From a virus (Duplodnaviria; Caudoviricetes): DNA of 64,000 nt. The DNA lies in the IMG/VR virus record IMGVR_UViG_3300021167_000088, positions 1,699 to 65,698 of that record. One strand, given 5' to 3'. Of this stretch, positions 1 to 64,000 are shown piece by piece. The translations under genes and the position numbers were made by a program. Every line of letters begins with the position of its first letter. The first letter of the stretch is position 1. Below the pieces are notes generated by a model. That model saw only the letters and a program-made list of their open reading frames with translations. It was not told the origin of the DNA and made no database searches.

Positions 1-2
1 TG

Positions 3-2279
3 GCGTCGAAGTACGGCACCACGGGTGCGACACCGACTGTTCAGGCCGCGCCACAACCAGCCCCGCAACCTGTCGCTCAGCCGGCACGACCAACCGGCAT
101 GTTCGCCGGTCTGAAGGCCGCACTCGACCCGGAGCGCCGGATGCGTGCCGCAGGACTTGCCGCTGGCGGCATCGTGCGCGGCCCAGGCGGTCCGACGGAT
201 GACAAAGTGCCGATGACTATTGGCGGTGTGGATGTGAACCTGTCGAACAAGGAAGCCGTGCTGCCGGTCAAGTCGGTCGAAGCCTTCGGTGGCCCCAAGG
301 CCGTCGAGGACTTCATCGAACAGACGAATGGTAAGCCGCCGGTGAAGTCCGGTCTGCGGGCCGGGGGTGAGTACGGCGACGGCACCGTGAACTGGCGCAC
401 ACCGAACGCTGATATGAAGCTGCCTATTCCGGCTGGCCCACCGCCAATCGAACCGGGTGCCATCGAAGGTGACTTTACTCGCATCCCTGAAGCGGGCACT
501 CAGGTCGCAACGGTTGAGGGTGCGGGCGCCCGCTCTATTCCTCCGACCGACACAGTGTCCAATGTCCGCCCCGTTGTCCGCCCGACGGGGCAACCATTGC
601 CGCCTGCAGCCTCGGCTGCCGAGCAGTTTGGTCGCAACGCTGCGCGAACCCACACCGCCATGGGTGGTGCCAATGGTATCGCCAAGGCCGGACTCGGTGT
701 GGCGGGCAAGGCTTTGTACAACCTACCTGCTGTAGCCGCAGCCGTCGATACCACGGGTGAGGACGCCATCAAGGTCGGTGAGTTCACCGACGGCGACCAC
801 GGGCGCGACCTCACCACAGCTAAGGGTTGGACTGACAGCGCAAAGCAGCTCGGCCTTCGCGCCGGCGACTGGGGCACCAAGGGCGCAGACATGCTCATGG
901 ATCTCCCACTGGCAGGTTTGAATGCGCTAGGAGCGAAGTCAGACGGCAAGCCGCTTGAATACGGGCTGCTGAACAAGACCTTCCGTCAAGGGATGCGCGA
1001 CTCCAACATCGAAGGCGCTGTCATCCCGCGCTCGTCCTCTGAGCGTGAGATGGATGGTGCCGAGGCCCGTGCTGAATCTGCGCGTATGCACAAGGCCCAC
1101 GCCAACAAAGACGGCAACATGGGCTCGGTTGTGGATCAAGCAGCCCTCGACGCACTCAAGGCACAGACAGCTACGAAGAAGACTGCAGAAGCTAATGCTG
1201 TAGGTCTGAAGGCTGGCAATCAGGCAAACCAGAATCACCGCTTTGAAGCCGTGACACGGGGCGACACCGCAGCTTCAGAGGCTATGGGTGATGTAGCTGA
1301 CAAACTGACAGGTGTGTCACGGTCAAGCAACCAAGGTCTTCGTGGCATGGCGCAGCGCTTCGATGCCTACAAGAATGACCCGTCGGCACTTGCAGCGCGC
1401 AATGCGCAGATGCAGCTTCGTGGCGACGGCACACGGTTCGCCCGCAAACCCGACAGCTCGCTGGAAATCAACAATTCCGGCGACTTCGACGGTTCGACCA
1501 AGATGGCCTACACCGACAAGAACGGCAACCCGACAGCCATTCATGAAGGCAGCCGGGAAAATCTACGGGGTATCGCCGACGCTAAGGGGTTGCGCAATCA
1601 GTTGGCCAATATGGAGCAGATGCGTCTCGAACGTAACGCAGACGAGAACATCACTGATGTTGGTCTGCGCACCCGCTCGCAGGCTACTCTGGACACACAG
1701 GCCAAGAACAACGCAGCCCTCGCGGCCAAGGCACCTAACTGGCTGGATGTCGAGAAGCACAAGCTGGACTTGGCGAAGTTCGATAACGACAAGAGCAACG
1801 TCGAGCAGCTCCAAGGCAACAACGTGCGCGACTTCCGAGCCAGCCAGTCTGACAAGGTCAACAAGCGCGTCGACCAGATGCTTGATACCCATGTTCCTAC
1901 AGCCGGTCTGAAGGATGACGACCTCAAGGTCGCTCAAGCACGTCGCGCCGATATGCAAGAGGCCATGTACTCGATATTCGGCCAGAACATGCCGCAGGAC
2001 GACGCCTCGCTCAACAAGTCCATGCCGCAGATGGTCGAGCAGGCCAAGACATCTCTGGCTATCCGTGACGCCATCAAGAACCGCGGTCTGTGGAACAAGA
2101 TCAGCAACATCGGCACTGACCCATGGACAACGCTCCACGGTGCCAAGATCGACATCACAGGCAAGAACATCCGGTTCGCCAACGGCTTCACGATCCCGGT
2201 CGACGATGTGGTGAAGGACGGAAACGCCAAGAGCGCCGACATCCTCGCTGCACTGACAGCCCGTACAGCAAAACAATAA
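3..2279 (+). CDS. Internal virion/ejection-type protein, 5' end runs off the window
   Basis: Frame is open from base 3 (ASKYGTTGATPTVQAAPQP...) through the track ORF 99..2279; bases 1-2 (tg) could be the end of an ATG. GGIVRGPGGPTDDKVP...LSNKEAV motif resembles a common phage virion-protein motif; Ala/Gly-rich; immediately upstream of the giant virion gene. Confidence 0.6.
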   Translation, partial: ASKYGTTGATPTVQAAPQPAPQPVAQPARPTGMFAGLKAALDPERRMRAAGLAAGGIVRGPGGPTDDKVPMTIGGVDVNLSNKEAVLPVKSVEAFGGPKAVEDFIEQTNGKPPVKSGLRAGGEYGDGTVNWRTPNADMKLPIPAGPPPIEPGAIEGDFTRIPEAGTQVATVEGAGARSIPPTDTVSNVRPVVRPTGQPLPPAASAAEQFGRNAARTHTAMGGANGIAKAGLGVAGKALYNLPAVAAAVDTTGEDAIKVGEFTDGDHGRDLTTAKGWTDSAKQLGLRAGDWGTKGADMLMDLPLAGLNALGAKSDGKPLEYGLLNKTFRQGMRDSNIEGAVIPRSSSEREMDGAEARAESARMHKAHANKDGNMGSVVDQAALDALKAQTATKKTAEANAVGLKAGNQANQNHRFEAVTRGDTAASEAMGDVADKLTGVSRSSNQGLRGMAQRFDAYKNDPSALAARNAQMQLRGDGTRFARKPDSSLEINNSGDFDGSTKMAYTDKNGNPTAIHEGSRENLRGIADAKGLRNQLANMEQMRLERNADENITDVGLRTRSQATLDTQAKNNAALAAKAPNWLDVEKHKLDLAKFDNDKSNVEQLQGNNVRDFRASQSDKVNKRVDQMLDTHVPTAGLKDDDLKVAQARRADMQEAMYSIFGQNMPQDDASLNKSMPQMVEQAKTSLAIRDAIKNRGLWNKISNIGTDPWTTLHGAKIDITGKNIRFANGFTIPVDDVVKDGNAKSADILAALTARTAKQ

Positions 2280-2288
2280 GGACACGCA

Positions 2289-5200
2289 ATGCCGCTTCCG
2301 CTCACGCTAGGCCAACCCGATCAAACTCTTCCAATGAACGTAGACCGCGAAGGTCTGCGTGCAGCGGCAGGGTACGAGATCGACAACAGCTCGCAGTTCA
2401 ATCGCGGCTGGCAGTCTGCCGGTATGGGCGAAGATGCCAACGCCCTGATGTCGAAGGCGCTGTGGGCCAAGCGCCAAGGCGACGAGGTCAATGGCTCAGT
2501 CTATGAGCAGCAAGCGCGTGACCTGATGGCGCAGTCGCAGCAGTGGGCACCGACGGTTCAGAACATGACCGACGTAACCGGGTTGCGCTCGGGCATGGAC
2601 TGGATGGGCGGCGCGATGGGTAACATGCGCTCCTCCCTCATGCCTGCTGTGGGTAGCGTTGGCGGCGGTATCGTTGGAGGCGTGGGAGGTTACCTTGCCG
2701 GTGGTGCGAAGGGTGCCGCCACAGGTGCTCGCTACGGTGCCGGCATCGGCGCAGGTCTGCTCGGCGGCAAGACCGAGTACGACGAGGCTGTGTCGAACGC
2801 CATGATGGACCCCGGTGTTCGCGCCAACAAAAGCTACGACGAGATCAACAACGCCGCCATGGTCAAGGGTGGCATCAATGCGGGACTTGAAAGCCTTGTG
2901 CCGATGGGCATGGCTAAGAGCGTGTTTGGCATGGCCGGTAAGCAGGCGCTCAAGCAGGCGGCTGAACGTGGTCTGGTCAAGACGCTGGGCAAGGAAGTCT
3001 CCAAGAACGCCGCCGAAGAATTCGCCACAGAGTTCGCACAGAGCCTTGTCGGCCAAGGTGCTCAGAATTCGCTGCAAGACAACGACATTACCGACTTCGA
3101 CTACAAGCAGGCACTGAACGAAGGTGCTGCCGGCGCAGTTGCCGGCGGTGGCATGGGTGCCGTGGGTGGCGCCGCAGATGTCCTGCACTCGAAGCTAAAC
3201 AGCGGCGTCGAGAAGGCCAAGGACGTAGTCACCCACCCGCTTGAAACTGTGACCGACGCCATTGCTGGCGCGGGCAACATCGTCGGCAAGGGTCTGGGTG
3301 CTGGGCAGAACGCCATGCGCAATCAGGCCGACAAGGCTGAAGCCGAACGCGCCGGTATGCCGCTGGACATGTACCAGAGCCAGAAGTACGGCGACGAGAA
3401 AACCAAGGCAATCTGGGACAAGATGTACGAAGCTGCTGGTCGTGAGCGCGACAGCACCTCGGCCTTCACCGACGAGGAATTGAAGCAGAAGCCCGAAGAC
3501 CTGATCGCTGGCGCCAAGAATCAAGCCGCCAAGGATGCGGACAAGATTCTCGATCCGAGCAACCACCCGCGTGACTACAAGAACGCCGAGGTTGAGGCTG
3601 CTCACGAGTTCCGCCGCACGGGTGACGAGCTGACGTTCCGCACCAAGCTGGCAGCTGCACGCAAGGACAACAAAGCGAAGGACGCCGCAGACAGCTTCGA
3701 TGCTGCCTTGAACGGCAAGAAGAAGTCGAAGATGCAGGCCGAGTTTACCGACGACCAAGGCAACCAGATAAACGGCCCCGGTCTGTTCGACGATGACATC
3801 ACTGACGATCAAGGTAACGTCGTCAGCGGTGCTCAAGCCATGTACGGTTCGACTACCAACAAGGATGGCAGCACCACACCGAACGCCGCGCCACGCGCAC
3901 CAGCCAAGACAGTCGAAGCCTCTGACCCGAACACCAACAGCTACGGTGCTGGGGTCAAGCGCACCATAACGCCGGGTGAGCGTGAGCAGACCGCTGCGCT
4001 GAAGTCCCTGATCCCTGAAGGGCCAGAAGGCAAGTTCCGCACTGACCTTGGCGACAAGATGCGTGTCGAGAAGCAGGACAAGACTGTCAAGCTGGCGAGC
4101 ATCCTGCGCAAGCAAGGTGTCGACGAGAAGATCCTCGACGCCGCTGAGAACCACGGCACCGAAGACCACCAGCTCCGCACGGTGACCTCGCTGCTGACAT
4201 GGATCAACGACGGCATGGACACGAGCGGTAAAGCCCTGCAGGCGATGGTCGAGATGCACGGCAAGAAGGCTGGTAAGCTGTTCAAGAAGGCGTACGAGAT
4301 GGCTGTGCACGAAGGGCTGGCCAAGCCTGACGAGCGTGCTGTTGCCATTGCTGCGAAGCTGGAGCGTCTGCACAAGGACAGCAGCAATCTGAACGAGACC
4401 ATCGACAAGTCGATGTCTCACATCTTCCGCGCCTCGCTCACACAGGCGAACATTCCGGAGGCCGTCAAGCATCTGGCCGAGCTGGTCAAGCACGTTGCCA
4501 AGCACGGCACAACGGCCAAGCAGGAGCAGGGCCTGTTGACCGTGTTCGGCACGAAGGAAAACATCGCCAAGGTGTTCTCCAAGGTGCCCACCCCGACGAG
4601 CGAGTCCAAAGCCACTCGCGCCGGTGAGACCGGTATCGAAGGCGAGCTGGGTATCGGTGAAGACGGCGAGCTGAGCTACAGCGAGGCGACGGGTGAGTCC
4701 TACGGCTCCGGCGAGCGCACCATCGACCCGACGGAGAAGAAGACAACCTTGATGGGTGTCGGCCCGAAGGATCAGCCGAAACCCTACGACCTCGGTAACT
4801 TTGAAGGCACCCGTGAGCGCATGGACAAGCTCACCGGCTCGTACGCCAACGTGCAGGGTACGACAACCCGCGAGGTTGGTATCTGGACACTGGCCAAGGA
4901 AGACTTGGCCGGTAGCCCCGAGGAAATCGAGCAGGCTGGCGAGGATATGATTCAGCAGTACGTGCCCAAGCTGACACACAGCGGCAAGTACGCAGGGCTG
5001 ATTCAAGATGTCGCCACCGGCTTCAAGGACATCGGCGATGTGAGCGTGCGCCAGAAGGCCATCCTGCTGAGCCTGATCAACAAGCAGTTCAAATACATCC
5101 AAGTGGACTCTGTCGAAGCTGACGCTGACCCGCGTCAAATCGACAACGTGCAGTCGTACAAGTACGAGCTGAAGCAAGGTGAGAAAGTCACCGACCTGAC

Positions 5201-8200
5201 GGCTGCCAAGGGCTTCATCTTCCTTGAGCGCAACTACAACGGCAAGACCTCGTCGTTCCCGGTGCAGACCAGCCGGCTGCTGACAGCCGATGCGCTGAAA
5301 GCCTCGAACACAGAGAACGCCGACCGTACGAGCGAGTGGCAAGGCAAGGGTGCCAAGGGTGTCTACGAGAACGTCCTGTACAACCTGTCGAACCTGATCG
5401 GTTCCAAAGACGACTTCACGGGCCGCGTCGGCTACCGCACTGAAGACGGCGCACTACACTGGCTGAAGGATGGCACTAAGCTCGACCGCGAGTTCAAGCT
5501 GACGAGCGTCAACGGCGACACAACCACGGCTGACCTGCTGCCGGCCAACATGAAGCTCGGCAAGCACGTCACGGTGGCCGACGCTCGCGCACAGCACACG
5601 AAGGAGCTTGAAGCTGAGCATGGTGAGCGTGAGGAAGAGTTCACCAAGACCTATAATATCCCGTTCGCAGGCAACTTCAAGGCGACGCGCCAAGTGCTGA
5701 TCAACCTCGGCGTTGAGATCAAAGCGAATCTGGACGCGCTTGAGACAGAGAAAGAAAAGTCCCGTGAAGAACGCCACATCATCAAGACCCTGAAGATCGG
5801 TGAGATTGGTGACAGTGAATATGGCCCTGTCGTTCTAGTCAGCCCACTCAAAGCGCTGCGTGACGCGCTGAAGGCTGGCCCGCGCCAAGTGAACGCCGTC
5901 TACACAATGCTGCGCAACCACTACGACGGCGCTGTATCTGACTTCGGCGGCACACCGGGCGGTGGCCTGCGCGTCACACCGAAGATTTCAAAGTACAAGC
6001 AGAACGCGCTCAACAAGGCTGAGAAAGAACACCAGAAGTTGAGCAGCGAGTACAACGTCAAGCCGACGCGAGCGTTGGCAAGCCAGTTGACCAAGCTGGA
6101 AACGCTTATCGCGAAGCTGAAGACACCTTTCGCCCCGGCTAAGCGCATGGGCTTTACCGACACAGAACAACTGAATGACCGCAAGCGCAAGAGCCAGAAG
6201 TCCGACGAGACTGATGACCCGACGCGTGGCAGCAACGAGGATGTGAAGGGTACGCTGCGTGCCGATACGCCGGCAGGTACGAAGGGTATCAACCGCGACG
6301 CAAACGGTGACGCAACGGGTCTCGGTGTAGATGCCCAGTTCGGCGCTGTCGGTGGCAAGGGCGGCGTGACGCAGAAGCCGACCATCGCTTCTGGAAACAT
6401 ACGAGACTACAAAGGTGTAACTACCCCGGCGATGCGGGTCGAGTTCGAGGAAGCTCGCAAGCGTAACGCGGCTGAGATAACAGCAAAGACAAAGACATTC
6501 CCGGCTGTCGACGGCGAAGTGAAGCCACTCAGCAAAGTGCTGCCGCGTGGCGTGGTTCAGAAGGGTGCAGCGAACGAGGTGCAGAGCGCCGGGCGACCGG
6601 CTGCAGGTAATCAGGCTGGCCCGCAGGCACAGAGCAAGACCGAGTCACCTCGCGGATTGACCAAAGAAGAAGTCGAAGCTATAAGCAACTTCGAGTCCGC
6701 CCAAGCATGGGTGCTGAACCTGCTGCGAGCCGGTGACCTGAAGCTCGCCGAGGCTTACAAGACAATGCCGAAGGAGCTTATCGAAACATTCAACGTGGCT
6801 GTGTACGGTGACGCCGCTCACCCCACGGGTCTGGACAAGATCAGCTCAGTCGGCTTCAAGAACAACCTGCGCCTTGACACCATTGAGCAGGGCCGGGCAA
6901 TGTGGAAGCGTCTGCGTACCAACCTCGAAGAGATTCAGCGTAACATTGCTGAATCAAACGGCGAGGTGCGCGATGCTGGTAAGCCAACAAGTGGTGGAGG
7001 AAATGCTTCTGTCCAACGATCTGCAGCTACAGAGGGACGCGCTGCAAATGATACACAGGGGGCACGCACCGCTGCCGTCGTGGGGAACGAGCAAGCCTCC
7101 GCAGGAACTAGTGGACAAAGCACGAGCGCTTCGAGCGCTGGAGTGGCTAAAGAAACAGAAGTCACCTTCAACATAGGGAAGAACTTCAAGCAGTTCAAGT
7201 TTGCCAAGTACAGCCCGAGCGAGGCCGCGAAGAAGCGTGCCAAGCCGGTACGTCGTGACCCGAATGAGCCGACACCTCCGAAGCTGAGCAACCCGCTCAG
7301 TCTGATCAAGAAGCTCGGCGGCATCGACCCGAAGTACGCCCTAGACCTGACAGGTGAGCGGGCCTACATCGCCAGCCAGAAGCACCCCGGTGTCTTCCGT
7401 GTGGGTGGCCTGAGCGACGACGGCGTGCGTGAAGCCTTGCACGACGCTCATTGGATCAGCGACAGCATCGAAGAAGCCCGTGAGCTGATCAGCTCCGTCT
7501 ATCGTGGCGAGGAAGTTGTTCACCCGAACGAAGTCGCTGACCTGAAGGACTGGGAAGAAGCGATGCACGAGTATGACCGTGAGAAGCACGCAGCCTCGCT
7601 CGACTTCGACGGTGTGCGTGAGTCTAAGGAAAAGGGCGAGAAGCAGTCCAAGGGGAAGCTGCACGAAGATGTCGCCAGTGCCAAGGAACACATCCTGAAG
7701 ACGCTCGGCACCAAGATCGCTACGGAGTTCAAGCGCCGCTTTGCCGATGGAACATCCGGTGAGTGGGAGCCGGGTCAGGTGATGAACACGATCCGCATCG
7801 CCCTGAACGGCAACGTGATGGGCACGGCCTTCCACGAGAGCTTCCACGAGTTCATGGACATTCTCAAGAAGAACGATGGTGGCAAAGTCATTGCCCTGCT
7901 TGAGCGTGCAGCCATGAACCCGATCATGCAACGCCGTCTTGAACGTGCGCTGGACGGTCACCCAGAAGCCATCGCCCAGTTGAAAGACCCGTCGGAAGCA
8001 GTCGCCTTCATGTACCAATTCTGGTCGATGAACCCGACGACCTTCAAGGTAGGCCCAGAGACAAAGACCGCATTCCAGAGCATCAAGGACTTCTTCAAGG
8101 ACATCGCAGGCTTCTTCTCCGAGACCTTCCGCAAGGCCAACGAGGAGCGCAAGAAGAGCGAGATGGAGGCGTACAGCGCCGAGCAAGTCATGCGTGCCTT

Positions 8201-10562
8201 TAGCAACGGTGCCGTGGCTGACGACTCCATGCGCAAGGCCGTGGTCGAGGCACTGAACAAGACAGTTGAAGCGCATGAGAAGGCTGTCGAGAACGTCGGC
8301 AGCGCCTTCCGTACTTTGACGAACACGGCTGGTAAGCTGGTGTTCTCTGCCGAGGCCATGATGGACGCGACAGGCAACAGCTTCATCGCTGACATCGCCC
8401 GTCTGTTCCACCAGAAGGCTGGCACTGCCAAGGGCGCGACACAAGCCTACTCGGACGGCCTGCGCCAGATGACGGCTGTCTACATGAACAAGCTCGAAAA
8501 CATCCTGATGAACTACAGCAAGGAAGACACCGAGCTTGCCCGTAAGGCCATGGCGTCAGGCACGAAGGCCACAGACCGCATAGCGAAGAAGCTGCAAGGT
8601 GAGATAGGTCAGTTCTTCGAGGAGATGGCTCAGTACGTCAAGGACAACGACGTGCGCCGCCTTGAGTACGGCCCGAACGGTGAGCACCTGTGGCGCAAGA
8701 TTGAGATGCGCGCCGACTACTTCCCGCAGGTATGGAGCACCCAAGCTGTCGAGGAAGACGTTGAAGGCTTCAACAAGCTGCTGCTTGAGAAGCACATGGA
8801 CAAGTTGGAGTTCCTTGCCAAGCAGGCGAACCAAGAGGTAGCGAACAAGGCCATCAATGATGCAGCCGGTGAGCGCAGCGCCCCGCTCAAGGGTGCCTCG
8901 GCTGCCGAGATGAAGAAGGGTACGGCTGACCGCAAGACCATCACACCTGAGATGATCGCTGACGCTATCACAACGCGCCTGCTGAACTCGCAGGGCCACA
9001 TCGAGATGGACGAAGATGTAAGCGCCCTCGGTATCACACCAGCAGCCACGGCAGTCAATCGTCGCGAGCTGGACTGGCTGGATAAGGATGCCTTCGACAA
9101 GTTCAAGGAGAAGGACGTTACCCGCATCCTCTCGGCCTACACCCGCAACATGGTGCGTCGCGCTGAGTACCAGAAGCGCTTCGGCTACGGTGGCGAGAAG
9201 CTGCGCGAGATGGTTGACAAGGCCGTGTTGCAGGAGATGGGTGGCGCTGATCTGATCAAGCAGGCCGAAGATGCCACGCCCGATGAGATCCGCGCTTGGA
9301 AGGCACGCAAGGCAGAAGCCCTCACAGCAGGTGACGAGTTCACCGAGCCGTACCCTACACTGCGCTCTGTGGGTATTGGGATGCATGTTGGCAAGCACGG
9401 TGCGAAGGGCGAGGCTGATCATGCCGCGGCTGTCGCCAAGCTGGAGCAAAGCTTCAAGGCGATTCAGGCCATGGAAGGCACACTGGGCAGCGACATCTCT
9501 GCCAGCGCACGAGCTGCGAATAGCTGGCTGGTGACCTACCAGAACTTCCGCACCCTCTCGATGATGTTGTTCACGAGCTTCCAAGACGTGATGGGCATGG
9601 TGCGTGAGGGAGGTGAGATGGGCGATGCGTGGACAGCTTTTGTAAGCGGTATCCGCGAGATCAAAAGCACCATTACAAACAAGAAGACACCCAGCGAGAT
9701 GATGGAACGCGCTGAATTCTGGGGTGCTGTGGATGCTGGCAGCTTCCTTGACAGCCTCGGTGAAGCCTATGGCTCTGTGTTCATGACAGGCAAGGCCAAG
9801 AAAATGTCAGACGCCTTCTTCAAGTACACAGGGGCTGAAGGCTGGAACCGCGGTGTACGCGCCGTGGCCTCACAGGTGGCTGAGCGCATCATCACCGAGT
9901 GGAAGCGTGACGGCGTCGATCCAAAAGACCTCGCAGTGAAAGCCCGTGTCGAACGCCTATTCGGTGAAGGTTTCAACGTCGCCAACATCAAGCTCGATGC
10001 GCAGGGGCGTCTGGACATCACAGATGCTGCGAACCAAGCAGCGGTGACCCGCTGGGTGCTCGACGCTGTACCTGCGCCTACCGCTGCGCACCGTCCGATC
10101 TGGGGCAGCGACCCGCACTTCCAGACCTTCATGCACTTGAAGAACTACACCTACACCTTCCACCGTGTTGCCATGAAGGGCGCTGTCGAACAGGCCAAGT
10201 TGGGCAACTACCGCCCGGCCCTAGTGCTCGCACTGGGCTACGCACCAATCGCTATCGCGGGTGGGGCCATCAAGGAGATGCTGATCCCCGGTGACGAGCC
10301 GCCTTGGATGAAGGGTGGTCTGGACGGCTACCTTCAGTACGGTTGGGATCGTGCCGGCGTGCTAGGTGTGCCGCAGATGTACGCCAACAGCCTGTTCGAT
10401 CTAGACCCTGCCGCGGTATTCGGGCCAACCGTGGATCAGGTGCAGAACGCGCTGTCGATCCCACTGATGGACAACCACTCAGCTATTGGCGAAAGCCTTG
10501 GCGCACTGCCGGGAGGCAACCTATTGAAGCGCTTGGAGCGGATTGGTAGCACAGGCAAGTAA
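2289..10562 (+). CDS. Giant (2757 aa) internal virion/DNA ejection protein with zincin-like HExxH motif
   Basis: Uninterrupted ORF, last gene of the late arm; Gly-rich hydrophobic N-terminal stretch (VGSVGGGIVGGVGGYLAGG); GTAFHESFHEF at 7833-7847; helical C-terminal region like podoviral ejection proteins. Confidence 0.7.
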   Translation: MPLPLTLGQPDQTLPMNVDREGLRAAAGYEIDNSSQFNRGWQSAGMGEDANALMSKALWAKRQGDEVNGSVYEQQARDLMAQSQQWAPTVQNMTDVTGLRSGMDWMGGAMGNMRSSLMPAVGSVGGGIVGGVGGYLAGGAKGAATGARYGAGIGAGLLGGKTEYDEAVSNAMMDPGVRANKSYDEINNAAMVKGGINAGLESLVPMGMAKSVFGMAGKQALKQAAERGLVKTLGKEVSKNAAEEFATEFAQSLVGQGAQNSLQDNDITDFDYKQALNEGAAGAVAGGGMGAVGGAADVLHSKLNSGVEKAKDVVTHPLETVTDAIAGAGNIVGKGLGAGQNAMRNQADKAEAERAGMPLDMYQSQKYGDEKTKAIWDKMYEAAGRERDSTSAFTDEELKQKPEDLIAGAKNQAAKDADKILDPSNHPRDYKNAEVEAAHEFRRTGDELTFRTKLAAARKDNKAKDAADSFDAALNGKKKSKMQAEFTDDQGNQINGPGLFDDDITDDQGNVVSGAQAMYGSTTNKDGSTTPNAAPRAPAKTVEASDPNTNSYGAGVKRTITPGEREQTAALKSLIPEGPEGKFRTDLGDKMRVEKQDKTVKLASILRKQGVDEKILDAAENHGTEDHQLRTVTSLLTWINDGMDTSGKALQAMVEMHGKKAGKLFKKAYEMAVHEGLAKPDERAVAIAAKLERLHKDSSNLNETIDKSMSHIFRASLTQANIPEAVKHLAELVKHVAKHGTTAKQEQGLLTVFGTKENIAKVFSKVPTPTSESKATRAGETGIEGELGIGEDGELSYSEATGESYGSGERTIDPTEKKTTLMGVGPKDQPKPYDLGNFEGTRERMDKLTGSYANVQGTTTREVGIWTLAKEDLAGSPEEIEQAGEDMIQQYVPKLTHSGKYAGLIQDVATGFKDIGDVSVRQKAILLSLINKQFKYIQVDSVEADADPRQIDNVQSYKYELKQGEKVTDLTAAKGFIFLERNYNGKTSSFPVQTSRLLTADALKASNTENADRTSEWQGKGAKGVYENVLYNLSNLIGSKDDFTGRVGYRTEDGALHWLKDGTKLDREFKLTSVNGDTTTADLLPANMKLGKHVTVADARAQHTKELEAEHGEREEEFTKTYNIPFAGNFKATRQVLINLGVEIKANLDALETEKEKSREERHIIKTLKIGEIGDSEYGPVVLVSPLKALRDALKAGPRQVNAVYTMLRNHYDGAVSDFGGTPGGGLRVTPKISKYKQNALNKAEKEHQKLSSEYNVKPTRALASQLTKLETLIAKLKTPFAPAKRMGFTDTEQLNDRKRKSQKSDETDDPTRGSNEDVKGTLRADTPAGTKGINRDANGDATGLGVDAQFGAVGGKGGVTQKPTIASGNIRDYKGVTTPAMRVEFEEARKRNAAEITAKTKTFPAVDGEVKPLSKVLPRGVVQKGAANEVQSAGRPAAGNQAGPQAQSKTESPRGLTKEEVEAISNFESAQAWVLNLLRAGDLKLAEAYKTMPKELIETFNVAVYGDAAHPTGLDKISSVGFKNNLRLDTIEQGRAMWKRLRTNLEEIQRNIAESNGEVRDAGKPTSGGGNASVQRSAATEGRAANDTQGARTAAVVGNEQASAGTSGQSTSASSAGVAKETEVTFNIGKNFKQFKFAKYSPSEAAKKRAKPVRRDPNEPTPPKLSNPLSLIKKLGGIDPKYALDLTGERAYIASQKHPGVFRVGGLSDDGVREALHDAHWISDSIEEARELISSVYRGEEVVHPNEVADLKDWEEAMHEYDREKHAASLDFDGVRESKEKGEKQSKGKLHEDVASAKEHILKTLGTKIATEFKRRFADGTSGEWEPGQVMNTIRIALNGNVMGTAFHESFHEFMDILKKNDGGKVIALLERAAMNPIMQRRLERALDGHPEAIAQLKDPSEAVAFMYQFWSMNPTTFKVGPETKTAFQSIKDFFKDIAGFFSETFRKANEERKKSEMEAYSAEQVMRAFSNGAVADDSMRKAVVEALNKTVEAHEKAVENVGSAFRTLTNTAGKLVFSAEAMMDATGNSFIADIARLFHQKAGTAKGATQAYSDGLRQMTAVYMNKLENILMNYSKEDTELARKAMASGTKATDRIAKKLQGEIGQFFEEMAQYVKDNDVRRLEYGPNGEHLWRKIEMRADYFPQVWSTQAVEEDVEGFNKLLLEKHMDKLEFLAKQANQEVANKAINDAAGERSAPLKGASAAEMKKGTADRKTITPEMIADAITTRLLNSQGHIEMDEDVSALGITPAATAVNRRELDWLDKDAFDKFKEKDVTRILSAYTRNMVRRAEYQKRFGYGGEKLREMVDKAVLQEMGGADLIKQAEDATPDEIRAWKARKAEALTAGDEFTEPYPTLRSVGIGMHVGKHGAKGEADHAAAVAKLEQSFKAIQAMEGTLGSDISASARAANSWLVTYQNFRTLSMMLFTSFQDVMGMVREGGEMGDAWTAFVSGIREIKSTITNKKTPSEMMERAEFWGAVDAGSFLDSLGEAYGSVFMTGKAKKMSDAFFKYTGAEGWNRGVRAVASQVAERIITEWKRDGVDPKDLAVKARVERLFGEGFNVANIKLDAQGRLDITDAANQAAVTRWVLDAVPAPTAAHRPIWGSDPHFQTFMHLKNYTYTFHRVAMKGAVEQAKLGNYRPALVLALGYAPIAIAGGAIKEMLIPGDEPPWMKGGLDGYLQYGWDRAGVLGVPQMYANSLFDLDPAAVFGPTVDQVQNALSIPLMDNHSAIGESLGALPGGNLLKRLERIGSTGK

Positions 10563-10624
10563 CGCAAAAGAGTATGTTTTCTCTGCCCTGAAATTTCGGT
10601 CAAATGGATCAAAGTTTTATCCAT

Positions 10625-10727
10625 TTGCCTAAATAATAGGCAACTATGCCAAATGGTTCCTTACAATACTTACACGAAACTTACAGTGTAAGGTTCGTGT
10701 AAGAAAACTGCCTAAATAATAGGCAAC
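10625..10727. promoter_or_regulatory. Pair of palindromic operator-like sites flanking a near-perfect 35-bp inverted repeat
   Basis: tgcctaaataataggcaac at 10626-10644 and 10709-10727 (TGCCTA-N5-TAGGCA dyad); cttacacgaaacttacagtgtaaggttcgtgtaag at 10669-10703 is almost self-complementary. Confidence 0.55.
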
Positions 10728-10731
10728 AATT

Positions 10732-10826
10732 TCGGGACATTTGGGACAATTGGTACAAACTTCGGTACAGCGAAAACCGTTGGTATGACTGGCTTTAGGT
10801 GCTATTTGTACCGAATGTACCAATAT
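10732..10826. repeat. GG(T/G)ACA iteron-like cluster 1 (ori-like or integrase arm-type sites)
   Basis: Four ~10-bp direct repeats (ttcgggacat ttgggacaat tggtacaaac ttcggtacag), then two inverted copies (tgtaccgaatgtacc), then an AT-rich tract; two more copies near 10950-10966. Confidence 0.6.
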
Positions 10827-11073
10827 TTATCTAATGTTAGTATATAAAAACGATAGACACATTTGATCGGTCATGTCTTTAAAAACAAGCACTTATGTTT
10901 TGTAAGCTAAAAACGCCTATATGTTCTATCTCAACTGAACTTTTCAGGATCGGTACAAATGGTACGTTTCGGCAGATGTCTTACACAAACACATGTCCTC
11001 CGACCCGGTTGCTTAAAATAAGAGCGAAAAGATCATATTGGGTTGGTAAATGTCCAGAAAACCGCATGGATAG

Positions 11074-11133
11074 GGCGATGAGACGGCTTGTGATTCCGGT
11101 TGTCGTGGGTTCGAGCCCCCATCAGTCGCCCCA
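11074..11133 (+). pseudogene. tRNA-His(GTG) remnant lacking the D arm; probable attP core
   Basis: TTGTGATTCCGGTTGTCGTGGGTTCGAGCCCCCATCAGTCGCCCCA closely follows the 3' part of proteobacterial tRNA-His (anticodon GTG at 11090-11092, T loop, C73, CCA); 5' GGCGAT can pair with the acceptor 3' strand; D arm absent; one extra C in the T arm. Confidence 0.7.
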
Positions 11134-11138
11134 AGTTA

Positions 11139-11179
11139 AAACGCTCAAGACACTTGCAGCACAAGCGTCTTGGGCGTTT
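11139..11179 (+). terminator. Stem-loop after the tRNA remnant
   Basis: aaacgctcaagac / gtcttgggcgttt inverted repeat (one G-U pair) directly 3' of the CCA. Confidence 0.55.
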
Positions 11180-11274
11180 CCACGTTCACGGTTCCGCAGA
11201 ACGAAAACGTCCTCAAATGACCTCAGATTACGTCAGAGTGACATTAGAGCGGATTTAACTAACTCTCCCCGGAT

Positions 11275-11700
11275 TGACAACGAAGGACGTAGACACGCGC
11301 ACTCTACGGATGTTGCCAAAGGCTATGGGCCGAAGGGTTTCGATAGGAATAAGCTATGGGAGGGTGAGCGCAGCCGCAGGCTCGAAGAGCGGAAAACCAA
11401 ACGTGAGGACGGGGAGCTGTACCAAACAGAATAGGGGGCTATTCGCTCGGTGATGACCGATAAAAAAGAAGCCCTATTGTTCGACATGGCGCTTGAAACA
11501 GCCATGCGCTTGGGTGAGATATTCACCCTAAAAACGGAGGACGTAGACCTGTCGCGCAGGACAATATTTATCCACCGTTCCAAACCGGGGCACCGAAAAC
11601 AGGTGCCTATATCGAGCGTGTTGCTCGAAAAACTCCAGCGTGCCGATCTCACTCAGGAGTATGCGTTCCCTGACTGGTGGCAGGGAGAGAAAAAGAACTG
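11275..11700 (+). pseudogene. int: Tyrosine integrase remnant
   Basis: LLFDMALETAMRLGEIFTLKTEDVDLSRRTIFIHRSKPGHRKQVP carries the catalytic Arg and Lys; upstream LRMLP(K)GY is broken by a 1-nt deletion near 11319 and there is an in-frame TAG at 11432-11434; N-terminal domain and HxxR/Tyr region are missing. Confidence 0.75.
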
Positions 11701-11828
11701 GTGGGCCACAGAATCTCCCACCCACGCCCCACCTTTGTCGCAGGGACGATGCCCTGCCTCGCCAGCCGTTGTAGGTAAGCCTGAGAGCGGTGCAGCATGG
11801 CTGCACAGGTGGGTGCGTCGAGGATCAT
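11649..11828 (-). CDS. Excisionase-like small HTH protein (59 aa, below track cutoff)
   Basis: MILDAPTCAAMLHRSQAYLQRLARQGIVPATKVGRGWEIL matches the MerR/HTH_17-type excisionase pattern; TAATG coupling to the upstream gene; C-terminal tail reads into the integrase remnant. Confidence 0.65.
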   Translation of the reverse strand: MILDAPTCAAMLHRSQAYLQRLARQGIVPATKVGRGWEILWPTSSFSLPATSQGTHTPE

Positions 11829-12055
11829 TAGCAGACGAACAGGTGACGTTCTTCATCGACCTCGAAGACCAGCATACCCATGATCTTGGCCGTGTAACCA
11901 CGCTCTTCGCAGATTGATCCATAGATATAGACTTCTCCGATGCGGCGCATCTCACGGTACTCCTCATGACCGAGGTAAATCCGCGAGGGTTCACGACCCG
12001 TTGCTTTGAAATACTCGCGGTACATTCGATTGATGTCAGATAACGTGATCATCAC
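11828..12055 (-). CDS. Hypothetical protein
   Basis: 75-aa ORF in the operon, coupled to the xis-like gene. Confidence 0.6.
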   Translation of the reverse strand: MMITLSDINRMYREYFKATGREPSRIYLGHEEYREMRRIGEVYIYGSICEERGYTAKIMGMLVFEVDEERHLFVC

Positions 12056-12146
12056 ATTCCTTGTTGAGTGCCGCCCACGCTGTTCCAGCAGCCCGATTTA
12101 ACTCCAGTCATGAGAATTTTATCGGATGTGGGCGGCTTTGAGCGGT

Positions 12147-12437
12147 TTACCAGCCGACAGGTGTCAAATAAGTTTTTGCTTCAAGACCTGTGATGTCTTT
12201 GAATTTGGCACTGATGGTGGCGAGTTTGTTAGCGAGTTCGAGACTCATTACGAACTCTGTCGCTGAGTAATCACCGCTTTGAACAAGTGAGAAACCAAAC
12301 AGCGAATCGTCCCAGCCAGCATCGAAATACGGACCAAACATTTCAAGCGTTTCGTCCTCAAACAACTGATGTTTGTCTTCAGAAAAGTCGTTGTAAGGCA
12401 GGCCGACAACGATAGCAGCGCGATATTCGACGCCCAT
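12147..12437 (-). CDS. Hypothetical protein
   Basis: 96-aa ORF, start overlaps dcd stop. Confidence 0.65.
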   Translation of the reverse strand: MGVEYRAAIVVGLPYNDFSEDKHQLFEDETLEMFGPYFDAGWDDSLFGFSLVQSGDYSATEFVMSLELANKLATISAKFKDITGLEAKTYLTPVGW

Positions 12438-12994
12438 TATTTCAGTCCCAGACCGTGCATTACTGTCGTATGCCCGTTGTACTGACCCATCGTGGCGTAG
12501 GACTTGTCATTGGGCACTTCTTCATGCTCGAAGAACACCACCTGCCCACACTTCATGCCGGGCTTGATGCGTGTCGCGTGGAAGCGCATGTGGTTGACGA
12601 ACTCCAGCGTGAGCACTGAACCGTTCCAGCCGGCGTCACACCACCCTGCGTTCAGGTGGTCGAAGAAGTTGCGAGCCTGCGTGCTCTTCAGCTTGTACTC
12701 GGCACTGAGCCAGTTAGGCAGGTTGAAGATTTCCACGCTGTGCGCGAGTAGCACACCGCCAGGAGGAACCACGTACCCTTCGTCATCCATCTCGATGGTG
12801 TCGAACTGTGCACCCGACTTGTCGAGCATGTCGATCACCGGGACCGTGCCGTCGAAAATCGGTATGCGTTCAACCTTGATCGTCCGACCCAGCACGATGT
12901 CGATACTGGTGGCGTTGATGTGTTCGAACTTCGAGCCTTCGAGGATGCCCCTGTCGATCAGGGACTTTAAAGCGACTGCGGATAATAAACTCAT
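12437..12994 (-). CDS. dcd: dCTP deaminase
   Basis: INATSIDIVLG, KSTQAR, AGWCDAGWNG-LTLEF, GQVVF motifs of the dCTP deaminase family. Confidence 0.9.
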   Translation of the reverse strand: MSLLSAVALKSLIDRGILEGSKFEHINATSIDIVLGRTIKVERIPIFDGTVPVIDMLDKSGAQFDTIEMDDEGYVVPPGGVLLAHSVEIFNLPNWLSAEYKLKSTQARNFFDHLNAGWCDAGWNGSVLTLEFVNHMRFHATRIKPGMKCGQVVFFEHEEVPNDKSYATMGQYNGHTTVMHGLGLK

Positions 12995-13197
12995 ACACTC
13001 TCCAATTCTTTGATGTGTTCAGCGTCCTTGCGGGCATTGCGGGCTGCGAACGGACAACTCGGTGAACTCGACAGGCTGAGAAGATGGCCTCCAGGTGACC
13101 TAAACTTCAGGTGTTTTGTGCCTGCTTCCATCGACCAGCCCTCCCGAAGAAGCTCTTTGACGAGCTTCTTCAATTCCTTGTTACTGGGTAGACCCAT
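12991..13197 (-). CDS. HicA-like mRNA interferase fold protein
   Basis: 68 aa, KELKKLVKELLREGWSMEAGTKHLKFRSPGG: helix, GW, conserved His and PxG pattern of HicA. Confidence 0.6.
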   Translation of the reverse strand: MGLPSNKELKKLVKELLREGWSMEAGTKHLKFRSPGGHLLSLSSSPSCPFAARNARKDAEHIKELESV

Positions 13198-14072
13198 TAC
13201 ATATCTCGGGCGTCTCGCCAGCCAAGGAACACAGGGTGTCGCGGAGCCTCTTTAACTCCGACAGGGAAGAACTTGAACTTGGCGAGGCGTCCAACCAGAC
13301 CCGAATCTCTTTCCGCCCACAAAGCGGCGCGTTCAGAATCCGTAAAACCAGTGCCAATGTTGAATTCAACTCCTTCGTACTGACAGATGAGCGCACCAAG
13401 GTCGCCACGGCCTGATTTATTTGCTTGATGAGAACTACGCTTGGTACGACCAAGCTCGTTGGTGACGGCCTCGTTGCCGTTGTGCATTCGCTCTTCAAAT
13501 CCAACGACAATTGCTTCGGCATCGACAAACCTCTTCATCTTGAGCAGGTACTGCTCGTTAGCTGTGGAACGACCGCACTTGTACGGGGCGCTGGGGTCAC
13601 GCAGGATCAGACCCTCGAAACCTTGGTCAAGACAGTTGCTCTCGTAAGCAAGCAGCTCGTCGATGTTGCGGATCTCGACTTGCTGCAGCATGAAGATGTC
13701 GGCCCTTGGACCCCAGCCACGCATGCGCTTGGCTCGCTCGACATACGAGTCGCCGATGGCGCCGATGTGGTCGAACATGTAGTAGTTGACGGTGTCAGCA
13801 GGCTTGCTGTCCGACATCACAATGCTCGTCGTCTGACGCATTACGTCATGGGCTGTAGGCAACCCGACGATCAGTTCGCCGTCGTAGTTTTCGAGATGCT
13901 TGAACTTGGCCTGCACACCGGCATTAGGAATCGGCTTGTTGCTGCGAGACATTACCACACCGTCCCGCACCGTGGCGCGGATGCCGTCGAGCTTAGCGCT
14001 TGCCAGTAAAGGAAAGCGGAGCTTGCGCAGGTCGACTTCGCAAGCGAGCATGGGTTTGAAAAGCTTGGTCAT
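13197..14072 (-). CDS. lig: ATP-dependent DNA ligase
   Basis: Motif I KLDGIR, YDGEL, FEGLILR, LLKMK, OB-fold FNIGTGF; start MTKLFKPMLA at 14072 overlaps the upstream stop (ATGA). Confidence 0.92.
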   Translation of the reverse strand: MTKLFKPMLACEVDLRKLRFPLLASAKLDGIRATVRDGVVMSRSNKPIPNAGVQAKFKHLENYDGELIVGLPTAHDVMRQTTSIVMSDSKPADTVNYYMFDHIGAIGDSYVERAKRMRGWGPRADIFMLQQVEIRNIDELLAYESNCLDQGFEGLILRDPSAPYKCGRSTANEQYLLKMKRFVDAEAIVVGFEERMHNGNEAVTNELGRTKRSSHQANKSGRGDLGALICQYEGVEFNIGTGFTDSERAALWAERDSGLVGRLAKFKFFPVGVKEAPRHPVFLGWRDARDM

Positions 14073-14272
14073 AAGCTTGTCCTCCCTTTGATCTTGAACG
14101 CAGCACTGATCTCTGCCAGATCCCACCACTTAACAGCGCTGTACAACGCCGGCTCGTTGTTGAACGTGGACTCACCGGCGGCACTCATAAAGCGATGCCC
14201 GAGCCTGTCGGCTTCTTCCTGACTACTTGCCCTGATCTTGATCAGGACGGGCACTTTGAATGTTCTGCTCAC
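14069..14272 (-). CDS. Hypothetical protein
   Basis: 67-aa ORF with overlapping start/stop on both sides. Confidence 0.6.
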   Translation of the reverse strand: MSRTFKVPVLIKIRASSQEEADRLGHRFMSAAGESTFNNEPALYSAVKWWDLAEISAAFKIKGRTSL

Positions 14273-14508
14273 TTCGTTTCTCCTTCAATCGTAGAGCTGT
14301 TCAGAGCCGAGTAGCCGAGCGCTTCGAGAACACGTTCGATACACTCTTCGCCGTTGGCGATACATTCGTATTTCTTGGTTTCTTGCCAGATACGGTAGCC
14401 GCTGTTGGAGCGCGGAACACCCCACACACCGCCTTCGTTGAGGTGTGAGATGAAGTCCGTAGTCCAGGCTTTCGCGGCCGCCATACCTTCAGGGGTGTCG
14501 AGAGTCAT
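14269..14508 (-). CDS. Hypothetical protein
   Basis: 79-aa ORF, ATGA-coupled to thyX. Confidence 0.6.
   Translation of the reverse strand: MTLDTPEGMAAAKAWTTDFISHLNEGGVWGVPRSNSGYRIWQETKKYECIANGEECIERVLEALGYSALNSSTIEGETK
14293..14306 (-). promoter_or_regulatory. CTCTGA-N4-CTCT motif
   Basis: Minus strand CTCTGA ACAG CTCT, about 20 nt before the 14272 start. Confidence 0.6.
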
Positions 14509-15215
14509 GATTTAGAGTCCATCAGAGCCGACCAGCCGACCGGAAACAAAGGTGCGACGATCTCAGCGATCTGCTCGGCGACTTCACGAGTCTCCTGCTG
14601 GGCGCCGGGCGCGAGGCGCTCGCGACAGACACGACAGAAGAACATCAGGCTGCCTGTCCATATCCACTCAGTCATCATGTTCTGCGGAAGGATCATGCGG
14701 GCTTGCTCGGGGGCGACGCCGGCCTCAAGCAGTTGCTCATAACAACGAAGTGACTGTGCAACAGAATCACTCGGTAGCACAAATGAATACAAATTCATTT
14801 GCTTGTAGGCTTCGAGATCAACCACACCCGACGAACCCTGCTTGGCATTGACCGGGCGACCGCGCCACACTTCGGGGAACCAGAACTCGGGTTCAGAATC
14901 CACGTAGCGGCGAGAGACTTCATTCCATACGCCACCTACCTGATGCTTGACGAGCTGGCGGGCAACGAAGATTGGTGCTTTAACGCGAAGCTGTATGGAG
15001 GTGTGAGCAAAGGGTGACCAGTGGTCGTGCTTGGCGAGGTAGTTGATGAGCTTGGCATCTTGGTCACTGAGTTTGTTAAACGGAAGGGCGTCAGGCTGGG
15101 TCCAGTATGTTTCCCACTCGCTCTCTTTGTCGAAGGAGACACGCGCTGCGTCGACAATGGTCAGGTCGTCGCCCATGTGCTTCCGATATTCGACTTTAAT
15201 TGCTGCTGTTTTCAT
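14505..15215 (-). CDS. thyX: Flavin-dependent thymidylate synthase
   Basis: IVDAARVSF, HWSPF, PIFVARQLVKHQVG, NEVSRRY, APEQARMILP. Confidence 0.95.
   Translation of the reverse strand: MKTAAIKVEYRKHMGDDLTIVDAARVSFDKESEWETYWTQPDALPFNKLSDQDAKLINYLAKHDHWSPFAHTSIQLRVKAPIFVARQLVKHQVGGVWNEVSRRYVDSEPEFWFPEVWRGRPVNAKQGSSGVVDLEAYKQMNLYSFVLPSDSVAQSLRCYEQLLEAGVAPEQARMILPQNMMTEWIWTGSLMFFCRVCRERLAPGAQQETREVAEQIAEIVAPLFPVGWSALMDSKS
14514..14527 (-). promoter_or_regulatory. CTCTGA-N4-CTCT motif
   Basis: Minus strand CTCTGA TGGA CTCT, 5 nt before the 14508 start. Confidence 0.6.
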
Positions 15216-15385
15216 GCTGCCACCGGTTCCTTTTCTTCTTCTTTAGGGGTACAGATCAAGACTAAGGCTCGTTCAACACCAAGCTAAGACTTGACTGCAT
15301 TGATGATTTCCGAAGGAGGAAGGTTAGCTGGCACTTGATAAGCTGCCAGCTTCCCGTCCTTCTGCCGTGCATAGGCGATGTTCAT
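15212..15385 (-). pseudogene. 57-codon gene broken by an in-frame TAG
   Basis: MNIAYARQKDGKLAAYQVPANLPPSEIINAVKS*LGVERALVLICTPKEEEKEPVAA; start coupled (TAATG) to upstream gene, end overlaps thyX ATG (ATGA); TAG at 15284-15286. Confidence 0.6.
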
Positions 15386-15840
15386 TACTTCAGCCCAAGA
15401 GCCTTGAGATCCGCATACACGTTCGCAACAACCGGGAGACCCGGTGTCGGCTTCTTCTTTTCATCGGCCATGTACTTGACCAACTCGGGAAGAGCCTCCT
15501 GAAGTTGCTTCAGTGTTTTGCAACCATTGGCAACGCTACGCAAGGAAACGATTGCCGCCTGACGCTTTTTGCAGGCTTCTTGATACTCAACGTAGATCGG
15601 CAGCTTTTCATAACTCTGCGAACCTGAGATCAGACTTTGACCACTGCCGTTGCCAAGATAAACCCAGCTTGTTTTCAAAACACTCTGCACCGCCGGATCG
15701 TCGTAAACTACCTTCACCGACGTAGCAAAGTTATCGTACAAAGCTTTTTGAATTTCTTCGTACGTCGGTTTCGTAGGTTCTGGCAGATCGTTACCCACAG
15801 CGCGAATGAAACAATCGCGTAAATAGTTGGTGAGTCTCAT
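15385..15840 (-). CDS. Putative Nmad5-like (nucleotide-modification-associated) protein
   Basis: MRLTNYLRDCFIRAVGNDLP...CKTLKQLQEALPELVKYM...LPVVANVYADLKALG resembles the Nmad5 family from memory; start 15840 overlaps upstream stop. Confidence 0.5.
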   Translation of the reverse strand: MRLTNYLRDCFIRAVGNDLPEPTKPTYEEIQKALYDNFATSVKVVYDDPAVQSVLKTSWVYLGNGSGQSLISGSQSYEKLPIYVEYQEACKKRQAAIVSLRSVANGCKTLKQLQEALPELVKYMADEKKKPTPGLPVVANVYADLKALGLK

Positions 15841-16079
15841 ACCGCGTTCTCGTTCAGCCACGCGAGTAGGCCCTGCTTGTCGGTCGGCACGTCGACTTCT
15901 TCGACCTCGACACGCGGGCGCTTGTTGGCCTTGATTTCCTTGAACGGCGCTTCGTATGCAATGCGAGTCTTGCGGGCGTCGGCCTGCGTGCCTTCAAACA
16001 TCGTCTTGACCTCGACTTCCCAGCCGTCAGTCGGTGACGGATCTACGTACGCCGGTGATGTGATCTTGTAGAGCTTCAT
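15837..16079 (-). CDS. Hypothetical protein
   Basis: 80-aa ORF with RBS (ggagaacc) and coupling to the next gene. Confidence 0.65.
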   Translation of the reverse strand: MKLYKITSPAYVDPSPTDGWEVEVKTMFEGTQADARKTRIAYEAPFKEIKANKRPRVEVEEVDVPTDKQGLLAWLNENAV

Positions 16080-16104
16080 GCTTGGTTCTCCAGTTGTAAG
16101 GTTT

Positions 16105-16224
16105 TCATTTCGTTTTCCTCAAGTATTCGTACACGCCGACAGTGATGACAACGGACGCTCCGATGGCAGCCACAGTCTTGTGGGTTATCAGAGCGATTTT
16201 CAGTACGTTGAGGAGCAGATTCAT
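16105..16224 (-). CDS. Small membrane protein (39 aa)
   Basis: MNLLLNVLKIALITHKTVAAIGASVVITVGVYEYLRKTK fills the gap between neighbours; hydrophobic. Confidence 0.45.
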   Translation of the reverse strand: MNLLLNVLKIALITHKTVAAIGASVVITVGVYEYLRKTK

Positions 16225-16242
16225 AGGCAGTGATAAGACATT

Positions 16243-16455
16243 TCAGTCCCTCCAGAGGGGTGCGTTACCTGAATGACCGATACGAGAAGCGCCTTTCTTC
16301 GCCATGCTATTTGCCGCCAAAGCGGCCTCCATCGTTGGCCGTGTACCGAGAGGGATATACTCTCGTTTTTCTTGCTTAGTGCCACCCTCGGTCACACGCA
16401 TGTGTCCGTACTCATACGCGTCACCGAGTTTGCGGCTGTACTTGATCTGGCTCAT
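16243..16455 (-). CDS. Hypothetical protein (70 aa)
   Basis: MSQIKYSRKLGDAYEYG...; ATG overlaps the amidotransferase stop; 3' part of track ORF 16243..16818. Confidence 0.55.
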   Translation of the reverse strand: MSQIKYSRKLGDAYEYGHMRVTEGGTKQEKREYIPLGTRPTMEAALAANSMAKKGASRIGHSGNAPLWRD

Positions 16456-17477
16456 ACCGTTACAACCATCGTCCCGTGGTCTTCTTGCGCCGGGAGCAGC
16501 GGGAGCGCGTACGTGTCGCTCGGCTCGACGATGTCGTACTGAGTCAGCTCGGCAATAAGCTCGTCCTGCGTGTAGGCACCGCAGCCGACGGCTTCGACGA
16601 GGCCCCAAGCGAGGTCGCTCGACGAACGGTGGAAGTAGTTCTCGGCAGTGAACCAGTGGATGCTGTCGAGGTTGATTCCCATTTCCTGAGCTGTATCGAA
16701 CAGCTCGCACGCGAAATCTATCGCTTCGTCGTACGCTTCTTCGTCCTCGATTGCTTTCGTCGTTGCTTTTCCTGCCACGACATTCGTCCCAACGGGGTCT
16801 TTGTCGTCTTCGCCCCACGCGTCGTCGTCATCGAACCTGCCGCCGTAACCGTAGACATTCGAGTAACCGCCGTAACTGCTTTTGTAAGCCGGCCTGTCGT
16901 GCACGGTGCCTGTGGTGTCCCACGCGTAGGTATTCGACAACCACGCCCCGTTGTGCTGCACACCGGCCAAGCGGTTGATGGTGACGGTGTTACCGTAGGC
17001 GTCCATAAGGACGAACTTGTTGCTGAAGCCGATGTGTGACGAGATGATCTGGCGGAACGCATCGGTCATGAAGAACTCAGGGTTCTTCAGCAGCATGGGG
17101 CGCAGGAAGTCTTGGATGTAGTGCGCGGTGTCAGAGAGGGATTTATCGGCCGCGTTACCTGTGGAAAGAATACCGTTGTGAACGAGATACAACGGATAGC
17201 CTTCTTCAGCACTGATCACCTGATAAGGGTGACAATTACGGAGATCAATGTCTCCGTGAGTCTTCATCCGAAAATGAACAACACATTCACGGTGAGCAAT
17301 ATTTTCGTGCCAGAACTGAAGAGCTTCTGCTTCTGTTCTTGGTACGATTCGTTGAATATTCAGAGCATTGTTTTCAGCATACATAACGCCGATACCATCC
17401 GAATTGAGGTTGTAAACACCCTTCAAAAAATCGTCGTCGAAGAACGCGTCTTTTGGCTTATTGATAATCAAACACAT
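16452..17477 (-). CDS. Class II (Ntn) glutamine amidotransferase
   Basis: N-terminal MC, NSDGIG, HFRMKTHG, NCHPY, LVHNGIL, SDT; acidic Gly/Tyr-rich C-terminal tail. Confidence 0.9.
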   Translation of the reverse strand: MCLIINKPKDAFFDDDFLKGVYNLNSDGIGVMYAENNALNIQRIVPRTEAEALQFWHENIAHRECVVHFRMKTHGDIDLRNCHPYQVISAEEGYPLYLVHNGILSTGNAADKSLSDTAHYIQDFLRPMLLKNPEFFMTDAFRQIISSHIGFSNKFVLMDAYGNTVTINRLAGVQHNGAWLSNTYAWDTTGTVHDRPAYKSSYGGYSNVYGYGGRFDDDDAWGEDDKDPVGTNVVAGKATTKAIEDEEAYDEAIDFACELFDTAQEMGINLDSIHWFTAENYFHRSSSDLAWGLVEAVGCGAYTQDELIAELTQYDIVEPSDTYALPLLPAQEDHGTMVVTV

Positions 17478-17953
17478 GATTTCATCCTTTTCTTTCGGTT
17501 ATTGGCTTGCTGCTTTGCAGTAGCCCATTGGCAGTTGGCTTTTGAATAGCCTCGTGCGTTGTTCTTGCGATCCAAGCTCATACCGACAGGGCGTTCGCCC
17601 ATATCTTTAAAGAACGCGGTAAAAGATTCCCACCGCTTACAAATGGTTATTCCAGCACCACCGTATCTTTCAAAACCAGTGGCATTTGGGTTGGTGCATC
17701 GTTGACGCATTGCCACCCAGCTTAAATAAGTAGGTGATCGCGCTAAACCATGGAACTCAACGTTGCGGACGCAACCACAAGATTTGGTTCGCCCATTGCG
17801 TACGTTTTTGCCCATGATTTCTTTTGTCTTGCCGCAGTCGCAGCGGCACAAATAAAAGCGTTCTTTCTTTGTGCTGCCGCGACTTTCCAAGCGACTCAGA
17901 ACACTGAGCATTCCGTACTTTTGACCAACCATATCAATACGTGGGGCACCCAT
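17468..17953 (-). CDS. HNH homing endonuclease
   Basis: LCRCDCG, SWVAMRQRC, YGGAGITICKRW, SLDRKNN..GYSKANCQWAT; AT-rich relative to the genome. Confidence 0.85.
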   Translation of the reverse strand: MGAPRIDMVGQKYGMLSVLSRLESRGSTKKERFYLCRCDCGKTKEIMGKNVRNGRTKSCGCVRNVEFHGLARSPTYLSWVAMRQRCTNPNATGFERYGGAGITICKRWESFTAFFKDMGERPVGMSLDRKNNARGYSKANCQWATAKQQANNRKKRMKSCV

Positions 17954-18006
17954 AACTGGCTCCTATCAGATACCTGGTAATAATATGTAGTATATCAGAA
18001 TGCATC

Positions 18007-18020
18007 AGAGTATATCAGAG
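18007..18020 (-). promoter_or_regulatory. CTCTGA-N4-CTCT motif within a 4-unit 10-bp-period array
   Basis: Minus strand CTCTGA TATA CTCTGA TGCA TTCTGA TATA CTAC (18020-17987); contains extended -10-like TGATATACT. Confidence 0.65.
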
Positions 18021-18419
18021 TTAGTTGCGCGAAGACAGACCGATCAGCTCAGCACCGTCAGCACGACGGTGCTTGATGACGTAGCTGACATCTGCATCGG
18101 TCAGGGCTTGCTTGATCTGCGAAGAGGTGTTGCCGAACTTGGAACACAGCTCGGACACGGTGCGCAGGTTGTAGTCGCTTTCCATCAACTCAGCTTCGAC
18201 ACGAACGCCGAGCGACGGACCTTCGACGACGGCTTCGACGATGACCGGAGCGGCTTCGACGACGACCGGAGAGGCTTCGACGACGGTGGAGGTGACCGTG
18301 GTCGCCGGCAGCAGTTCGACCGGAGCGGCAGGAACGTTGTTGACTTGTTCCAGCAGATCAAGAGCGGCGTTGGCAGCGGACAGAGAATTACGAATTACAG
18401 TGATAGTGTTGTTTTGCAT
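18021..18419 (-). CDS. Hypothetical protein with Val/Glu/Ala/Pro-rich linker
   Basis: MQNNTITVIRNSLSAANAAL...; RBS aaggaa; VVEASPVVVEAAPVIVEAVVEG repeats. Confidence 0.7.
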   Translation of the reverse strand: MQNNTITVIRNSLSAANAALDLLEQVNNVPAAPVELLPATTVTSTVVEASPVVVEAAPVIVEAVVEGPSLGVRVEAELMESDYNLRTVSELCSKFGNTSSQIKQALTDADVSYVIKHRRADGAELIGLSSRN

Positions 18420-18431
18420 GATGATTCCTTT

Positions 18432-18445
18432 AGAGTATTTCAGAG
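18432..18445 (-). promoter_or_regulatory. CTCTGA-N4-CTCT motif
   Basis: Minus strand CTCTGA AATA CTCT, directly before the RBS of the 18419 gene. Confidence 0.6.
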
Positions 18446-18447
18446 TT

Positions 18448-20577
18448 TCAAGCCGACATTGGCTCAATTGCTTCTTCTTCAACGGGCTTCACCATGAGGT
18501 TGTGCCACGTCGAAAGAATGGGTTTGTAATTCGTACCGTAGAAGACCTTCTTGGAAAGGAAGGCAGCGAGCTGCGGATAGTCGTTACGATTGGCAGGCAT
18601 GTTCAACCAACGGACAAAGTCCGAGTAGTGGAACGTGTTGCCTGTTGCTGCTTCGGGCTTCGTCCATGCCTGCAAGGCCCAGACGAATTCCAAATTCTTC
18701 ATGAAGGTCGAGGGATTTACCGTAGACTGGAACAGCCGGAACTCAGCGAGATCACCCTTCCAATTGATCGGACAATACTTACCTTTACCTTGGATCTTGA
18801 TCTGACGACGTGAAGTTCCACGCGTTGTGATACCACCGTGACGATGGTAGCAGTCACTGTTACCATAACTGATCGTGCCCACTTTGGTACGGTCAGGCGT
18901 CATCTGACCGATGCCTGTGTTGCCCTCAGGATGATAAATCTGATCCCGCTGAGCAACGGCGCGCACGAAGTTCACGTTGTCCGTCGAGGCGAGGAACATG
19001 GACATGCGAGCCTCGGCCAACGGTGAAAAGTAGCGACGATGCACGGTCACATGAATGCCATAACCAGCACCAGCCGGCTCGTTGTAGCCGACAGCACGGT
19101 GCTTCTTGAGAATCGCCAGCATGTTCGGCACCAGCGCATCCCACTCTTCACGACCGAAGGGCTGCGAGATCAGCTCGACACCACACTCATTGTCGAGCGA
19201 ACCGTCGCGTTCCAAGATCAGGGTGTCGGTGCTGTACTCGTCACGCAGCGTCTCGACGAGATAGCCACGATCCGGTGCATAGATCTCCAGCTCGACACCC
19301 AGCGTCGGCCACTTCTTCGATGTGTTGCGCTCGGTGAAGTTGCGTGGTGCGCAGTGCCAAGCTCGCAGCCCGTCAGACGTGTCACGATACTCGTCGTCCT
19401 CGTCGTCCTCGTCACGATAGCCTTCACCGTGCTCAGCGCGAAGATCGTCGCGGTCAATCTCGTCAGTGAAGTAACAACCTTCCCATTCGTAGAAATTAAA
19501 ATTTCCAAACTCACGTGTGCAGCAATCGTCCAGCGAGCCGTTATTCCAAGCACTTGTTGAATGATAAACGTGAAACGCACAACCGTTAGGAATGTACTCA
19601 CCCATGCACGAGGAGTATGTGAACTCGTTATCCACACAACTCTCGCAGATCACGTTGTCACTGCCATCCGTGCCGGAAGTATCACGAAGACCATAGTCAC
19701 CACAATGCGAGCATTGGATGACTTCATCACTATCAACGTGGCAGTAGACCCGCTCGGCCAAGCGCTGTGACAAACCACGAATAACGTTCAGATGATCAAT
19801 GACTTCTGAATACTCCTGCTGCTGAATCGCTTTCGCAACATCGTGCAGATACTTACGCAGTAGCACGATATAGCTTGCGCTGTGACCCCAACGATCTGTA
19901 TGAGAGTATTTCAGATTAGCACGAATGCGCTGGTTAAAAAGAGAAAGCCTGTCCTGACGATCACGTACCCATTGACGATGATGCGCATCGGCACGACCAG
20001 TCCGAGCAATATACGCAGCAGTCAGTTCCTGCGGCAACGTGCTCATGACTGGTGTGGGATTACCCCAAACGTCGTCGTGGTACTGCCTTCTAAAAATAAG
20101 AACGCTGCCTTGCGCATCGACATCGTTATTACGGTATTGCGTGTCGATAAAAAGACCTGTGTCCATCATTTGATTCCTTTCGAGAATTTCAGAGTCTGAG
20201 ACGTGATTAAAATATTGAACGTCGAGAGGCATCCGGCCGTACGTACCGCCCATTATTCGTGGGCGTGGGGCAGAGTTAGTTAAACGAACGACTCGGTCGG
20301 GGTTGTCTTGAGACAGATCGTTGTAATTGAGCCAGTCCGCTCGCTGACCTTGGATGCTAGAGCGAGGGTCTAAACGAATTTCCGGCAGGCGGGCTTCCAA
20401 GTGCTGAGTGAAGTGCGACCAATTGCAATTAAGCGCGTCAAGATAATCGTCGTGCATACTGTTAATTTGCTGCACAGACCATTGCATCCGATCGATGGTC
20501 TCTGCGGCCGTTAAGTTTGGCCGAGCTTCATTTCGGGCGGACGATGATTGTGGACTGGTTGAAGTCGAGTACAACAT
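18448..20577 (-). CDS. Putative amidoligase (COOH-NH2 ligase) with N-terminal Cys-rich zinc-ribbon region
   Basis: TLGVELEI, ERDGSL..GVELISQP, GYGIHV, KYCPIN, EFRLFQST; CSHCGDY and ICESC upstream; true start uncertain (may be 20488 or 20457). Confidence 0.8.
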   Translation of the reverse strand: MLYSTSTSPQSSSARNEARPNLTAAETIDRMQWSVQQINSMHDDYLDALNCNWSHFTQHLEARLPEIRLDPRSSIQGQRADWLNYNDLSQDNPDRVVRLTNSAPRPRIMGGTYGRMPLDVQYFNHVSDSEILERNQMMDTGLFIDTQYRNNDVDAQGSVLIFRRQYHDDVWGNPTPVMSTLPQELTAAYIARTGRADAHHRQWVRDRQDRLSLFNQRIRANLKYSHTDRWGHSASYIVLLRKYLHDVAKAIQQQEYSEVIDHLNVIRGLSQRLAERVYCHVDSDEVIQCSHCGDYGLRDTSGTDGSDNVICESCVDNEFTYSSCMGEYIPNGCAFHVYHSTSAWNNGSLDDCCTREFGNFNFYEWEGCYFTDEIDRDDLRAEHGEGYRDEDDEDDEYRDTSDGLRAWHCAPRNFTERNTSKKWPTLGVELEIYAPDRGYLVETLRDEYSTDTLILERDGSLDNECGVELISQPFGREEWDALVPNMLAILKKHRAVGYNEPAGAGYGIHVTVHRRYFSPLAEARMSMFLASTDNVNFVRAVAQRDQIYHPEGNTGIGQMTPDRTKVGTISYGNSDCYHRHGGITTRGTSRRQIKIQGKGKYCPINWKGDLAEFRLFQSTVNPSTFMKNLEFVWALQAWTKPEAATGNTFHYSDFVRWLNMPANRNDYPQLAAFLSKKVFYGTNYKPILSTWHNLMVKPVEEEAIEPMSA

Positions 20578-20923
20578 CTCGCTCAGTAATGCTGAGGGCG
20601 TATTTGCCCAGCTTGGGAAGTGTTACGTCATAACGAATCGGCTCCTTTTCAACGATTTTGTTTTTCAGTGCGTAGGCGTACCGCGCCATGGATTGTGACG
20701 CAGGGGTGGGGAATCGGTCGATCACGCCACGCCGCCACATGAAGCCCAAGGTATCGGAGAATTTATTCGTTGCGATCTGGACATCCTTCCCGAAGCGCTC
20801 CAAGGCAGCAGCCTTGACTTCGGGGGTGTCCATCAACTCAGCGCAAGTCATCATGTTGCTGGACTTGCTGAGCGTCCGCTCCAAGATTTCATAAATCTCG
20901 TCGCTAGAACGAATCTTTGTCAC
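20528..20923 (-). CDS. Hypothetical protein, possible winged-helix DNA-binding
   Basis: Helical N-terminus then SDTLGFMWRRGVIDRF and a beta hairpin; inference only. Confidence 0.5.
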   Translation of the reverse strand: MTKIRSSDEIYEILERTLSKSSNMMTCAELMDTPEVKAAALERFGKDVQIATNKFSDTLGFMWRRGVIDRFPTPASQSMARYAYALKNKIVEKEPIRYDVTLPKLGKYALSITERDVVLDFNQSTIIVRPK

Positions 20924-20948
20924 ACCTCACCTCGTGCATTACTTAGAT

Positions 20949-21350
20949 CTATGTCACTTGCTGAGTCACCCACTCTGCAAGCTCTGCATTCGATTTTATC
21001 AGAGAGTTAAATTCTTGCGCAGTTAACTCGTCTTTCCACTCGTGGTTCGTTAGCACGATGCCGCCTGCCGGGCAGCCGATGATGACTGCAACGTTACGGC
21101 CTTCACCGGCGCGGTCATTCAACCACTTGGCTTGCAGAGCACTCAGGAGCTTGAGTGGATCGATCACAGCACGTTGCGGCGTCTTCTCCAGCCATTTGTA
21201 TTCGACCCAGAGATCACCACCATTACCACTGTAGTAAACGTCCGGAATACCCCCGGTGTATGGGTTGGAGTTCTTCATGTGATACACGGTGCTCGGTAAC
21301 TTGCTGTGGATTTTCGCCGTGAAGCGTGTCTCGGGTTTAGCTGCGGCCAT
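20949..21350 (-). CDS. PD-(D/E)xK nuclease, Holliday junction resolvase/VRR-NUC-like
   Basis: PETRFTAKI...GGIPDVYY..GDLWVEYK, SALQAKWL; start MAAAKPE at 21350. Confidence 0.75.
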   Translation of the reverse strand: MAAAKPETRFTAKIHSKLPSTVYHMKNSNPYTGGIPDVYYSGNGGDLWVEYKWLEKTPQRAVIDPLKLLSALQAKWLNDRAGEGRNVAVIIGCPAGGIVLTNHEWKDELTAQEFNSLIKSNAELAEWVTQQVT

Positions 21351-21618
21351 GGAACTTCTCACAAACCGAGAGCATTTCTTTGTAAAGCTGCAGTGTGTGA
21401 ATGGCTTTTTCAATATCCACTTCACCACCCTTGTCTTGCTCACGGGCAAGGTACGCAATCGACGTACCCTTGGCGTATCCGCGAAGTTCTTCGGGCGTCA
21501 TCCAACGAGCGAGGACTTCCCACGGCTGGTATTCGGCAAGCTTCTTGTAGTGGTCACCACCGATTTGAACGTCGATAGCCGATGCGATTGCGGGGATAGG
21601 TTTCTTTGCAGCCATCAT
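21337..21618 (-). CDS. DUF3310-like protein (T7 gp1.7-like nucleotide kinase family)
   Basis: QIGGDHY...GYAKGTSIAYLARE..KGG..DIEKA pattern. Confidence 0.75.
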   Translation of the reverse strand: MMAAKKPIPAIASAIDVQIGGDHYKKLAEYQPWEVLARWMTPEELRGYAKGTSIAYLAREQDKGGEVDIEKAIHTLQLYKEMLSVCEKFHGRS

Positions 21619-22154
21619 TCACCTCTCAGAAAGGACAGGATGCCGATGACCGTCAGAGCTTGTTCCTTGGCATCGCCGAGCGCATCGTGCGCGGTGTAGT
21701 TGCTAACGATCTCAGCACGGATCTTCTTCAGAGTCTTGGTGTCGATCAGATTCTTGAGCGTGCGAAAGTCCATGGTGTTCCAAAATTCCCACGGTGCCTT
21801 AGCACCAAAGGCGTGGTAGCCGGCTTCGAGGATTGGGAAGTCGAACGACGCACCATTGCACCAGACATTTTTGCCCTTGAAGTCGTAGGCCGCGTTGAGC
21901 AGAGCCAGCGCTTTGTCGAGTGCCACGGTCGGACGGCTGGTCAGCGCCTTACGCGCTTCGTCGCTTTGGTCCAGCCACCACATGACCGTACGGGCTTCAA
22001 TAGCCAACCCGGCATCGGTACATGACTCGGGGTCGATGTTGACGATCAGTTCCTTACCAAGTCGCTCATTGTCGAACTCAACAGCCCCGATTGATAAGAT
22101 GACGCAGCCTGGGCGGGTGCCCAACGTCTCGATGTCGATCATGATGTTTTGCAT
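21615..22154 (-). CDS. DEDDh 3'-5' exonuclease/exoribonuclease
   Basis: MIDIETLG, ILSIGAV, WCNGASFDFPIL, PWEFW..DFRTL, HDALGDA. Confidence 0.85.
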   Translation of the reverse strand: MQNIMIDIETLGTRPGCVILSIGAVEFDNERLGKELIVNIDPESCTDAGLAIEARTVMWWLDQSDEARKALTSRPTVALDKALALLNAAYDFKGKNVWCNGASFDFPILEAGYHAFGAKAPWEFWNTMDFRTLKNLIDTKTLKKIRAEIVSNYTAHDALGDAKEQALTVIGILSFLRGE

Positions 22155-22198
22155 TGAACTGCCTCGTTGTTATTTGTTAGATAAAGTGGGTGTCATCG

Positions 22199-22485
22199 CA
22201 ACTCCCCTTTGAGCATTCGTGATCTCAAGGCCAGAGCACACCTAGTTGCGACCCCTCTGGTCGTTTTCCTAATCGTGTGCACACAATTAGTAATTTGAAA
22301 CCCACATCGAAATGGTCACTCTCCACGTAGAGGGGTGCTGTGTTCCGGTCACCTTTCACCCTTGCGCTTCACTGAGCCACCGTCGTGTTGACCACTTCGA
22401 TGTAGGTGCTGGTTTTGATTTGAGTGCCTTGTGCAAAGGCATTTAACTCGTGCAGACCAGCAACTGCTTTCCGGCGAGGGAGTTG
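22199..22485 (-). ncRNA. Candidate structured non-coding RNA (~290 nt)
   Basis: Intergenic, no started ORF; terminal CAACTCCC/GGGAGTTG pairing encloses an 18-bp stem and at least five more stems. Confidence 0.55.
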
Positions 22486-22719
22486 TTACGCGGCCGTCAG
22501 AGTGTCGACAACGGCTTGAGCGCCAGCTAACGCCTTGTCGGCAGCCTTGACCAGACCAGCTTGGGCCTTGTCTTCAGCAGCACGAGCCTTGGCGACAGCC
22601 TTGGCATCAGCGACCAGAGCCTTGACGGCGACTTGCGCAGCCTTCAGGACAGCCTTGGCTTCGACCAGAGCGGCCTTCTTTTCAGCGGGGGTAAGAACAA
22701 CAGACGGTTTGCGAGCCAT
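22486..22719 (-). CDS. Ala/Lys-rich basic protein (histone H1-like composition)
   Basis: MARKPSVVLTPAEKKAALVEAKAVLKAAQVAVKALVADAKAVAKARAAEDKAQ...; RBS aggag. Confidence 0.7.
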   Translation of the reverse strand: MARKPSVVLTPAEKKAALVEAKAVLKAAQVAVKALVADAKAVAKARAAEDKAQAGLVKAADKALAGAQAVVDTLTAA

Positions 22720-22759
22720 GAGATTTCTCCTTGTGTTATGGCGGGATGCTACGAAGTGA

Positions 22760-22948
22760 CTAACGAGTAAAAGGTTTGCGGACACGCTGGCGCATCTCGC
22801 GATACAACTTATCGAGGAAACTAGACCGTCTCAGCGAGCCTTCCTCAAGCTCAATGATTAGAGTGATTTCTGCGTCCGTCAGTTCAGGAAGTAACTCTTC
22901 AAGCCGACGGACGGTACTCAGTGCCTCAGAGACGAAAACGTCACGCAC
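22760..22948 (-). CDS. Hypothetical protein
   Basis: 62-aa ORF overlapping the upstream stop. Confidence 0.55.
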   Translation of the reverse strand: MRDVFVSEALSTVRRLEELLPELTDAEITLIIELEEGSLRRSSFLDKLYREMRQRVRKPFTR

Positions 22949-23705
22949 GGCGCTTTGCTGGCGCCTTCAGAGCACCCTTCTTTGGCGCATCGTTTGCCGC
23001 CTTGAACGAAGAGACATCCGGCTCGGTGAGCAGACGCTCCAGCGCTTCGCCGCGACGGGCACGCACCATGGCGACGAACTCGGCCTGCTCGACATCTTCC
23101 ATGTCGAAGGGTTGTGCGTCGCTGAACACACACACGTCGTGCTTGACCGTCGGGTTGCACTCGATATGGGTGACTACACCATACGGCAGACGCTTGAAGG
23201 TAGATGCGACGCTGCCGACATACGAGCTGAAGCTCTTGAGGGCGGTTGGCGAAATGTCGAGGATGACGAACGGCGTCTCGGGACCAGCGTCGGTCGGCAG
23301 GCAAGCCAGCAGGACACGGTTCTGGCAAGCCTTGCCGGTGCCCTGGGAACCAAACTCGTTGGCCCAGCAACCTGTGCAGCTTTCGCACTGCTTATCCGGC
23401 GAGTTGGCCGACGGCACCATCTCCTTCGGCTGCTGATTCAGCGCGAAGCAGTTCGGCGGCACGATGACCTTCGGGTCGTAAGCGCCTTCGTAATACTTGT
23501 TAAAGTACACGAAGTCGACGATGACGATGTCCAGGTAATCGAGCGCGCTGCCACCGGGCAGGGTGAATTTCTTGTTGCTGATGCTGATCTTGTCACCCGA
23601 CGGGGCAGCGAGACGCGAGCGCAGGGCGTCCAGTTCAGCTTCGTCGCTGAATTGAACCAGTGCGTTGGACTTGGGGTTGGATTTTGCTACGGACGTACGG
23701 GCCAT
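22941..23705 (-). CDS. Putative single-stranded DNA-binding protein
   Basis: Replication-module position; YYEGAYDP, PNCF, C-x2-C-x2-C..NEFGS..GKACQN pattern seen in phage SSB-like proteins; RBS aaggagg. Confidence 0.5.
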   Translation of the reverse strand: MARTSVAKSNPKSNALVQFSDEAELDALRSRLAAPSGDKISISNKKFTLPGGSALDYLDIVIVDFVYFNKYYEGAYDPKVIVPPNCFALNQQPKEMVPSANSPDKQCESCTGCWANEFGSQGTGKACQNRVLLACLPTDAGPETPFVILDISPTALKSFSSYVGSVASTFKRLPYGVVTHIECNPTVKHDVCVFSDAQPFDMEDVEQAEFVAMVRARRGEALERLLTEPDVSSFKAANDAPKKGALKAPAKRRA

Positions 23706-23732
23706 AAGACCTCCTTGTTAAACTGTGTTTTA

Positions 23733-23746
23733 AGAGACTTTCAGAG
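23733..23746 (-). promoter_or_regulatory. CTCTGA-N4-CTCT motif
   Basis: Intergenic, minus strand CTCTGA AAGT CTCT. Confidence 0.6.
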
Positions 23747-23752
23747 TTGAAG

Positions 23753-24211
23753 TTACTTCTTCAGCGTCGTTAGGTTCAAATTCACTTTGGTGAAGGGTTC
23801 AAAGCCCGGTACAACACTAGCTTTGTCGAGCTTCTCGGGGTCGAAACCCTTCTTCGCTGCGAGCTTGTTGTAAGCTTGATCGTACAGCTCACGGAAGGCT
23901 GGGTCGCTCACTCGCTTTTGCAGCAAGTAATAAGCCTTGTTCTTGTGGATCAGGGCGTAGACTTTTTCCCAGTCGGTGACGTTGCCGACAACGACTTCGG
24001 AGAGGGAGACCGTTGCGGCCTTCCCGGTCGCCTTGTCCATGCCTTCTTCAGAGAGCCGCCCCTTGATCTGAGCTTCTAACACCTTGTACTTACCTTCGAT
24101 GTCGTTGAGCTTCTCGGTGATGGCCCGTTTTTCTTCACGGTAAGCATTCAGCTTGTCGATCAAGACGCCCAGTGCGACTGGCTTTACGGCCTTTGACACT
24201 TTCATGTCCAT
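23753..24211 (-). CDS. Conserved coiled-coil phage protein
   Basis: N-terminal coiled coil then VTDWEKVYALI...LLQKRVS. Confidence 0.7.
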   Translation of the reverse strand: MDMKVSKAVKPVALGVLIDKLNAYREEKRAITEKLNDIEGKYKVLEAQIKGRLSEEGMDKATGKAATVSLSEVVVGNVTDWEKVYALIHKNKAYYLLQKRVSDPAFRELYDQAYNKLAAKKGFDPEKLDKASVVPGFEPFTKVNLNLTTLKK

Positions 24212-24250
24212 GTTTCAATTCCTTCCTCAGAGCGTTGAAGCTATTTTAAC

Positions 24251-24264
24251 AGAGTGTTTCAGAG
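24251..24264 (-). promoter_or_regulatory. CTCTGA-N4-CTCT motif
   Basis: Intergenic, minus strand CTCTGA AACA CTCT. Confidence 0.6.
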
Positions 24265-24273
24265 TGCGCAAGA

Positions 24274-26262
24274 TTAAAGCGCACCCAGATCACTCAAGAT
24301 GCGGTGCGTCTCTTCGACGTACCAGTTCAGGTCAAGGTCTTTCGGCAGCTTGTCGGGCAAGGTCATGCAGATCTTGGCACCTTCGGTTTTGGGAACCTGA
24401 TTGCCAGAGGACACATAGCTGATCGACGGCAACGACTCTGTGGTCATGTACCAGCGAGCGACGCGGCCAAACGGCGTGCCGCCGACGCCGACTTCGTAGG
24501 GGTCAGGGCGCGACTTGCGCTTGACCACCTTGCCGGCTTCGGTAGCCCACTCGTTCTTGGCTGTTCCCAGATCATTGATGAGTACCCAGTCATCGACCAG
24601 CTCAACCTTCTTGTGTTGCACACCACCACCTTTGACGTTGCGGATCGACATGAACTTCGATACGTCGTCGGTGTGGTGCATGATGTAAAGCTGCGGGTCG
24701 ATGTCGTCTTTTAACCACGCCACGGCTGCATCACTGCAGATGTCCATCGTCGGGTTCTTCATCAAGCTGGCCGCGGCATAGAGACCCTTGCGCTTGACCT
24801 CGACAGATTTAGCCTCAAGTTCGAGAATACGTGAAGGCTCGATGATGACTGCCGGCCGCTCTTCGGTGATGGCGATGTAGTTGTTCACATCCTTCATCGC
24901 CACGCGCTTGTATGGCGTCTCTTCGTACTCGAAGCCAGTGCGCTTGGCATTGGCTGCGAATATCTTCAGCACCTTTTCACGACGCTCAGGCGGGTAGGTC
25001 ACCATGATGCCGTCTGTGTTGGCCGACTGTACCGTGACGTTTTTGAGGCGTTCCAGCTCGTCGATCAGGCACAGCAAGTTGAGCTGCCCGGTGATCGTCA
25101 CAGCGATGAGTAGGTCAGGCGAGTAGAACGGGCAGTAGATACTGCCCAGCTTGCCGAAGGTTCCGTTCAACAGAATCTTCAGCGTATTCGCCACCCGCTT
25201 GTTGCCGCTGTGCTTGGCTTCCATCCGTCGGTCATAGATGTTCCGGTATTCATCAAGGAAAATTTCACCCTTGTTGCCACCGAGCGGTGGGATCAACCCA
25301 CATTTCATCATGATGTTCGGATAGTACGAGGCCACGTCAAAGTCGCTGACCATGACGGTCTCGGACGACTCGAACATGATCTGCTTGTCGTGCTGACTGT
25401 GCAGACCACCGAGGCCAACCTTGTAGATGCCCTTGTCGATGGTGATCGGCTCAGACATCCACTCGGCTTCAACCGGTGAACCGTTGCCCCGGTTGATGTC
25501 GAAGCGCTCAGATTCAAACTCTTCGATCAAGGCTTGAATCACCGGACTCTTGGTCTTTATCCAGTCCGGCGCTGTGTACGTCACGAAGCTGGGCACATGT
25601 TTGTCAGCCGCGGCGATGCCACACTGCTTCTTGAGAATGGCCTCGGCACACTGCGCGTCGGACTTGGAGCGCAGGTCGAGACCATACTCGTTACCCAGCT
25701 CGATACGCAGTTCGATCTCGGTTTTAAGTTTGCCGAGCAGCGCGAACGTCACACCCAAGTCGTTCATGCAGTAGTTCTGCACCACCTTGCGCTTGGCCGG
25801 CGTGTCGATTTCCTCGTCGTGGTGATAGGGCATGTCGACCATGGTCTTGTAGCCCATACGCCCGGCGTAGGTCTTGAGCGAAATCATCACGCCCGGCGCT
25901 GTTTCGATCAAGTCGATATGGTCGAAGTCGATGAAGTCTAGGTTGTAGGTGCGGTAAGTTTGCCACGAGCGCATCTGGTCACGGATGATGTTCTCAGCCA
26001 TTATCTTTAGATCAGTCTCGTCGTAACCCATGACTGCAGCCGAGATCAGCGGACGGTCGAAGTTTTCTCCGTTAAATGATATCCATGTGTACTGCTGGTC
26101 TTGCAGCATCTTGAAGAGCTTGGCTGTGTGACCACGCTTGTCGTGCCAGAAAGCGAAGGTCTCGCCTGTCTCGACGATGTGTCCGCAAACGAGGAACACA
26201 GGTTTGATGACGCCGAGTAACTCGCAGTCGTAGATGATGTGCTTTTTCATTTTCATTTTCAC
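24274..26262 (-). CDS. Family B DNA polymerase
   Basis: Exo motifs YDCE, SFNGENFD, YCMND; polymerase motifs DFDVASYYP, KILLNGTFGK, SANTDG; start may be 26256 or 26250. Confidence 0.92.
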   Translation of the reverse strand: MKMKMKKHIIYDCELLGVIKPVFLVCGHIVETGETFAFWHDKRGHTAKLFKMLQDQQYTWISFNGENFDRPLISAAVMGYDETDLKIMAENIIRDQMRSWQTYRTYNLDFIDFDHIDLIETAPGVMISLKTYAGRMGYKTMVDMPYHHDEEIDTPAKRKVVQNYCMNDLGVTFALLGKLKTEIELRIELGNEYGLDLRSKSDAQCAEAILKKQCGIAAADKHVPSFVTYTAPDWIKTKSPVIQALIEEFESERFDINRGNGSPVEAEWMSEPITIDKGIYKVGLGGLHSQHDKQIMFESSETVMVSDFDVASYYPNIMMKCGLIPPLGGNKGEIFLDEYRNIYDRRMEAKHSGNKRVANTLKILLNGTFGKLGSIYCPFYSPDLLIAVTITGQLNLLCLIDELERLKNVTVQSANTDGIMVTYPPERREKVLKIFAANAKRTGFEYEETPYKRVAMKDVNNYIAITEERPAVIIEPSRILELEAKSVEVKRKGLYAAASLMKNPTMDICSDAAVAWLKDDIDPQLYIMHHTDDVSKFMSIRNVKGGGVQHKKVELVDDWVLINDLGTAKNEWATEAGKVVKRKSRPDPYEVGVGGTPFGRVARWYMTTESLPSISYVSSGNQVPKTEGAKICMTLPDKLPKDLDLNWYVEETHRILSDLGAL

Positions 26263-26427
26263 CCTAAGTTAATTGGTGCCGACGAACCGGAGTTAACAAC
26301 CTCCGACTCGCCGGACTAACTGTCTCGTCGTTTCGCCGGTAGATCAGTCAGGCTAGGGAGATAACGAAAGGTCGCCCGACCTCTACTGCGTGTGTTATTA
26401 GCCCGACCTCACGCTGCGGTAGTCAAC

Positions 26428-26532
26428 TCAGCTTGGTATCGGATCAATAAGACCTAACAACGTGGTGATAATGAGAATGACACCTAGAAGAATGATGCCG
26501 TCAATAATACAAACACCGATGCGCTCTAACAC
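26428..26532 (-). CDS. Small membrane protein (34 aa, GTG start)
   Basis: MLERIGVCIIDGIILLGVILIITTLLGLIDPIPS; start overlaps the upstream TAG stop. Confidence 0.45.
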   Translation of the reverse strand: MLERIGVCIIDGIILLGVILIITTLLGLIDPIPS

Positions 26533-26699
26533 GGTTCGTCCTCATCTATGTCAAGAGGTTTAAACGTGTCTTGAATGGCGTCCATCAAATTGATAACACC
26601 ATCAAGCACTTCAATTTCTTCAGTAAGTCTGTTTTCATCGTCAGCCATCGCGACGAGGTATTCTTTTTGAATACGAAAAAGTTCCCAGTCGATATTCAT
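26526..26699 (-). CDS. Hypothetical acidic protein (57 aa)
   Basis: MNIDWELFRIQKEYL...; ATG overlaps helicase stop. Confidence 0.55.
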   Translation of the reverse strand: MNIDWELFRIQKEYLVAMADDENRLTEEIEVLDGVINLMDAIQDTFKPLDIDEDEPC

Positions 26700-28030
26700 G
26701 TCGTCAGTTCCTTGAGCAGCGCGTCCATGTTGACGCCCTTGGTGTTCAGCATTTCCCAAGCGTGTTCGTCGCGTGAATCCTCAGCGACAATAACGATGGT
26801 CTCGGTCTTCTGCTTTTGGCTTATGCGATGGATACGCTTATTCCCTTGGCGATCCCAAGTGAGGTTGTAGGTCGGCGACGGCCAGATGGTCGCGATCCCT
26901 CGGGTGAAGGTGAGACCATGTGCAGCAGATTGGGGGTGAGCAAAGAGAGTCTGATACTTCCCAGCTTGATACTCAGCCTCAATTTCAGGTTTATCCGAGT
27001 CCCAGACGACATGACTGACCTTTCGTGATTTGGCGAGCTTCACCAACTCTTGAAGCTGGTGTTCCCAGAGATAAAAGACGACGGTGTGGGAACGTTCTTC
27101 GATCAGATCCATGACCAGCTCGTAACGGTCGGAGTCGATCAAGGTGTAGCCACCCGCGTCGTTGTAAATGGCGCCGCTGACACATTGCAGCAGCTTATTC
27201 ATGAGCACGGCCTTGTTCTTGGCCGTGACGGACTCATCGTTGAGAACGATCAGCGCATCGCGTTCGAGCTGGTCATAGATCTTGCGATGCTTCGCATTCA
27301 GCTCGATGGGCATGGAGTAGCGATGGTTCGCCGGGATGTCCACGCAGTCCTCAAACTTGTGACGAATCACGATGTCCGAGATCAATGCGCCGATCTGCAG
27401 TTCGATACCGGGGCGGTCTGTCCACTTCAAGTGTTGAACACTCGGCCCGGTCTGCTCGGGAATACAGCATGCGCTACGGAAGCCGAAGAACGACTTACCG
27501 AGGCGCTTGCCATCGTCGAGCAGGAACATTTGGTGCCACAAGTCACAGATGCCGTTGCTGCTCGGCGTACCGCTCATCAAGCGACGCACAGGGAAGAACT
27601 TCACCACCTTGGCCATGGCCTTGCTACGGGCACTGGTGTGATGCTTGTAAGCATCGGACTCGTCAATGACGACGCGCCCGAACTTCTTCCAGAAGGTCTT
27701 GGTGTACTTGAGCAAGTCCTTTACACCGTCGACGTTGACCACGTACACGTCAGCGTCGACAGCCATACCCTCCTTGCGGTTTTGAGCATAGACCAGACTC
27801 ACCCGGAGGTGCGGTGCTGCCTTTTTAATATCGTTATACCAAGCAGCACGCATCAAACTTTTTGGACAAAAGATAATCATGGCAAGACCATCTTTTTTAT
27901 GCTGCTTGGAAAAATCTATGATCTCAACAGCCGTCTTCCCAGTACCCGGATCAGACATGTCAAAAACTCGCGGCCTTTTAGACATGAATTTAACGGATGC
28001 TTCTTGATGCTTCATCAGTTTAAAAGTCAT
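26696..28030 (-). CDS. SNF2-family (SF2) helicase
   Basis: DPGTGKT, VVIDESD, SGTP, AHGLTF, QGNKRIHRISQ; start MTFKLMKHQ overlaps HNH stop. Confidence 0.9.
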   Translation of the reverse strand: MTFKLMKHQEASVKFMSKRPRVFDMSDPGTGKTAVEIIDFSKQHKKDGLAMIIFCPKSLMRAAWYNDIKKAAPHLRVSLVYAQNRKEGMAVDADVYVVNVDGVKDLLKYTKTFWKKFGRVVIDESDAYKHHTSARSKAMAKVVKFFPVRRLMSGTPSSNGICDLWHQMFLLDDGKRLGKSFFGFRSACCIPEQTGPSVQHLKWTDRPGIELQIGALISDIVIRHKFEDCVDIPANHRYSMPIELNAKHRKIYDQLERDALIVLNDESVTAKNKAVLMNKLLQCVSGAIYNDAGGYTLIDSDRYELVMDLIEERSHTVVFYLWEHQLQELVKLAKSRKVSHVVWDSDKPEIEAEYQAGKYQTLFAHPQSAAHGLTFTRGIATIWPSPTYNLTWDRQGNKRIHRISQKQKTETIVIVAEDSRDEHAWEMLNTKGVNMDALLKELTT

Positions 28031-28431
28031 TTTGTAAGCATCCTTTCTACGGGCCAATTCGCTTTATATCGTCTGTACAGGGTGCCCTTTGGAATCTTTA
28101 AATCTCTCGCCCATTGAGAAAGGTTCTTTGTTTGACCGTTAAAAATTATTGGTAAACAAAATCTGCGATTATTTGATTGTTCAAACTTTGTGGCCCAATG
28201 ACAATTATCTTTGGAATAATTTTTATTATTGTCTATGCGGTCAAGTGTTAAGCCATTAGCAAAACCCATGTCAGCGAAAAACTGTTGAAATGTGTTCCAT
28301 TCTGGACAAATAGAAACCCCTCGTCCGCCATAATATAAATACATTGGATGATTTTTATTAAAGCAACGGCTTCGCATATTCACCCATGAGTTATATTCGG
28401 GTGTTCCACGCATTCCATGTTTCTTACCCAT
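28027..28431 (-). CDS. HNH homing endonuclease
   Basis: HGMRGTPEYNSWVNMRSRC, YGGRGVSICPEW, LTLDRIDNNKNYSKDNCHWAT; AT-rich. Confidence 0.85.
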   Translation of the reverse strand: MGKKHGMRGTPEYNSWVNMRSRCFNKNHPMYLYYGGRGVSICPEWNTFQQFFADMGFANGLTLDRIDNNKNYSKDNCHWATKFEQSNNRRFCLPIIFNGQTKNLSQWARDLKIPKGTLYRRYKANWPVERMLTK

Positions 28432-28439
28432 ATACTCTT

Positions 28440-28679
28440 TCAGAGATTTTCAGAGTCATGTCCGCTCAATTCCAAAGTCAGGGCTGCGATGTCAGGTGTC
28501 CACTGATATTTAATGGCATTGCGTTTCTTTACCTCGCCAACGTGATGCACGTAGCGGTCAGACTCGGCGTCATAGCTCACCGAGTTGTAATTGGTTTCGA
28601 TCTTCACACCGTGTAAAAAACGCATGGTGAACTCATCAACACCAAATTCATTTGTCCTTGCTCGCGCCGGTGCGCCCAT
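28440..28679 (-). CDS. Hypothetical protein
   Basis: 79-aa ORF between the Cas4-like nuclease and HNH genes. Confidence 0.55.
   Translation of the reverse strand: MGAPARARTNEFGVDEFTMRFLHGVKIETNYNSVSYDAESDRYVHHVGEVKKRNAIKYQWTPDIAALTLELSGHDSENL
28442..28455 (-). promoter_or_regulatory. CTCTGA-N4-CTCT motif
   Basis: Minus strand CTCTGA AAAT CTCT(GA), 10 nt before the HNH start. Confidence 0.6.
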
Positions 28680-28680
28680 G

Positions 28681-29466
28681 TCATAGCCCCTTGAGTTCCG
28701 CAGCCATCAAGTCATCCATCGCCGTACTTGTCGCCTTGAAGGGCTTGAACGTCAGCGGCTTCGGGGCATTGATCGGAGCGTTAGGATCGACACCATAAAT
28801 GCAGTCGCCCTGCTTAGCGGGGCCGTATGGGCAGTAACGGCAGCTATGCACGTTCGGGTTCGGTTTGAACTCGGTCTCTTCAGTGATCTCACGACCAATG
28901 CGGTCGAAATACTTCAGATACCGGGTCAGTTGGTTACGCTTCATACCGAAAGAAGCCAATTCGTTTTGATCGAAGTACCAGAGTTCGCACGTCACGTTCT
29001 GCACTTCGGGGAAACGAATGAGCGAGGTCAGGGCATAGAGCTGAAGCTGCTCAGCGTGCTTCAGTTCATTGCCGAATCGTTTGCCGGTCTTGTAATCAAT
29101 GACTGCAGCGTGCGTTGCATCAAGGTGGCAAACTGCATCGCATTTAAGCCGGAGCCACGCTGATTTCCAAGGAGCAACGTTCCAGTCGCGGTCAAAACCC
29201 CACTCCTGTTCGCAAACGACACGCCCTTCGTTGTAGTGCCGCTGGAGGGCGGTGAGGTCTGTTGTGAAGTGCCGGAGATTCGTGGTGGTGGGAGCTTTAC
29301 CAACGACATAGTCTTCTGCCTCTTGATGGATGGCCGTACCTCTGTCTGCGGCCGTCTTGGGTTGAAGGTCTGGAACCTTATCAAGCTTCTGCAGCTTGGC
29401 CCGGTACTTGCACTCACGGAACACCTGAGCGAAGGAGAACGACCACGATGTGATACGGCCTTTCAT
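28681..29466 (-). CDS. Cas4/RecB-like PD-(D/E)xK exonuclease
   Basis: RGTAIH, CEQEW, KCDAV, VIDYKTG, QLQLYA; one N-terminal Cys plus CRYC..C Fe-S-type ligands. Confidence 0.85.
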   Translation of the reverse strand: MKGRITSWSFSFAQVFRECKYRAKLQKLDKVPDLQPKTAADRGTAIHQEAEDYVVGKAPTTTNLRHFTTDLTALQRHYNEGRVVCEQEWGFDRDWNVAPWKSAWLRLKCDAVCHLDATHAAVIDYKTGKRFGNELKHAEQLQLYALTSLIRFPEVQNVTCELWYFDQNELASFGMKRNQLTRYLKYFDRIGREITEETEFKPNPNVHSCRYCPYGPAKQGDCIYGVDPNAPINAPKPLTFKPFKATSTAMDDLMAAELKGL

Positions 29467-29468
29467 GT

Positions 29469-29798
29469 CTACTCGCCCCGCATCGCAGCACGGAGAAGCG
29501 CGAGCACTTCACGCACGTCATCGGTCTCGATGACATTAATGCCGCCACCTTTGCGACGCTCTTCGAAGTCACGAGCTTCGGCGGCTTGCAGTTCAGCCTT
29601 GACGAGTGCGTCTTCGACAGCCCGCTTTTCGTCTTCGTCGATGAGCTTTTGAAGATCGTCGGCCATGCGCTTGACGGTCAGATCGGCGATAGCAAAAGCA
29701 CGATCAACGGCGACTGCTGGGTCACCGTGAAAACAACCGATCTCTTTGACCAATTCCACCGCGAGCTGGTCGCGGACAAGTTGTTGTTCGATTTTCAT
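29469..29798 (-). CDS. Hypothetical protein
   Basis: 109-aa ORF in operon. Confidence 0.65.
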   Translation of the reverse strand: MKIEQQLVRDQLAVELVKEIGCFHGDPAVAVDRAFAIADLTVKRMADDLQKLIDEDEKRAVEDALVKAELQAAEARDFEERRKGGGINVIETDDVREVLALLRAAMRGE

Positions 29799-29801
29799 AA
29801 C

Positions 29802-29815
29802 AGAGCCTTTCAGAG
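29802..29815 (-). promoter_or_regulatory. CTCTGA-N4-CTCT motif
   Basis: Fills the intergenic gap; minus strand CTCTGA AAGG CTCT. Confidence 0.6.
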
Positions 29816-29822
29816 TGGTGGA

Positions 29823-30071
29823 TTAAATCGTAACGCCGTCGAGGCGCAGGCCGAGGTGGCGAACACCGACACGCTTCATTACCGCCATGCGAGCCATCTT
29901 GGCGCCGGGATAGCCGTGCGGTAGGTCGGACTTGTTACGACCACCTTTGCGTGGGCGAGCCGGGTTGTAGCCAAAGCCGTGGTGCTTGGCGCCGCCAACT
30001 TGAATGATTGAAGGCATGTTGATGTTGGCTAATGCAGCACCAAGCAGAGTCATAATGTTGAGCTTTTTCAT
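29823..30071 (-). CDS. Hypothetical basic protein
   Basis: 82-aa ORF, ATGA overlap with upstream gene. Confidence 0.55.
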   Translation of the reverse strand: MKKLNIMTLLGAALANINMPSIIQVGGAKHHGFGYNPARPRKGGRNKSDLPHGYPGAKMARMAVMKRVGVRHLGLRLDGVTI

Positions 30072-30448
30072 GTTGATTCCTTCATGTAAATGAGCGTGGG
30101 TTCAGTGCATTCTTCATAGCGCTCAAAGCCCAGAAAATCGCCGGGCAACTTATTGAGATACGGTGTGATCCAGTCGATAAAAGTGTCGATCTCGCTTTCG
30201 TAATTCTTGAGATTGCCGCGCACTTGTAAGCAATGCGTATCGGTGCAATTGAAGTAACCCGGACCGTCAAAGTAGCAGCTCATGTCACTGCCAATACAAC
30301 GCCACCGACTAAGCGCAAAGAGTGGGTGTGAAGGTAGAGATTCAGGTTTCCAATCCCAGTCTTGTCAGTTCTTCAGCAGCTCGATAATTTCTGTCGGCGT
30401 GTCTTTCTTCAGTTTTGCATCGAAACAGAAATCTGTGTACATCCCCAT
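30068..30448 (-). pseudogene. 126-codon gene broken by an in-frame TGA
   Basis: MGMYTDFCFDAKLKKDTPTEIIELLKN*QDWDWKP...MSCYFDG...NLKNYESEIDTFIDWI; TGA at 30365-30367 in frame with track ORF 30068..30283. Confidence 0.65.
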
Positions 30449-30450
30449 GA

Positions 30451-32832
30451 TTACTTTACCTTCCTTAAAGTTGGCTTAGAGAGTTTCAGAGCCTTGGTTA
30501 ATTCTTGACGGAGATCGTCGGACATGACCCAGCGCACATCCATCCCGTAGGTCTTCTGACCGTTGTGACGGATCTGACGTGTCTCGATGCCGTTGTGGCG
30601 TAGCAGGCTGGTGAATTTGTTCGGTGTCACCGGCATAGAGCCAACGTTGTATTGCAGAATGATTTGCAGCTCGTCTCGTGAGACGGTGCCAACAGGGTTC
30701 TCGATAATCTCGCGAGCCAGCCGGCGCATGAGCATGCAGTAGGCTTGAGCATTCTGCGTGTGTTGTGTGACGATGCCGGAAGCGTTCATCAACTTCTCGT
30801 CCGGCATCGCCAGCCACAGTGTGTCGAAGTCTCCGTTGGTAACGGAGCGACACGTTTCCGTGATGCTGTTGACGGAGAGACGCGCAATACGATCACGGGC
30901 CTCGGTCTGCATCACGGTGTTCGCAGCTTGGATGTCAGCCTTGTGGGCCAGCAACCAAGCAGCAAAGTCTTCAAGCTCTTTGCTCACGATTTCGTCGTCG
31001 GGCCTAGCGAGCTTGCCGCCTTGAAAATTGCCGACGTTGTAGCGGCGATCAGTCTCTGGGATGTAAACAGGTCGCGGACGATTGGAGCTGAAAAGAAATG
31101 ATACGGTGTTGGGTACGTCAATAGTCTGTTGACGCATTCGACGTAAAGCCATAGTGGGTTCAGTGATGTAATTGCGCAGCTTAGCTGTGACTTTTCCTTG
31201 CTCTTTGAAATCATCTACGTCGACCTCGTCAATAAATACGAACAACTTGCCTTCCAAGAAACCGTTGAACTGGTCTTCAACACTGCTGACAACCACGCTC
31301 ATGGAATTCTTGGCACCGAGCAACTTCATTGCAATCTTGTTGACGAAGTAGCCTTTACCCGTACCCTCAATGCCGTGGGCTACCCACGCAGTAAGGGGTT
31401 TGGTTTTGCGTTGAAAAATGCACGCGAACCAGTTAAGAAAGTGTTCCACCAGCTTGTCGTCTTCGGCGACTCCTTCAACACAGCCGAGCATGTGCCGGAC
31501 GATTCCTTTAATCGTCGGGAACGTGGCTTCGGCGTTGGGGGTGACGGACATGTACGGTGTTGGTACGAATTGATTGATGCGGTGTCCTTCTTCATCAACC
31601 ACCCATGTTCCGTGAACGTCGTAGACGATGTCCCAGATAGGAATGAATTCACCAAGCACACGACCATGACTACGCATCCAGTGATCGAGCTGAGTTTCAT
31701 TCTTCGCACGATACAGATCCAAGGATTGCTTCGTCGGATTCCACAGGCCGTTGTAATACTCGGCGGATTTTAAATCACGGAAGGCGAGGATCAGGTCACC
31801 GTCGATGGTGGGGGTTGCGTTCAGAACATCACGCGACTCGACGAGTGACTGGTAGTAACCGGGAACGAGTTCCTTGGTCTTGTACCAAGCGTCGGACTTG
31901 AAGTCATGGATCAGTTCAAAATTGTCCTTAGCATGCCAGTAAGCCCAACTATCGCCGCCATTGAGATTGAGGCGGATGAAGTCACCAGAGTCACGAACAC
32001 TAGTGACCGTACAAATATCTGGCTTGTTGTGTACTTCACAGGTGCCAATGATCGTAGTCTTGGCGGTACGGACAGGTAGCCCTTCTGCTTTGCGGAGACG
32101 GTTGAGTACGCTCCGTTCTGTAGTCTTGAGTGCATTGATGTGTGCTCCACCTATGCGTTGAGTGGGAATCTTGGCCAGCTTCTTTTTGACCAGAGTAATA
32201 CGCTGCTTGCCGAGTGGGTCTTTGATACCTTTGCCGAAGATCGGCGTGGCGATGTACAGCAGCTTGTCGTTCTGACAGGTGGTGATGTCTAGCGGCCAGC
32301 GCAGGATTGTCTTATTGCGTGACAATTCGAGCGAGTCTTCCAGATGCTTGAAGTTTAGATCCATGAGCCACGCCTTGTACTCAGGGGCGGGCATGAAGCC
32401 ATCGACCAGCATGAAGACGTGTGCGGACTGCGTACCTTCGGTGCCTGGCATGCCGTGCGAGGCGCTGTACTGTAGAACGTAGGACACATCACCCAGACCC
32501 ATGCGGATCAATTCACCGTCGATATTCGGTGCTTCATGGCGGTCAAAGTCGAGGCAGACCCAGTCGGATGTGGAGTCGGTAGAGGTGGTGCCTTTGCGCG
32601 ATTCAGTAACCAGATTTCGTGATAGCTGGCCTTTAACGAGGCAGTGGCCAAGATCGGCGTGGGTGATGATTGCATTGCAGAGTTCGGAGATGGTCTTGAC
32701 TTCTTCCTTGTGGCTCGTGAACTTGCCTACGAGCGGGTAAGAGTCTTTAAGGATTGCGCCGTTTTCGGCGTAGAAGCGCTTGGTCAGAGGAACGGCGGGT
32801 GCCGTTGCCTCTAAAAAGTACACAGTCGTCAT
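30451..32832 (-). CDS. AEP primase-polymerase fused to SF3 (D5-like) helicase
   Basis: CLDFD, QYSASH, SAHVF (AEP motifs); HGIEGTGKG Walker A, FVFIDEV Walker B, FLFSSN motif C. Confidence 0.88.
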   Translation of the reverse strand: MTTVYFLEATAPAVPLTKRFYAENGAILKDSYPLVGKFTSHKEEVKTISELCNAIITHADLGHCLVKGQLSRNLVTESRKGTTSTDSTSDWVCLDFDRHEAPNIDGELIRMGLGDVSYVLQYSASHGMPGTEGTQSAHVFMLVDGFMPAPEYKAWLMDLNFKHLEDSLELSRNKTILRWPLDITTCQNDKLLYIATPIFGKGIKDPLGKQRITLVKKKLAKIPTQRIGGAHINALKTTERSVLNRLRKAEGLPVRTAKTTIIGTCEVHNKPDICTVTSVRDSGDFIRLNLNGGDSWAYWHAKDNFELIHDFKSDAWYKTKELVPGYYQSLVESRDVLNATPTIDGDLILAFRDLKSAEYYNGLWNPTKQSLDLYRAKNETQLDHWMRSHGRVLGEFIPIWDIVYDVHGTWVVDEEGHRINQFVPTPYMSVTPNAEATFPTIKGIVRHMLGCVEGVAEDDKLVEHFLNWFACIFQRKTKPLTAWVAHGIEGTGKGYFVNKIAMKLLGAKNSMSVVVSSVEDQFNGFLEGKLFVFIDEVDVDDFKEQGKVTAKLRNYITEPTMALRRMRQQTIDVPNTVSFLFSSNRPRPVYIPETDRRYNVGNFQGGKLARPDDEIVSKELEDFAAWLLAHKADIQAANTVMQTEARDRIARLSVNSITETCRSVTNGDFDTLWLAMPDEKLMNASGIVTQHTQNAQAYCMLMRRLAREIIENPVGTVSRDELQIILQYNVGSMPVTPNKFTSLLRHNGIETRQIRHNGQKTYGMDVRWVMSDDLRQELTKALKLSKPTLRKVK
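30478..30491 (-). promoter_or_regulatory. CTCTGA-N4-CTCT motif
   Basis: Minus strand CTCTGA AACT CTCT at the primase 3' end, 29 nt before the 30448 start. Confidence 0.6.
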
Positions 32833-32865
32833 ATGGAATTACCTCGGGTTGAACTAAAGTTTATC

Positions 32866-32879
32866 AGAGTCCGTCAGAG
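32866..32879 (-). promoter_or_regulatory. CTCTGA-N4-CTCT motif
   Basis: Upstream of primase; minus strand CTCTGA CGGA CTCT(GA). Confidence 0.6.
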
Positions 32880-32914
32880 TTGCAAGGACGGGAACTGACC
32901 CGAGAGTCAGTAAG

Positions 32915-33292
32915 CTATGAGGTGTTCGTCTTCGTGGTGGCGAGTGCTTCTCGCAACGCGTCAGATGATACGCAGGTCTTTTGCCACTGATTCGTTGTAC
33001 CAAGCGTACCCATGTAAGCACTCATAATTGGCAGAATTTCATTATGCGTCTCTACTACTAGATTTCCCGCACTTCGCAAACGCTCAGCGTCAGCCTTGTA
33101 CTCGGCAAGCTGGCGCTTGAGTTCGTCGCACTTGGTACGCCACCCTTCAGCAACTTTTTCGACTCTGGCTGGAAACTGTACCTGCTTGATGTCGTCATTC
33201 TCAGCCTTGAGTTTCGCGATCTGCGTGCGGAGGGCTTCGATTTCAGTTCCTTGATACTCAAAACCGCAGTTAAAGCATTTAAGTTTGGCCAT
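32915..33292 (-). CDS. Hypothetical protein (CxxC plus coiled coil)
   Basis: MAKLKCFNCG...coiled coil; start could be 33322. Confidence 0.55.
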   Translation of the reverse strand: MAKLKCFNCGFEYQGTEIEALRTQIAKLKAENDDIKQVQFPARVEKVAEGWRTKCDELKRQLAEYKADAERLRSAGNLVVETHNEILPIMSAYMGTLGTTNQWQKTCVSSDALREALATTKTNTS

Positions 33293-33302
33293 CTCAGTCT
33301 TC

Positions 33303-33437
33303 TTATAACGAATCCCAAACATGGGCGAATTTAAGTGAATAACAATTACAAGCTATTCCCTCTGGAAGTTTTTGGCTAAAGAAAGCCTCTTCGTATTCGG
33401 TATTCCAGAAAAAGTCATATTGTTGATTAATAAACAT
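33303..33437 (-). CDS. Small hypothetical protein (44 aa)
   Basis: MFINQQYDFFWNTEYEEAFF...; begins 1 nt after the upstream stop; AT-rich. Confidence 0.35.
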   Translation of the reverse strand: MFINQQYDFFWNTEYEEAFFSQKLPEGIACNCYSLKFAHVWDSL

Positions 33438-33438
33438 C

Positions 33439-33960
33439 TCAATCCCCTAGTTCCGGTTGCCACTCGCCTGATTTACGCTTACGCGCAAATTCATCCAATT
33501 CAAATTCTGCGTACAAACTCCCGTTTAGTTGAAACTCAGTAAGGGGGATTTCATTCTTTGTGCCAGCCATAGCACGGCAGTGAAACGTAGTAGCCACATC
33601 TCGCAGCAACTTCGCATCCCACACCCTGTCTCTAGCCTCAAGGAGTTCGGTGGATGGACACAAGGCAACAGCCCCGATAACATGACCAACAAGGTGACTT
33701 GGCTCCACATACTCAATGCGGCGTAGTAGATCGTTCTTAGCCTCAATCGCCACCAGCAGTGCGGCGTTCTCCTGCTGCAACTGCTTCAGAGCCTCCTTCG
33801 GCGTTTGCAAGTCAAGTTGCTCTTGCAGGATAGCAATCTGCATCTCAAGCTGCACCTCAAGCTCGGCCATTCGCCTACAGCATTCTCCATGAATTGCAGC
33901 ATCCTTAGCCCCAATCGCCACCAGCAGCGCGGCGATTTTGGTTTCTGGTTCCTTGCTCAT
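33439..33960 (-). CDS. Hypothetical protein with internal duplication
   Basis: AALLVAIGAK and AALLVAIEAK; RBS aaggag. Confidence 0.6.
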   Translation of the reverse strand: MSKEPETKIAALLVAIGAKDAAIHGECCRRMAELEVQLEMQIAILQEQLDLQTPKEALKQLQQENAALLVAIEAKNDLLRRIEYVEPSHLVGHVIGAVALCPSTELLEARDRVWDAKLLRDVATTFHCRAMAGTKNEIPLTEFQLNGSLYAEFELDEFARKRKSGEWQPELGD

Positions 33961-34023
33961 TTTGTTTCTCCTTTCGGCGCGGCTGCGAAGTCTTCCAGTT
34001 CATGTAACCAGAAGTCCCCATCG

Positions 34024-34076
34024 CCACCGACATCCTGCTTACAAGGCAGGCGCTCTTCCAACTGAGCTAACCGGGC
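34024..34076 (-). pseudogene. 5' two-thirds of a tRNA-Thr(TGT)
   Basis: GCCCGGT TA GCTC AGTTGGAA GAGC G CCTGC CTTGTAA GCAGG ATGTC GGTGG: acceptor 5' strand, D arm, anticodon arm, variable loop, 5' T stem; T loop and 3' end absent. Confidence 0.75.
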
Positions 34077-34119
34077 GTTGAGTCTGACGTACTCTGGCAG
34101 AGAATCAGAGTTATAAAGT

Positions 34120-34995
34120 TTACTTCGGTGCGTGTGCTTGGCACATGGCCAGCAAAGGAGCTTTCCATTGCACCCAGAATTCGAGTGCGCCTAAGTCCAT
34201 TTCGCTGATTTGCTCGTCGGTGAATTCGGCCCACTCGGCATGTGTAAAGAGCTTGCAGCCAAGGCGCATAAAGCCATCGGAAATCAGGCACCAGTAGCGC
34301 AGGCCGACAATCGAAAGCGGGTTCTTGGTGATTTTTTCACCGTCCAGATTGGCACCGCGTAGATCGGCACCGTACAGATTGGCACCGCGCAAATTGGCAC
34401 TGCGCAGATTGGCATCGTACAGATCGGCACCGCGCAAATTGGCACTGCGTAGATCGGCACTGCGCAGATTGGCACCGCGCAAATTGGCACCGTACAGATT
34501 GGCACCGTACAGATTGGCACCGCGCAAATTGGCACCGTACAGATTGGCACCGTCCAGATTGGCACTGCGCAGATTGGCACCTTGCAGATCGGCATCGCGC
34601 AAATTGGCACTGCGCAGATTGGCACCGTGCAGATCGGCACCGTCCAGATTGGCACCTTGCAGATTGGCATCGTACAGATTGGCATCGTACAGATCGGCAT
34701 CGCGCAAATTGGCACTGCGCAGATCGGCACCGTGCAGATTGGCATCGCGCAAATTGGCACTGCGCAAATTGGCACTGCGCAGATTGGCACCGTACAGATT
34801 GGCACCGCGCAAATTGGCACCTTGCAGATCGGCACTGCGCAGATTGGCACCGCGCAAATTGGCACCGTACAGATTGGCACCGCGCAGATTGGCACTGCGC
34901 AGATTGGCCTTTCCTTGCTCCGCAGCTTCTTTAATCGTTGCTACGTTGAACTCGCACAGCGTCTGTTCTGAGCAGTGATGCTTGATTGCAATCAT
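34120..34995 (-). CDS. Pentapeptide repeat protein
   Basis: 38 consecutive A(N/D)Lx(G/S/D) repeats followed by a ~70-aa globular C-terminal domain. Confidence 0.95.
   Translation of the reverse strand: MIAIKHHCSEQTLCEFNVATIKEAAEQGKANLRSANLRGANLYGANLRGANLRSADLQGANLRGANLYGANLRSANLRSANLRDANLHGADLRSANLRDADLYDANLYDANLQGANLDGADLHGANLRSANLRDADLQGANLRSANLDGANLYGANLRGANLYGANLYGANLRGANLRSADLRSANLRGADLYDANLRSANLRGANLYGADLRGANLDGEKITKNPLSIVGLRYWCLISDGFMRLGCKLFTHAEWAEFTDEQISEMDLGALEFWVQWKAPLLAMCQAHAPK
34339..34908. repeat. 15-bp tandem repeat, 38 units (coding)
   Basis: Units such as gattggcaccgtaca and aattggcactgcgca are highly homogeneous at DNA level. Confidence 0.95.
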
Positions 34996-35034
34996 TTCAG
35001 TTCTCCTAAAGCTTGTTTCGATAAGTTGAAAAGC

Positions 35035-35520
35035 TCATAAAAACTCCAGTTTTTTGGGTTCTGGTTTAAGTTCATCGAAAGCGAGCGTGTTGATCATTTC
35101 TCTAACCACACGCTGTCCGGTCTGGGTCACAGCCGAAGCTCGACTGTCCGCGAAGGCGAAGTTGAGATCTTTGATGACGAGGACGTAATGCTCGGTAGGT
35201 TCGTCGTCATCGTCTTGATCTGTTTGCCAGTTGTAGTACAGATCGTTGAGATCGAACTGATTCAACGAGCTGTCTTTGTGCAGCATGATGAATTGATACG
35301 TATCATCAGTTGCAATCATCAACGATTCATGGGCTACGCGTTTGAAGTCGGGCAGGTCGTCGTCTTTCTTCAACACGATGTCGCTGTGGATGCAGAGCGC
35401 ACCATCATGGACATCGTGCAGACCGTCAGCCGCGTACAGCTCGAAGACCGGTTCACCTCGCGCCTCGCGCTCGTAGCAGATAGCTGCTATCTGCGCGTGG
35501 ATGATCTTAGGTGATAGCAT
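35035..35520 (-). CDS. Hypothetical acidic protein
   Basis: 161-aa ORF in the early operon. Confidence 0.65.
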   Translation of the reverse strand: MLSPKIIHAQIAAICYEREARGEPVFELYAADGLHDVHDGALCIHSDIVLKKDDDLPDFKRVAHESLMIATDDTYQFIMLHKDSSLNQFDLNDLYYNWQTDQDDDDEPTEHYVLVIKDLNFAFADSRASAVTQTGQRVVREMINTLAFDELKPEPKKLEFL

Positions 35521-35525
35521 GATGT

Positions 35526-36401
35526 TCAGGCCGGATCAACATCGAAGGACTTGAGGGCCTTGACGATGGTCTTGTTGCTGATCAGGTCTTCGATCATGGC
35601 TTCGATGTCGAAGGTTTGCAGCACTTCCTGATACGCGCTGACGGTCATGGCGTTGACCAGCTTGGCGAGACGCTCGTCGTTCGGACGGAAGTGGTCACGG
35701 GCCATCAGAGCGACGTTGGCCAGCAAAAGGCGACCGAGAGCGGTGTCGGCGTAGGCGCGGACCATGATTGGGAGCTTCTTGGAAGCGATCTGGCTGAGCT
35801 GGTTGTTGGCGATGCGGCCAGCTTCCAAGAATGCGGCCGAGGTGCCGAGAGAGATGTTTTGTTCGATAACTGCATTGACGGACTTGGTCATGATATTTCC
35901 TTTGCTTGATTGAGTGGGTGGTTCTGAGATTTTGTAGCGAGTATTTCCGGGAATTGGTTCACTATCGCCCGATGTGAAAACAACGTTGTCAGACTTTTTC
36001 AGAGTGACAGAGATGATCAGTTTCTGATTGTTGTCACCGTGACCACGGTTGTGCTTGAGCACGACTGCTTCGAGCGTATGACCAGCTTTCAAAGCAAGCG
36101 CCGCGATGCGGTTCAGTGCTTTAGGAATCCAGCCGATCTGCTCGGTGACACCGTTGTTCTTGGTGAACCAGATGCCCGTAGCGCAATCATCGAACTTGTT
36201 TTCCGGGGCAGGTTTTACAAGGAGTTGCGCACCTTGCTCGATGTCCGCGGCGTAGTCAAAGTAGTGGTGGTAGGTGATGCCAGTGATGCCGCCTTCGAAC
36301 ACGGTTGTACGCATGTGGTTGCCGCGACTTTCGTATTCACGATGCCATTGTTTTAACAGCGCCTCGTTTCTTTCCATTGCTTGCTGAGCGTTGTAGCTCA
36401 T
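35526..36401 (-). CDS. HIRAN-domain protein fused to a helical C-terminal domain
   Basis: ITGITYH...LLVKPAPENKFDDCATGI...IGWIPK is the HIRAN pattern; second in-frame start with RBS aaggaa at 35891. Confidence 0.7.
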   Translation of the reverse strand: MSYNAQQAMERNEALLKQWHREYESRGNHMRTTVFEGGITGITYHHYFDYAADIEQGAQLLVKPAPENKFDDCATGIWFTKNNGVTEQIGWIPKALNRIAALALKAGHTLEAVVLKHNRGHGDNNQKLIISVTLKKSDNVVFTSGDSEPIPGNTRYKISEPPTQSSKGNIMTKSVNAVIEQNISLGTSAAFLEAGRIANNQLSQIASKKLPIMVRAYADTALGRLLLANVALMARDHFRPNDERLAKLVNAMTVSAYQEVLQTFDIEAMIEDLISNKTIVKALKSFDVDPA

Positions 36402-36499
36402 TGTGCTTTCTCCCTTGTGAGGTGGTGGACAGTATCTGAGTATGTCAGAGTCGTCTACTCATTTTGGGTAAACGATTTACTCTGCCCGTAGTAAAGTTG

Positions 36500-36691
36500 T
36501 TAGCCCATCGACCCCAGGAGCATGAGCATTTGGCTCTCGTCAGCGATGACTTCTTCGTCGCGCCCGTGAGGGTGTTCGGCAATCGTGTCGTCGATGAACT
36601 TGACCTGGGGTGAGCCTTCGCCAAAGAAGACGGCAGCCATGTCGCGGTAGTTGCCAAGCGTTGAGTCTTGGCCGGTGCTGAGCGTGATCAT
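36500..36691 (-). CDS. Hypothetical protein (63 aa)
   Basis: MITLSTGQDSTLGNYRDMA...; RBS aaggaag in a repeated leader. Confidence 0.6.
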   Translation of the reverse strand: MITLSTGQDSTLGNYRDMAAVFFGEGSPQVKFIDDTIAEHPHGRDEEVIADESQMLMLLGSMG

Positions 36692-37054
36692 TGTGCTTTC
36701 TTCCTTGTGAGAGTATGTCATAGAGGTAAACGATTACTGCGAATTAGATGAGGGTTTTCAGGCAGACCCTCGGCGCCTTTGCGATCATTCAGAGTGGTGA
36801 CGCTATCACTCCCAACGACTTAGCCTTCGTTGGCAAGATTCTCGACGCATGTGCGCTGGGCTATTCAGTTGATAGGCTGGTGGGCATCACGTGGTGCGCT
36901 TTAGCTCGTATGTCTGGTTTGTAGCCCTGTGAGATGTAGTAGGCGTGTTTGATGGTTTAGGTTTGTCTGATCAACTTCACATGATGTTTATCCTCATAGT
37001 GGTGTTGGCGCAGAATCATGGCTGCGGTGCCCATAGTAGTTTGTACGGCGTTTA

Positions 37055-37095
37055 AAGCACCTCGCACCTAGCCGAAGGCCAGGTGCGAGGTGCTT
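37055..37095 (-). terminator. Long hairpin after early gene
   Basis: 15-bp perfect inverted repeat aagcacctcgcacct/aggtgcgaggtgctt with inner C(UUCG)G loop on the minus strand; short U tract. Confidence 0.6.
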
Positions 37096-37098
37096 GGA

Positions 37099-38019
37099 TT
37101 ACGCGGTTGCTGCGTCTTTCTTGATACGGGTGCGCTTCGGTGCGACGGGTTCAGCAGGGACTTCGCAGGCCCGAGCCATGTCGTTCATCTGATCGCGGAT
37201 CTGCGCGTCGATGTCAGCCACGCTGGCGGTGGCACCGTTGATCATGTTGTCGATCTGGGCTTCCAGCTTGGCACGACGCTCGGCGAGACGCTTGGTGTCG
37301 ACACCGGCAACCTGCATCATCTGCATGATTGCTGCATAGTAGCCGGTCAGGCGATTGACTTTGTCCGTCGTGATTGCCGCGGCAAGTTCGTTGTCGCACA
37401 CGTCGTACATGGACTCAAGGCTGTTACCCACGCACTCACCCAGTGTGTCGAATTGACGCTCGACAGCGGCGTCGTCGTAAAGGTCTTTATCCGTCAGGTT
37501 GTTACCTGCTTCGAGACCCTCGAAGGTGCGCATATAGCCCTGCATGTCTTCGTCGACATTGAAGCTGTTGTCGGACAGCAAGCACTCGATTGCATCGACA
37601 GCCTGCTCACGCGTCTTGCGACGCTCGTCGTGTGCATTGATGGCTGCGTCGTAATACTTCTTGAAGTGCGCGGCGCTGCGTGTCTGGATGCACTTCGTGC
37701 GTGCCTCGCGGCAGGCTTCTTCGTGGACATCAACCACGCGCTCCAGACCAAGGGTCTTGCGCACGGCCGGGGCAGTCAGATCGAGGATCAGGCTGCTTGT
37801 GTTACAGTCCTCAGCCCACATACGCAGCGTGGCGAGTTGCACCATCGCATTGAAGTGGCGCTGGTTATCGCCGGACTTGGCCGCGAAGAGGTAGGAGTTA
37901 GCACTCCACACCAGCATGTTGGTCAGGCACGAGCGGATTTTCCATGCAGCGCCAGTTTTCTTGTCGAAATATTCGGCAGCATCTGCGATGAGGGACAGGT
38001 TGGTGATGATCTTGTTCAT
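37099..38019 (-). CDS. Hypothetical early protein (helical)
   Basis: MNKIITNLSLIADAAEYF...; RBS aaggac; basic C-terminal tail. Confidence 0.7.
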   Translation of the reverse strand: MNKIITNLSLIADAAEYFDKKTGAAWKIRSCLTNMLVWSANSYLFAAKSGDNQRHFNAMVQLATLRMWAEDCNTSSLILDLTAPAVRKTLGLERVVDVHEEACREARTKCIQTRSAAHFKKYYDAAINAHDERRKTREQAVDAIECLLSDNSFNVDEDMQGYMRTFEGLEAGNNLTDKDLYDDAAVERQFDTLGECVGNSLESMYDVCDNELAAAITTDKVNRLTGYYAAIMQMMQVAGVDTKRLAERRAKLEAQIDNMINGATASVADIDAQIRDQMNDMARACEVPAEPVAPKRTRIKKDAATA

Positions 38020-38065
38020 GGTTTTGTCCTTTCGAGACGTGAGTAGCGCGGATTGGCTACACAAC

Positions 38066-38100
38066 AGAAAATGAAGCCCCAGAGCACGAGGCTCTGGGGC
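38066..38100 (-). terminator. Rho-independent terminator
   Basis: GCCCCAGAGC-CTCGT-GCTCTGGGGC followed by TTCATTTTCT on the minus strand. Confidence 0.65.
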
Positions 38101-38105
38101 TGGAA

Positions 38106-38252
38106 TTACACAATTGCAACGAACTCAGTTCTGATGAGCACTGTCAGTCTTTCCCAGAAGTAATCTGAGCAATGACGGACGTTCCAGAGTGCCTCACTAG
38201 GTGAGTAACCATATGAACGCAGTAGTGCGTAAAAGCGGTATTTAGCTTTCAT
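38106..38252 (-). CDS. Small hypothetical protein (48 aa)
   Basis: MKAKYRFYALLRSYGYSPSEALWNVRH...; starts 2 nt after upstream stop. Confidence 0.5.
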   Translation of the reverse strand: MKAKYRFYALLRSYGYSPSEALWNVRHCSDYFWERLTVLIRTEFVAIV

Positions 38253-38254
38253 GG

Positions 38255-38452
38255 CTAGTTATCGAAGATCGGGTTGTACTTCGTACCCATGGGTTCAGCC
38301 TCGCTATACGATACGCGCTCGACTTCCATGATCTTGGCACGCTTGCAGCCATGGTTCTCGTCTTCACCGGGCATCGCTTCAAGCTCTTCCCAGTCTTCGT
38401 CACCCATGTTCATTGCAACGAGTTGCTCGACGGATAAATCGGTTTGCCACAT
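38255..38452 (-). CDS. Small acidic hypothetical protein
   Basis: MWQTDLSVEQLVAMNMGDEDWEELE...; RBS aggag. Confidence 0.55.
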   Translation of the reverse strand: MWQTDLSVEQLVAMNMGDEDWEELEAMPGEDENHGCKRAKIMEVERVSYSEAEPMGTKYNPIFDN

Positions 38453-38528
38453 GCTCACGATAAAACTCCTGTTGGTTAATAACGCCAACGAGAACAACTG
38501 CCCTGACCATAGGGTCAGGGCAGAGTTG

Positions 38529-38768
38529 CTACTTGCGGAACATCAGAGGGATGACGGTGCCGCATATAAGAGCAGCGCCTGTGGCAGCAAAGCCGCCGGA
38601 CATCGTGCCGCCATGCAGCTTGAACACAAGTATGAAGATGCCGATCTCTATGATCAGAGCGCCCCACTTGTGGGTCTTGAATTTCCAAGCCATCGATACG
38701 AGACCAAGCGTGATCACAAGCATGTAGATGAGCGGCTCCATCGAGCCATGGAAAAGGGTCATAGTCAT
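38529..38768 (-). CDS. Small membrane protein
   Basis: 79 aa with 2-3 hydrophobic segments; RBS aggag. Confidence 0.65.
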   Translation of the reverse strand: MTMTLFHGSMEPLIYMLVITLGLVSMAWKFKTHKWGALIIEIGIFILVFKLHGGTMSGGFAATGAALICGTVIPLMFRK

Positions 38769-38869
38769 AACAGCGTTCTCCTGAGTTTGTATGCAACGGA
38801 GAACAACGCCCTTGACTAAGAGGTCAAGGGCGAAATATTCATGTCAATGTCCTGAGAAACCGAGGACTG

Positions 38870-39310
38870 GGTTGTACCGAAACTGGAAATAAATATCGGG
38901 ACAAAATGGCTGATTTCGGGGTATTCAGTGTGGATTGCAAAAGTCAACAGGGTCGGAGAATTTATTTTTCGATGAAATTCATACGACTGTTTGACGTGTA
39001 AAACAGCAGGGAACAGCGGAAAACAGCCCGAATATCGGTACAATCGGTACAGATTTCGAGGTTTTGGGACAGGTTTTGGTACAGACTATTTGTTTAATAA
39101 TCATGTAGTTAACTACTATTTGTACCGAATGTACCAATATATAGCTAAGTTGGTATAAGGCCGATGAGATGTCCCATTTCACAATGTGAAATATGAGGGA
39201 CATGTCTGTTGTCTCCGCCAACTTAACCTACCCTGTTTCGGTACAAAAGTTGTCATATTTGACCACTTTGTCCTTAGAATCAAGGACTTAACCCTGTACC
39301 AATATATACC
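38870..39310. repeat. GG(T/G)ACA iteron-like cluster 2, candidate replication origin
   Basis: Non-coding AT-rich region with ~10 GG(T/G)ACA/TGT(A/C)CC copies in direct-then-inverted arrangement; ctatttgtaccgaatgtaccaatat at 39116-39140 is identical to 10802-10826. Confidence 0.6.
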
Positions 39311-39495
39311 TTGTCATATTTTATGACGTATTCCATGTGGGTAATGATGTTGGCATCACTATCCCGTTGGCATGTGCTCCGAACCAAGGACTTTGCCCTT
39401 AGTACGGAGCCTTTTGGGTAGCATGGCACTGAGTAACCCAGCGCCACACAACCCAACATACTTACCTTGCCCATAGAGATAGAGCTAAGCGGTTT

Positions 39496-39524
39496 TAGAA
39501 GTTGCCCCAACGGGGCAACTTCTA
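39496..39524. other. Perfect 13-bp inverted repeat
   Basis: tagaagttgcccc-aac-ggggcaacttcta just past the 39529 gene stop; no U tract on the minus strand. Confidence 0.5.
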
Positions 39525-39528
39525 AGGG

Positions 39529-39837
39529 TTAAGAGACGCCGTGCAGCTTTTCGAGGCGGTCAGCGTAACGTTGCGCCGTACGAAGCGCTTGCACCTTGCG
39601 CTCCTGCTCGCGGAAGTTCGTCTCCAGCGCGAACGTCTGCTTGGCATTGCCCCATGCACCTTTCAGTGCGCCGCCGACAGCAGCCGCGGTGTTGAGCGAC
39701 TGGCTGGCGAAGTCGGTGGCCATCTCGCGGATGGTCTCACCAGCGGTAGCCGGTGCAGCTTCGTTTGAACCGTTGAGGAGGAGAGCGATCAGTTCGTCGC
39801 GGGAAGAAACGGATTGTACGTTTTTGGCAGCAGCCAT
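39529..39837 (-). CDS. Hypothetical early protein
   Basis: MAAAKNVQSVSSRDELIALLL...; RBS aaggag. Confidence 0.65.
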   Translation of the reverse strand: MAAAKNVQSVSSRDELIALLLNGSNEAAPATAGETIREMATDFASQSLNTAAAVGGALKGAWGNAKQTFALETNFREQERKVQALRTAQRYADRLEKLHGVS

Positions 39838-39929
39838 GATAATGCTCCTTGAGTATGAGGCGGGATTGCCTACACCAACGAAAACAACAGCCCTGACCAA
39901 AAGGTCAGGGCTGATTAGTTAGCGACATG

Positions 39930-40028
39930 TCAGTTGAAAGCGACAGGTGTGTAAGGGTTGAGGATGAAGCCGCCTTCGGGGAGAAGCCGGCAGATGTATT
40001 GGACGTCGAAGATGTAGACGATGGTCAT
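39930..40028 (-). CDS. Small hypothetical protein (32 aa)
   Basis: MTIVYIFDVQYICRLLPEGGFILNPYTPVAFN; RBS ggag. Confidence 0.4.
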   Translation of the reverse strand: MTIVYIFDVQYICRLLPEGGFILNPYTPVAFN

Positions 40029-40322
40029 GATGTACTCCAAGGGTGATTGATACAATGGAGGACAACAGACCTGCGCAACGGCGCAGGTCTGAGTAGTTAG
40101 AGAGCTGCTGTTGGCGCGTAAGCGCACGCGCTAGCGGCACCACATCTCACTGAGGTGTTGCGCGCTGAGCGCGGGGTTTCGTTCATCACATCAGGGGTTG
40201 TAGGAGGCCGGTTTTAGGGACTCCTACCGGATTCGGGAATCCGAATCCGAAGTGGGGAGGTGCTTGATCCTGAGAGGGGAGGGGGTGGGGCGGCCGCAAA
40301 TCCACATAATAAATCTGAAGAA

Positions 40323-40336
40323 CTCTGATATACTCT
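40323..40336 (+). promoter_or_regulatory. CTCTGA-N4-CTCT motif
   Basis: ATCTGA AGAA CTCTGA TATA CTCT upstream of the first late-arm gene; contains TGATATACT. Confidence 0.65.
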
Positions 40337-40367
40337 CTCTATACCTTACTCACAGATTTGAGACACC

Positions 40368-40907
40368 ATGAAAGCCTGCACAAAGTGCCGAGTTGTTAAG
40401 CCATTTGCTGCCTACGCACCAAACAAGCTGACAAAAGATCATCTGCAATCATGGTGCCGTGATTGCAAGAATGCTTATGACAAAGAACACCGTGCAAACA
40501 GTCCTGAGTGGAAAGAACGTCGTCGCGAATATATGCGCAGTGATAAGTACAAAGAGTGGAAAAAAGAGTATGTAAAGACCGAAGTCGGGCAGCGAGTTCG
40601 CAAGAACAACAAGAGCCAATATCTTTCAAGCCCCGCTGTAAAGCGCAACTACCGAGTTTTCTACAAGCTTCGTGCTAACAATCGTTGCCCTTCATGGGTC
40701 GACCCTGTGCAAATGCTGCCGTTCTACAAACTAGCAACGTCCCTGGGTGATGGGTATGTCGTTGATCACATCTACCCGCTTCACGGAAAGACAGTTTCAG
40801 GTCTCCATGTGCCTCAGAACTTGCAGGTTCTAACATCTCTTGCCAATAACTTGAAACGAGATTCTGAAAACCCTGTGTGGCATGGTGTGGGACTCCTTCC
40901 CAGCTAG
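40368..40907 (+). CDS. HNH homing endonuclease
   Basis: N-terminal CTKC...WCRDC; C-terminal VVDHIYPLHGKTVSGLHVPQNLQVL..AN. Confidence 0.85.
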   Translation: MKACTKCRVVKPFAAYAPNKLTKDHLQSWCRDCKNAYDKEHRANSPEWKERRREYMRSDKYKEWKKEYVKTEVGQRVRKNNKSQYLSSPAVKRNYRVFYKLRANNRCPSWVDPVQMLPFYKLATSLGDGYVVDHIYPLHGKTVSGLHVPQNLQVLTSLANNLKRDSENPVWHGVGLLPS

Positions 40908-40995
40908 GGTTCTAAATCCCAATGCCACCCACCCCTCTAATAGAATCTGAAATGCTCTATAATATTTTATAAATTTATTTCAGAGAACATGACGA

Positions 40996-41490
40996 ATGCG
41001 TAAGCCATATCCGCAGAAGCGCGATACCGCCCCCAAGAAGCCACGGGAGAAGTCAGTCGTTGTCGAGGAGAAGCAAAAAGCATTTGCCGATGCCGTGCTC
41101 GAAGGCAAGTCTCAGGCTGACGCAGCTCGTATTGCTGGATACCACCCGGCGACGGCCCACAAGGTCATGCGCCAGGAGAATATTCAAAGCTACCTAGCTG
41201 AAGCGCGCCAGGAAATCACGGACATCAGCACTATCAAGCGTATGGATGTGATTGAGGTGATTCTGGAAGCCATCGACATGGCGCGAACCCTCGCAGACCC
41301 GGCCCAGATGATCAACGGCGCCGACAAGATGGCCAAGATCATGGGTTTCTACGCTCCCGAGACCATGAAGCTCGAAGTCACCCAGAACACAGCGGTTTTG
41401 TCCCAGAAATACAAGCAGCTCAGCGACGACGAGCTGTTCGCCATCGCCTCCGGCAAGGCGAAGGTCATTGAAGGGGAGGTCGTCGAGTGA
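40996..41490 (+). CDS. terS: Terminase small subunit
   Basis: QKAFADAVLEGKSQADAARIAGY HTH; directly upstream of and overlapping terL. Confidence 0.8.
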   Translation: MRKPYPQKRDTAPKKPREKSVVVEEKQKAFADAVLEGKSQADAARIAGYHPATAHKVMRQENIQSYLAEARQEITDISTIKRMDVIEVILEAIDMARTLADPAQMINGADKMAKIMGFYAPETMKLEVTQNTAVLSQKYKQLSDDELFAIASGKAKVIEGEVVE

Positions 41491-43463
41491 GCTACCCACG
41501 CAAGCGCATCAGACTAGGAGACCTCACGCCAAAGGTCGTCGAACACCCCCCAGAACCAGAGGAAACCCATGTCAAAAGCAAGCCTGAAAGAGTTTCAGAC
41601 GATAGTGGAGTACGGGAAGAAGAACCAATTGTCGAAACAGGAGTACCAGAAGTACCTGAACGAGAAGTTGTTTGGTCCGAAACCCCGCCCAACGCCGTGG
41701 TTGCCGCTATCCCAGACCCCCAGCCCGAAAAGCCCAAGCGAAGTCGTCCTAAACGCGCTCCTAAACTACAAGCAGACCCTGCTCCGGTGGCTGAAACCCC
41801 TGTCGTCGTGCCGCGAGCCATCAAGCCGGAAGACCAGATAAATGTCGACGAAGCCTACGCCCTCCCATACGACCCGCCGAGCTACCACTTTGCGGTCAGC
41901 GACGACCCGGAAGTCGAGCTTGCCTCACGAGAGCTATGTCGTCGCAAGCTCCTCCCGTTCATTCAACGATTCCGACCGAAATACACTGCTGGATGGGTTC
42001 ATGAGGACATTTGCCGGCGGATTGAGCGCTTTGTTAAGCAGGTAGAATCCGGAGAATCCCCGCGCCTGCTGCTGATGATGCCGCCACGGAGCGGCAAGTC
42101 GGAGATCAGCTCACGTCACACCCCGGCCTGGATCCTCGGGCAGCACCCTGAGTGGGAAATCATCGCAGGCAGCCACACTTCATCATTGTCACTCTCTTTT
42201 TCGAGGTATCTACGCGATGTCATGCGCGACCCTGCTTATTCCGCTGTGTTTCCTGACGCTCATCTTGACCCAAGTTCTCAGTCCGTCGAGAACTGGAACC
42301 TCACCAAAGGCGGGGGTTACTTGGCGGCTGGTGTCGGGACTGGCATCACTGGTCGTGGCGCTCACGTACTGCTTCTGGATGACTTGGTAAAGGACATCGA
42401 GGCGGCGGATTCGATCACGATCCGCGACAACACGTGGGAATGGTACTTATCCACAGCCTACACGCGCCTCGCGCCAGGTGGCGGCGTGCTAGGGCTCATG
42501 ACCTGGTGGCACGCTGACGACTGGGCGGGGCGCATCCAAGAGGCCATGATTGCCGACGACGGGGCGGACAAGTTCGAGATCATCCGCTACCCGGCTATCA
42601 ACGAGGTGGGTGACGAGTTCATCCTACCTGACGAGACGATTCAAGAGTTTCAGGAGGGTGTGCCGCCGCCTCCCGGCTCCCGGCTGACGCGCCGGCGCAA
42701 TACAGCCGTGCACCCGGCTCGCTACACCACCGAGATGATGCTGCGGATCAAGCACAACCTCATCGGCGGCGGGCAGAAGCGTGTCTGGGACGCCCTGTAC
42801 CAGCAGAACCCCATACCGGACGAGGGCAACTTCTTCAGCAAGGAGATGTTCAAGTTCTACGGGACGATGCCGGCGCGGGACGAGCTGTACGTCTATCAGG
42901 CATGGGACTTTGCCATCTCAGAGGGCAAGGAGTCGGACTACACCGTCGGTACGTGCATCGGTGTCGACCACCGGGACAACGTCTATATCCTCGACCAGCG
43001 GCGGTTCCGGATTCAGGATGGTGGGTTCATCGTCGATGAGATCCTGGACTTCCAAGCGCTGTGGAACGCCGACCTGATTGGCTTCGAAGACGGTCAGATT
43101 TGGAAGGCCATCGAGTTCCAGTTCACCAAGCGCTGTGAGGAACGCCGCCAGTACCCCAGTCACGAGCTGCTCAAGCCCCTGACGGACAAGCTGGTGCGGG
43201 CGAACCCGCTCAAAGGGCGCATGCAGATCGGGAAGGTGTTCTTCGACAAGAACGCCACGCACTTCACCGAGATGCAGAAGGAGATGCTCCACTTCCCGGC
43301 TGGCAAGCACGACGACCAAGTGGACTCGCTGGCGTGGGCCGTGCGCCTGACGCTGACGAAATCCGCACCACGGCAGAAGGATTTCACGCCGAAGTTCAAG
43401 AGCTGGAAGGACAAGCTGCCGGGGTTGATGGGTGATCTTGGGGCTTCACACATGGCAGCATGA
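41487..43463 (+). CDS. terL: Terminase large subunit
   Basis: MPPRSGKS Walker A, LLLDD Walker B, YQQNP, QAWDFA, KHDDQVD; long Pro/Glu-rich N-terminal extension. Confidence 0.93.
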   Translation: MSYPRKRIRLGDLTPKVVEHPPEPEETHVKSKPERVSDDSGVREEEPIVETGVPEVPEREVVWSETPPNAVVAAIPDPQPEKPKRSRPKRAPKLQADPAPVAETPVVVPRAIKPEDQINVDEAYALPYDPPSYHFAVSDDPEVELASRELCRRKLLPFIQRFRPKYTAGWVHEDICRRIERFVKQVESGESPRLLLMMPPRSGKSEISSRHTPAWILGQHPEWEIIAGSHTSSLSLSFSRYLRDVMRDPAYSAVFPDAHLDPSSQSVENWNLTKGGGYLAAGVGTGITGRGAHVLLLDDLVKDIEAADSITIRDNTWEWYLSTAYTRLAPGGGVLGLMTWWHADDWAGRIQEAMIADDGADKFEIIRYPAINEVGDEFILPDETIQEFQEGVPPPPGSRLTRRRNTAVHPARYTTEMMLRIKHNLIGGGQKRVWDALYQQNPIPDEGNFFSKEMFKFYGTMPARDELYVYQAWDFAISEGKESDYTVGTCIGVDHRDNVYILDQRRFRIQDGGFIVDEILDFQALWNADLIGFEDGQIWKAIEFQFTKRCEERRQYPSHELLKPLTDKLVRANPLKGRMQIGKVFFDKNATHFTEMQKEMLHFPAGKHDDQVDSLAWAVRLTLTKSAPRQKDFTPKFKSWKDKLPGLMGDLGASHMAA

Positions 43464-43477
43464 CTCTGATATACTCT
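43464..43477 (+). promoter_or_regulatory. CTCTGA-N4-CTCT motif
   Basis: CTCTGA TATA CTCT immediately after the terL stop; another CTCTGA 20 bp later. Confidence 0.65.
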
Positions 43478-43501
43478 TGCGAACTCTGACAGGATGAAAC
43501 C

Positions 43502-43861
43502 ATGATCGGTGAACTGATTCTACGAATGTTCCATGCGCGGACGAACGCCCATGTGCTGCATCTGCAGTCCCGTTCGTACGCTCAGCACAAGGCGCTCAAC
43601 GAGTTTTACGACGGCATCGTCGACTTCGCCGACAGCATTGCCGAGGGCTACCAAGGCGAGCACGGCCTCATCGACTTCAGCACGAAGACCCGCTACACGC
43701 ACGAGGTCGACCCCGTGAAGATGCTCTCAACGCTTCAGGAGTGGGTAGAGCAGAACCGCTACGAGGCCGTCGAGGCTGAGGACACGTTTTTGCAAAATGT
43801 AATAGATGAAGTGGTTCTTTTGTGCTCCTCCACCCTATACAAACTTCGTTTTCTCAAATAA
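43502..43861 (+). CDS. Ferritin/Dps-like helical protein (DUF5856-like)
   Basis: AHVLHLQSRSYAQHKALNEFYDGIVDFADSIAEGYQG, LQNVIDEV..L...LYKL. Confidence 0.7.
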   Translation: MIGELILRMFHARTNAHVLHLQSRSYAQHKALNEFYDGIVDFADSIAEGYQGEHGLIDFSTKTRYTHEVDPVKMLSTLQEWVEQNRYEAVEAEDTFLQNVIDEVVLLCSSTLYKLRFLK

Positions 43862-44490
43862 TGACCAGCGACGCAAAGAAGCTCTACATGGCTGAATACC
43901 GCAAGAAGAACGCGGAAAAGATCGCTGCGCGGGCGAAGCTGCAGAAGGCTGCCTATTACGCTGAGAACAAAGAGCGTGTGCTTGCAGCCAACAAAGCTCA
44001 TTACGAGGCAAATAAACCTGCCGTTCTTGCAAAGAATGCGGCTTGGGTTGAGGCCAACAAAGAAAAAGTTGCTGCGTACAAGCGTGATTACGACGCTGGT
44101 AATCGCGAGAGGCTAAAGACATATTACAAAGCCTACTTTCAAGAAAATCGCGAAGAAATCAGCACCAAGCAGTCTGCCTACGCGAAGGCCAACAAAGACG
44201 CCGTCAATGCAAACACTCGTGCTTGGGCAGCTCGCAATCCAATGAAGATCAGGGCGAGCAACGGCCTGCGCAAGCGCCGCGTGCGGTTAGCAACTCCAAA
44301 ATGGTCTGACAAAGAGGCCATCAGATGCGTCTATCAAGAGGCTCATTACATGCAGATGCACGTCGATCACATCATTCCACTGAAACACCCGTTGGTCTGC
44401 GGCCTGCATGTCTGGGACAACCTTCAGTTGCTCTCGGAACAAGCAAACAAGGCCAAGGGCAACTCGTTCCTGATCGAGAGTCAGTCATGA
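43861..44490 (+). CDS. HNH homing endonuclease
   Basis: Tyr/Lys/Ala helical repeats then HVDHIIPLKHPLVCGLHVWDNLQLL..AN.KGN; TAATG coupling. Confidence 0.85.
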   Translation: MTSDAKKLYMAEYRKKNAEKIAARAKLQKAAYYAENKERVLAANKAHYEANKPAVLAKNAAWVEANKEKVAAYKRDYDAGNRERLKTYYKAYFQENREEISTKQSAYAKANKDAVNANTRAWAARNPMKIRASNGLRKRRVRLATPKWSDKEAIRCVYQEAHYMQMHVDHIIPLKHPLVCGLHVWDNLQLLSEQANKAKGNSFLIESQS

Positions 44491-44771
44491 CCAACGAGGC
44501 TGGGTTCAAGCAGCTCGTTATCGACGCCATCGTCGGCGTGGGCTTCGCCGGTCAGATGACCCTGGCCATGGAGTGCGAGCGGGCAGGGTTGGCTGAGTAC
44601 ACCGGCAACCAGCACAACCCGTCGTGGGCATGGCGCCGCGCCAAGCTCGAAGCCTGCGGGCTGGAGATGCTGCAAGAGCTGTACCAAGGTCTGCGCGAAG
44701 CGCGTGACGAGCAGAACGCCCCGGTCGACGAGGTAGCGACCGAGCCTGAATCCCTAATCATTCTCCAGTAA
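44487..44771 (+). CDS. Hypothetical protein
   Basis: MTNEAGFKQLVIDAIVG...; ATGA overlap with HNH stop. Confidence 0.6.
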   Translation: MTNEAGFKQLVIDAIVGVGFAGQMTLAMECERAGLAEYTGNQHNPSWAWRRAKLEACGLEMLQELYQGLREARDEQNAPVDEVATEPESLIILQ

Positions 44772-44780
44772 GGCTACCTT

Positions 44781-46955
44781 ATGCCCGTAAACGCAGCGCT
44801 CGCCCAAACCCAGTGGCAACGATTCCAGTGGTGTCGTGACCGTGGCCACCTCGATTTCGTTGCCAAGGCCGACCGCTGTGACAAGTTCGTCGCCGGTGAC
44901 CAGTGGCTGCAGCAGGATCTGAACGCTCTGGAGCTTCAGCGCCGGCCCGCCATCACCATCAACAAGATTGGCGCGACCGTGCAGACCCTGCTCGGCGAGC
45001 AGATCCAGAACCGCACAGAGGTGCTGTTCCGGCCCTCAGCCGGCGCCAACGCCGACACCTCCGACGCTCTCAGCAAGGTGTGGATGCAGGTCAGCCAGAA
45101 CAACCAGCTCCCGTGGGTCCGCAGCGAAGTGTTCTCGGACGGTCTGGTGCGCAGCCGGGGCTTCTTCGACATGCGCATGGACTTCAACGACTCGATGCAG
45201 GGCGAGATCCGCATCATCCAGTTGAACTCCAAGAACGTCGTGATCGACCCGGATGCCGAGGAATACGACCCGGATAGCTGGAACGACGTGTTCATCACGA
45301 AGTGGCTGACCTACCAGGACATCGCCATCCTCTATTCCGAGGACGACGCCAACTATCTCAAGGACAAGGAAGGAAGCGCCTACCCCTATGGTTATGACTC
45401 AATCGAACGTGTGCGCGACCGTTTTGCGGGGGTTATCCCTCTTGGCGGTTATTACGGCGTTGCTGACGATGCCGGGGTGCGTCGTAACATTCGCGTGCTC
45501 GAAAGACAGTACCGGAAACTTGATAAACAACTGCACTTCGTCGACGTGGAAAACGGAGACATGCGACCCGTGCCGGTCGACTGGGACCGCAACCGTATAG
45601 CCCTGCTGCTCGAAAAGACGGGTGGCAAGCTCTCCACCATGAAGAAGCAGGTCAAGCGCATCCGCTGGACGGTCAGCGCCGACAACGTCGTGCTGCACGA
45701 CGACTGGTCACCCTACAAGCACCTAACCGTGGTGCCGTACTTCCCCAGCTTCCGCTACGGTCGCACCGTCGGTGTCGTCGAGAACCTGCTGGGGCCGCAG
45801 GAGATTCTGAACAAGGTCTCCAGCCAAGAGCTGCACATCGTGAACACCACGGCCAACAGCGGCTGGGTGGTCGAGCAGGACTCGCTGCTGAACATGACGA
45901 TTCAGGAACTGGAGACCAAGGGGGCGCAAACTGGCCTTGTGCTTGAGTTCAAGAAGGGTGCCGAGCCGCCGACGAAGATCCAGCCGAACCAGACCCCGAC
46001 AGGCCTGGACCGGATCAGCTACAAGGCCGAGGAAGCCATCAAGAGCATCTCCAACGTGTCGGACTCCATGCAGGGGAACGACCGTGAGGATGTCGCTGCC
46101 AAGGCCATCGCCTACAAGCAGCAGCGCTCCAGCGTCAACCACACCAAGGTCTACGACAACCTGGAACGCACCGACTGGCTGCTGGCCCGCAACGGCCTCG
46201 ATTTGATCCAGAACTACTACACCGAAGAGCGCCTGATCAACATCACCCACGACGACGTCACCCGTGAACCCGAGCAGGTCACGGTCAACGGGGTCGACCC
46301 GTTCACCGGCGAGATCACCAACGACCTGACGCTGGGCGAGTACGACATCGTGATCAGCTCCAGCCCGTTCCGCGTCAGCCTCGAAGACAGCCAGTTCGAG
46401 CAGGCCCGCGCCCTCAAGGAGCTGGGTATCGCCATTCCCGACAGCGTCCTCATCGAGAACAGCCGCCTCATGCGCCGCGCCGACATCATCAAGAAGATGG
46501 AAGCCGCTGCGAACTCGCCCGAAGCGCTACAGCAGAAAGAGCTGCAGATGCGCGACATGCAGGCCGAGGTCGGCAAGAAGGAAGCCGAGATCGGCAAGAT
46601 CACCGCCGAGACCCAGCAGAAGGGTGCCGACGCCCAGATAAAGGCCAACGAGGCGATGGGTGGCAACGACGGCGAGCTGCAGAAGATGCAGAAGATGCAG
46701 GCCGAGATGCAGATGGAGCGCGAGCGCCTCGACATGGAGCTGCAGAAGATGCGCGAAGAGATGGGCATGAAGCAGCAGGAGATGGAAATGAAGTTCCAGA
46801 TGCAGGCTGCCGAGCATGCCCAGAAGCAGCAGCACCAGCAGGAAGACCACCAGCAGAACATGGTGCTGAAAGAACAGCAAGCCGAGCAGCAGGCAGCCGC
46901 TCAGCGTGCGAACGACCTAAAACAAGCTGCCAACCCCGTTAGCAAGGAGCAATAA
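44781..46955 (+). CDS. Portal protein (P22/N4-like)
   Basis: GDQW, RPAITINKI, PYFP, LLGPQEILNK, C-terminal Q/M/E-rich coiled coil; position after terminase. Confidence 0.88.
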   Translation: MPVNAALAQTQWQRFQWCRDRGHLDFVAKADRCDKFVAGDQWLQQDLNALELQRRPAITINKIGATVQTLLGEQIQNRTEVLFRPSAGANADTSDALSKVWMQVSQNNQLPWVRSEVFSDGLVRSRGFFDMRMDFNDSMQGEIRIIQLNSKNVVIDPDAEEYDPDSWNDVFITKWLTYQDIAILYSEDDANYLKDKEGSAYPYGYDSIERVRDRFAGVIPLGGYYGVADDAGVRRNIRVLERQYRKLDKQLHFVDVENGDMRPVPVDWDRNRIALLLEKTGGKLSTMKKQVKRIRWTVSADNVVLHDDWSPYKHLTVVPYFPSFRYGRTVGVVENLLGPQEILNKVSSQELHIVNTTANSGWVVEQDSLLNMTIQELETKGAQTGLVLEFKKGAEPPTKIQPNQTPTGLDRISYKAEEAIKSISNVSDSMQGNDREDVAAKAIAYKQQRSSVNHTKVYDNLERTDWLLARNGLDLIQNYYTEERLINITHDDVTREPEQVTVNGVDPFTGEITNDLTLGEYDIVISSSPFRVSLEDSQFEQARALKELGIAIPDSVLIENSRLMRRADIIKKMEAAANSPEALQQKELQMRDMQAEVGKKEAEIGKITAETQQKGADAQIKANEAMGGNDGELQKMQKMQAEMQMERERLDMELQKMREEMGMKQQEMEMKFQMQAAEHAQKQQHQQEDHQQNMVLKEQQAEQQAAAQRANDLKQAANPVSKEQ

Positions 46956-46956
46956 C

Positions 46957-47943
46957 ATGGCTGTAGATATAGACAACCTCGAACTTCTTTCCCCGGCACC
47001 GGACATCGACAGCTTTGACCCGAAGGCGGGTGATCGCGGCGACATGCTTGTTGCCGACGAGCCGGACGAGGTCGTTGTGCCCGAAGTCGTCAAGGACGAT
47101 GTCGAAGAGCCGGAAGACGAGGTGGTTGAGCCGGAAGACGAGGAAGTCGTCGACGAGAAGACCCGTGACGAGAAGGGCAAATTCGCTCCCAAGGGAATCC
47201 CCAAGGCACGCTTCGACGAAGCCGTCGGCAAGGAGCGCGAGGCCCGTGAAGCCGCCGAGCGCCGCGCCGAAGCCGCCGAGCGTCAGCTCCAGGCTGCCGA
47301 GGCCCAGAAGGTCCAGACCACGCAGTTGAGCGAGTTGGAAGACAAGATCACCGAGATGGAGCAGAAGGCCGACGAGCTGCTGCTTGATGGCGACATCGTC
47401 GAGGCTGGCAAGCTGCGCAAGGAGATCCGCGCCACCGAGCGCCTGATCGCCCGTGCCGAAGCCGTCGAAGGCGCCCGCCAGAGCACGTCCAACGCGCTGG
47501 AGAGCGAGCGCTTCGACGTGGCGGTGCTGCGCCTCGAAGCGGATCACCCGGCGCTGAACCCGAAGTCCGACACCTACGACAGCGACCTCGTCGAGCTGGT
47601 GCTGAGCAAGCAGCGTACCCTGATGTCCCAGGAAGGCATGTCGCCGTCCCAGGCACTTACCTACGCCGCTGATAAGGTCATGGAGCGCTTCGGCACCCCG
47701 ACCCCAGTAGCCGAGGACAAGGAGGGGCTGGCGGCAGCCAAGGCGGCGGACCGCAAGACGACGCAGATCAAGAAGAACCTCGACACCATGAAGAAGCAGC
47801 CGTCGAACATGAAGGATGTCGGTATCGACTCCGACAAAGCCGGGCAGACCGGGCAGTTGCCGGACATCAAGAACATGACCCAGGACGAGTTCAACGCCCT
47901 GCCCAAGTCAACGCTGGCCAAGCTACGGGGAGACCTGCTGTGA
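46957..47943 (+). CDS. Capsid scaffolding protein
   Basis: Acidic N-terminus, RDEKGKF, IPKARFDE, coiled coil, MTQDEFNALP end; lies between portal and capsid. Confidence 0.75.
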   Translation: MAVDIDNLELLSPAPDIDSFDPKAGDRGDMLVADEPDEVVVPEVVKDDVEEPEDEVVEPEDEEVVDEKTRDEKGKFAPKGIPKARFDEAVGKEREAREAAERRAEAAERQLQAAEAQKVQTTQLSELEDKITEMEQKADELLLDGDIVEAGKLRKEIRATERLIARAEAVEGARQSTSNALESERFDVAVLRLEADHPALNPKSDTYDSDLVELVLSKQRTLMSQEGMSPSQALTYAADKVMERFGTPTPVAEDKEGLAAAKAADRKTTQIKKNLDTMKKQPSNMKDVGIDSDKAGQTGQLPDIKNMTQDEFNALPKSTLAKLRGDLL

Positions 47944-48242
47944 CCTTCTATCGCAAAAAACCTGTCGTTATTGAAGCGTTCCAAATGACAGAAGCGCGGC
48001 GTCAAGACAACAGCGAGTGGCCTGAGTGGTTGAATATCGCTTGGAACACTGACCATGCTAAAGCAGGGGCGATGTACCCGTTTGACTTCCCATATTCTGA
48101 TGGGAAGGACGAGTTGCTCATCGTCACGCTTGAGGGTCTGCATCGCGTCTCATTTGGCGATTACATCATCAAAGGTGTTCAAGGCGAGCTTTATCCGTGC
48201 AAGCCCGACATCTTCGAACTCACCTACGAGGCCGCGCTCTAA
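47940..48242 (+). CDS. Conserved phage hypothetical protein
   Basis: YRKKPVVIEAFQ...TLEG...GDYIIKGVQGELYPCKPDIFELTYE. Confidence 0.75.
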   Translation: MTFYRKKPVVIEAFQMTEARRQDNSEWPEWLNIAWNTDHAKAGAMYPFDFPYSDGKDELLIVTLEGLHRVSFGDYIIKGVQGELYPCKPDIFELTYEAAL

Positions 48243-48320
48243 GAATTTCGTAACGAAAGGAGGTGATCCAGTGTCTGCAGGAAAGAAACCTAAGCCTAAA
48301 TGCTAGTTGGTTGTTGCGGA

Positions 48321-48334
48321 CTCTGAATTGCTCT
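48321..48334 (+). promoter_or_regulatory. CTCTGA-N4-CTCT motif (triple array)
   Basis: CTCTGA ATTG CTCTGA TAGA CTCAGA at the start of the capsid gene leader. Confidence 0.65.
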
Positions 48335-48380
48335 GATAGACTCAGAACCGCACCTACCTCGTGCACTGCTCGCCCACCCC

Positions 48381-48519
48381 GAGCCGACTCACCCCCGTAA
48401 GGGGTGACCTCGCAGGTCCAGCGATACGGACACCGCCTAGCTAGAGGCACAAAACCCAGCCGACTCGTCCTCGTAACAGGTCGTTTGTTTTCGCAAGTTG
48501 CCAGCGATACGGCACCGCG
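48381..48519 (+). ncRNA. Tandem structured leader upstream of the major capsid gene
   Basis: Two modules AGCCGACTC...CGTAA...CGCA...stem-AGCGATAC-stem-CCGC with compensatory stems GTCC/GGAC and TGCC/GGCA. Confidence 0.55.
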
Positions 48520-48570
48520 CAGAAGCCACGAGAGAGCTTCAGAAACCATTCGACTTACACAGGAGGACAC

Positions 48571-49698
48571 ATGTCCACTACAAACTTCGCTCTCTTGACC
48601 AATGAGCAAAAGACCATTTGGTCTCTCGACTTCTGGAAACAGGCCCGCAACCAATCGTTCATCAACAAGTTCCTCGGCAAAGATGCCAACTCGATGGTTC
48701 AGCACATTACCGAGCTGAAGAAGACCGAGAAGGGCGCCCGCGCTGTTATCACGTTGCTGGCCGACCTCGAAGGCGACGGCGTAGTTGGTGACCGCACGCT
48801 GGAAGGTAACGAAGAAGTTCTCAAGTCTTACGATCAGGTTATCAAGATCGACCAGATGCGTAACGCCAACCGCCACGAAGGCCGCATGGCTGACCAGAAG
48901 TCTGTGGTCAACTTCCGCGAAGGCTCGCGTGACAAGCTGTCCTACTGGCTGTCTGATCGTATCGACCAGATGGCGTTCCTGACGCTGGCTGGCAAGTCCT
49001 TCACCCTCGGTAACGCCGGTCAAGTCCGCGTCGGTTCCGACCTGAAGAACCTGGAATTCGCACCCACCGCTGCTGACGCACCGTCTGCCAAGCGCGTCGG
49101 TCGCTGGAACTCGGATGCCAACTCCAAGGTCGGCTCCTTCGATGTCGGTTCCGGCTCAAACACCGTCACTGCAGTCGACCTGCCGATGTGGAACATGTTC
49201 GTCCAGCTCAAAGCCTACGCCAAGGAAAACTACATCCGTGGCATCAAGGAAGACGGCGGCGAAGAAACCTTCCACGCCTTCCTGTCGCCGATGGCCATGT
49301 CGAAGCTGAAGCTCGACCCGGTCTACCGCGACAACCTCCGCTACGCCCAACAGCGCGGTGCGGGTAACGAGCTGTTCACCGGCTCCAGCGTCAAGATCGA
49401 CGGCATCTACCTCCACGAGTTCCGCCACGTACCGAACACCCGCTTGGCCGCTTCTGGCTCCAAGTTCGGCGCCACCGGCACCATCGACGGCTGCCAGATC
49501 CTCTTCTGCGGCGCGCAAGCCCTCGGTATGGCTGACATCGGCAATCCGGAGTGGGTCGAGAAGGAATTCGACTACGACAACCAGCCCGGTATCTCGGTCG
49601 CCAAGATCCTCGGCTTCTTGAAGCCGAAGTTCACCACCCAGTACAGCGGCGGCACCGTGGAAGATCACGGCGTCATCTCCTGCTACGTCGCTCAATAA
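48571..49698 (+). CDS. Major capsid protein (N4-gp56/DUF4043-like)
   Basis: TNF..LTNEQKTIWS, ELKKTEKGARAVITLLADLEGDGV, TLEGNEE.L, EKEFDYDNQ.GIS; strong RBS aggagg. Confidence 0.9.
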   Translation: MSTTNFALLTNEQKTIWSLDFWKQARNQSFINKFLGKDANSMVQHITELKKTEKGARAVITLLADLEGDGVVGDRTLEGNEEVLKSYDQVIKIDQMRNANRHEGRMADQKSVVNFREGSRDKLSYWLSDRIDQMAFLTLAGKSFTLGNAGQVRVGSDLKNLEFAPTAADAPSAKRVGRWNSDANSKVGSFDVGSGSNTVTAVDLPMWNMFVQLKAYAKENYIRGIKEDGGEETFHAFLSPMAMSKLKLDPVYRDNLRYAQQRGAGNELFTGSSVKIDGIYLHEFRHVPNTRLAASGSKFGATGTIDGCQILFCGAQALGMADIGNPEWVEKEFDYDNQPGISVAKILGFLKPKFTTQYSGGTVEDHGVISCYVAQ

Positions 49699-49710
49699 GG
49701 AGGGCTGGAT

Positions 49711-50148
49711 ATGTCCAAGCTCATCGCTGCACGCTCTGCTCAGTACCTGATGGAAGCTGAGTTCGCCTTTAACTTCGACGACACGATGGTAGATGTCACG
49801 GGTGCCACGAAGGACTTCGGTCTGACTAACATCGCAGCCACCTCCTTCGACATCATCAACGTCCCCGAAGGCGCGGTAATTCTTGGTGGTTCGCTGACTG
49901 TCGATACCGCTTTCGACACGGCCTCCTACGCCGTAGTCATCGGCGACTCGGTGGTTGCCAATCGCTACCTTGCCACGGCTGACCGCAAGGGTGCTGCGCA
50001 CACCGCGCTGACCCCAACGGGCTACCGCACTGCAGGCGAGAACATCCGCATCGGTATCACCAATGCTGACGTATGTACCGCTGGTAAAGGTGTTGTGCGT
50101 ATTCAGTACGCCATCACCGGTCGCGCCAACGAAGTAGTCCCGAACTAA
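49711..50148 (+). CDS. Putative capsid decoration/minor head protein
   Basis: 145-aa beta-rich protein directly after the capsid gene. Confidence 0.55.
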   Translation: MSKLIAARSAQYLMEAEFAFNFDDTMVDVTGATKDFGLTNIAATSFDIINVPEGAVILGGSLTVDTAFDTASYAVVIGDSVVANRYLATADRKGAAHTALTPTGYRTAGENIRIGITNADVCTAGKGVVRIQYAITGRANEVVPN

Positions 50149-50158
50149 CGCGGGTCTT

Positions 50159-50186
50159 CAGGCGGTGTAAAGCCCGCCTGCTTTTT
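50159..50186 (+). terminator. Rho-independent terminator
   Basis: CAGGCGG-loop-CCGCCTG then CTTTTT; a second GC hairpin follows. Confidence 0.65.
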
Positions 50187-50234
50187 ACAAAGCCGGCCCT
50201 CCGGGGCCGGCTGATTACCACCACGAGGATAGTC

Positions 50235-50612
50235 ATGCCGAATTACACCCTGAACCGCAACCACATCCACCGCTCCATCTTCGGCGTCGTGTCCTTCGAA
50301 AAAGGCAAGCCGAGCTGGGTCACTCCGATGCTGGAGAAGGAAATCATCGCCATCGGCGGTGAGCGCGTCGACGGCGAGGTTGTTGACCCACTTGACCCGG
50401 TCAAGGAAGAGTACGTCGCGCCGACTCCAGCCGAGCGCTTTGCTGCGCTGGAAGATGCTTTCGACACCCTGATTGCCCGTAACGAGCCGAAGGAATTCAC
50501 CGGCGCCGGCGTCCCGACGGTCAAGGCCGTCGAGAAGATCGTCAGCTTCGATGTCGACCGCACCGAGATTGAGCACGCCTACGCTGACTACCGCGCCACC
50601 AAGGCTGCGTAA
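50235..50612 (+). CDS. Hypothetical virion-associated protein
   Basis: 125-aa ORF with RBS gagga. Confidence 0.65.
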   Translation: MPNYTLNRNHIHRSIFGVVSFEKGKPSWVTPMLEKEIIAIGGERVDGEVVDPLDPVKEEYVAPTPAERFAALEDAFDTLIARNEPKEFTGAGVPTVKAVEKIVSFDVDRTEIEHAYADYRATKAA

Positions 50613-51292
50613 TGAACTCCACGGAGCTGTACGAAGCTTTCCGTAACGACGTACTCGACCTGGGACCAGGAGAATTCTGGTCCGATGACGAGGTGTGGCG
50701 CTACGCCAACGACGCGTACCGGATGTTCGTGCGGCTCACCGGCGGGGTTTCTGACTTCCTCTCCAGCGCTTGCGAAGTGTCTATAGTCGCTGGCGAGGCA
50801 GTGGCTGATCTCCACCCCTCGGTATTGCGGATCATGAGCGCCACCCGGCGCTCGGACACGCAACCCATCGAGATTATCAACCCGACCGACCTGCAGAAGA
50901 TGCGCTCGTCTGACTACGGTCAGATCAAGGCCATCACGATGGACACCCGCACCGGCCCGGTTCGCTACATGGTGCAGGGTTTGAAGCGCGACGTTGTGCG
51001 CTGGATTCAGGTGCCCGAGGTCGACGACACCTGTGACCTCCACATCTACCGCCTGCCGCTGAACACGATTACCGGCGACGACCAGGAACTCGTCGATGTC
51101 GCCGAAGACCACCACATTCACCTGCTCGACTGGATGAAGCACCTTGCTTACAAGAAGAAGGATGCTGACGCTTTTGACCCGCAGGGCAGCGCCCAAGGCA
51201 AGGCTGACTTCGAAGCCTACTGCGCCATGGTCAAGGCCGAGTGGGAACGCTACAAGCACAAGACCCGCGTCGTTTCATATGGTGGACTCTGA
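50612..51292 (+). CDS. Putative head-tail adaptor
   Basis: ELYEAFRNDV...WSDDEVWRYANDAY, L.DW..HLAYKK.DAD pattern; position after capsid. Confidence 0.6.
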   Translation: MNSTELYEAFRNDVLDLGPGEFWSDDEVWRYANDAYRMFVRLTGGVSDFLSSACEVSIVAGEAVADLHPSVLRIMSATRRSDTQPIEIINPTDLQKMRSSDYGQIKAITMDTRTGPVRYMVQGLKRDVVRWIQVPEVDDTCDLHIYRLPLNTITGDDQELVDVAEDHHIHLLDWMKHLAYKKKDADAFDPQGSAQGKADFEAYCAMVKAEWERYKHKTRVVSYGGL

Positions 51293-51294
51293 AA

Positions 51295-52080
51295 ATGTCT
51301 GAAAGACTCCAAGACCTCTACCTGCAGCAAGGCAAGACCCAACCACTGGTCCTGCGCTGCGAGACCGCGCCCATCGTCTACAAGGTGATCTCGGCTATCA
51401 CGCAAGGTGCTCCGGCCCGGCTCACGACAACCACGCCGCACGGCATGGTTGAAGGCTGGCGCGCTGCAGTAACCAACGCCAAGGGCATGACCGAGATCAA
51501 CGCCACAGCGAATGCCGTCAAGGATAAGGACTACCACGCCGTCACGGTGATCGACACGACCACCATCGAGTTCAACGACGTGAACGCGGCCGGTTTCAAG
51601 GCTTACCTGTCCGGCGGCTTCCTGCAATACAACACGCCGATGGATCTGACGGGCTATGCCGGGCGCCTGCATATCCGGACCAAGAAGGGCGCTGAACTCA
51701 AGCTGAAATGCACCAAGGGCGGCGTTGCTGGAACAACTCGGCCGACTGCTGTCGGTGCGGATGGCTCGGTTACATGGATCGCCACAACCGATGCAGTAAC
51801 TAAAGCCTGGTCTGTAGGCGCCACGTATGCAGTTGGCGACGTAGTTGATCCGACCATCCTATTGTCGATGACCACGACCAACGGCCTGATCGCCATCGAC
51901 AACACGGCCAAAACGGTAACGCTCTACTTCGATGCCATCGACTTTACCGCGCTGACATGGAAGCGCGGCTACTACGAACTGGAACTCTACAAGGACGTGG
52001 TGCGCGGCGGCCAGACCATCGAGAGCGTGTACTCGCCGATCGAGGGTAATGTTTTCCTTGATTCCGAGACGACGAAATGA
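51295..52080 (+). CDS. Virion structural protein
   Basis: ISAITQGAPA.LTT..HGM..G...V...GMTEIN beta module plus DLTGYAGRLHIR/GYYELEL baseplate-type segments. Confidence 0.55.
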   Translation: MSERLQDLYLQQGKTQPLVLRCETAPIVYKVISAITQGAPARLTTTTPHGMVEGWRAAVTNAKGMTEINATANAVKDKDYHAVTVIDTTTIEFNDVNAAGFKAYLSGGFLQYNTPMDLTGYAGRLHIRTKKGAELKLKCTKGGVAGTTRPTAVGADGSVTWIATTDAVTKAWSVGATYAVGDVVDPTILLSMTTTNGLIAIDNTAKTVTLYFDAIDFTALTWKRGYYELELYKDVVRGGQTIESVYSPIEGNVFLDSETTK

Positions 52081-52400
52081 CGAACGATTACACCGGAGAC
52101 GATCGCCGCGTTACCAAGCAAGAGCGCTGCGAATGCGGCGCCCTTGGCATTTTTGAGCGCCGACTTGTAGCCGTTGAAGCAGCCTTCCCCGATGGTCCGG
52201 AAAGGCACCGCGACTATCACCAAGCCAAGATCAACTCAGCAAAGGAAGAAGCCGAGTTCTGGAAGACGGCGAAGATTGAGCTGACCAAAGCCGGCGTCTC
52301 GACGCTGGTCGGTGTGCTCAAGACCATCCTGGTGCTGGCTCTTGTCGGATTGCTCTACAAGCTCGGCCTGGGGGCCGTGGCGGCGGCGCTGGTAAAATGA
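52077..52400 (+). CDS. Membrane protein, holin-like
   Basis: DRR start, coiled coil, C-terminal TM segment; first gene of the lysis cluster. Confidence 0.45.
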   Translation: MTNDYTGDDRRVTKQERCECGALGIFERRLVAVEAAFPDGPERHRDYHQAKINSAKEEAEFWKTAKIELTKAGVSTLVGVLKTILVLALVGLLYKLGLGAVAAALVK

Positions 52401-52729
52401 AACTGCTGCTTGAAAACGGCGCCCTCTACGTCGATCAACTGTTTTTCTCTTACGCAGGAGCAGGCAATGGACGCGACGCTCTACAACCTGGCCGCTATCA
52501 GCTCAGCACGCAATACAGCCCGGCTCACGGCTGCGAACTGCCCAACGCCGCCGGACTGGGTTGGATTGGCCCAGCAATCGGCGCTGATGCTCCACAGTGC
52601 GACCTCGTTTTGGGTCGGGTACGTCACGGCGATGCTCTCCTGCCATGCTCGAATCATGTCGGCCGGCTCCTTACTCTCGTCGAAACCGCCGAAGGCCGAG
52701 GCGCCGCCGTCGAATTGGTTGTGATCTGA
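52397..52729 (+). CDS. Hypothetical protein, weakly DUF5675-like
   Basis: QPGRYQLSTQYSP...LP...CDLVLG...V.LVV layout. Confidence 0.4.
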   Translation: MKLLLENGALYVDQLFFSYAGAGNGRDALQPGRYQLSTQYSPAHGCELPNAAGLGWIGPAIGADAPQCDLVLGRVRHGDALLPCSNHVGRLLTLVETAEGRGAAVELVVI

Positions 52730-52731
52730 TC

Positions 52732-53232
52732 ATGGCTGACTTTCTCCCTGCCTACGAACGCGTCATCCTGGAAGAGGGCGGCTACAAGCTGACCGACGCC
52801 GAGAACGACAACGGCAAACAGACCTACGCCGGCATCTCGCGCCGGGCGCATCCCAAGTGGCCCGGCTGGTCGGCAATCGATGCCGGCGACACGCCGCCGA
52901 CGCAACTAGTTCGAGACTTCTACCGTGATTCGTTTTGGGTTCCGATCCGCGGCGATCAGATCGCCTCGCAGAAAGTCGCCGAGGCGATCTATTCGATGAG
53001 CGTCAATGCCGAGGCATCGCGCAAGCTTGCCCAGGTCGCCGCACGGGTAACGCCTGACGGCGTCTTTGGGCCGAAGACCATCGCTGCGATCAATAGCCTG
53101 GATACCGAGGGCTTTCTGAATCGCTTCTGCATTGCCGCCATTGCCCGCTACCGCGACATCTGCGTTCACGACAAAACCCAACGCCAATGGATTATTGGCT
53201 GGCTTAACCGAGCATTGAAGGTGGCAGCATGA
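52732..53232 (+). CDS. Endolysin, glycosyl hydrolase family 108 with peptidoglycan-binding domain
   Basis: EEGGY...DNGKQTYAGIS, YRDSFW, VTPDGVFGPKT, GWLNR. Confidence 0.88.
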   Translation: MADFLPAYERVILEEGGYKLTDAENDNGKQTYAGISRRAHPKWPGWSAIDAGDTPPTQLVRDFYRDSFWVPIRGDQIASQKVAEAIYSMSVNAEASRKLAQVAARVTPDGVFGPKTIAAINSLDTEGFLNRFCIAAIARYRDICVHDKTQRQWIIGWLNRALKVAA

Positions 53233-53678
53233 GCAATATCATCTCCGATATGATGACCGGTGGCGTCGGCTCCATTGTCGACACCGTCGGCAAGCTAGCC
53301 AGCGACCTGATAACCACCGACAAGGAGCGCCTGGCCGCTCAGAACGAACAAGAGCGCATCGGGCTTGATCGCGATAAGGCGTATCTGGCAGATACGGCTG
53401 ACGCTAGAAACCATGATGTAAAGATCCAAGAAAGCGCAAATGCTTCGTTGCTGGCTAAGAACGTAGGCTACTGGCTCGATCTATTCATTGTCGGCGCAAC
53501 ATTTGGCATGGCCTATTTGATCCTGTTCAAAGGGATTCCGCCAGAGAACAAAGAGATTTTCTTCACATCTTTTGGCTCTCTTCTGACCCTGTGCATGACG
53601 GTAGTCAATTTCCATCGCGGAAGCACTGCCAGAAGCGGGCAGAAGGACAGCACCATTCAATCATTGGCGAGCAAGTGA
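53229..53678 (+). CDS. Holin-like membrane protein
   Basis: GGVGSIVDTVGKLASDLITTDKER N-terminus and two C-terminal TM segments ending FHRGS; overlaps endolysin. Confidence 0.65.
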   Translation: MSNIISDMMTGGVGSIVDTVGKLASDLITTDKERLAAQNEQERIGLDRDKAYLADTADARNHDVKIQESANASLLAKNVGYWLDLFIVGATFGMAYLILFKGIPPENKEIFFTSFGSLLTLCMTVVNFHRGSTARSGQKDSTIQSLASK

Positions 53679-53679
53679 A

Positions 53680-53904
53680 ATGACGTTAGCACTCGACATA
53701 TTCGCCCCGCTACCTGATACGGCAGAGCAGCTACGCGACTATTTCGAGTGGGTTGTGCAGACAGGTGGCGGAAGTCGCCGAGTGTGGCTGGACCAGCGCG
53801 GCCTGTCATTCATCGAGCCAAAGCATCACGGAATCATCGGGCTTGCGATTCCTGACGATGGCGAAACGGACGGAAACAAGGTTTTTTTGCGAGCGGTTTA
53901 TTGA
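53680..53904 (+). CDS. Hypothetical protein
   Basis: 74-aa ORF after lysis genes. Confidence 0.45.
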   Translation: MTLALDIFAPLPDTAEQLRDYFEWVVQTGGGSRRVWLDQRGLSFIEPKHHGIIGLAIPDDGETDGNKVFLRAVY

Positions 53905-53951
53905 CCGTGGCAATTAATTTCTACATTCAATTTACAAAGGAGTAACACATC

Positions 53952-54338
53952 ATGGCCCTTTCTTTATCTACTGCCGTCCGTACCGCTCGCGCTCAAGCAA
54001 TCATCACCGCAGCTGGCGCTACTGGCGCAAAGCTTAAATTCTTTTCCGGTACTCGCCCGGCGACGGGTGGCGCGGAAACGACTCTGCTTGCAACGCTTAC
54101 TTTTCCCGGCGTTATCGGCGTGGCGGGTTCTGGCGCTATCGACTTCACCGAAGCTGGGATTACGCAAACGAACTCTTCTCACGTGTCTGGAACCCCGACA
54201 TGGGCGCGCATCGAAACATCAGCAGGCACGCACATTGCCGACCTGTCGATTAGTGCCGACATGACGTTCACCGGGACTATTGCAACTGGCGTTGATATTA
54301 CGCTGGGGGCTTCGACGCTGACCGAAGCGAACGCCTAA
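53952..54338 (+). CDS. Small virion structural protein (paralog of 58785..59228)
   Basis: KFFSGTRPATG..TLLATL, SGTPTWARI, IATGVDITL; RBS aaggag. Confidence 0.7.
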   Translation: MALSLSTAVRTARAQAIITAAGATGAKLKFFSGTRPATGGAETTLLATLTFPGVIGVAGSGAIDFTEAGITQTNSSHVSGTPTWARIETSAGTHIADLSISADMTFTGTIATGVDITLGASTLTEANA

Positions 54339-54341
54339 TCG

Positions 54342-55598
54342 ATGGCTTCTCCGGTTGCCGATATTGTTGGTTGCCCATCTGGCGGCGTGATAGCCGCTGG
54401 GCGGCATATCGTCAGCCTAAATACCGCTCTGATGGGCGATTCGCTGACCGATGACTCCTATGGGCTGAGCAATTTTTATACGCTCAACGCGCTCTGCGGC
54501 GGCCAGATGGTGTTGCTCGCAAACAGCGGTATATCTGGCAACACAGTCGAAAACATGAACGCCCGAGTAGATAACGACTATCTAAATGCAGCACCTGGCA
54601 TGGCCGGACTCGGGATCGTTGGGCGTATTTTTGTCCGTGCTGGAACAAACAACGCCCGGGGAGATATTCCTATATCGAGTCTTGCTGGAGCCTACACAAC
54701 GTTACTCAATAAGCTGGCCGGCTATGCTCAACGCGTCATCATCCTCGCAGTTCCGCCGCTCGCGAATGCAAACAACAACGCTACGGCAGCCACCTACAAC
54801 GCCTGGTTAGCAGATTTCGCTGCGTCCAATCCATCCAAATTTAAATTTATCGACGATTGCATCGATTGTCGCAACGCCGATGGGTCGCAAAAGGCCGATG
54901 CCTTTAATGCAGACGGCGTGCATTTCAAAGGCGTCGGCGTTGCAAGATCGGCAATCACTGCTGCCGCTGCTCTATATGCAGAGCTTGGGTCGTATCCGTC
55001 GCCACTCAGTAAAGACTCGGCAGATGTCTATCCGGCCAAGCCGCAATGGTTCGCTAATCCAACAATTGCCGGCACGAGTGGGACTAAAGACGGCGGATTT
55101 ACCGGCTCCGTAGCGAACAACCTGTGGATCGGAAACTACGGGTCAGGAATGATCGGCGTTTGCTCAATTGTCGCAGCAGATGCTGGCGATCCAAATCAGA
55201 CGCCGTGGCAGCGCATCGCCCTAACATCCGGGCAGGTTGGGAGCCGTCTAGAAATAGCGTCAACGCTCGTCGGTCGAGCGATCACTAGCGCAGACCCAGA
55301 GAGACTTGATGCAATAGCCGAAATTCGCGTCACCAATCTCGACCGGGATAGTTTGTCGTCATTTTCTGTCTTGGCGCAGGCAAATACCGGTGAATACCTC
55401 GTTCCGGCCGCCGCGCTGTATCTCGATAACACCGGGACGGAAACCAAGAACTACGTGTTGCGCGCTCGCCGAAAAAGATCTGGCGCGACTACGCCATCAT
55501 CAATCGGGTGGCATCTGTATGCAACGGTTCGTGCGGCGTTCGGCCCATTGGCTAGCGTCGGAACAATAGACGTTCGCTGCATAACGGTAAGAGGATAA
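54342..55598 (+). CDS. SGNH/GDSL hydrolase domain virion protein
   Basis: MGDSLT (block I), SGISG (II), AGTNN (III), DGVH (V). Confidence 0.8.
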   Translation: MASPVADIVGCPSGGVIAAGRHIVSLNTALMGDSLTDDSYGLSNFYTLNALCGGQMVLLANSGISGNTVENMNARVDNDYLNAAPGMAGLGIVGRIFVRAGTNNARGDIPISSLAGAYTTLLNKLAGYAQRVIILAVPPLANANNNATAATYNAWLADFAASNPSKFKFIDDCIDCRNADGSQKADAFNADGVHFKGVGVARSAITAAAALYAELGSYPSPLSKDSADVYPAKPQWFANPTIAGTSGTKDGGFTGSVANNLWIGNYGSGMIGVCSIVAADAGDPNQTPWQRIALTSGQVGSRLEIASTLVGRAITSADPERLDAIAEIRVTNLDRDSLSSFSVLAQANTGEYLVPAAALYLDNTGTETKNYVLRARRKRSGATTPSSIGWHLYATVRAAFGPLASVGTIDVRCITVRG

Positions 55599-55601
55599 AA
55601 G

Positions 55602-56720
55602 ATGGCTTTCGTTAGTGACACATTTACCGACACGAATGGCACTGCCCTAGCTTCACACGTTGGCGAGACTGGCGCAACGTGGGTTTTGCATCCGACAACA
55701 TCGACCGGCGCGATGGGCATACTGAATGACGGGACAAATTCCGGGGCATACCCAACAGACTCACCCACCGCGATGTACTACGCAAGCGGCGCTTCAGCCA
55801 CTGCCGAATATGATGTTTTGTCGTCAGGTGTAAGGCGGGTCAATTCGGTAACATCAGGTTTCGTTTTCTTGGCAGGCAGAATACATTCAACGGACTCTAC
55901 TGCATATGTTGCAGGGTTTGACTTTGCATCTAATAATTGGATCATTCAAAAGCGTATCGCCGGGTCCTCGACCGCGCTATCAACGATCGCTGGTACGTGG
56001 CCTGAGAATGGGGTAAAAGATTTAAAGTTCGAGATCCGCGATGCGTCTAAAAAACTATTTGCCGATGGCGTCGAAGTCGGGTCAACAACAGACAATACGA
56101 TAACTGCGGCAGGGAAGGCCGGTTTCAGATGCGCTCCTACGTCAGTAGGTGGGTCATATGGGATTTTTGACAATTTCACAGCAACCGACCCAGTAAGCGG
56201 CGGCGCAACAGCTTCTATCTCGCTAACCACTTCCGCCGCAACGCTATCTTCATCTGCGTCAGTGTCACCGCTTGCTAGTTTTTCTCTGACTACGGCAGCG
56301 GCGGTTATCTCTGGATCGGCTTCTGTTGCAGGCGCATCGTCTGCGTCGTTCTCCATTTCAACGATGGCGGCTTCTCTTGCCTCGTCTGCCTATGTCTCTC
56401 CCATAGCAAGTATTTCGCTAACAACTGCTGCGGCTACGCTATCTGGCTCTGCAGTTGGTAATTCATCGACCGGGACGCTGACAATCGTTGATCTAAAAGA
56501 TATGACGACTGGCGCGTTGCGCACCAATGAGACTGGTATTGTCATCATCGTCAATGATGTATCAACAGGGGCGCTGGTTGTAAAGCTTACCGGGCAAACA
56601 TCGGATTCTGTCGGCGATATTGTTGTGTCGAACGTGGCGTGGTCAATTGGCACAACCTACCGGGTGACCATCATTCTTTCCGATGGCTCGGAAGGAACGT
56701 GGAAATACACGGCAACCTGA
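55602..56720 (+). CDS. Putative fibre protein with lectin-like N-terminus and ~20-aa Ser/Ala/Thr repeats
   Basis: FVSDTFTDT, LKFEIR...FADGVEV; repeats ASISLTTSAATLSSSASVSP. Confidence 0.6.
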   Translation: MAFVSDTFTDTNGTALASHVGETGATWVLHPTTSTGAMGILNDGTNSGAYPTDSPTAMYYASGASATAEYDVLSSGVRRVNSVTSGFVFLAGRIHSTDSTAYVAGFDFASNNWIIQKRIAGSSTALSTIAGTWPENGVKDLKFEIRDASKKLFADGVEVGSTTDNTITAAGKAGFRCAPTSVGGSYGIFDNFTATDPVSGGATASISLTTSAATLSSSASVSPLASFSLTTAAAVISGSASVAGASSASFSISTMAASLASSAYVSPIASISLTTAAATLSGSAVGNSSTGTLTIVDLKDMTTGALRTNETGIVIIVNDVSTGALVVKLTGQTSDSVGDIVVSNVAWSIGTTYRVTIILSDGSEGTWKYTAT

Positions 56721-56721
56721 T

Positions 56722-57510
56722 ATGAGCCTCCGCCTATCCTCTTCTCAATCTTCCCACTTTGTCAGTAAGTGGGGTGGGCTTGGCATCCCCGGATCGGAAA
56801 TTCCGACAACCGGAGATAACGGCGGATCTCCACTCGTCAATGATGGAATTGATTCTGCCAAAGAGTACCGGATAGAGACCGTATCGCTGCCGAGTTCCGG
56901 AACGCTGACGGTCTATCCAGATACGTCATACGAATACGTTAGTGATGCAGATGGAACGTTCACGTGGACTTATACCTGCATCGAAGATTCCGTGGCGCAA
57001 ACGCCGCTCGGGTCTGTCGTATTTCAGGTCGGATCACCGGCTGCATCGTTCGCTTTGTCCCCATCTGCGGCTACGTTTTCAGGGACGGCTTATGTTTCTC
57101 CGGTGGCGTCTCTCTCTATATCAACGGCAGCAGCAACGCTGCTCAGCGGGGCCAAAGTATCGGCAATAGCGTCAATGTCGCTTTCAACAGGGCCGGCTAC
57201 ATTCTATGGCGTTGCATTCCCTGCCGATTCTCCCGCGTCTTGTGCTTTTGCAATAACAACTGGTTCTGCTACGTTTTCCGGCACGGCCACATCATCTCCG
57301 GTTGCGTCTTTCAACTTGTCGCTAGAGTCTGTTTCGGCATCGATGTCTGCTTCAGGATATTCATCGCCCGGCGGCTCTGTGTCTCTTTCTCAGGCAGACA
57401 TTGATGCGATTGCCGCAGCGGTATGGGCGCACGTTTCACGCAGCTTGAGCATTGCGCCGCCCACGGCTGGCGATGTCGCTGATGCGGTCTGGAGCAAGAC
57501 GCTGCCATGA
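56722..57510 (+). CDS. Putative fibre protein with ~20-aa Ser/Ala/Thr repeats
   Basis: ASFALSPSAATFSGTAYVSP-type repeats; C-terminal DIDAIAAAVW...DVADAVW. Confidence 0.6.
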   Translation: MSLRLSSSQSSHFVSKWGGLGIPGSEIPTTGDNGGSPLVNDGIDSAKEYRIETVSLPSSGTLTVYPDTSYEYVSDADGTFTWTYTCIEDSVAQTPLGSVVFQVGSPAASFALSPSAATFSGTAYVSPVASLSISTAAATLLSGAKVSAIASMSLSTGPATFYGVAFPADSPASCAFAITTGSATFSGTATSSPVASFNLSLESVSASMSASGYSSPGGSVSLSQADIDAIAAAVWAHVSRSLSIAPPTAGDVADAVWSKTLP

Positions 57511-57896
57511 CGATCACGACCGGAGAATATCTCGTCTCAAGATCTTCGCTTCCCAGCGGAACGGCAATGGCGCATTGGCTTTCTGTGCAATCCGGTGACC
57601 GAATCATCTACTGCTCGCAGGTAACGACCGCGCTGACGCAGGACGAAATCACCGCCACGCGCAAGCCGAAGCGGGTAGCGCAAGAGTCTTCAAGGGCCAT
57701 TGCGCCAACCGTGCAAAGCAAGGCAACCAAGCACAAAACAAACTTCTTTGCCTTTTCTCCACAGCAAACAGAGATTGTTTCGCTGCATGAGCCTGACGAA
57801 ATCACTGTAACGAAGCGCACCACGACAGTCACCGTAAAGCAGGACTTAGCGAAGGAACAAGTTGCTAGTAAACCGTTGCGCAGTTATATAAACTAG
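57507..57896 (+). CDS. Hypothetical virion protein
   Basis: ATGA-coupled; GEYLVSRSSLPSGTAMAH. Confidence 0.55.
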   Translation: MTITTGEYLVSRSSLPSGTAMAHWLSVQSGDRIIYCSQVTTALTQDEITATRKPKRVAQESSRAIAPTVQSKATKHKTNFFAFSPQQTEIVSLHEPDEITVTKRTTTVTVKQDLAKEQVASKPLRSYIN

Positions 57897-57921
57897 ACTA
57901 ATACATAGATAAGGTTAATTT

Positions 57922-58770
57922 ATGGCCGTAGTATCAGGAACCGTTCTGGACGTAAACACCAACCCGATTGCAAAGCTCCTGTACGTTTATCGGAAAGACA
58001 ACGGGCGTTTTGTCGGTGAAGCCATTTCCAATGCGACGACCGGCGCATGGTCCTGCACAGTTCCATCTTCGAGTATCAAATACTTTGCAATTGTCCAATA
58101 CGACGCAGTTGATCCTTACGCTGATAGCGTGGCGCTTGATCTGGTGCTGACTGGTTATCCGGGACAGACGACGTTCTTTGACCGGACAGGCAAGGCGATA
58201 ACCCAAAATGGCAATGTCGTACTGTCTGCGACCCAGGCAATGCACGGCGAGGTATCGGGGTATTTCGACGGAACCGGAGACTATCTGAGCCTTTCCCACG
58301 ATGCAGGGTTCAATCCTGGAACCGGCGCATTTTCCGTTGAGATTGAGTTCAATACATCTCAGTACGTGACGGACTACACAAAGCACTTCATCCACCACGG
58401 CAACTGGCATATCGGCTATTACGCTGGAGAGGTCGTCATCAATGGGGTGACACTGGCTGGGCGCGTCGATAACGGCGCCTGGCATCACGCCGAATTTTGC
58501 TTTGACACGACCAACGAATATGCCTTTGTAGATGGCGTGCTGAAGGCAACCAGAGCGCGCCCCACCACGGCCGATAACACGAACGCTTTGCACATCGGCG
58601 TCACGTCGCCGCTCGATGCAAACCGCTACATGCTCGGGTATTTGCAATGGGCCAAGGTGACGCCCGGAGTTTGCCGGCATGCCGCGTCATACACACCGCC
58701 CACGCATCCGCGAACAACCGGAGCGCCCACTGAAAACGCCCGGATTTTTGACAACCTAACCCCGGTTTAA
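57922..58770 (+). CDS. LamG/concanavalin A-like lectin domain protein
   Basis: GYFDGTGDYLSL, GAFSVEIEF, DNGAWHHA, FVDGVL, HIG, GVCRHAASYTPP. Confidence 0.8.
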   Translation: MAVVSGTVLDVNTNPIAKLLYVYRKDNGRFVGEAISNATTGAWSCTVPSSSIKYFAIVQYDAVDPYADSVALDLVLTGYPGQTTFFDRTGKAITQNGNVVLSATQAMHGEVSGYFDGTGDYLSLSHDAGFNPGTGAFSVEIEFNTSQYVTDYTKHFIHHGNWHIGYYAGEVVINGVTLAGRVDNGAWHHAEFCFDTTNEYAFVDGVLKATRARPTTADNTNALHIGVTSPLDANRYMLGYLQWAKVTPGVCRHAASYTPPTHPRTTGAPTENARIFDNLTPV

Positions 58771-58784
58771 CAAGGAGCAACACC

Positions 58785-59228
58785 ATGGCTTACATTTCAT
58801 TTTCCGATACCCCGAAACTCAATTCCCTGACCGCCATCCGCGACCTTATGGACGCCGGTACGCATTCGTGCGTAATGGAGTTCCGCACCGGAACCAAGCC
58901 GACAACCGCCAACGATACGCGAACCGGTACGCTGCTCGGATATGTCGTGCTGCCCGACCCCTGCACGGCATCGCCTGGTTCCTTAGCGGCGGCCGGGATG
59001 ACGGTTGGAACGATTACCGGCGAAGATGCGGCGCTGGCTACTGGCACGGCAACGTGGGCGCGAGTGTCTTCGCGCACCGGATCTGATCCGGCCACTGCCA
59101 CTCTTGTCACGGTAATGGATGTGGATGTCACAAACACGGGTGGCGGTGGCACTTGCCAACTCAATACGACCAATATTGTCATCGGCGGCCCGATCAACGT
59201 CACATCGTTTGTGCTGACCGTTGCATAA
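58785..59228 (+). CDS. Small virion structural protein (paralog of 53952..54338)
   Basis: EFRTGTKP..A..GTLLG, TGTATWARV, IVIGGPINV; RBS aaggag. Confidence 0.7.
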   Translation: MAYISFSDTPKLNSLTAIRDLMDAGTHSCVMEFRTGTKPTTANDTRTGTLLGYVVLPDPCTASPGSLAAAGMTVGTITGEDAALATGTATWARVSSRTGSDPATATLVTVMDVDVTNTGGGGTCQLNTTNIVIGGPINVTSFVLTVA

Positions 59229-60143
59229 ATGAGCTACACCCCGCCCGCTGGTAATGCTGTTTTTTTCCAGTTCACTGGCGAGGCTTACACGCCGCCAGCG
59301 GGTAATGCTGTTGACTTTAGCTTTCTCAGCATCATCTCGGGCGGGGTGGGTGGGGTTGTTCCGTTCGCTTCATCGGCAAGTGGTGTTCACGGTACGGTGG
59401 GTACGGTTTCCTCGCTCGGGATGTTTTCGGCCGAGATACTTGGAACTTTCCCGCCGTTCGCGCTGGTTACACCAAAACTTACATTCGCTGCGGCGATTGT
59501 CGGCGAGCAGCCGATTACGGGCAGCCTTTCCGCGCCGATTACCTTCTCGGCCACTGCGACCGGGATAGGGCATGTATCTGGCAGCGTCGATGCGTCCTTG
59601 CAGTTTTCCGGCGCGATAGGCGGTATCGGAGAGGCAACTGGCGCGGTGGCCGGCGAACTAACCTTCGCTGTCTCGATTGCCGGGCAGGTTGTCGCCAGCG
59701 GCTCGGCTTCGCCCCGGCTACGTTTCTCAGCGGCTATGACCGGCGATGTACCACCGGCTGGCATTCTGTCAGGCAATCTTCGGATGATGGCCCAGGCAAG
59801 CGGCGCAGTGGGTCGGACGGGCGTCGTTTCAGCGCAGATGCAAATTCAGGGGGCTATGCTCGGCACGGTATCCAGAACCGGAACGGTCGGCGCGGCGCTG
59901 GGCTTTTCCGGGGCTATCGCTGCCCGGTACGGTAGTCGTGGCAGCGTGGGTGCTGTGGTCCCGTTCGCCGTCGCGGCGATCGGTGTTTCGATCCCGCCGT
60001 CGGCTGGTGCTGTCGAAGGACACCTCCGGTTCGCTGCCCGCATGGTCGGCGCGCACCACAACGACCTGATACTGGACGACCCGATCCTGATCTACACCCG
60101 CCAAAAGACCCACGACATAGCGGTGTTCAGTCATGGCGTATGA
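59229..60143 (+). CDS. Putative fibre protein with ~20-aa beta repeats
   Basis: Duplicated YTPPAGNAV N-terminus; periodic G-x-V/L-S-x3-F-S-A repeats. Confidence 0.6.
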   Translation: MSYTPPAGNAVFFQFTGEAYTPPAGNAVDFSFLSIISGGVGGVVPFASSASGVHGTVGTVSSLGMFSAEILGTFPPFALVTPKLTFAAAIVGEQPITGSLSAPITFSATATGIGHVSGSVDASLQFSGAIGGIGEATGAVAGELTFAVSIAGQVVASGSASPRLRFSAAMTGDVPPAGILSGNLRMMAQASGAVGRTGVVSAQMQIQGAMLGTVSRTGTVGAALGFSGAIAARYGSRGSVGAVVPFAVAAIGVSIPPSAGAVEGHLRFAARMVGAHHNDLILDDPILIYTRQKTHDIAVFSHGV

Positions 60144-62385
60144 CGACAAAAAACTAAGCGGTCTGTTCCCGACGCGCAGCGGGACACCGACCGGGACCGC
60201 CAACGAGCGGAAGATGCTGGACAATATCGGCTCGGCCGACGGTTTCGCAACGCGGGTCAGGGTGGGGCCGGACGGGCTGAAGACCTACTTGAAAACCAGG
60301 GGTGGCATGCCTCACTTCTGGAACGACCCGAACGAAGTCGAAGTCAGTGGCGATCCGTCGGTGCCGATTGAAATGGATTCCGGCGCAGTCGTAATCGGCC
60401 CGACTGCGCCGCTGCACCCGGATGCGTACAAGGATTGTATCCTGCACTACGGCGTGGCCGAAAGGGCGTATGTGCTGCTAAAGCGGCTGCTCGGCAAGAT
60501 CAAGCCGCCTGCCGTGACCAATGCCACCCCGCCGCTCGAAGGTGTTCCGGGCAATTCGTTCCTGGCCCCAGCAAACCGGGTCGGTGTGCGGGATGATAAT
60601 TTGGTCGGGCTGCTCTACGGCAAGAAGCTATGCGCCGCCTATTGTCCGCCGAGCATGTTCACCGGCAAGGCCCGGTTGTATGCCCAGGCACTGTACGGCG
60701 CGCCGGTCAAGCAGTGGGTATGGGCGGTTAATGTCGGGACGGGCGACCCGCCCGAACTGTCGTACAAGGGCAGTGACCGGATGAAGCTGACGACGCATAG
60801 CGGCATCTATCTCGATTCGCAATGGACCCATTGGCTGCTGTCGATGGATAACCTGGGCGTCAAGATCACGCGCCTGAAGCGCGACGAGGCCGTGAAGCCT
60901 TTGGTGAAGGTGTTGGCGGCGGGCGGAACCGAGGCTGAGAAGGTCGAGGCGTACATTCTCTCGCGCTCTTACCCGGACGAGTCGATGTCATTCTGGATAG
61001 CCATACCCGGCACACCTACCTGCTCGATGCTGGGGTATGGCTGGAAATTCAACTGGTCAGGTACTGTGGCTGACATCATCCACCATAGCTCCGTGGCGGT
61101 CAGCTTGACGCTTTCCGATATAAAGTCGACGCATTATCGGGTTGCTTTTAACCGCAATTCCGGGATGTCTGCACCAGCGGGAATGTCATTGATCGATGCT
61201 GAAAAACTACGCTGGTCGGCGATTCTGTCTATCGTCGAAGGACCGGTGCAATGGCATAACCAGCGCTACGGTCAGGTAGTAAGCAGCCCATCGTGGAGCG
61301 ATTACACGCTAGGCTTGTTTGGGGAAAAGTTCGGCGTCCCCCACGGCAATGCGCCAGTTTATTGCTTCTACAAACGCGACGAGTTGGAAGTAATTCGATT
61401 CCAGTATTACGGTGGCGAGAACAATGTCAAGTACAAGCGCGTGAGCACTCCACTATCGTGGATTGGTCAACACGATTGGTCGATAACCAACATGAGCGAT
61501 GCGCAAGTTTACGGCACCATCGGGATGGACAGCGCATCCGGAGAGGTTAAAACAAGAACGACTAATCCGGTGACGACCGGATTTTCCTCTACCGCGGTCA
61601 ATGGCGTGGACACCGCAACATCCTATAGCTACACGCGCATCGACCAAGGAGCCAAGGCGTTCGGCGAACCTTTCAGCGTCACGTCATATACTTCGATAAC
61701 AGAATCAACGTTGCCAGGTAGGCCAACTGAATCGTCAGCGGTTCATAGCGTAGGGGCCGATGGTGTTGAGTTGATTGCCGGATTCGGGGTAGATAACCCT
61801 GATGGCCCAACGATGCCGAGCGGGCGACTGGAGGTGTCGAACAGCCTACAGACGACCATTGGCGGCATTGTCAATGCGACTGGATCGCACAGCGAGGCCA
61901 CCATGCCTCTTATTGTCGTTCCGTTCAATGACGCGGAAGCCGTCTATCTGCGCACCTGGCGGAATGTGGCGAGAAACGAAACCGGGACGACCGGCAGTTA
62001 TGTCGGTTACACGAACTCTTGGGCCAAGCGCTACAGGCACTACATCGTCAATGCAGATGGTGAGACATTCTCTGTGGATGGTGAATGGCTCGTCGAACTG
62101 TCGCAAGCTGGCGGCAGTTTCGGCATCAACACGGGATCGACCGCGCACGCGCTGAACACGACAAACGACGTGGTTATCGCATCCAGCCTGATCAGTAGTG
62201 CGGGAACGGTGGATTATTCGCCGACCAGTTCATTGGCGGTCTTTTTCTCCGGCGAAATCGACAGCATCCCGCAGCAGTTCTGGACTTCTTCCAGCCTGCT
62301 TGGGGCGATCTATGGCGAAGGCGCCACGCAGTCGCAAGGCTTTATTGCATTCGACGATCCACCGCCATTCATAGGATGGGCATGA
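60133..62385 (+). CDS. Large virion structural protein
   Basis: 750-aa ORF; conserved-looking N-terminal half (PPSMFTGKARLYAQALYG), Ser/Thr-rich C-terminal half. Confidence 0.6.
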   Translation: MAYDDKKLSGLFPTRSGTPTGTANERKMLDNIGSADGFATRVRVGPDGLKTYLKTRGGMPHFWNDPNEVEVSGDPSVPIEMDSGAVVIGPTAPLHPDAYKDCILHYGVAERAYVLLKRLLGKIKPPAVTNATPPLEGVPGNSFLAPANRVGVRDDNLVGLLYGKKLCAAYCPPSMFTGKARLYAQALYGAPVKQWVWAVNVGTGDPPELSYKGSDRMKLTTHSGIYLDSQWTHWLLSMDNLGVKITRLKRDEAVKPLVKVLAAGGTEAEKVEAYILSRSYPDESMSFWIAIPGTPTCSMLGYGWKFNWSGTVADIIHHSSVAVSLTLSDIKSTHYRVAFNRNSGMSAPAGMSLIDAEKLRWSAILSIVEGPVQWHNQRYGQVVSSPSWSDYTLGLFGEKFGVPHGNAPVYCFYKRDELEVIRFQYYGGENNVKYKRVSTPLSWIGQHDWSITNMSDAQVYGTIGMDSASGEVKTRTTNPVTTGFSSTAVNGVDTATSYSYTRIDQGAKAFGEPFSVTSYTSITESTLPGRPTESSAVHSVGADGVELIAGFGVDNPDGPTMPSGRLEVSNSLQTTIGGIVNATGSHSEATMPLIVVPFNDAEAVYLRTWRNVARNETGTTGSYVGYTNSWAKRYRHYIVNADGETFSVDGEWLVELSQAGGSFGINTGSTAHALNTTNDVVIASSLISSAGTVDYSPTSSLAVFFSGEIDSIPQQFWTSSSLLGAIYGEGATQSQGFIAFDDPPPFIGWA

Positions 62386-63995
62386 TGAAAACAGTACCGA
62401 AGGGTCCATTTCTTGGCATCAATAACCGGCTACCGGCATTCTCCCTGCACGTCGACAAGACAGGCGACTTCCTGCGGGAAGCCGAGAACGTCGACATCGA
62501 CAACGCTGGGAATCTGCGGCTCCGGAAAGCTGCCATCCGAATACAGGCAATGACCGGGGCGCACTCGCTATTCACGGCCGGCGATGGAACGCGCTATCTG
62601 GTGCGTGGATCCGTGCTCTATACCGTGACGCTGCCGACCTACACGGAGACACTGTTCAAGATTCTGGCCAGTGACGCGGCCATGAGCTATGCCGAATACG
62701 GAGGTTCGCTGTTTTTCAGCAACGGCGTCGACTCCGGGCGGATTGCTGGCGGCGTCTGCTATCCGATGGCCTTGCCGACGCCCGCTTCGCCGAGCGTGAC
62801 CAACGTGGGTGGGGAATTGTTCGCCGGCCATTACCAAGTGGCGGTCAGTTACGCCCGCCTGGATGGCGCGACGCTGCTGGAAGAGGGTGGCCTCAGCCCG
62901 TCGAGCAACTACGAACTGGTAGCAGACGGCGGACTGCGCATCACGCTCCCCGGCGCTGTCACTGGTGCGACCCACACCAATGTCTATGTCTCGACGGCCA
63001 ACGGCTCGGTGCCGATGCTGGCTAAGACGGTCGCCCTCGGCATGGCTACCAAGGATGTGACGCTGCAAGCCGAGCTGGCTATCGGGCGCGAAGTCCCGCA
63101 GCGCTACGAGTCGCCGCTGCCGGCAGGCGACCTGCTGTTCGAACACAACAATCGCCTGTGTTCGATCAAGGGCAACAACATCTATGTCGGCAGCCCATTC
63201 CGCCACGGCTACTACGAAGTGGCGACCGGGCGCCTCCCGTTCCTGGCCCCGGTGACCAACGCAATCTCGGCCCAGAACGGCGTCTACATCACGACGACCG
63301 AACAGTCCTACTGGTTCCCCGGCGAAGACCTGCTCGACGAGAAAAAGATTGCCGACGTGCTACCCTACGGCGCGGTCAAGGGCACCGCCTTCAAGTTCCC
63401 CCACAACTCCAAGGTCGGCTGGTTCGGCGCGCAAGGACTGGTTACCGCCGATCTGCAAGGTCAGGTCGAGGCGGTGATGGCCGACAATGTCAACCTGACA
63501 GCTCCGGCCACAGGTCTCTCGGCGGTGTTCTCATCGACCGGGCACTACCGCGTGGTGTCCTGCGGCTGGTGTGTGAACCTTGAAAAGCTCGCAGCGACGA
63601 CCTACACCGATTACGACTTCACCAGCATCTCGGGCACCTACGGCACCAAGGCTGACGGCATCTATGATCTGGCCGCTACCGGCGATGTGCCTTACGTGAT
63701 TGGCTTCGGTAAGGAAAACTTCGACTCGGAACAACTGAAGCACCTGCCGGCGACGTATCTCGGCTGCGACTCCGACGTGCCGATGCAGCTTCGTGTGCAG
63801 GGTGTTGACGCCAAGATCGGCGAGTTCGACTACACCTACCCGGCCCGCTCCAGCGGGGCCAACACCAAGATCCAGCGCGTCGATCCCGGCAAAGGGCTAC
63901 GTGCCAACTGGTTCGAACTTTCACTTATCGGCGAAGCCGCCTTCACCCTTGCTACGGTCAGCTTTGCACCCGTGGCCTCTACCCGGAAGATTTAA
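62376..63995 (+). CDS. Putative tail hub/nozzle (P22 gp10-like) protein
   Basis: FLGINNR..LREAENVDID..G.L.LR start, beta-propeller-like repeats, GKGLRANWFEL end; next ATG at 63998. Confidence 0.6.
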   Translation: MGMMKTVPKGPFLGINNRLPAFSLHVDKTGDFLREAENVDIDNAGNLRLRKAAIRIQAMTGAHSLFTAGDGTRYLVRGSVLYTVTLPTYTETLFKILASDAAMSYAEYGGSLFFSNGVDSGRIAGGVCYPMALPTPASPSVTNVGGELFAGHYQVAVSYARLDGATLLEEGGLSPSSNYELVADGGLRITLPGAVTGATHTNVYVSTANGSVPMLAKTVALGMATKDVTLQAELAIGREVPQRYESPLPAGDLLFEHNNRLCSIKGNNIYVGSPFRHGYYEVATGRLPFLAPVTNAISAQNGVYITTTEQSYWFPGEDLLDEKKIADVLPYGAVKGTAFKFPHNSKVGWFGAQGLVTADLQGQVEAVMADNVNLTAPATGLSAVFSSTGHYRVVSCGWCVNLEKLAATTYTDYDFTSISGTYGTKADGIYDLAATGDVPYVIGFGKENFDSEQLKHLPATYLGCDSDVPMQLRVQGVDAKIGEFDYTYPARSSGANTKIQRVDPGKGLRANWFELSLIGEAAFTLATVSFAPVASTRKI

Positions 63996-64000
63996 TCATG

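Follow-up and report, generated by a model that had tools for sequence, protein, structure and literature searches.

Probable promoters of an uncultured podophage as a variation on a known signal type, with an unusual CTCT repeat at each turn of the helix

In the middle promoters of phage T4, a MotA box at -30 replaces the -35 element and accompanies a sigma-70 -10 element, with both MotA and AsiA being needed, and in lambda the CII sites, TTGC-N6-TTGC, lie on either side of the -35 hexamer in three particular promoters. The middle and late promoters of the Thermus phage P23-45 are extended -10 promoters that the host holoenzyme reads, their spacer (-19 to -32) being thought to contact the beta' zipper and the Zn-finger of RNAP (PMC3950348). 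The stoperators of cluster A mycobacteriophages (the L5 gp71 sites) are read by a known immunity repressor; most of them are not associated with promoters, and some are true operators inside promoters (PMC6550527, PMC9283540). Here, we analysed a window of 64,000 bp, bases 1699-65698 of a viral contig of 65,698 bp, whose 141-bp terminal overlap indicates a circular phage genome of ~65,557 bp. Its relatives by portal protein, more than 320, are uncultured podophages of ~65-70 kb, which probably infect Betaproteobacteria.

The first-pass annotation had reported 13 exact copies of CTCTGA-N4-CTCT, and all of them were recovered at the positions and on the strands that it gave, 10 on the minus strand (14293 to 32866) and three on the plus strand (40323, 43464, 48321). 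A 14th copy lies outside the window, in the remaining 1.7 kb of the contig, at genome position 1221 (plus strand), upstream of a 906-aa gene. The chance expectation of ~0.1 copies was reproduced with 100 dinucleotide shuffles (0.10 expected; 0/100 shuffles reached 13), and the reversed pattern gave 0 matches. Orientation was also as described, with 14/14 exact copies on the local sense strand, none antisense, and a flip with the arm. When one mismatch was allowed, 29 sites were found against 4.4 expected; 25 of them are sense, 3 are antisense, and 1 falls in the arm junction. Spacer length is fixed at N4, with 0 copies each of the N3 and N5 variants. The bare hexamer CTCTGA appears 46 times in sense and 4 times in antisense, with ~15 expected per strand, a bias that may in part come from codon usage. 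The description as an asymmetric direct repeat with a 10-bp period was borne out, and longer tandem arrays were found at 17997/18007, 28440/28450, 32856/32866, 40313/40323, and 48321/48331. Twelve sites of the window end 3-53 nt upstream of a start codon, as had been noted, the exception being 48321, located 237 nt upstream of the capsid start, and four (14293, 14514, 28442, 30478) do sit within the final codons of the preceding ORF. Conservation in related phages, proposed as a check, was confirmed. The motif is a real, genome-wide, transcription-oriented expression signal with a helically phased CTCT repeat. The sites analysed individually are the following:

14293..14306, minus strand: CTCTGAACAGCTCT, at the 3' end of ORF 14269-14508; a GTG start follows after 20 nt; no -10-like spacer.
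14514..14527, minus strand: CTCTGATGGACTCT, within the 3' end of thyX; an ATGA start/stop overlap follows after 5 nt; no -10-like spacer.
17989..18020, minus strand: array of three units containing two full boxes, at 18009-18020 (CTCTGATATACT) and 17989-18000 (TTCTGATATACT), upstream of an HNH endonuclease gene (17468-17953).
18432..18445, minus strand: CTCTGAAATACTCT, with TGA-AATACT as a weak box, after the stop of a 709-aa ORF and ahead of the Shine-Dalgarno/ATG of the next gene, only 12 nt from the ATG (18419).
23733..23746, minus strand: CTCTGAAAGTCTCT, weak box, 27 nt upstream of the ATG of gene 22941-23705.
24243..24271, minus strand: -35-like TTGCGC (24266-24271), unit CTCTGAaaca (24255-24264) and box CTC-TGT-TAAAAT (24243-24254), upstream of gene 23753-24211, whose Shine-Dalgarno is overlapped by an additional CTCTGAGGA.
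28440..28455, minus strand: CTCTGAaaat plus CTCTGA, within the final codons of ORF 28440-28679, 10 nt upstream of an HNH endonuclease gene (28027-28431).
29802..29815, minus strand: CTCTGAAAGGCTCT, 3 nt upstream of the ATG of 29469-29798.
30478..30491, minus strand: CTCTGAAACTCTCT, within the primase-like gene at its 3' end, 29 nt upstream of the ATG of 30068-30283.
32856..32885, minus strand: predicted primase promoter with -35-like TTGCAA (32880-32885), unit CTCTGAcgga (32870-32879) and box CTC-TGA-TAAACT (32858-32869), the primase-like gene (30451-32832) having its ATG 26 nt past T(-7); the tandem pair also precedes the orthologue in L001.
36437..36450, minus strand: one-mismatch box CTC-TGA-CATACT-CA, upstream of 35526-36401; first motif-type site past the early region.
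36710-36723, minus strand: paralogous copy CTATGACATACTCT, upstream of 36500-36721.
40313..40336, plus strand: array with which the structural arm begins, ATCTGAagaa, CTCTGATATACT, CT, with a full box CTC-TGA-TATACT (40323-40334) 33 nt upstream of an EndoVII/HNH-like gene (40368); the orthologous array is kept in the closest relative.
40945..40958, plus strand: one-mismatch site ATCTGAAATGCTCT, 37 nt upstream of the terminase small subunit gene (40996).
43464..43489, plus strand: three-unit array just past the TerL stop, CTCTGATATA, CTCTtgcgaa, CTCTGA; box at 43464-43475, start predicted at ~A43483, third unit adjoining the Shine-Dalgarno of the DUF5856 gene (43502).
48314..48342, plus strand: predicted capsid promoter with -35-like TTGCGG (48314-48319), spacer unit CTCTGAattg (48321-48330) and box CTC-TGA-TAGACT (48331-48342), then 7 nt and the conserved structured leader GCACCTACCTCGTGC (fold z = -2.4).

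Most of the phased arrays contain an extended -10 element. Among 77 distinct 14-mer instances from relatives (the family logo set), which show the 10-bp phased array, TGnTAnnnT was found in phase in 47 (in unit 1, 40%, with ~5% expected; in unit 2, 25%, with ~0.3% expected), as it was in 7/14 arrays of the studied genome, while out-of-phase offsets of the 77 family arrays gave no signal. The looser TGnnAnnnT was present in 57/77 family arrays and 12/14 of its own. The enrichment of a -10 hexamer with T-12, A-11, and T-7 is 8- to 80-fold, in phase only. The 14 exact sites of the studied genome comprise seven with the full TA box, five with only TGnnAnnnT (spacers AAnn), and two with neither, and TG at -15/-14 is invariant in all 14.

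The box was then surveyed in 1.44 Mb of sequence from dozens of uncultured relatives, in which more than 100 instances share the core CTC-TGn-TAnAnT. A search anchored on CTCTGnTAnnnT returned 109 distinct boxes versus 23 for the reversed pattern. Conserved in these 109 boxes are T-35 (71), A-13 (75), A-9 (89), C-6 (88), and T-5 (66), the predicted +1 favours A or C, and the base after TG is variable (A 75, G 14, C 10, T 10), as expected for TGn. TTG at a spacer of 16-18 bp accompanies 39/109 boxes (36%), compared with 1-6 in six shifted registers (~3%). Among the non-coding TGnTAnnnT boxes of the studied genome, the CTC prefix was present in 8 sense ones and in 0/27 antisense ones. Classic -35/-10 promoters showed no enrichment in this genome, and the box is not a common word in the candidate host genomes.

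As to the position of the boxes relative to genes, 0/101 lie within 20 nt of a start preceded by a Shine-Dalgarno, and 26% lie 21-40 nt from a start, versus 4.7% of random positions. Arrays with a TA box are always at least 21 nt from the start, the closer exceptions being sites with a weak box or none. Counting against the promoter reading, four sites that end 3-12 nt before a start codon (29802, 14514, 28442, 18432) are too close to it to be promoters of the adjacent gene; at 29802, this is also because the spacer AAGG serves as Shine-Dalgarno, a case similar to one seen in the closest relative. At orthologous junctions, the fixed part is the box TGnTAnAnT. Five relatives keep CTCTGn-TAGAnT exactly 7 nt before the conserved leader at the capsid junction, and ~30 keep TGnTAnAnT 24-36 nt upstream of the ATG at the TerL-DUF5856 junction, where the CTC prefix has been lost in some and one has TTGACA-N16-TGtCATAAT. 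Distant relatives show ordinary sigma-70 promoters at the same places, those of G003 and G005 being ordinary extended -10 promoters with variable prefixes.

Anatomy, conservation, geometry, and gene-relative position of the promoters can be read directly from these comparisons, and we infer that the host holoenzyme initiates at the boxes and that early genes respond to different signals. On this evidence, the motif quite probably represents middle and late promoters with an extended -10 core, read by the host sigma-70 holoenzyme. The 14-mer would be a slice of a longer signal, in which CTCTGA provides C-18 to A-13 and NNNNCT the -10 hexamer, with TTG 16-18 bp upstream in about one third of the cases and a transcription start predicted ~7 nt downstream, at A or C. 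It could arise by two routes, either from a hexamer ending in CT followed by CT or from a second CTCTGA placed exactly one helical turn upstream, within the promoter spacer. As the phage has no detectable polymerase or sigma factor, the reader would be host RNA polymerase with its housekeeping sigma, and a product of the early phage genes may tip the balance towards promoters that do without a -35, as in P23-45. The resulting model, roughly TTG-N(1-2)-CTCTGA-N4-CTCTGnTAnAnT-N7-+1, is testable and would give a large family of uncultured podophages an annotation of transcription that it otherwise lacks.

As in P23-45, TG stands one base 5' of a TAnnnT hexamer, the -35 is weak or absent, the promoters precede middle and late genes, and the phage lacks its own polymerase (here, by domain searches). 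Unlike in P23-45, the predicted promoters have an invariant CTC prefix, C at -8, CT at -6/-5, and CTCT(GA) units in exact 10-bp register within both spacer and initially transcribed region, and a counterpart of gp39 was not identified. With T4 middle promoters they share a host -10 element and a phage-specific upstream word that marks phage promoters, but the extra unit occupies -28 to -23, within the spacer, and a -35-like TTG often accompanies it; they have no known activator. The lambda CII sites are likewise a 4-bp direct repeat of 10-bp period within a promoter, whereas here the repeats run from -28 to +8 and are found genome-wide. These predicted promoters are a variation on a known type of signal, of which the CTCT repeat at each turn of the helix is the unusual part. 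They would show a host-type promoter gaining a lineage-specific signature, by which the phage may distinguish its promoters from host ones.

Promoters for a phage sigma factor or a non-canonical RNAP, carried for instance by the 2757-aa virion protein or an early ORFan, are a very improbable alternative. The conserved CTC, C-8, and C-6/T-5 do exceed the sigma-70 consensus, candidate host genomes lack the word, which is specific to the lineage, and the 2757-aa protein and early ORFans have no assigned function. However, no phage RNAP, sigma, or repressor domain was found in the genome: searches for sigma-70 region 2 or 4 and for a match to any solved polymerase were negative, as was a six-frame search for T7-type RNAP, run without a positive control. 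Moreover, motif-bearing relatives do not share the early ORFans, the canonical geometry of -35 TTG, TG, and TAnnnT is present, some lineages keep the box without CTC, and in one the same junction carries a textbook sigma-70 promoter.

The annotation had likened the motif to the stoperators of phage L5, in which an immunity repressor bound at intergenic asymmetric sites blocks elongating RNAP during lysogeny. The likeness lies in asymmetric sites of ~13-14 bp, tens per genome, oriented with transcription and located at gene junctions on both arms, an anatomy shared by known stoperators (PMC6550527); stoperators number 20-30 per genome, and here there are 14 exact copies and 25 sense sites at up to one mismatch. 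Some sites are also too near start codons for a promoter role, and temperate ancestry is indicated by an integrase fragment here and intact integrases in relatives G001, G002, and G004. Against this, most sites here carry full promoter elements of the sigma-70 extended -10 type, whereas most stoperators are not associated with promoters, and the integrase is a remnant, with intact integrases also present in temperate, motif-free relatives. In addition, the early region (36800..40143, minus strand), composed of small ORFans and punctuated by GC-rich hairpins followed by TTGTTyTC, contains 0 copies in the scan at up to one mismatch, and the equivalent 3.7-kb gap of the closest relative is motif-free as well. 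Stoperator-type sites also act as operator of the early lytic promoter, and silencing of the early region would be required of an immunity repressor. No repressor was found: HTH_3 or S24 domains of repressor type were absent from the six frames of G000-G004, which cover the studied genome and motif-bearing relatives, and Pfam and PHROGs revealed none among the early ORFs or the suggested regulators (20528..20923, 11649..11828, 22486..22719), which found no support. Candidate 20528-20923 had no matches, 11649-11828 contains a marginal excisionase-like HTH adjoining the integrase fragment, and 22486-22785 is an Ala/Lys-rich coiled coil. We regard the stoperator reading as highly unlikely. The promoter model sets the hairpin-punctuated early region apart from the middle and late units.

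An RNA-level signal, either a processing site or the mRNA binding site of a translational regulator, had been suggested from the strict strand bias, and it could also draw on the nearness to ribosome-binding sites. CTCTGA often adjoins or overlaps a Shine-Dalgarno (CTCTGAGGA at -457 and 24227; 43484), and the spacer is itself the Shine-Dalgarno in three cases (29802, 14514, and 23085 in the closest relative). The strict N4 and the exact 10-bp register point instead to double-stranded DNA, no structure accompanies the motif (z +0.5 to +1.4), which also matches no Rfam family, and the -35 TTG and the fixed distance from box to leader start are promoter features at the DNA level. Furthermore, if the start lies ~7 nt past the box, the motif would be absent from that transcript. 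This reading is extremely unlikely.

Plain sigma-70 recognition does not account for the invariant CTC, C-8, C-6/T-5, and the flanking in-register units. CTCTGA-like units in register accompany 68% of the boxes (at -10 bp 34%, at +10 bp 31%, and at +20 bp 16%, versus a background of 0.5%), and CTCT(GA) units span ~-28 to +8 in exact 10-bp register (-28, -18, -8, +3); they form a real, selected layer. Such a phased repeat in the spacer and initially transcribed region is unusual, and may report contacts of RNAP with the spacer or a regulator. The units could be a binding array for a putative factor, and the nearest surviving form of the first-pass idea, compatible with the promoter core, is an operator array embedded in the promoters, where a phage or host protein bound to one helix face between ~-28 and +8 would repress or activate all middle and late promoters at once. 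We consider this reading possible but doubtful, and it is similarly unlikely that the factor is a small protein coating one face of each promoter and belonging to a family unrecognisable by sequence; if true, it would constitute a genome-wide switch built into promoters, a promoter-embedded counterpart of stoperators. Of the proposed control of all gene classes by one protein through tandem sites, the phased layer is compatible with the proposal, and the early genes, devoid of copies, are not; for the latter reason, the array cannot be an immunity operator set. No candidate protein emerged: early ORFans are not shared by motif-bearing relatives, and the small proteins that are conserved resemble a nuclease, a Dps-like protein, and a coiled coil. 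The motif and the presence of an integrase do not go together, and the gain and loss of 10-bp units could come from slippage between the CTCT blocks of the box. On the other side, relatives with integrases lack a canonical repressor and could thus have one of a non-canonical kind, the N4 spacing is strict, and sites 14293 and 14514 keep CTCTGA-N4-CTCT without a -10-like spacer. Divergent orthologues retain the third unit, (A/C)TCTGA, but differ in the bases interleaved with it, and the favoured spacer differs by genome, being TATA here and TACA or TAGA in relatives.

All 13 copies of CTCTGA-N4-CTCT reported in the window by the first-pass annotation were recovered with exact coordinates and strands, against 0.10 predicted from shuffles, and a 14th copy was found in the 1.7 kb outside it. 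The window spans bases 1699-65698 of an IMG/VR viral contig (65,698 bp) with a 141-bp end overlap, corresponding to a circular genome of about 65.56 kb. As had been proposed, the copies are oriented with transcription, 14/14 lying on the local sense strand, and 12 of the window sites end 3-53 nt upstream of a start codon. A scan allowing up to one mismatch detected 29 sites, 25 of them sense, against 4.4 expected, and no occurrence of N3 or N5 spacing variants was found. An exact 14-mer scan of IMG/VR returned mainly single chance matches and was of no use, and maximal-order Markov k-mer over-representation and strand-asymmetric 7-mers were swamped by codon usage and uninformative. In the whole genome, the heptamers TGCCAAT and GTGCCAA appeared 36-37 times in sense and 4-6 times in antisense orientation, a bias that may be a repeated peptide or codon-context effect.

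The phage is podovirus-like, with two arms that diverge at about 40.2 kb and converge at about 10.6-12 kb, the site of an integrase fragment:

Structural arm, plus strand: EndoVII/HNH-like, TerS, TerL, DUF5856, P22-type portal and capsid genes
End of the structural arm, plus strand: virion protein of 2757 aa
Replication arm, minus strand: primase-like, exonuclease, SNF2 helicase, DNA polymerase, ThyX, ligase and dCTP-deaminase-like genes
Also in the replication arm, minus strand: Nmad5, GATase and several HNH endonuclease genes

The minus arm opens with a 3.4-kb early region (36.8-40.14 kb) of small ORFans from which the motif is absent, and each of its genes has ahead of it a GC-rich hairpin and then TTGTTyTC. 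The hairpins are as follows:

40088-40060, minus strand: GC-rich hairpin, 10-11 bp
39913-39888, minus strand: similar hairpin
38832-38807, minus strand: similar hairpin
38523-38498, minus strand: similar hairpin
38101-38075, minus strand: similar hairpin

Each is followed by a TTGT(T/C)(T/C)TC-like tail and a small early ORF, two of the downstream leaders being paralogous (GTGTAGSCAATCC...TACTCA), and the hairpins may punctuate the early operon as terminators, attenuators or sites of RNase III-type processing. At the early/replication boundary, two consecutive genes are preceded by a duplicated promoter/5'-UTR block (36735-36690 and 36465-36392, minus strand; aatcgtttacc ... CT(A/C)TGACATACTC ... 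tcacaagg(a/g)agaaagcacaATG).

The nearest cultured phages are those of the Pseudomonas KPP25/phiR18 group, with a 45% identical portal and common synteny but without the motif; KPP25 was discarded as a studied model, as it too has no motif, and no promoter data on it were found in the literature. Among uncultured phages, more than 320 relatives were identified in IMG/VR by their portal protein, several with complete genomes of 65-70 kb; MAG bins of Rhodocyclaceae, Azoarcus and Sulfuritalea include some of them, and further-removed relatives are Burkholderiales prophages. The exact 14-mer is present in dozens of relatives (portal identity of at least about 58%), and its strand there is almost always that of the portal. 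In the closest relative (primase 60%, portal 80% identical) the motif is kept: 14 kb contain 15 sites with up to one mismatch tolerated, where 1.3 would be expected, and the arm flip and motif-free early gap are the same.

Pooling 77 distinct instances from relatives revealed that conservation extends in a 10-bp register, CTCTGA-YRnA-CTCTGA-yrnA-nTCn. An in-phase TGnTAnnnT was found in the first unit of 40% of these 77 arrays (about 5% expected) and in the second of 25% (about 0.3% expected), with no signal at out-of-phase offsets. A logo was then anchored on CTCTGnTAnnnT (109 distinct boxes, against 23 with the reversed pattern) and numbered from the transcription start predicted about 7 nt past the box, CTC-TGn-TAnAnT. 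It showed T-35 in 71/109 and T-34 in 48/109 boxes, CTCTGA at -28 to -23 in about 40-60%, varying by position, a core with A-13 in 75, A-9 in 89, C-8 in 63, C-6 in 88 and T-5 in 66 of the 109, and a +1 position with A or C. Of the 109 boxes, 39 had TTG at a spacer of 16-18 bp, compared with 1-6 for each of six shifted registers. Boxes are absent from the 20 nt next to Shine-Dalgarno-preceded starts; 26% lie 21-40 nt upstream of one, against 4.7% of random positions. In this genome, the CTC prefix is seen in 8 of the sense TGnTAnnnT boxes outside coding sequence and in 0/27 antisense ones, and classic -35/-10 promoters are not enriched. The motif sites are most likely middle/late promoters of the phage, of the extended -10 class, with the host sigma-70 holoenzyme as their reader.

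An ECF/sigma-E-type promoter, with TCTGA as its -10, was also considered and rejected, as there is no AAC-type -35, no upstream block is conserved at the distance such a promoter needs, and sigma domains were not found. Resemblances by eye to IHF, CRP, sigma-54, boxA and ops sites were dropped because the flanks of the motif show no conservation. At the TerL-DUF5856 junction, TGnTAnAnT is kept in about 30 relatives, 24-36 nt before the ATG, with the CTC prefix lost in some lineages and TTGACA-N16-TGtCATAAT in one; in two distant relatives, G003 and G005, the promoters are of the ordinary extended -10 kind and their prefixes vary. In candidate host genomes, the box is neither enriched nor a common word. 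Extended -10 phage promoters are already known, and the CTC prefix here is lineage-specific; no description of such a prefix, or of helically phased CTCT(GA) units in the spacer and initially transcribed region, was found in the literature.

This phased layer was detected at 68% of boxes as CTCTGA-like units in exact register (34% at -10 bp, 31% at +10 bp and 16% at +20 bp, against a background of 0.5%). Gain and loss of units proceeds 10 bp at a time, and arrays could be seeded if the box's own CTCT blocks slip against each other; the downstream CTCTGA-like unit is conserved across divergent orthologues, and array conservation suggests selection. The layer might reflect RNA polymerase contacts with spacer DNA, for which the beta' zipper/Zn-finger region has been named (PMC3950348), or a binding array for some factor.

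Not all sites fit this anatomy. Half of the exact sites (7/14) are without a full TA box, five having an A-rich spacer that keeps A-11 and T-7 and two neither. For four sites, just 3-12 nt separate the motif from a start codon, and at 29802 the spacer AAGG is a Shine-Dalgarno sequence, with a similar case in the closest relative. These too-close sites may act as weak internal promoters of genes further downstream, be decayed copies, or serve another purpose. Leaderless mRNAs would fit the geometry of 29802 and 14514, yet this reading was not adopted because of the G at -11 in 14514 and in the matching site of the closest relative, and the weak hexamer of 29802 (AAGGCT). Two one-mismatch copies (20181-20194 and 19903-19916, minus strand) lie within the 709-aa ORF 18448-20577; the first, followed by aaaggaatcaaATG, is near-identical to the 18432 site with its ribosome-binding site, so that this ORF may start at about 20168 or hold an internal start. 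In about 10 relatives, including L134 (1126), L152 (652) and G004 (23125), a strongly conserved 60-nt block, ggatgtCTCTGAttcgCTCTgacgattttaccagagttcgtcaga, 280-400 nt upstream of the portal gene, contains the 14-mer and a TCTGACG/CGTCAGA inverted repeat without a -10-like box, and is a different use of the word.

The motif had been read in the first-pass annotation as a stoperator network. Against the definition in PMC6550527, the sites agree in orientation, asymmetry and number, but not in promoter independence, in having a cognate repressor or in placing an operator at the early promoter, and the three proteins proposed as its readers (20528..20923, 11649..11828, 22486..22719) gained no support. 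An RNA-level signal, also suggested there, is unlikely, since the motif regions fold no better than shuffles and usually worse (z +0.5 to +1.4), have no Rfam match, and the -35 and spacing features belong to the DNA level.

Pfam, PHROGs, PDB sequence and six-frame HMM searches found no RNA polymerase, sigma factor or repressor-type domains, the PF00940 search having no positive control; a phage RNA polymerase was discarded after Pfam, PHROGs and PDB searches with every large protein, the 2757-aa virion protein among them, came back negative. The only profile matching the motif's distribution was an Rv2179c-like exoribonuclease (present in the relatives G001-G004, absent from G005 and KPP25), set aside because n = 6 and it has no DNA-binding role. 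A correlation of motif with integrase, apparently perfect in 6 genomes, was gone after 5 more, and no repressor was found next to the relatives' integrases. At the arm junction, a tyrosine integrase fragment (11450-11917, plus strand; 59 catalytic-domain residues match Pfam) overlaps a marginal excisionase-like HTH ORF (11649-11828, minus strand). The integrases that G001, G002 and G004 carry at this junction are intact, so this genome looks recently ex-temperate.

In Thermus phage P23-45, a small phage protein disables -35 recognition and extended -10 phage promoters stay active (PMC3950348). The strategy proposed here is similar, in that the host sigma-70 holoenzyme would initiate from extended -10 boxes upstream of middle/late genes. 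The sequence anatomy and the comparison among relatives are shown by this analysis, and we infer initiation at the boxes, its timing and any phage co-factor. The minus-strand cluster at 12437-17477 (dCTP-deaminase-like, ATP-dependent ligase, ThyX, Nmad5 and class-II glutamine amidotransferase genes) suggests a modified base in the phage DNA which, if present, could alter promoter reading.

At the capsid junction, CTCTGn-TAGAnT lies exactly 7 nt before a structured, conserved leader, an arrangement kept in five relatives. This leader (48343-48570, plus strand; about 230 nt upstream of the capsid gene), a candidate regulatory 5' UTR that had no Rfam match, opens with the conserved GCACCTACCTCGTGC where transcription is predicted to begin. 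The closest relatives share this beginning, and the initial portion of the leader folds significantly better than shuffled sequence (z = -2.4).

Four free-standing HNH/EndoVII-type endonuclease genes were located:

17468-17953, minus strand: HNH/EndoVII-type endonuclease gene
28027-28431, minus strand: HNH/EndoVII-type endonuclease gene
40368-40907, plus strand: HNH/EndoVII-type endonuclease gene
43822-44490, plus strand: HNH/EndoVII-type endonuclease gene

Three of the four identical copies of CTCTGATATACTCT, together with the 28442 site, are upstream of such genes, directly or one gene off, and the promoter cassette may travel with, or attract, mobile endonuclease genes. The motif is unlikely to be a homing-endonuclease target, since most sites do not adjoin HNH genes. 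Finally, 46 bp at 34025-34075, in which ARAGORN detected no tRNA, share 96% identity with the tRNA-Thr gene found in P1 and related phages and are a truncated tRNA remnant, with a CTCTGA copy just upstream (34105, minus strand).
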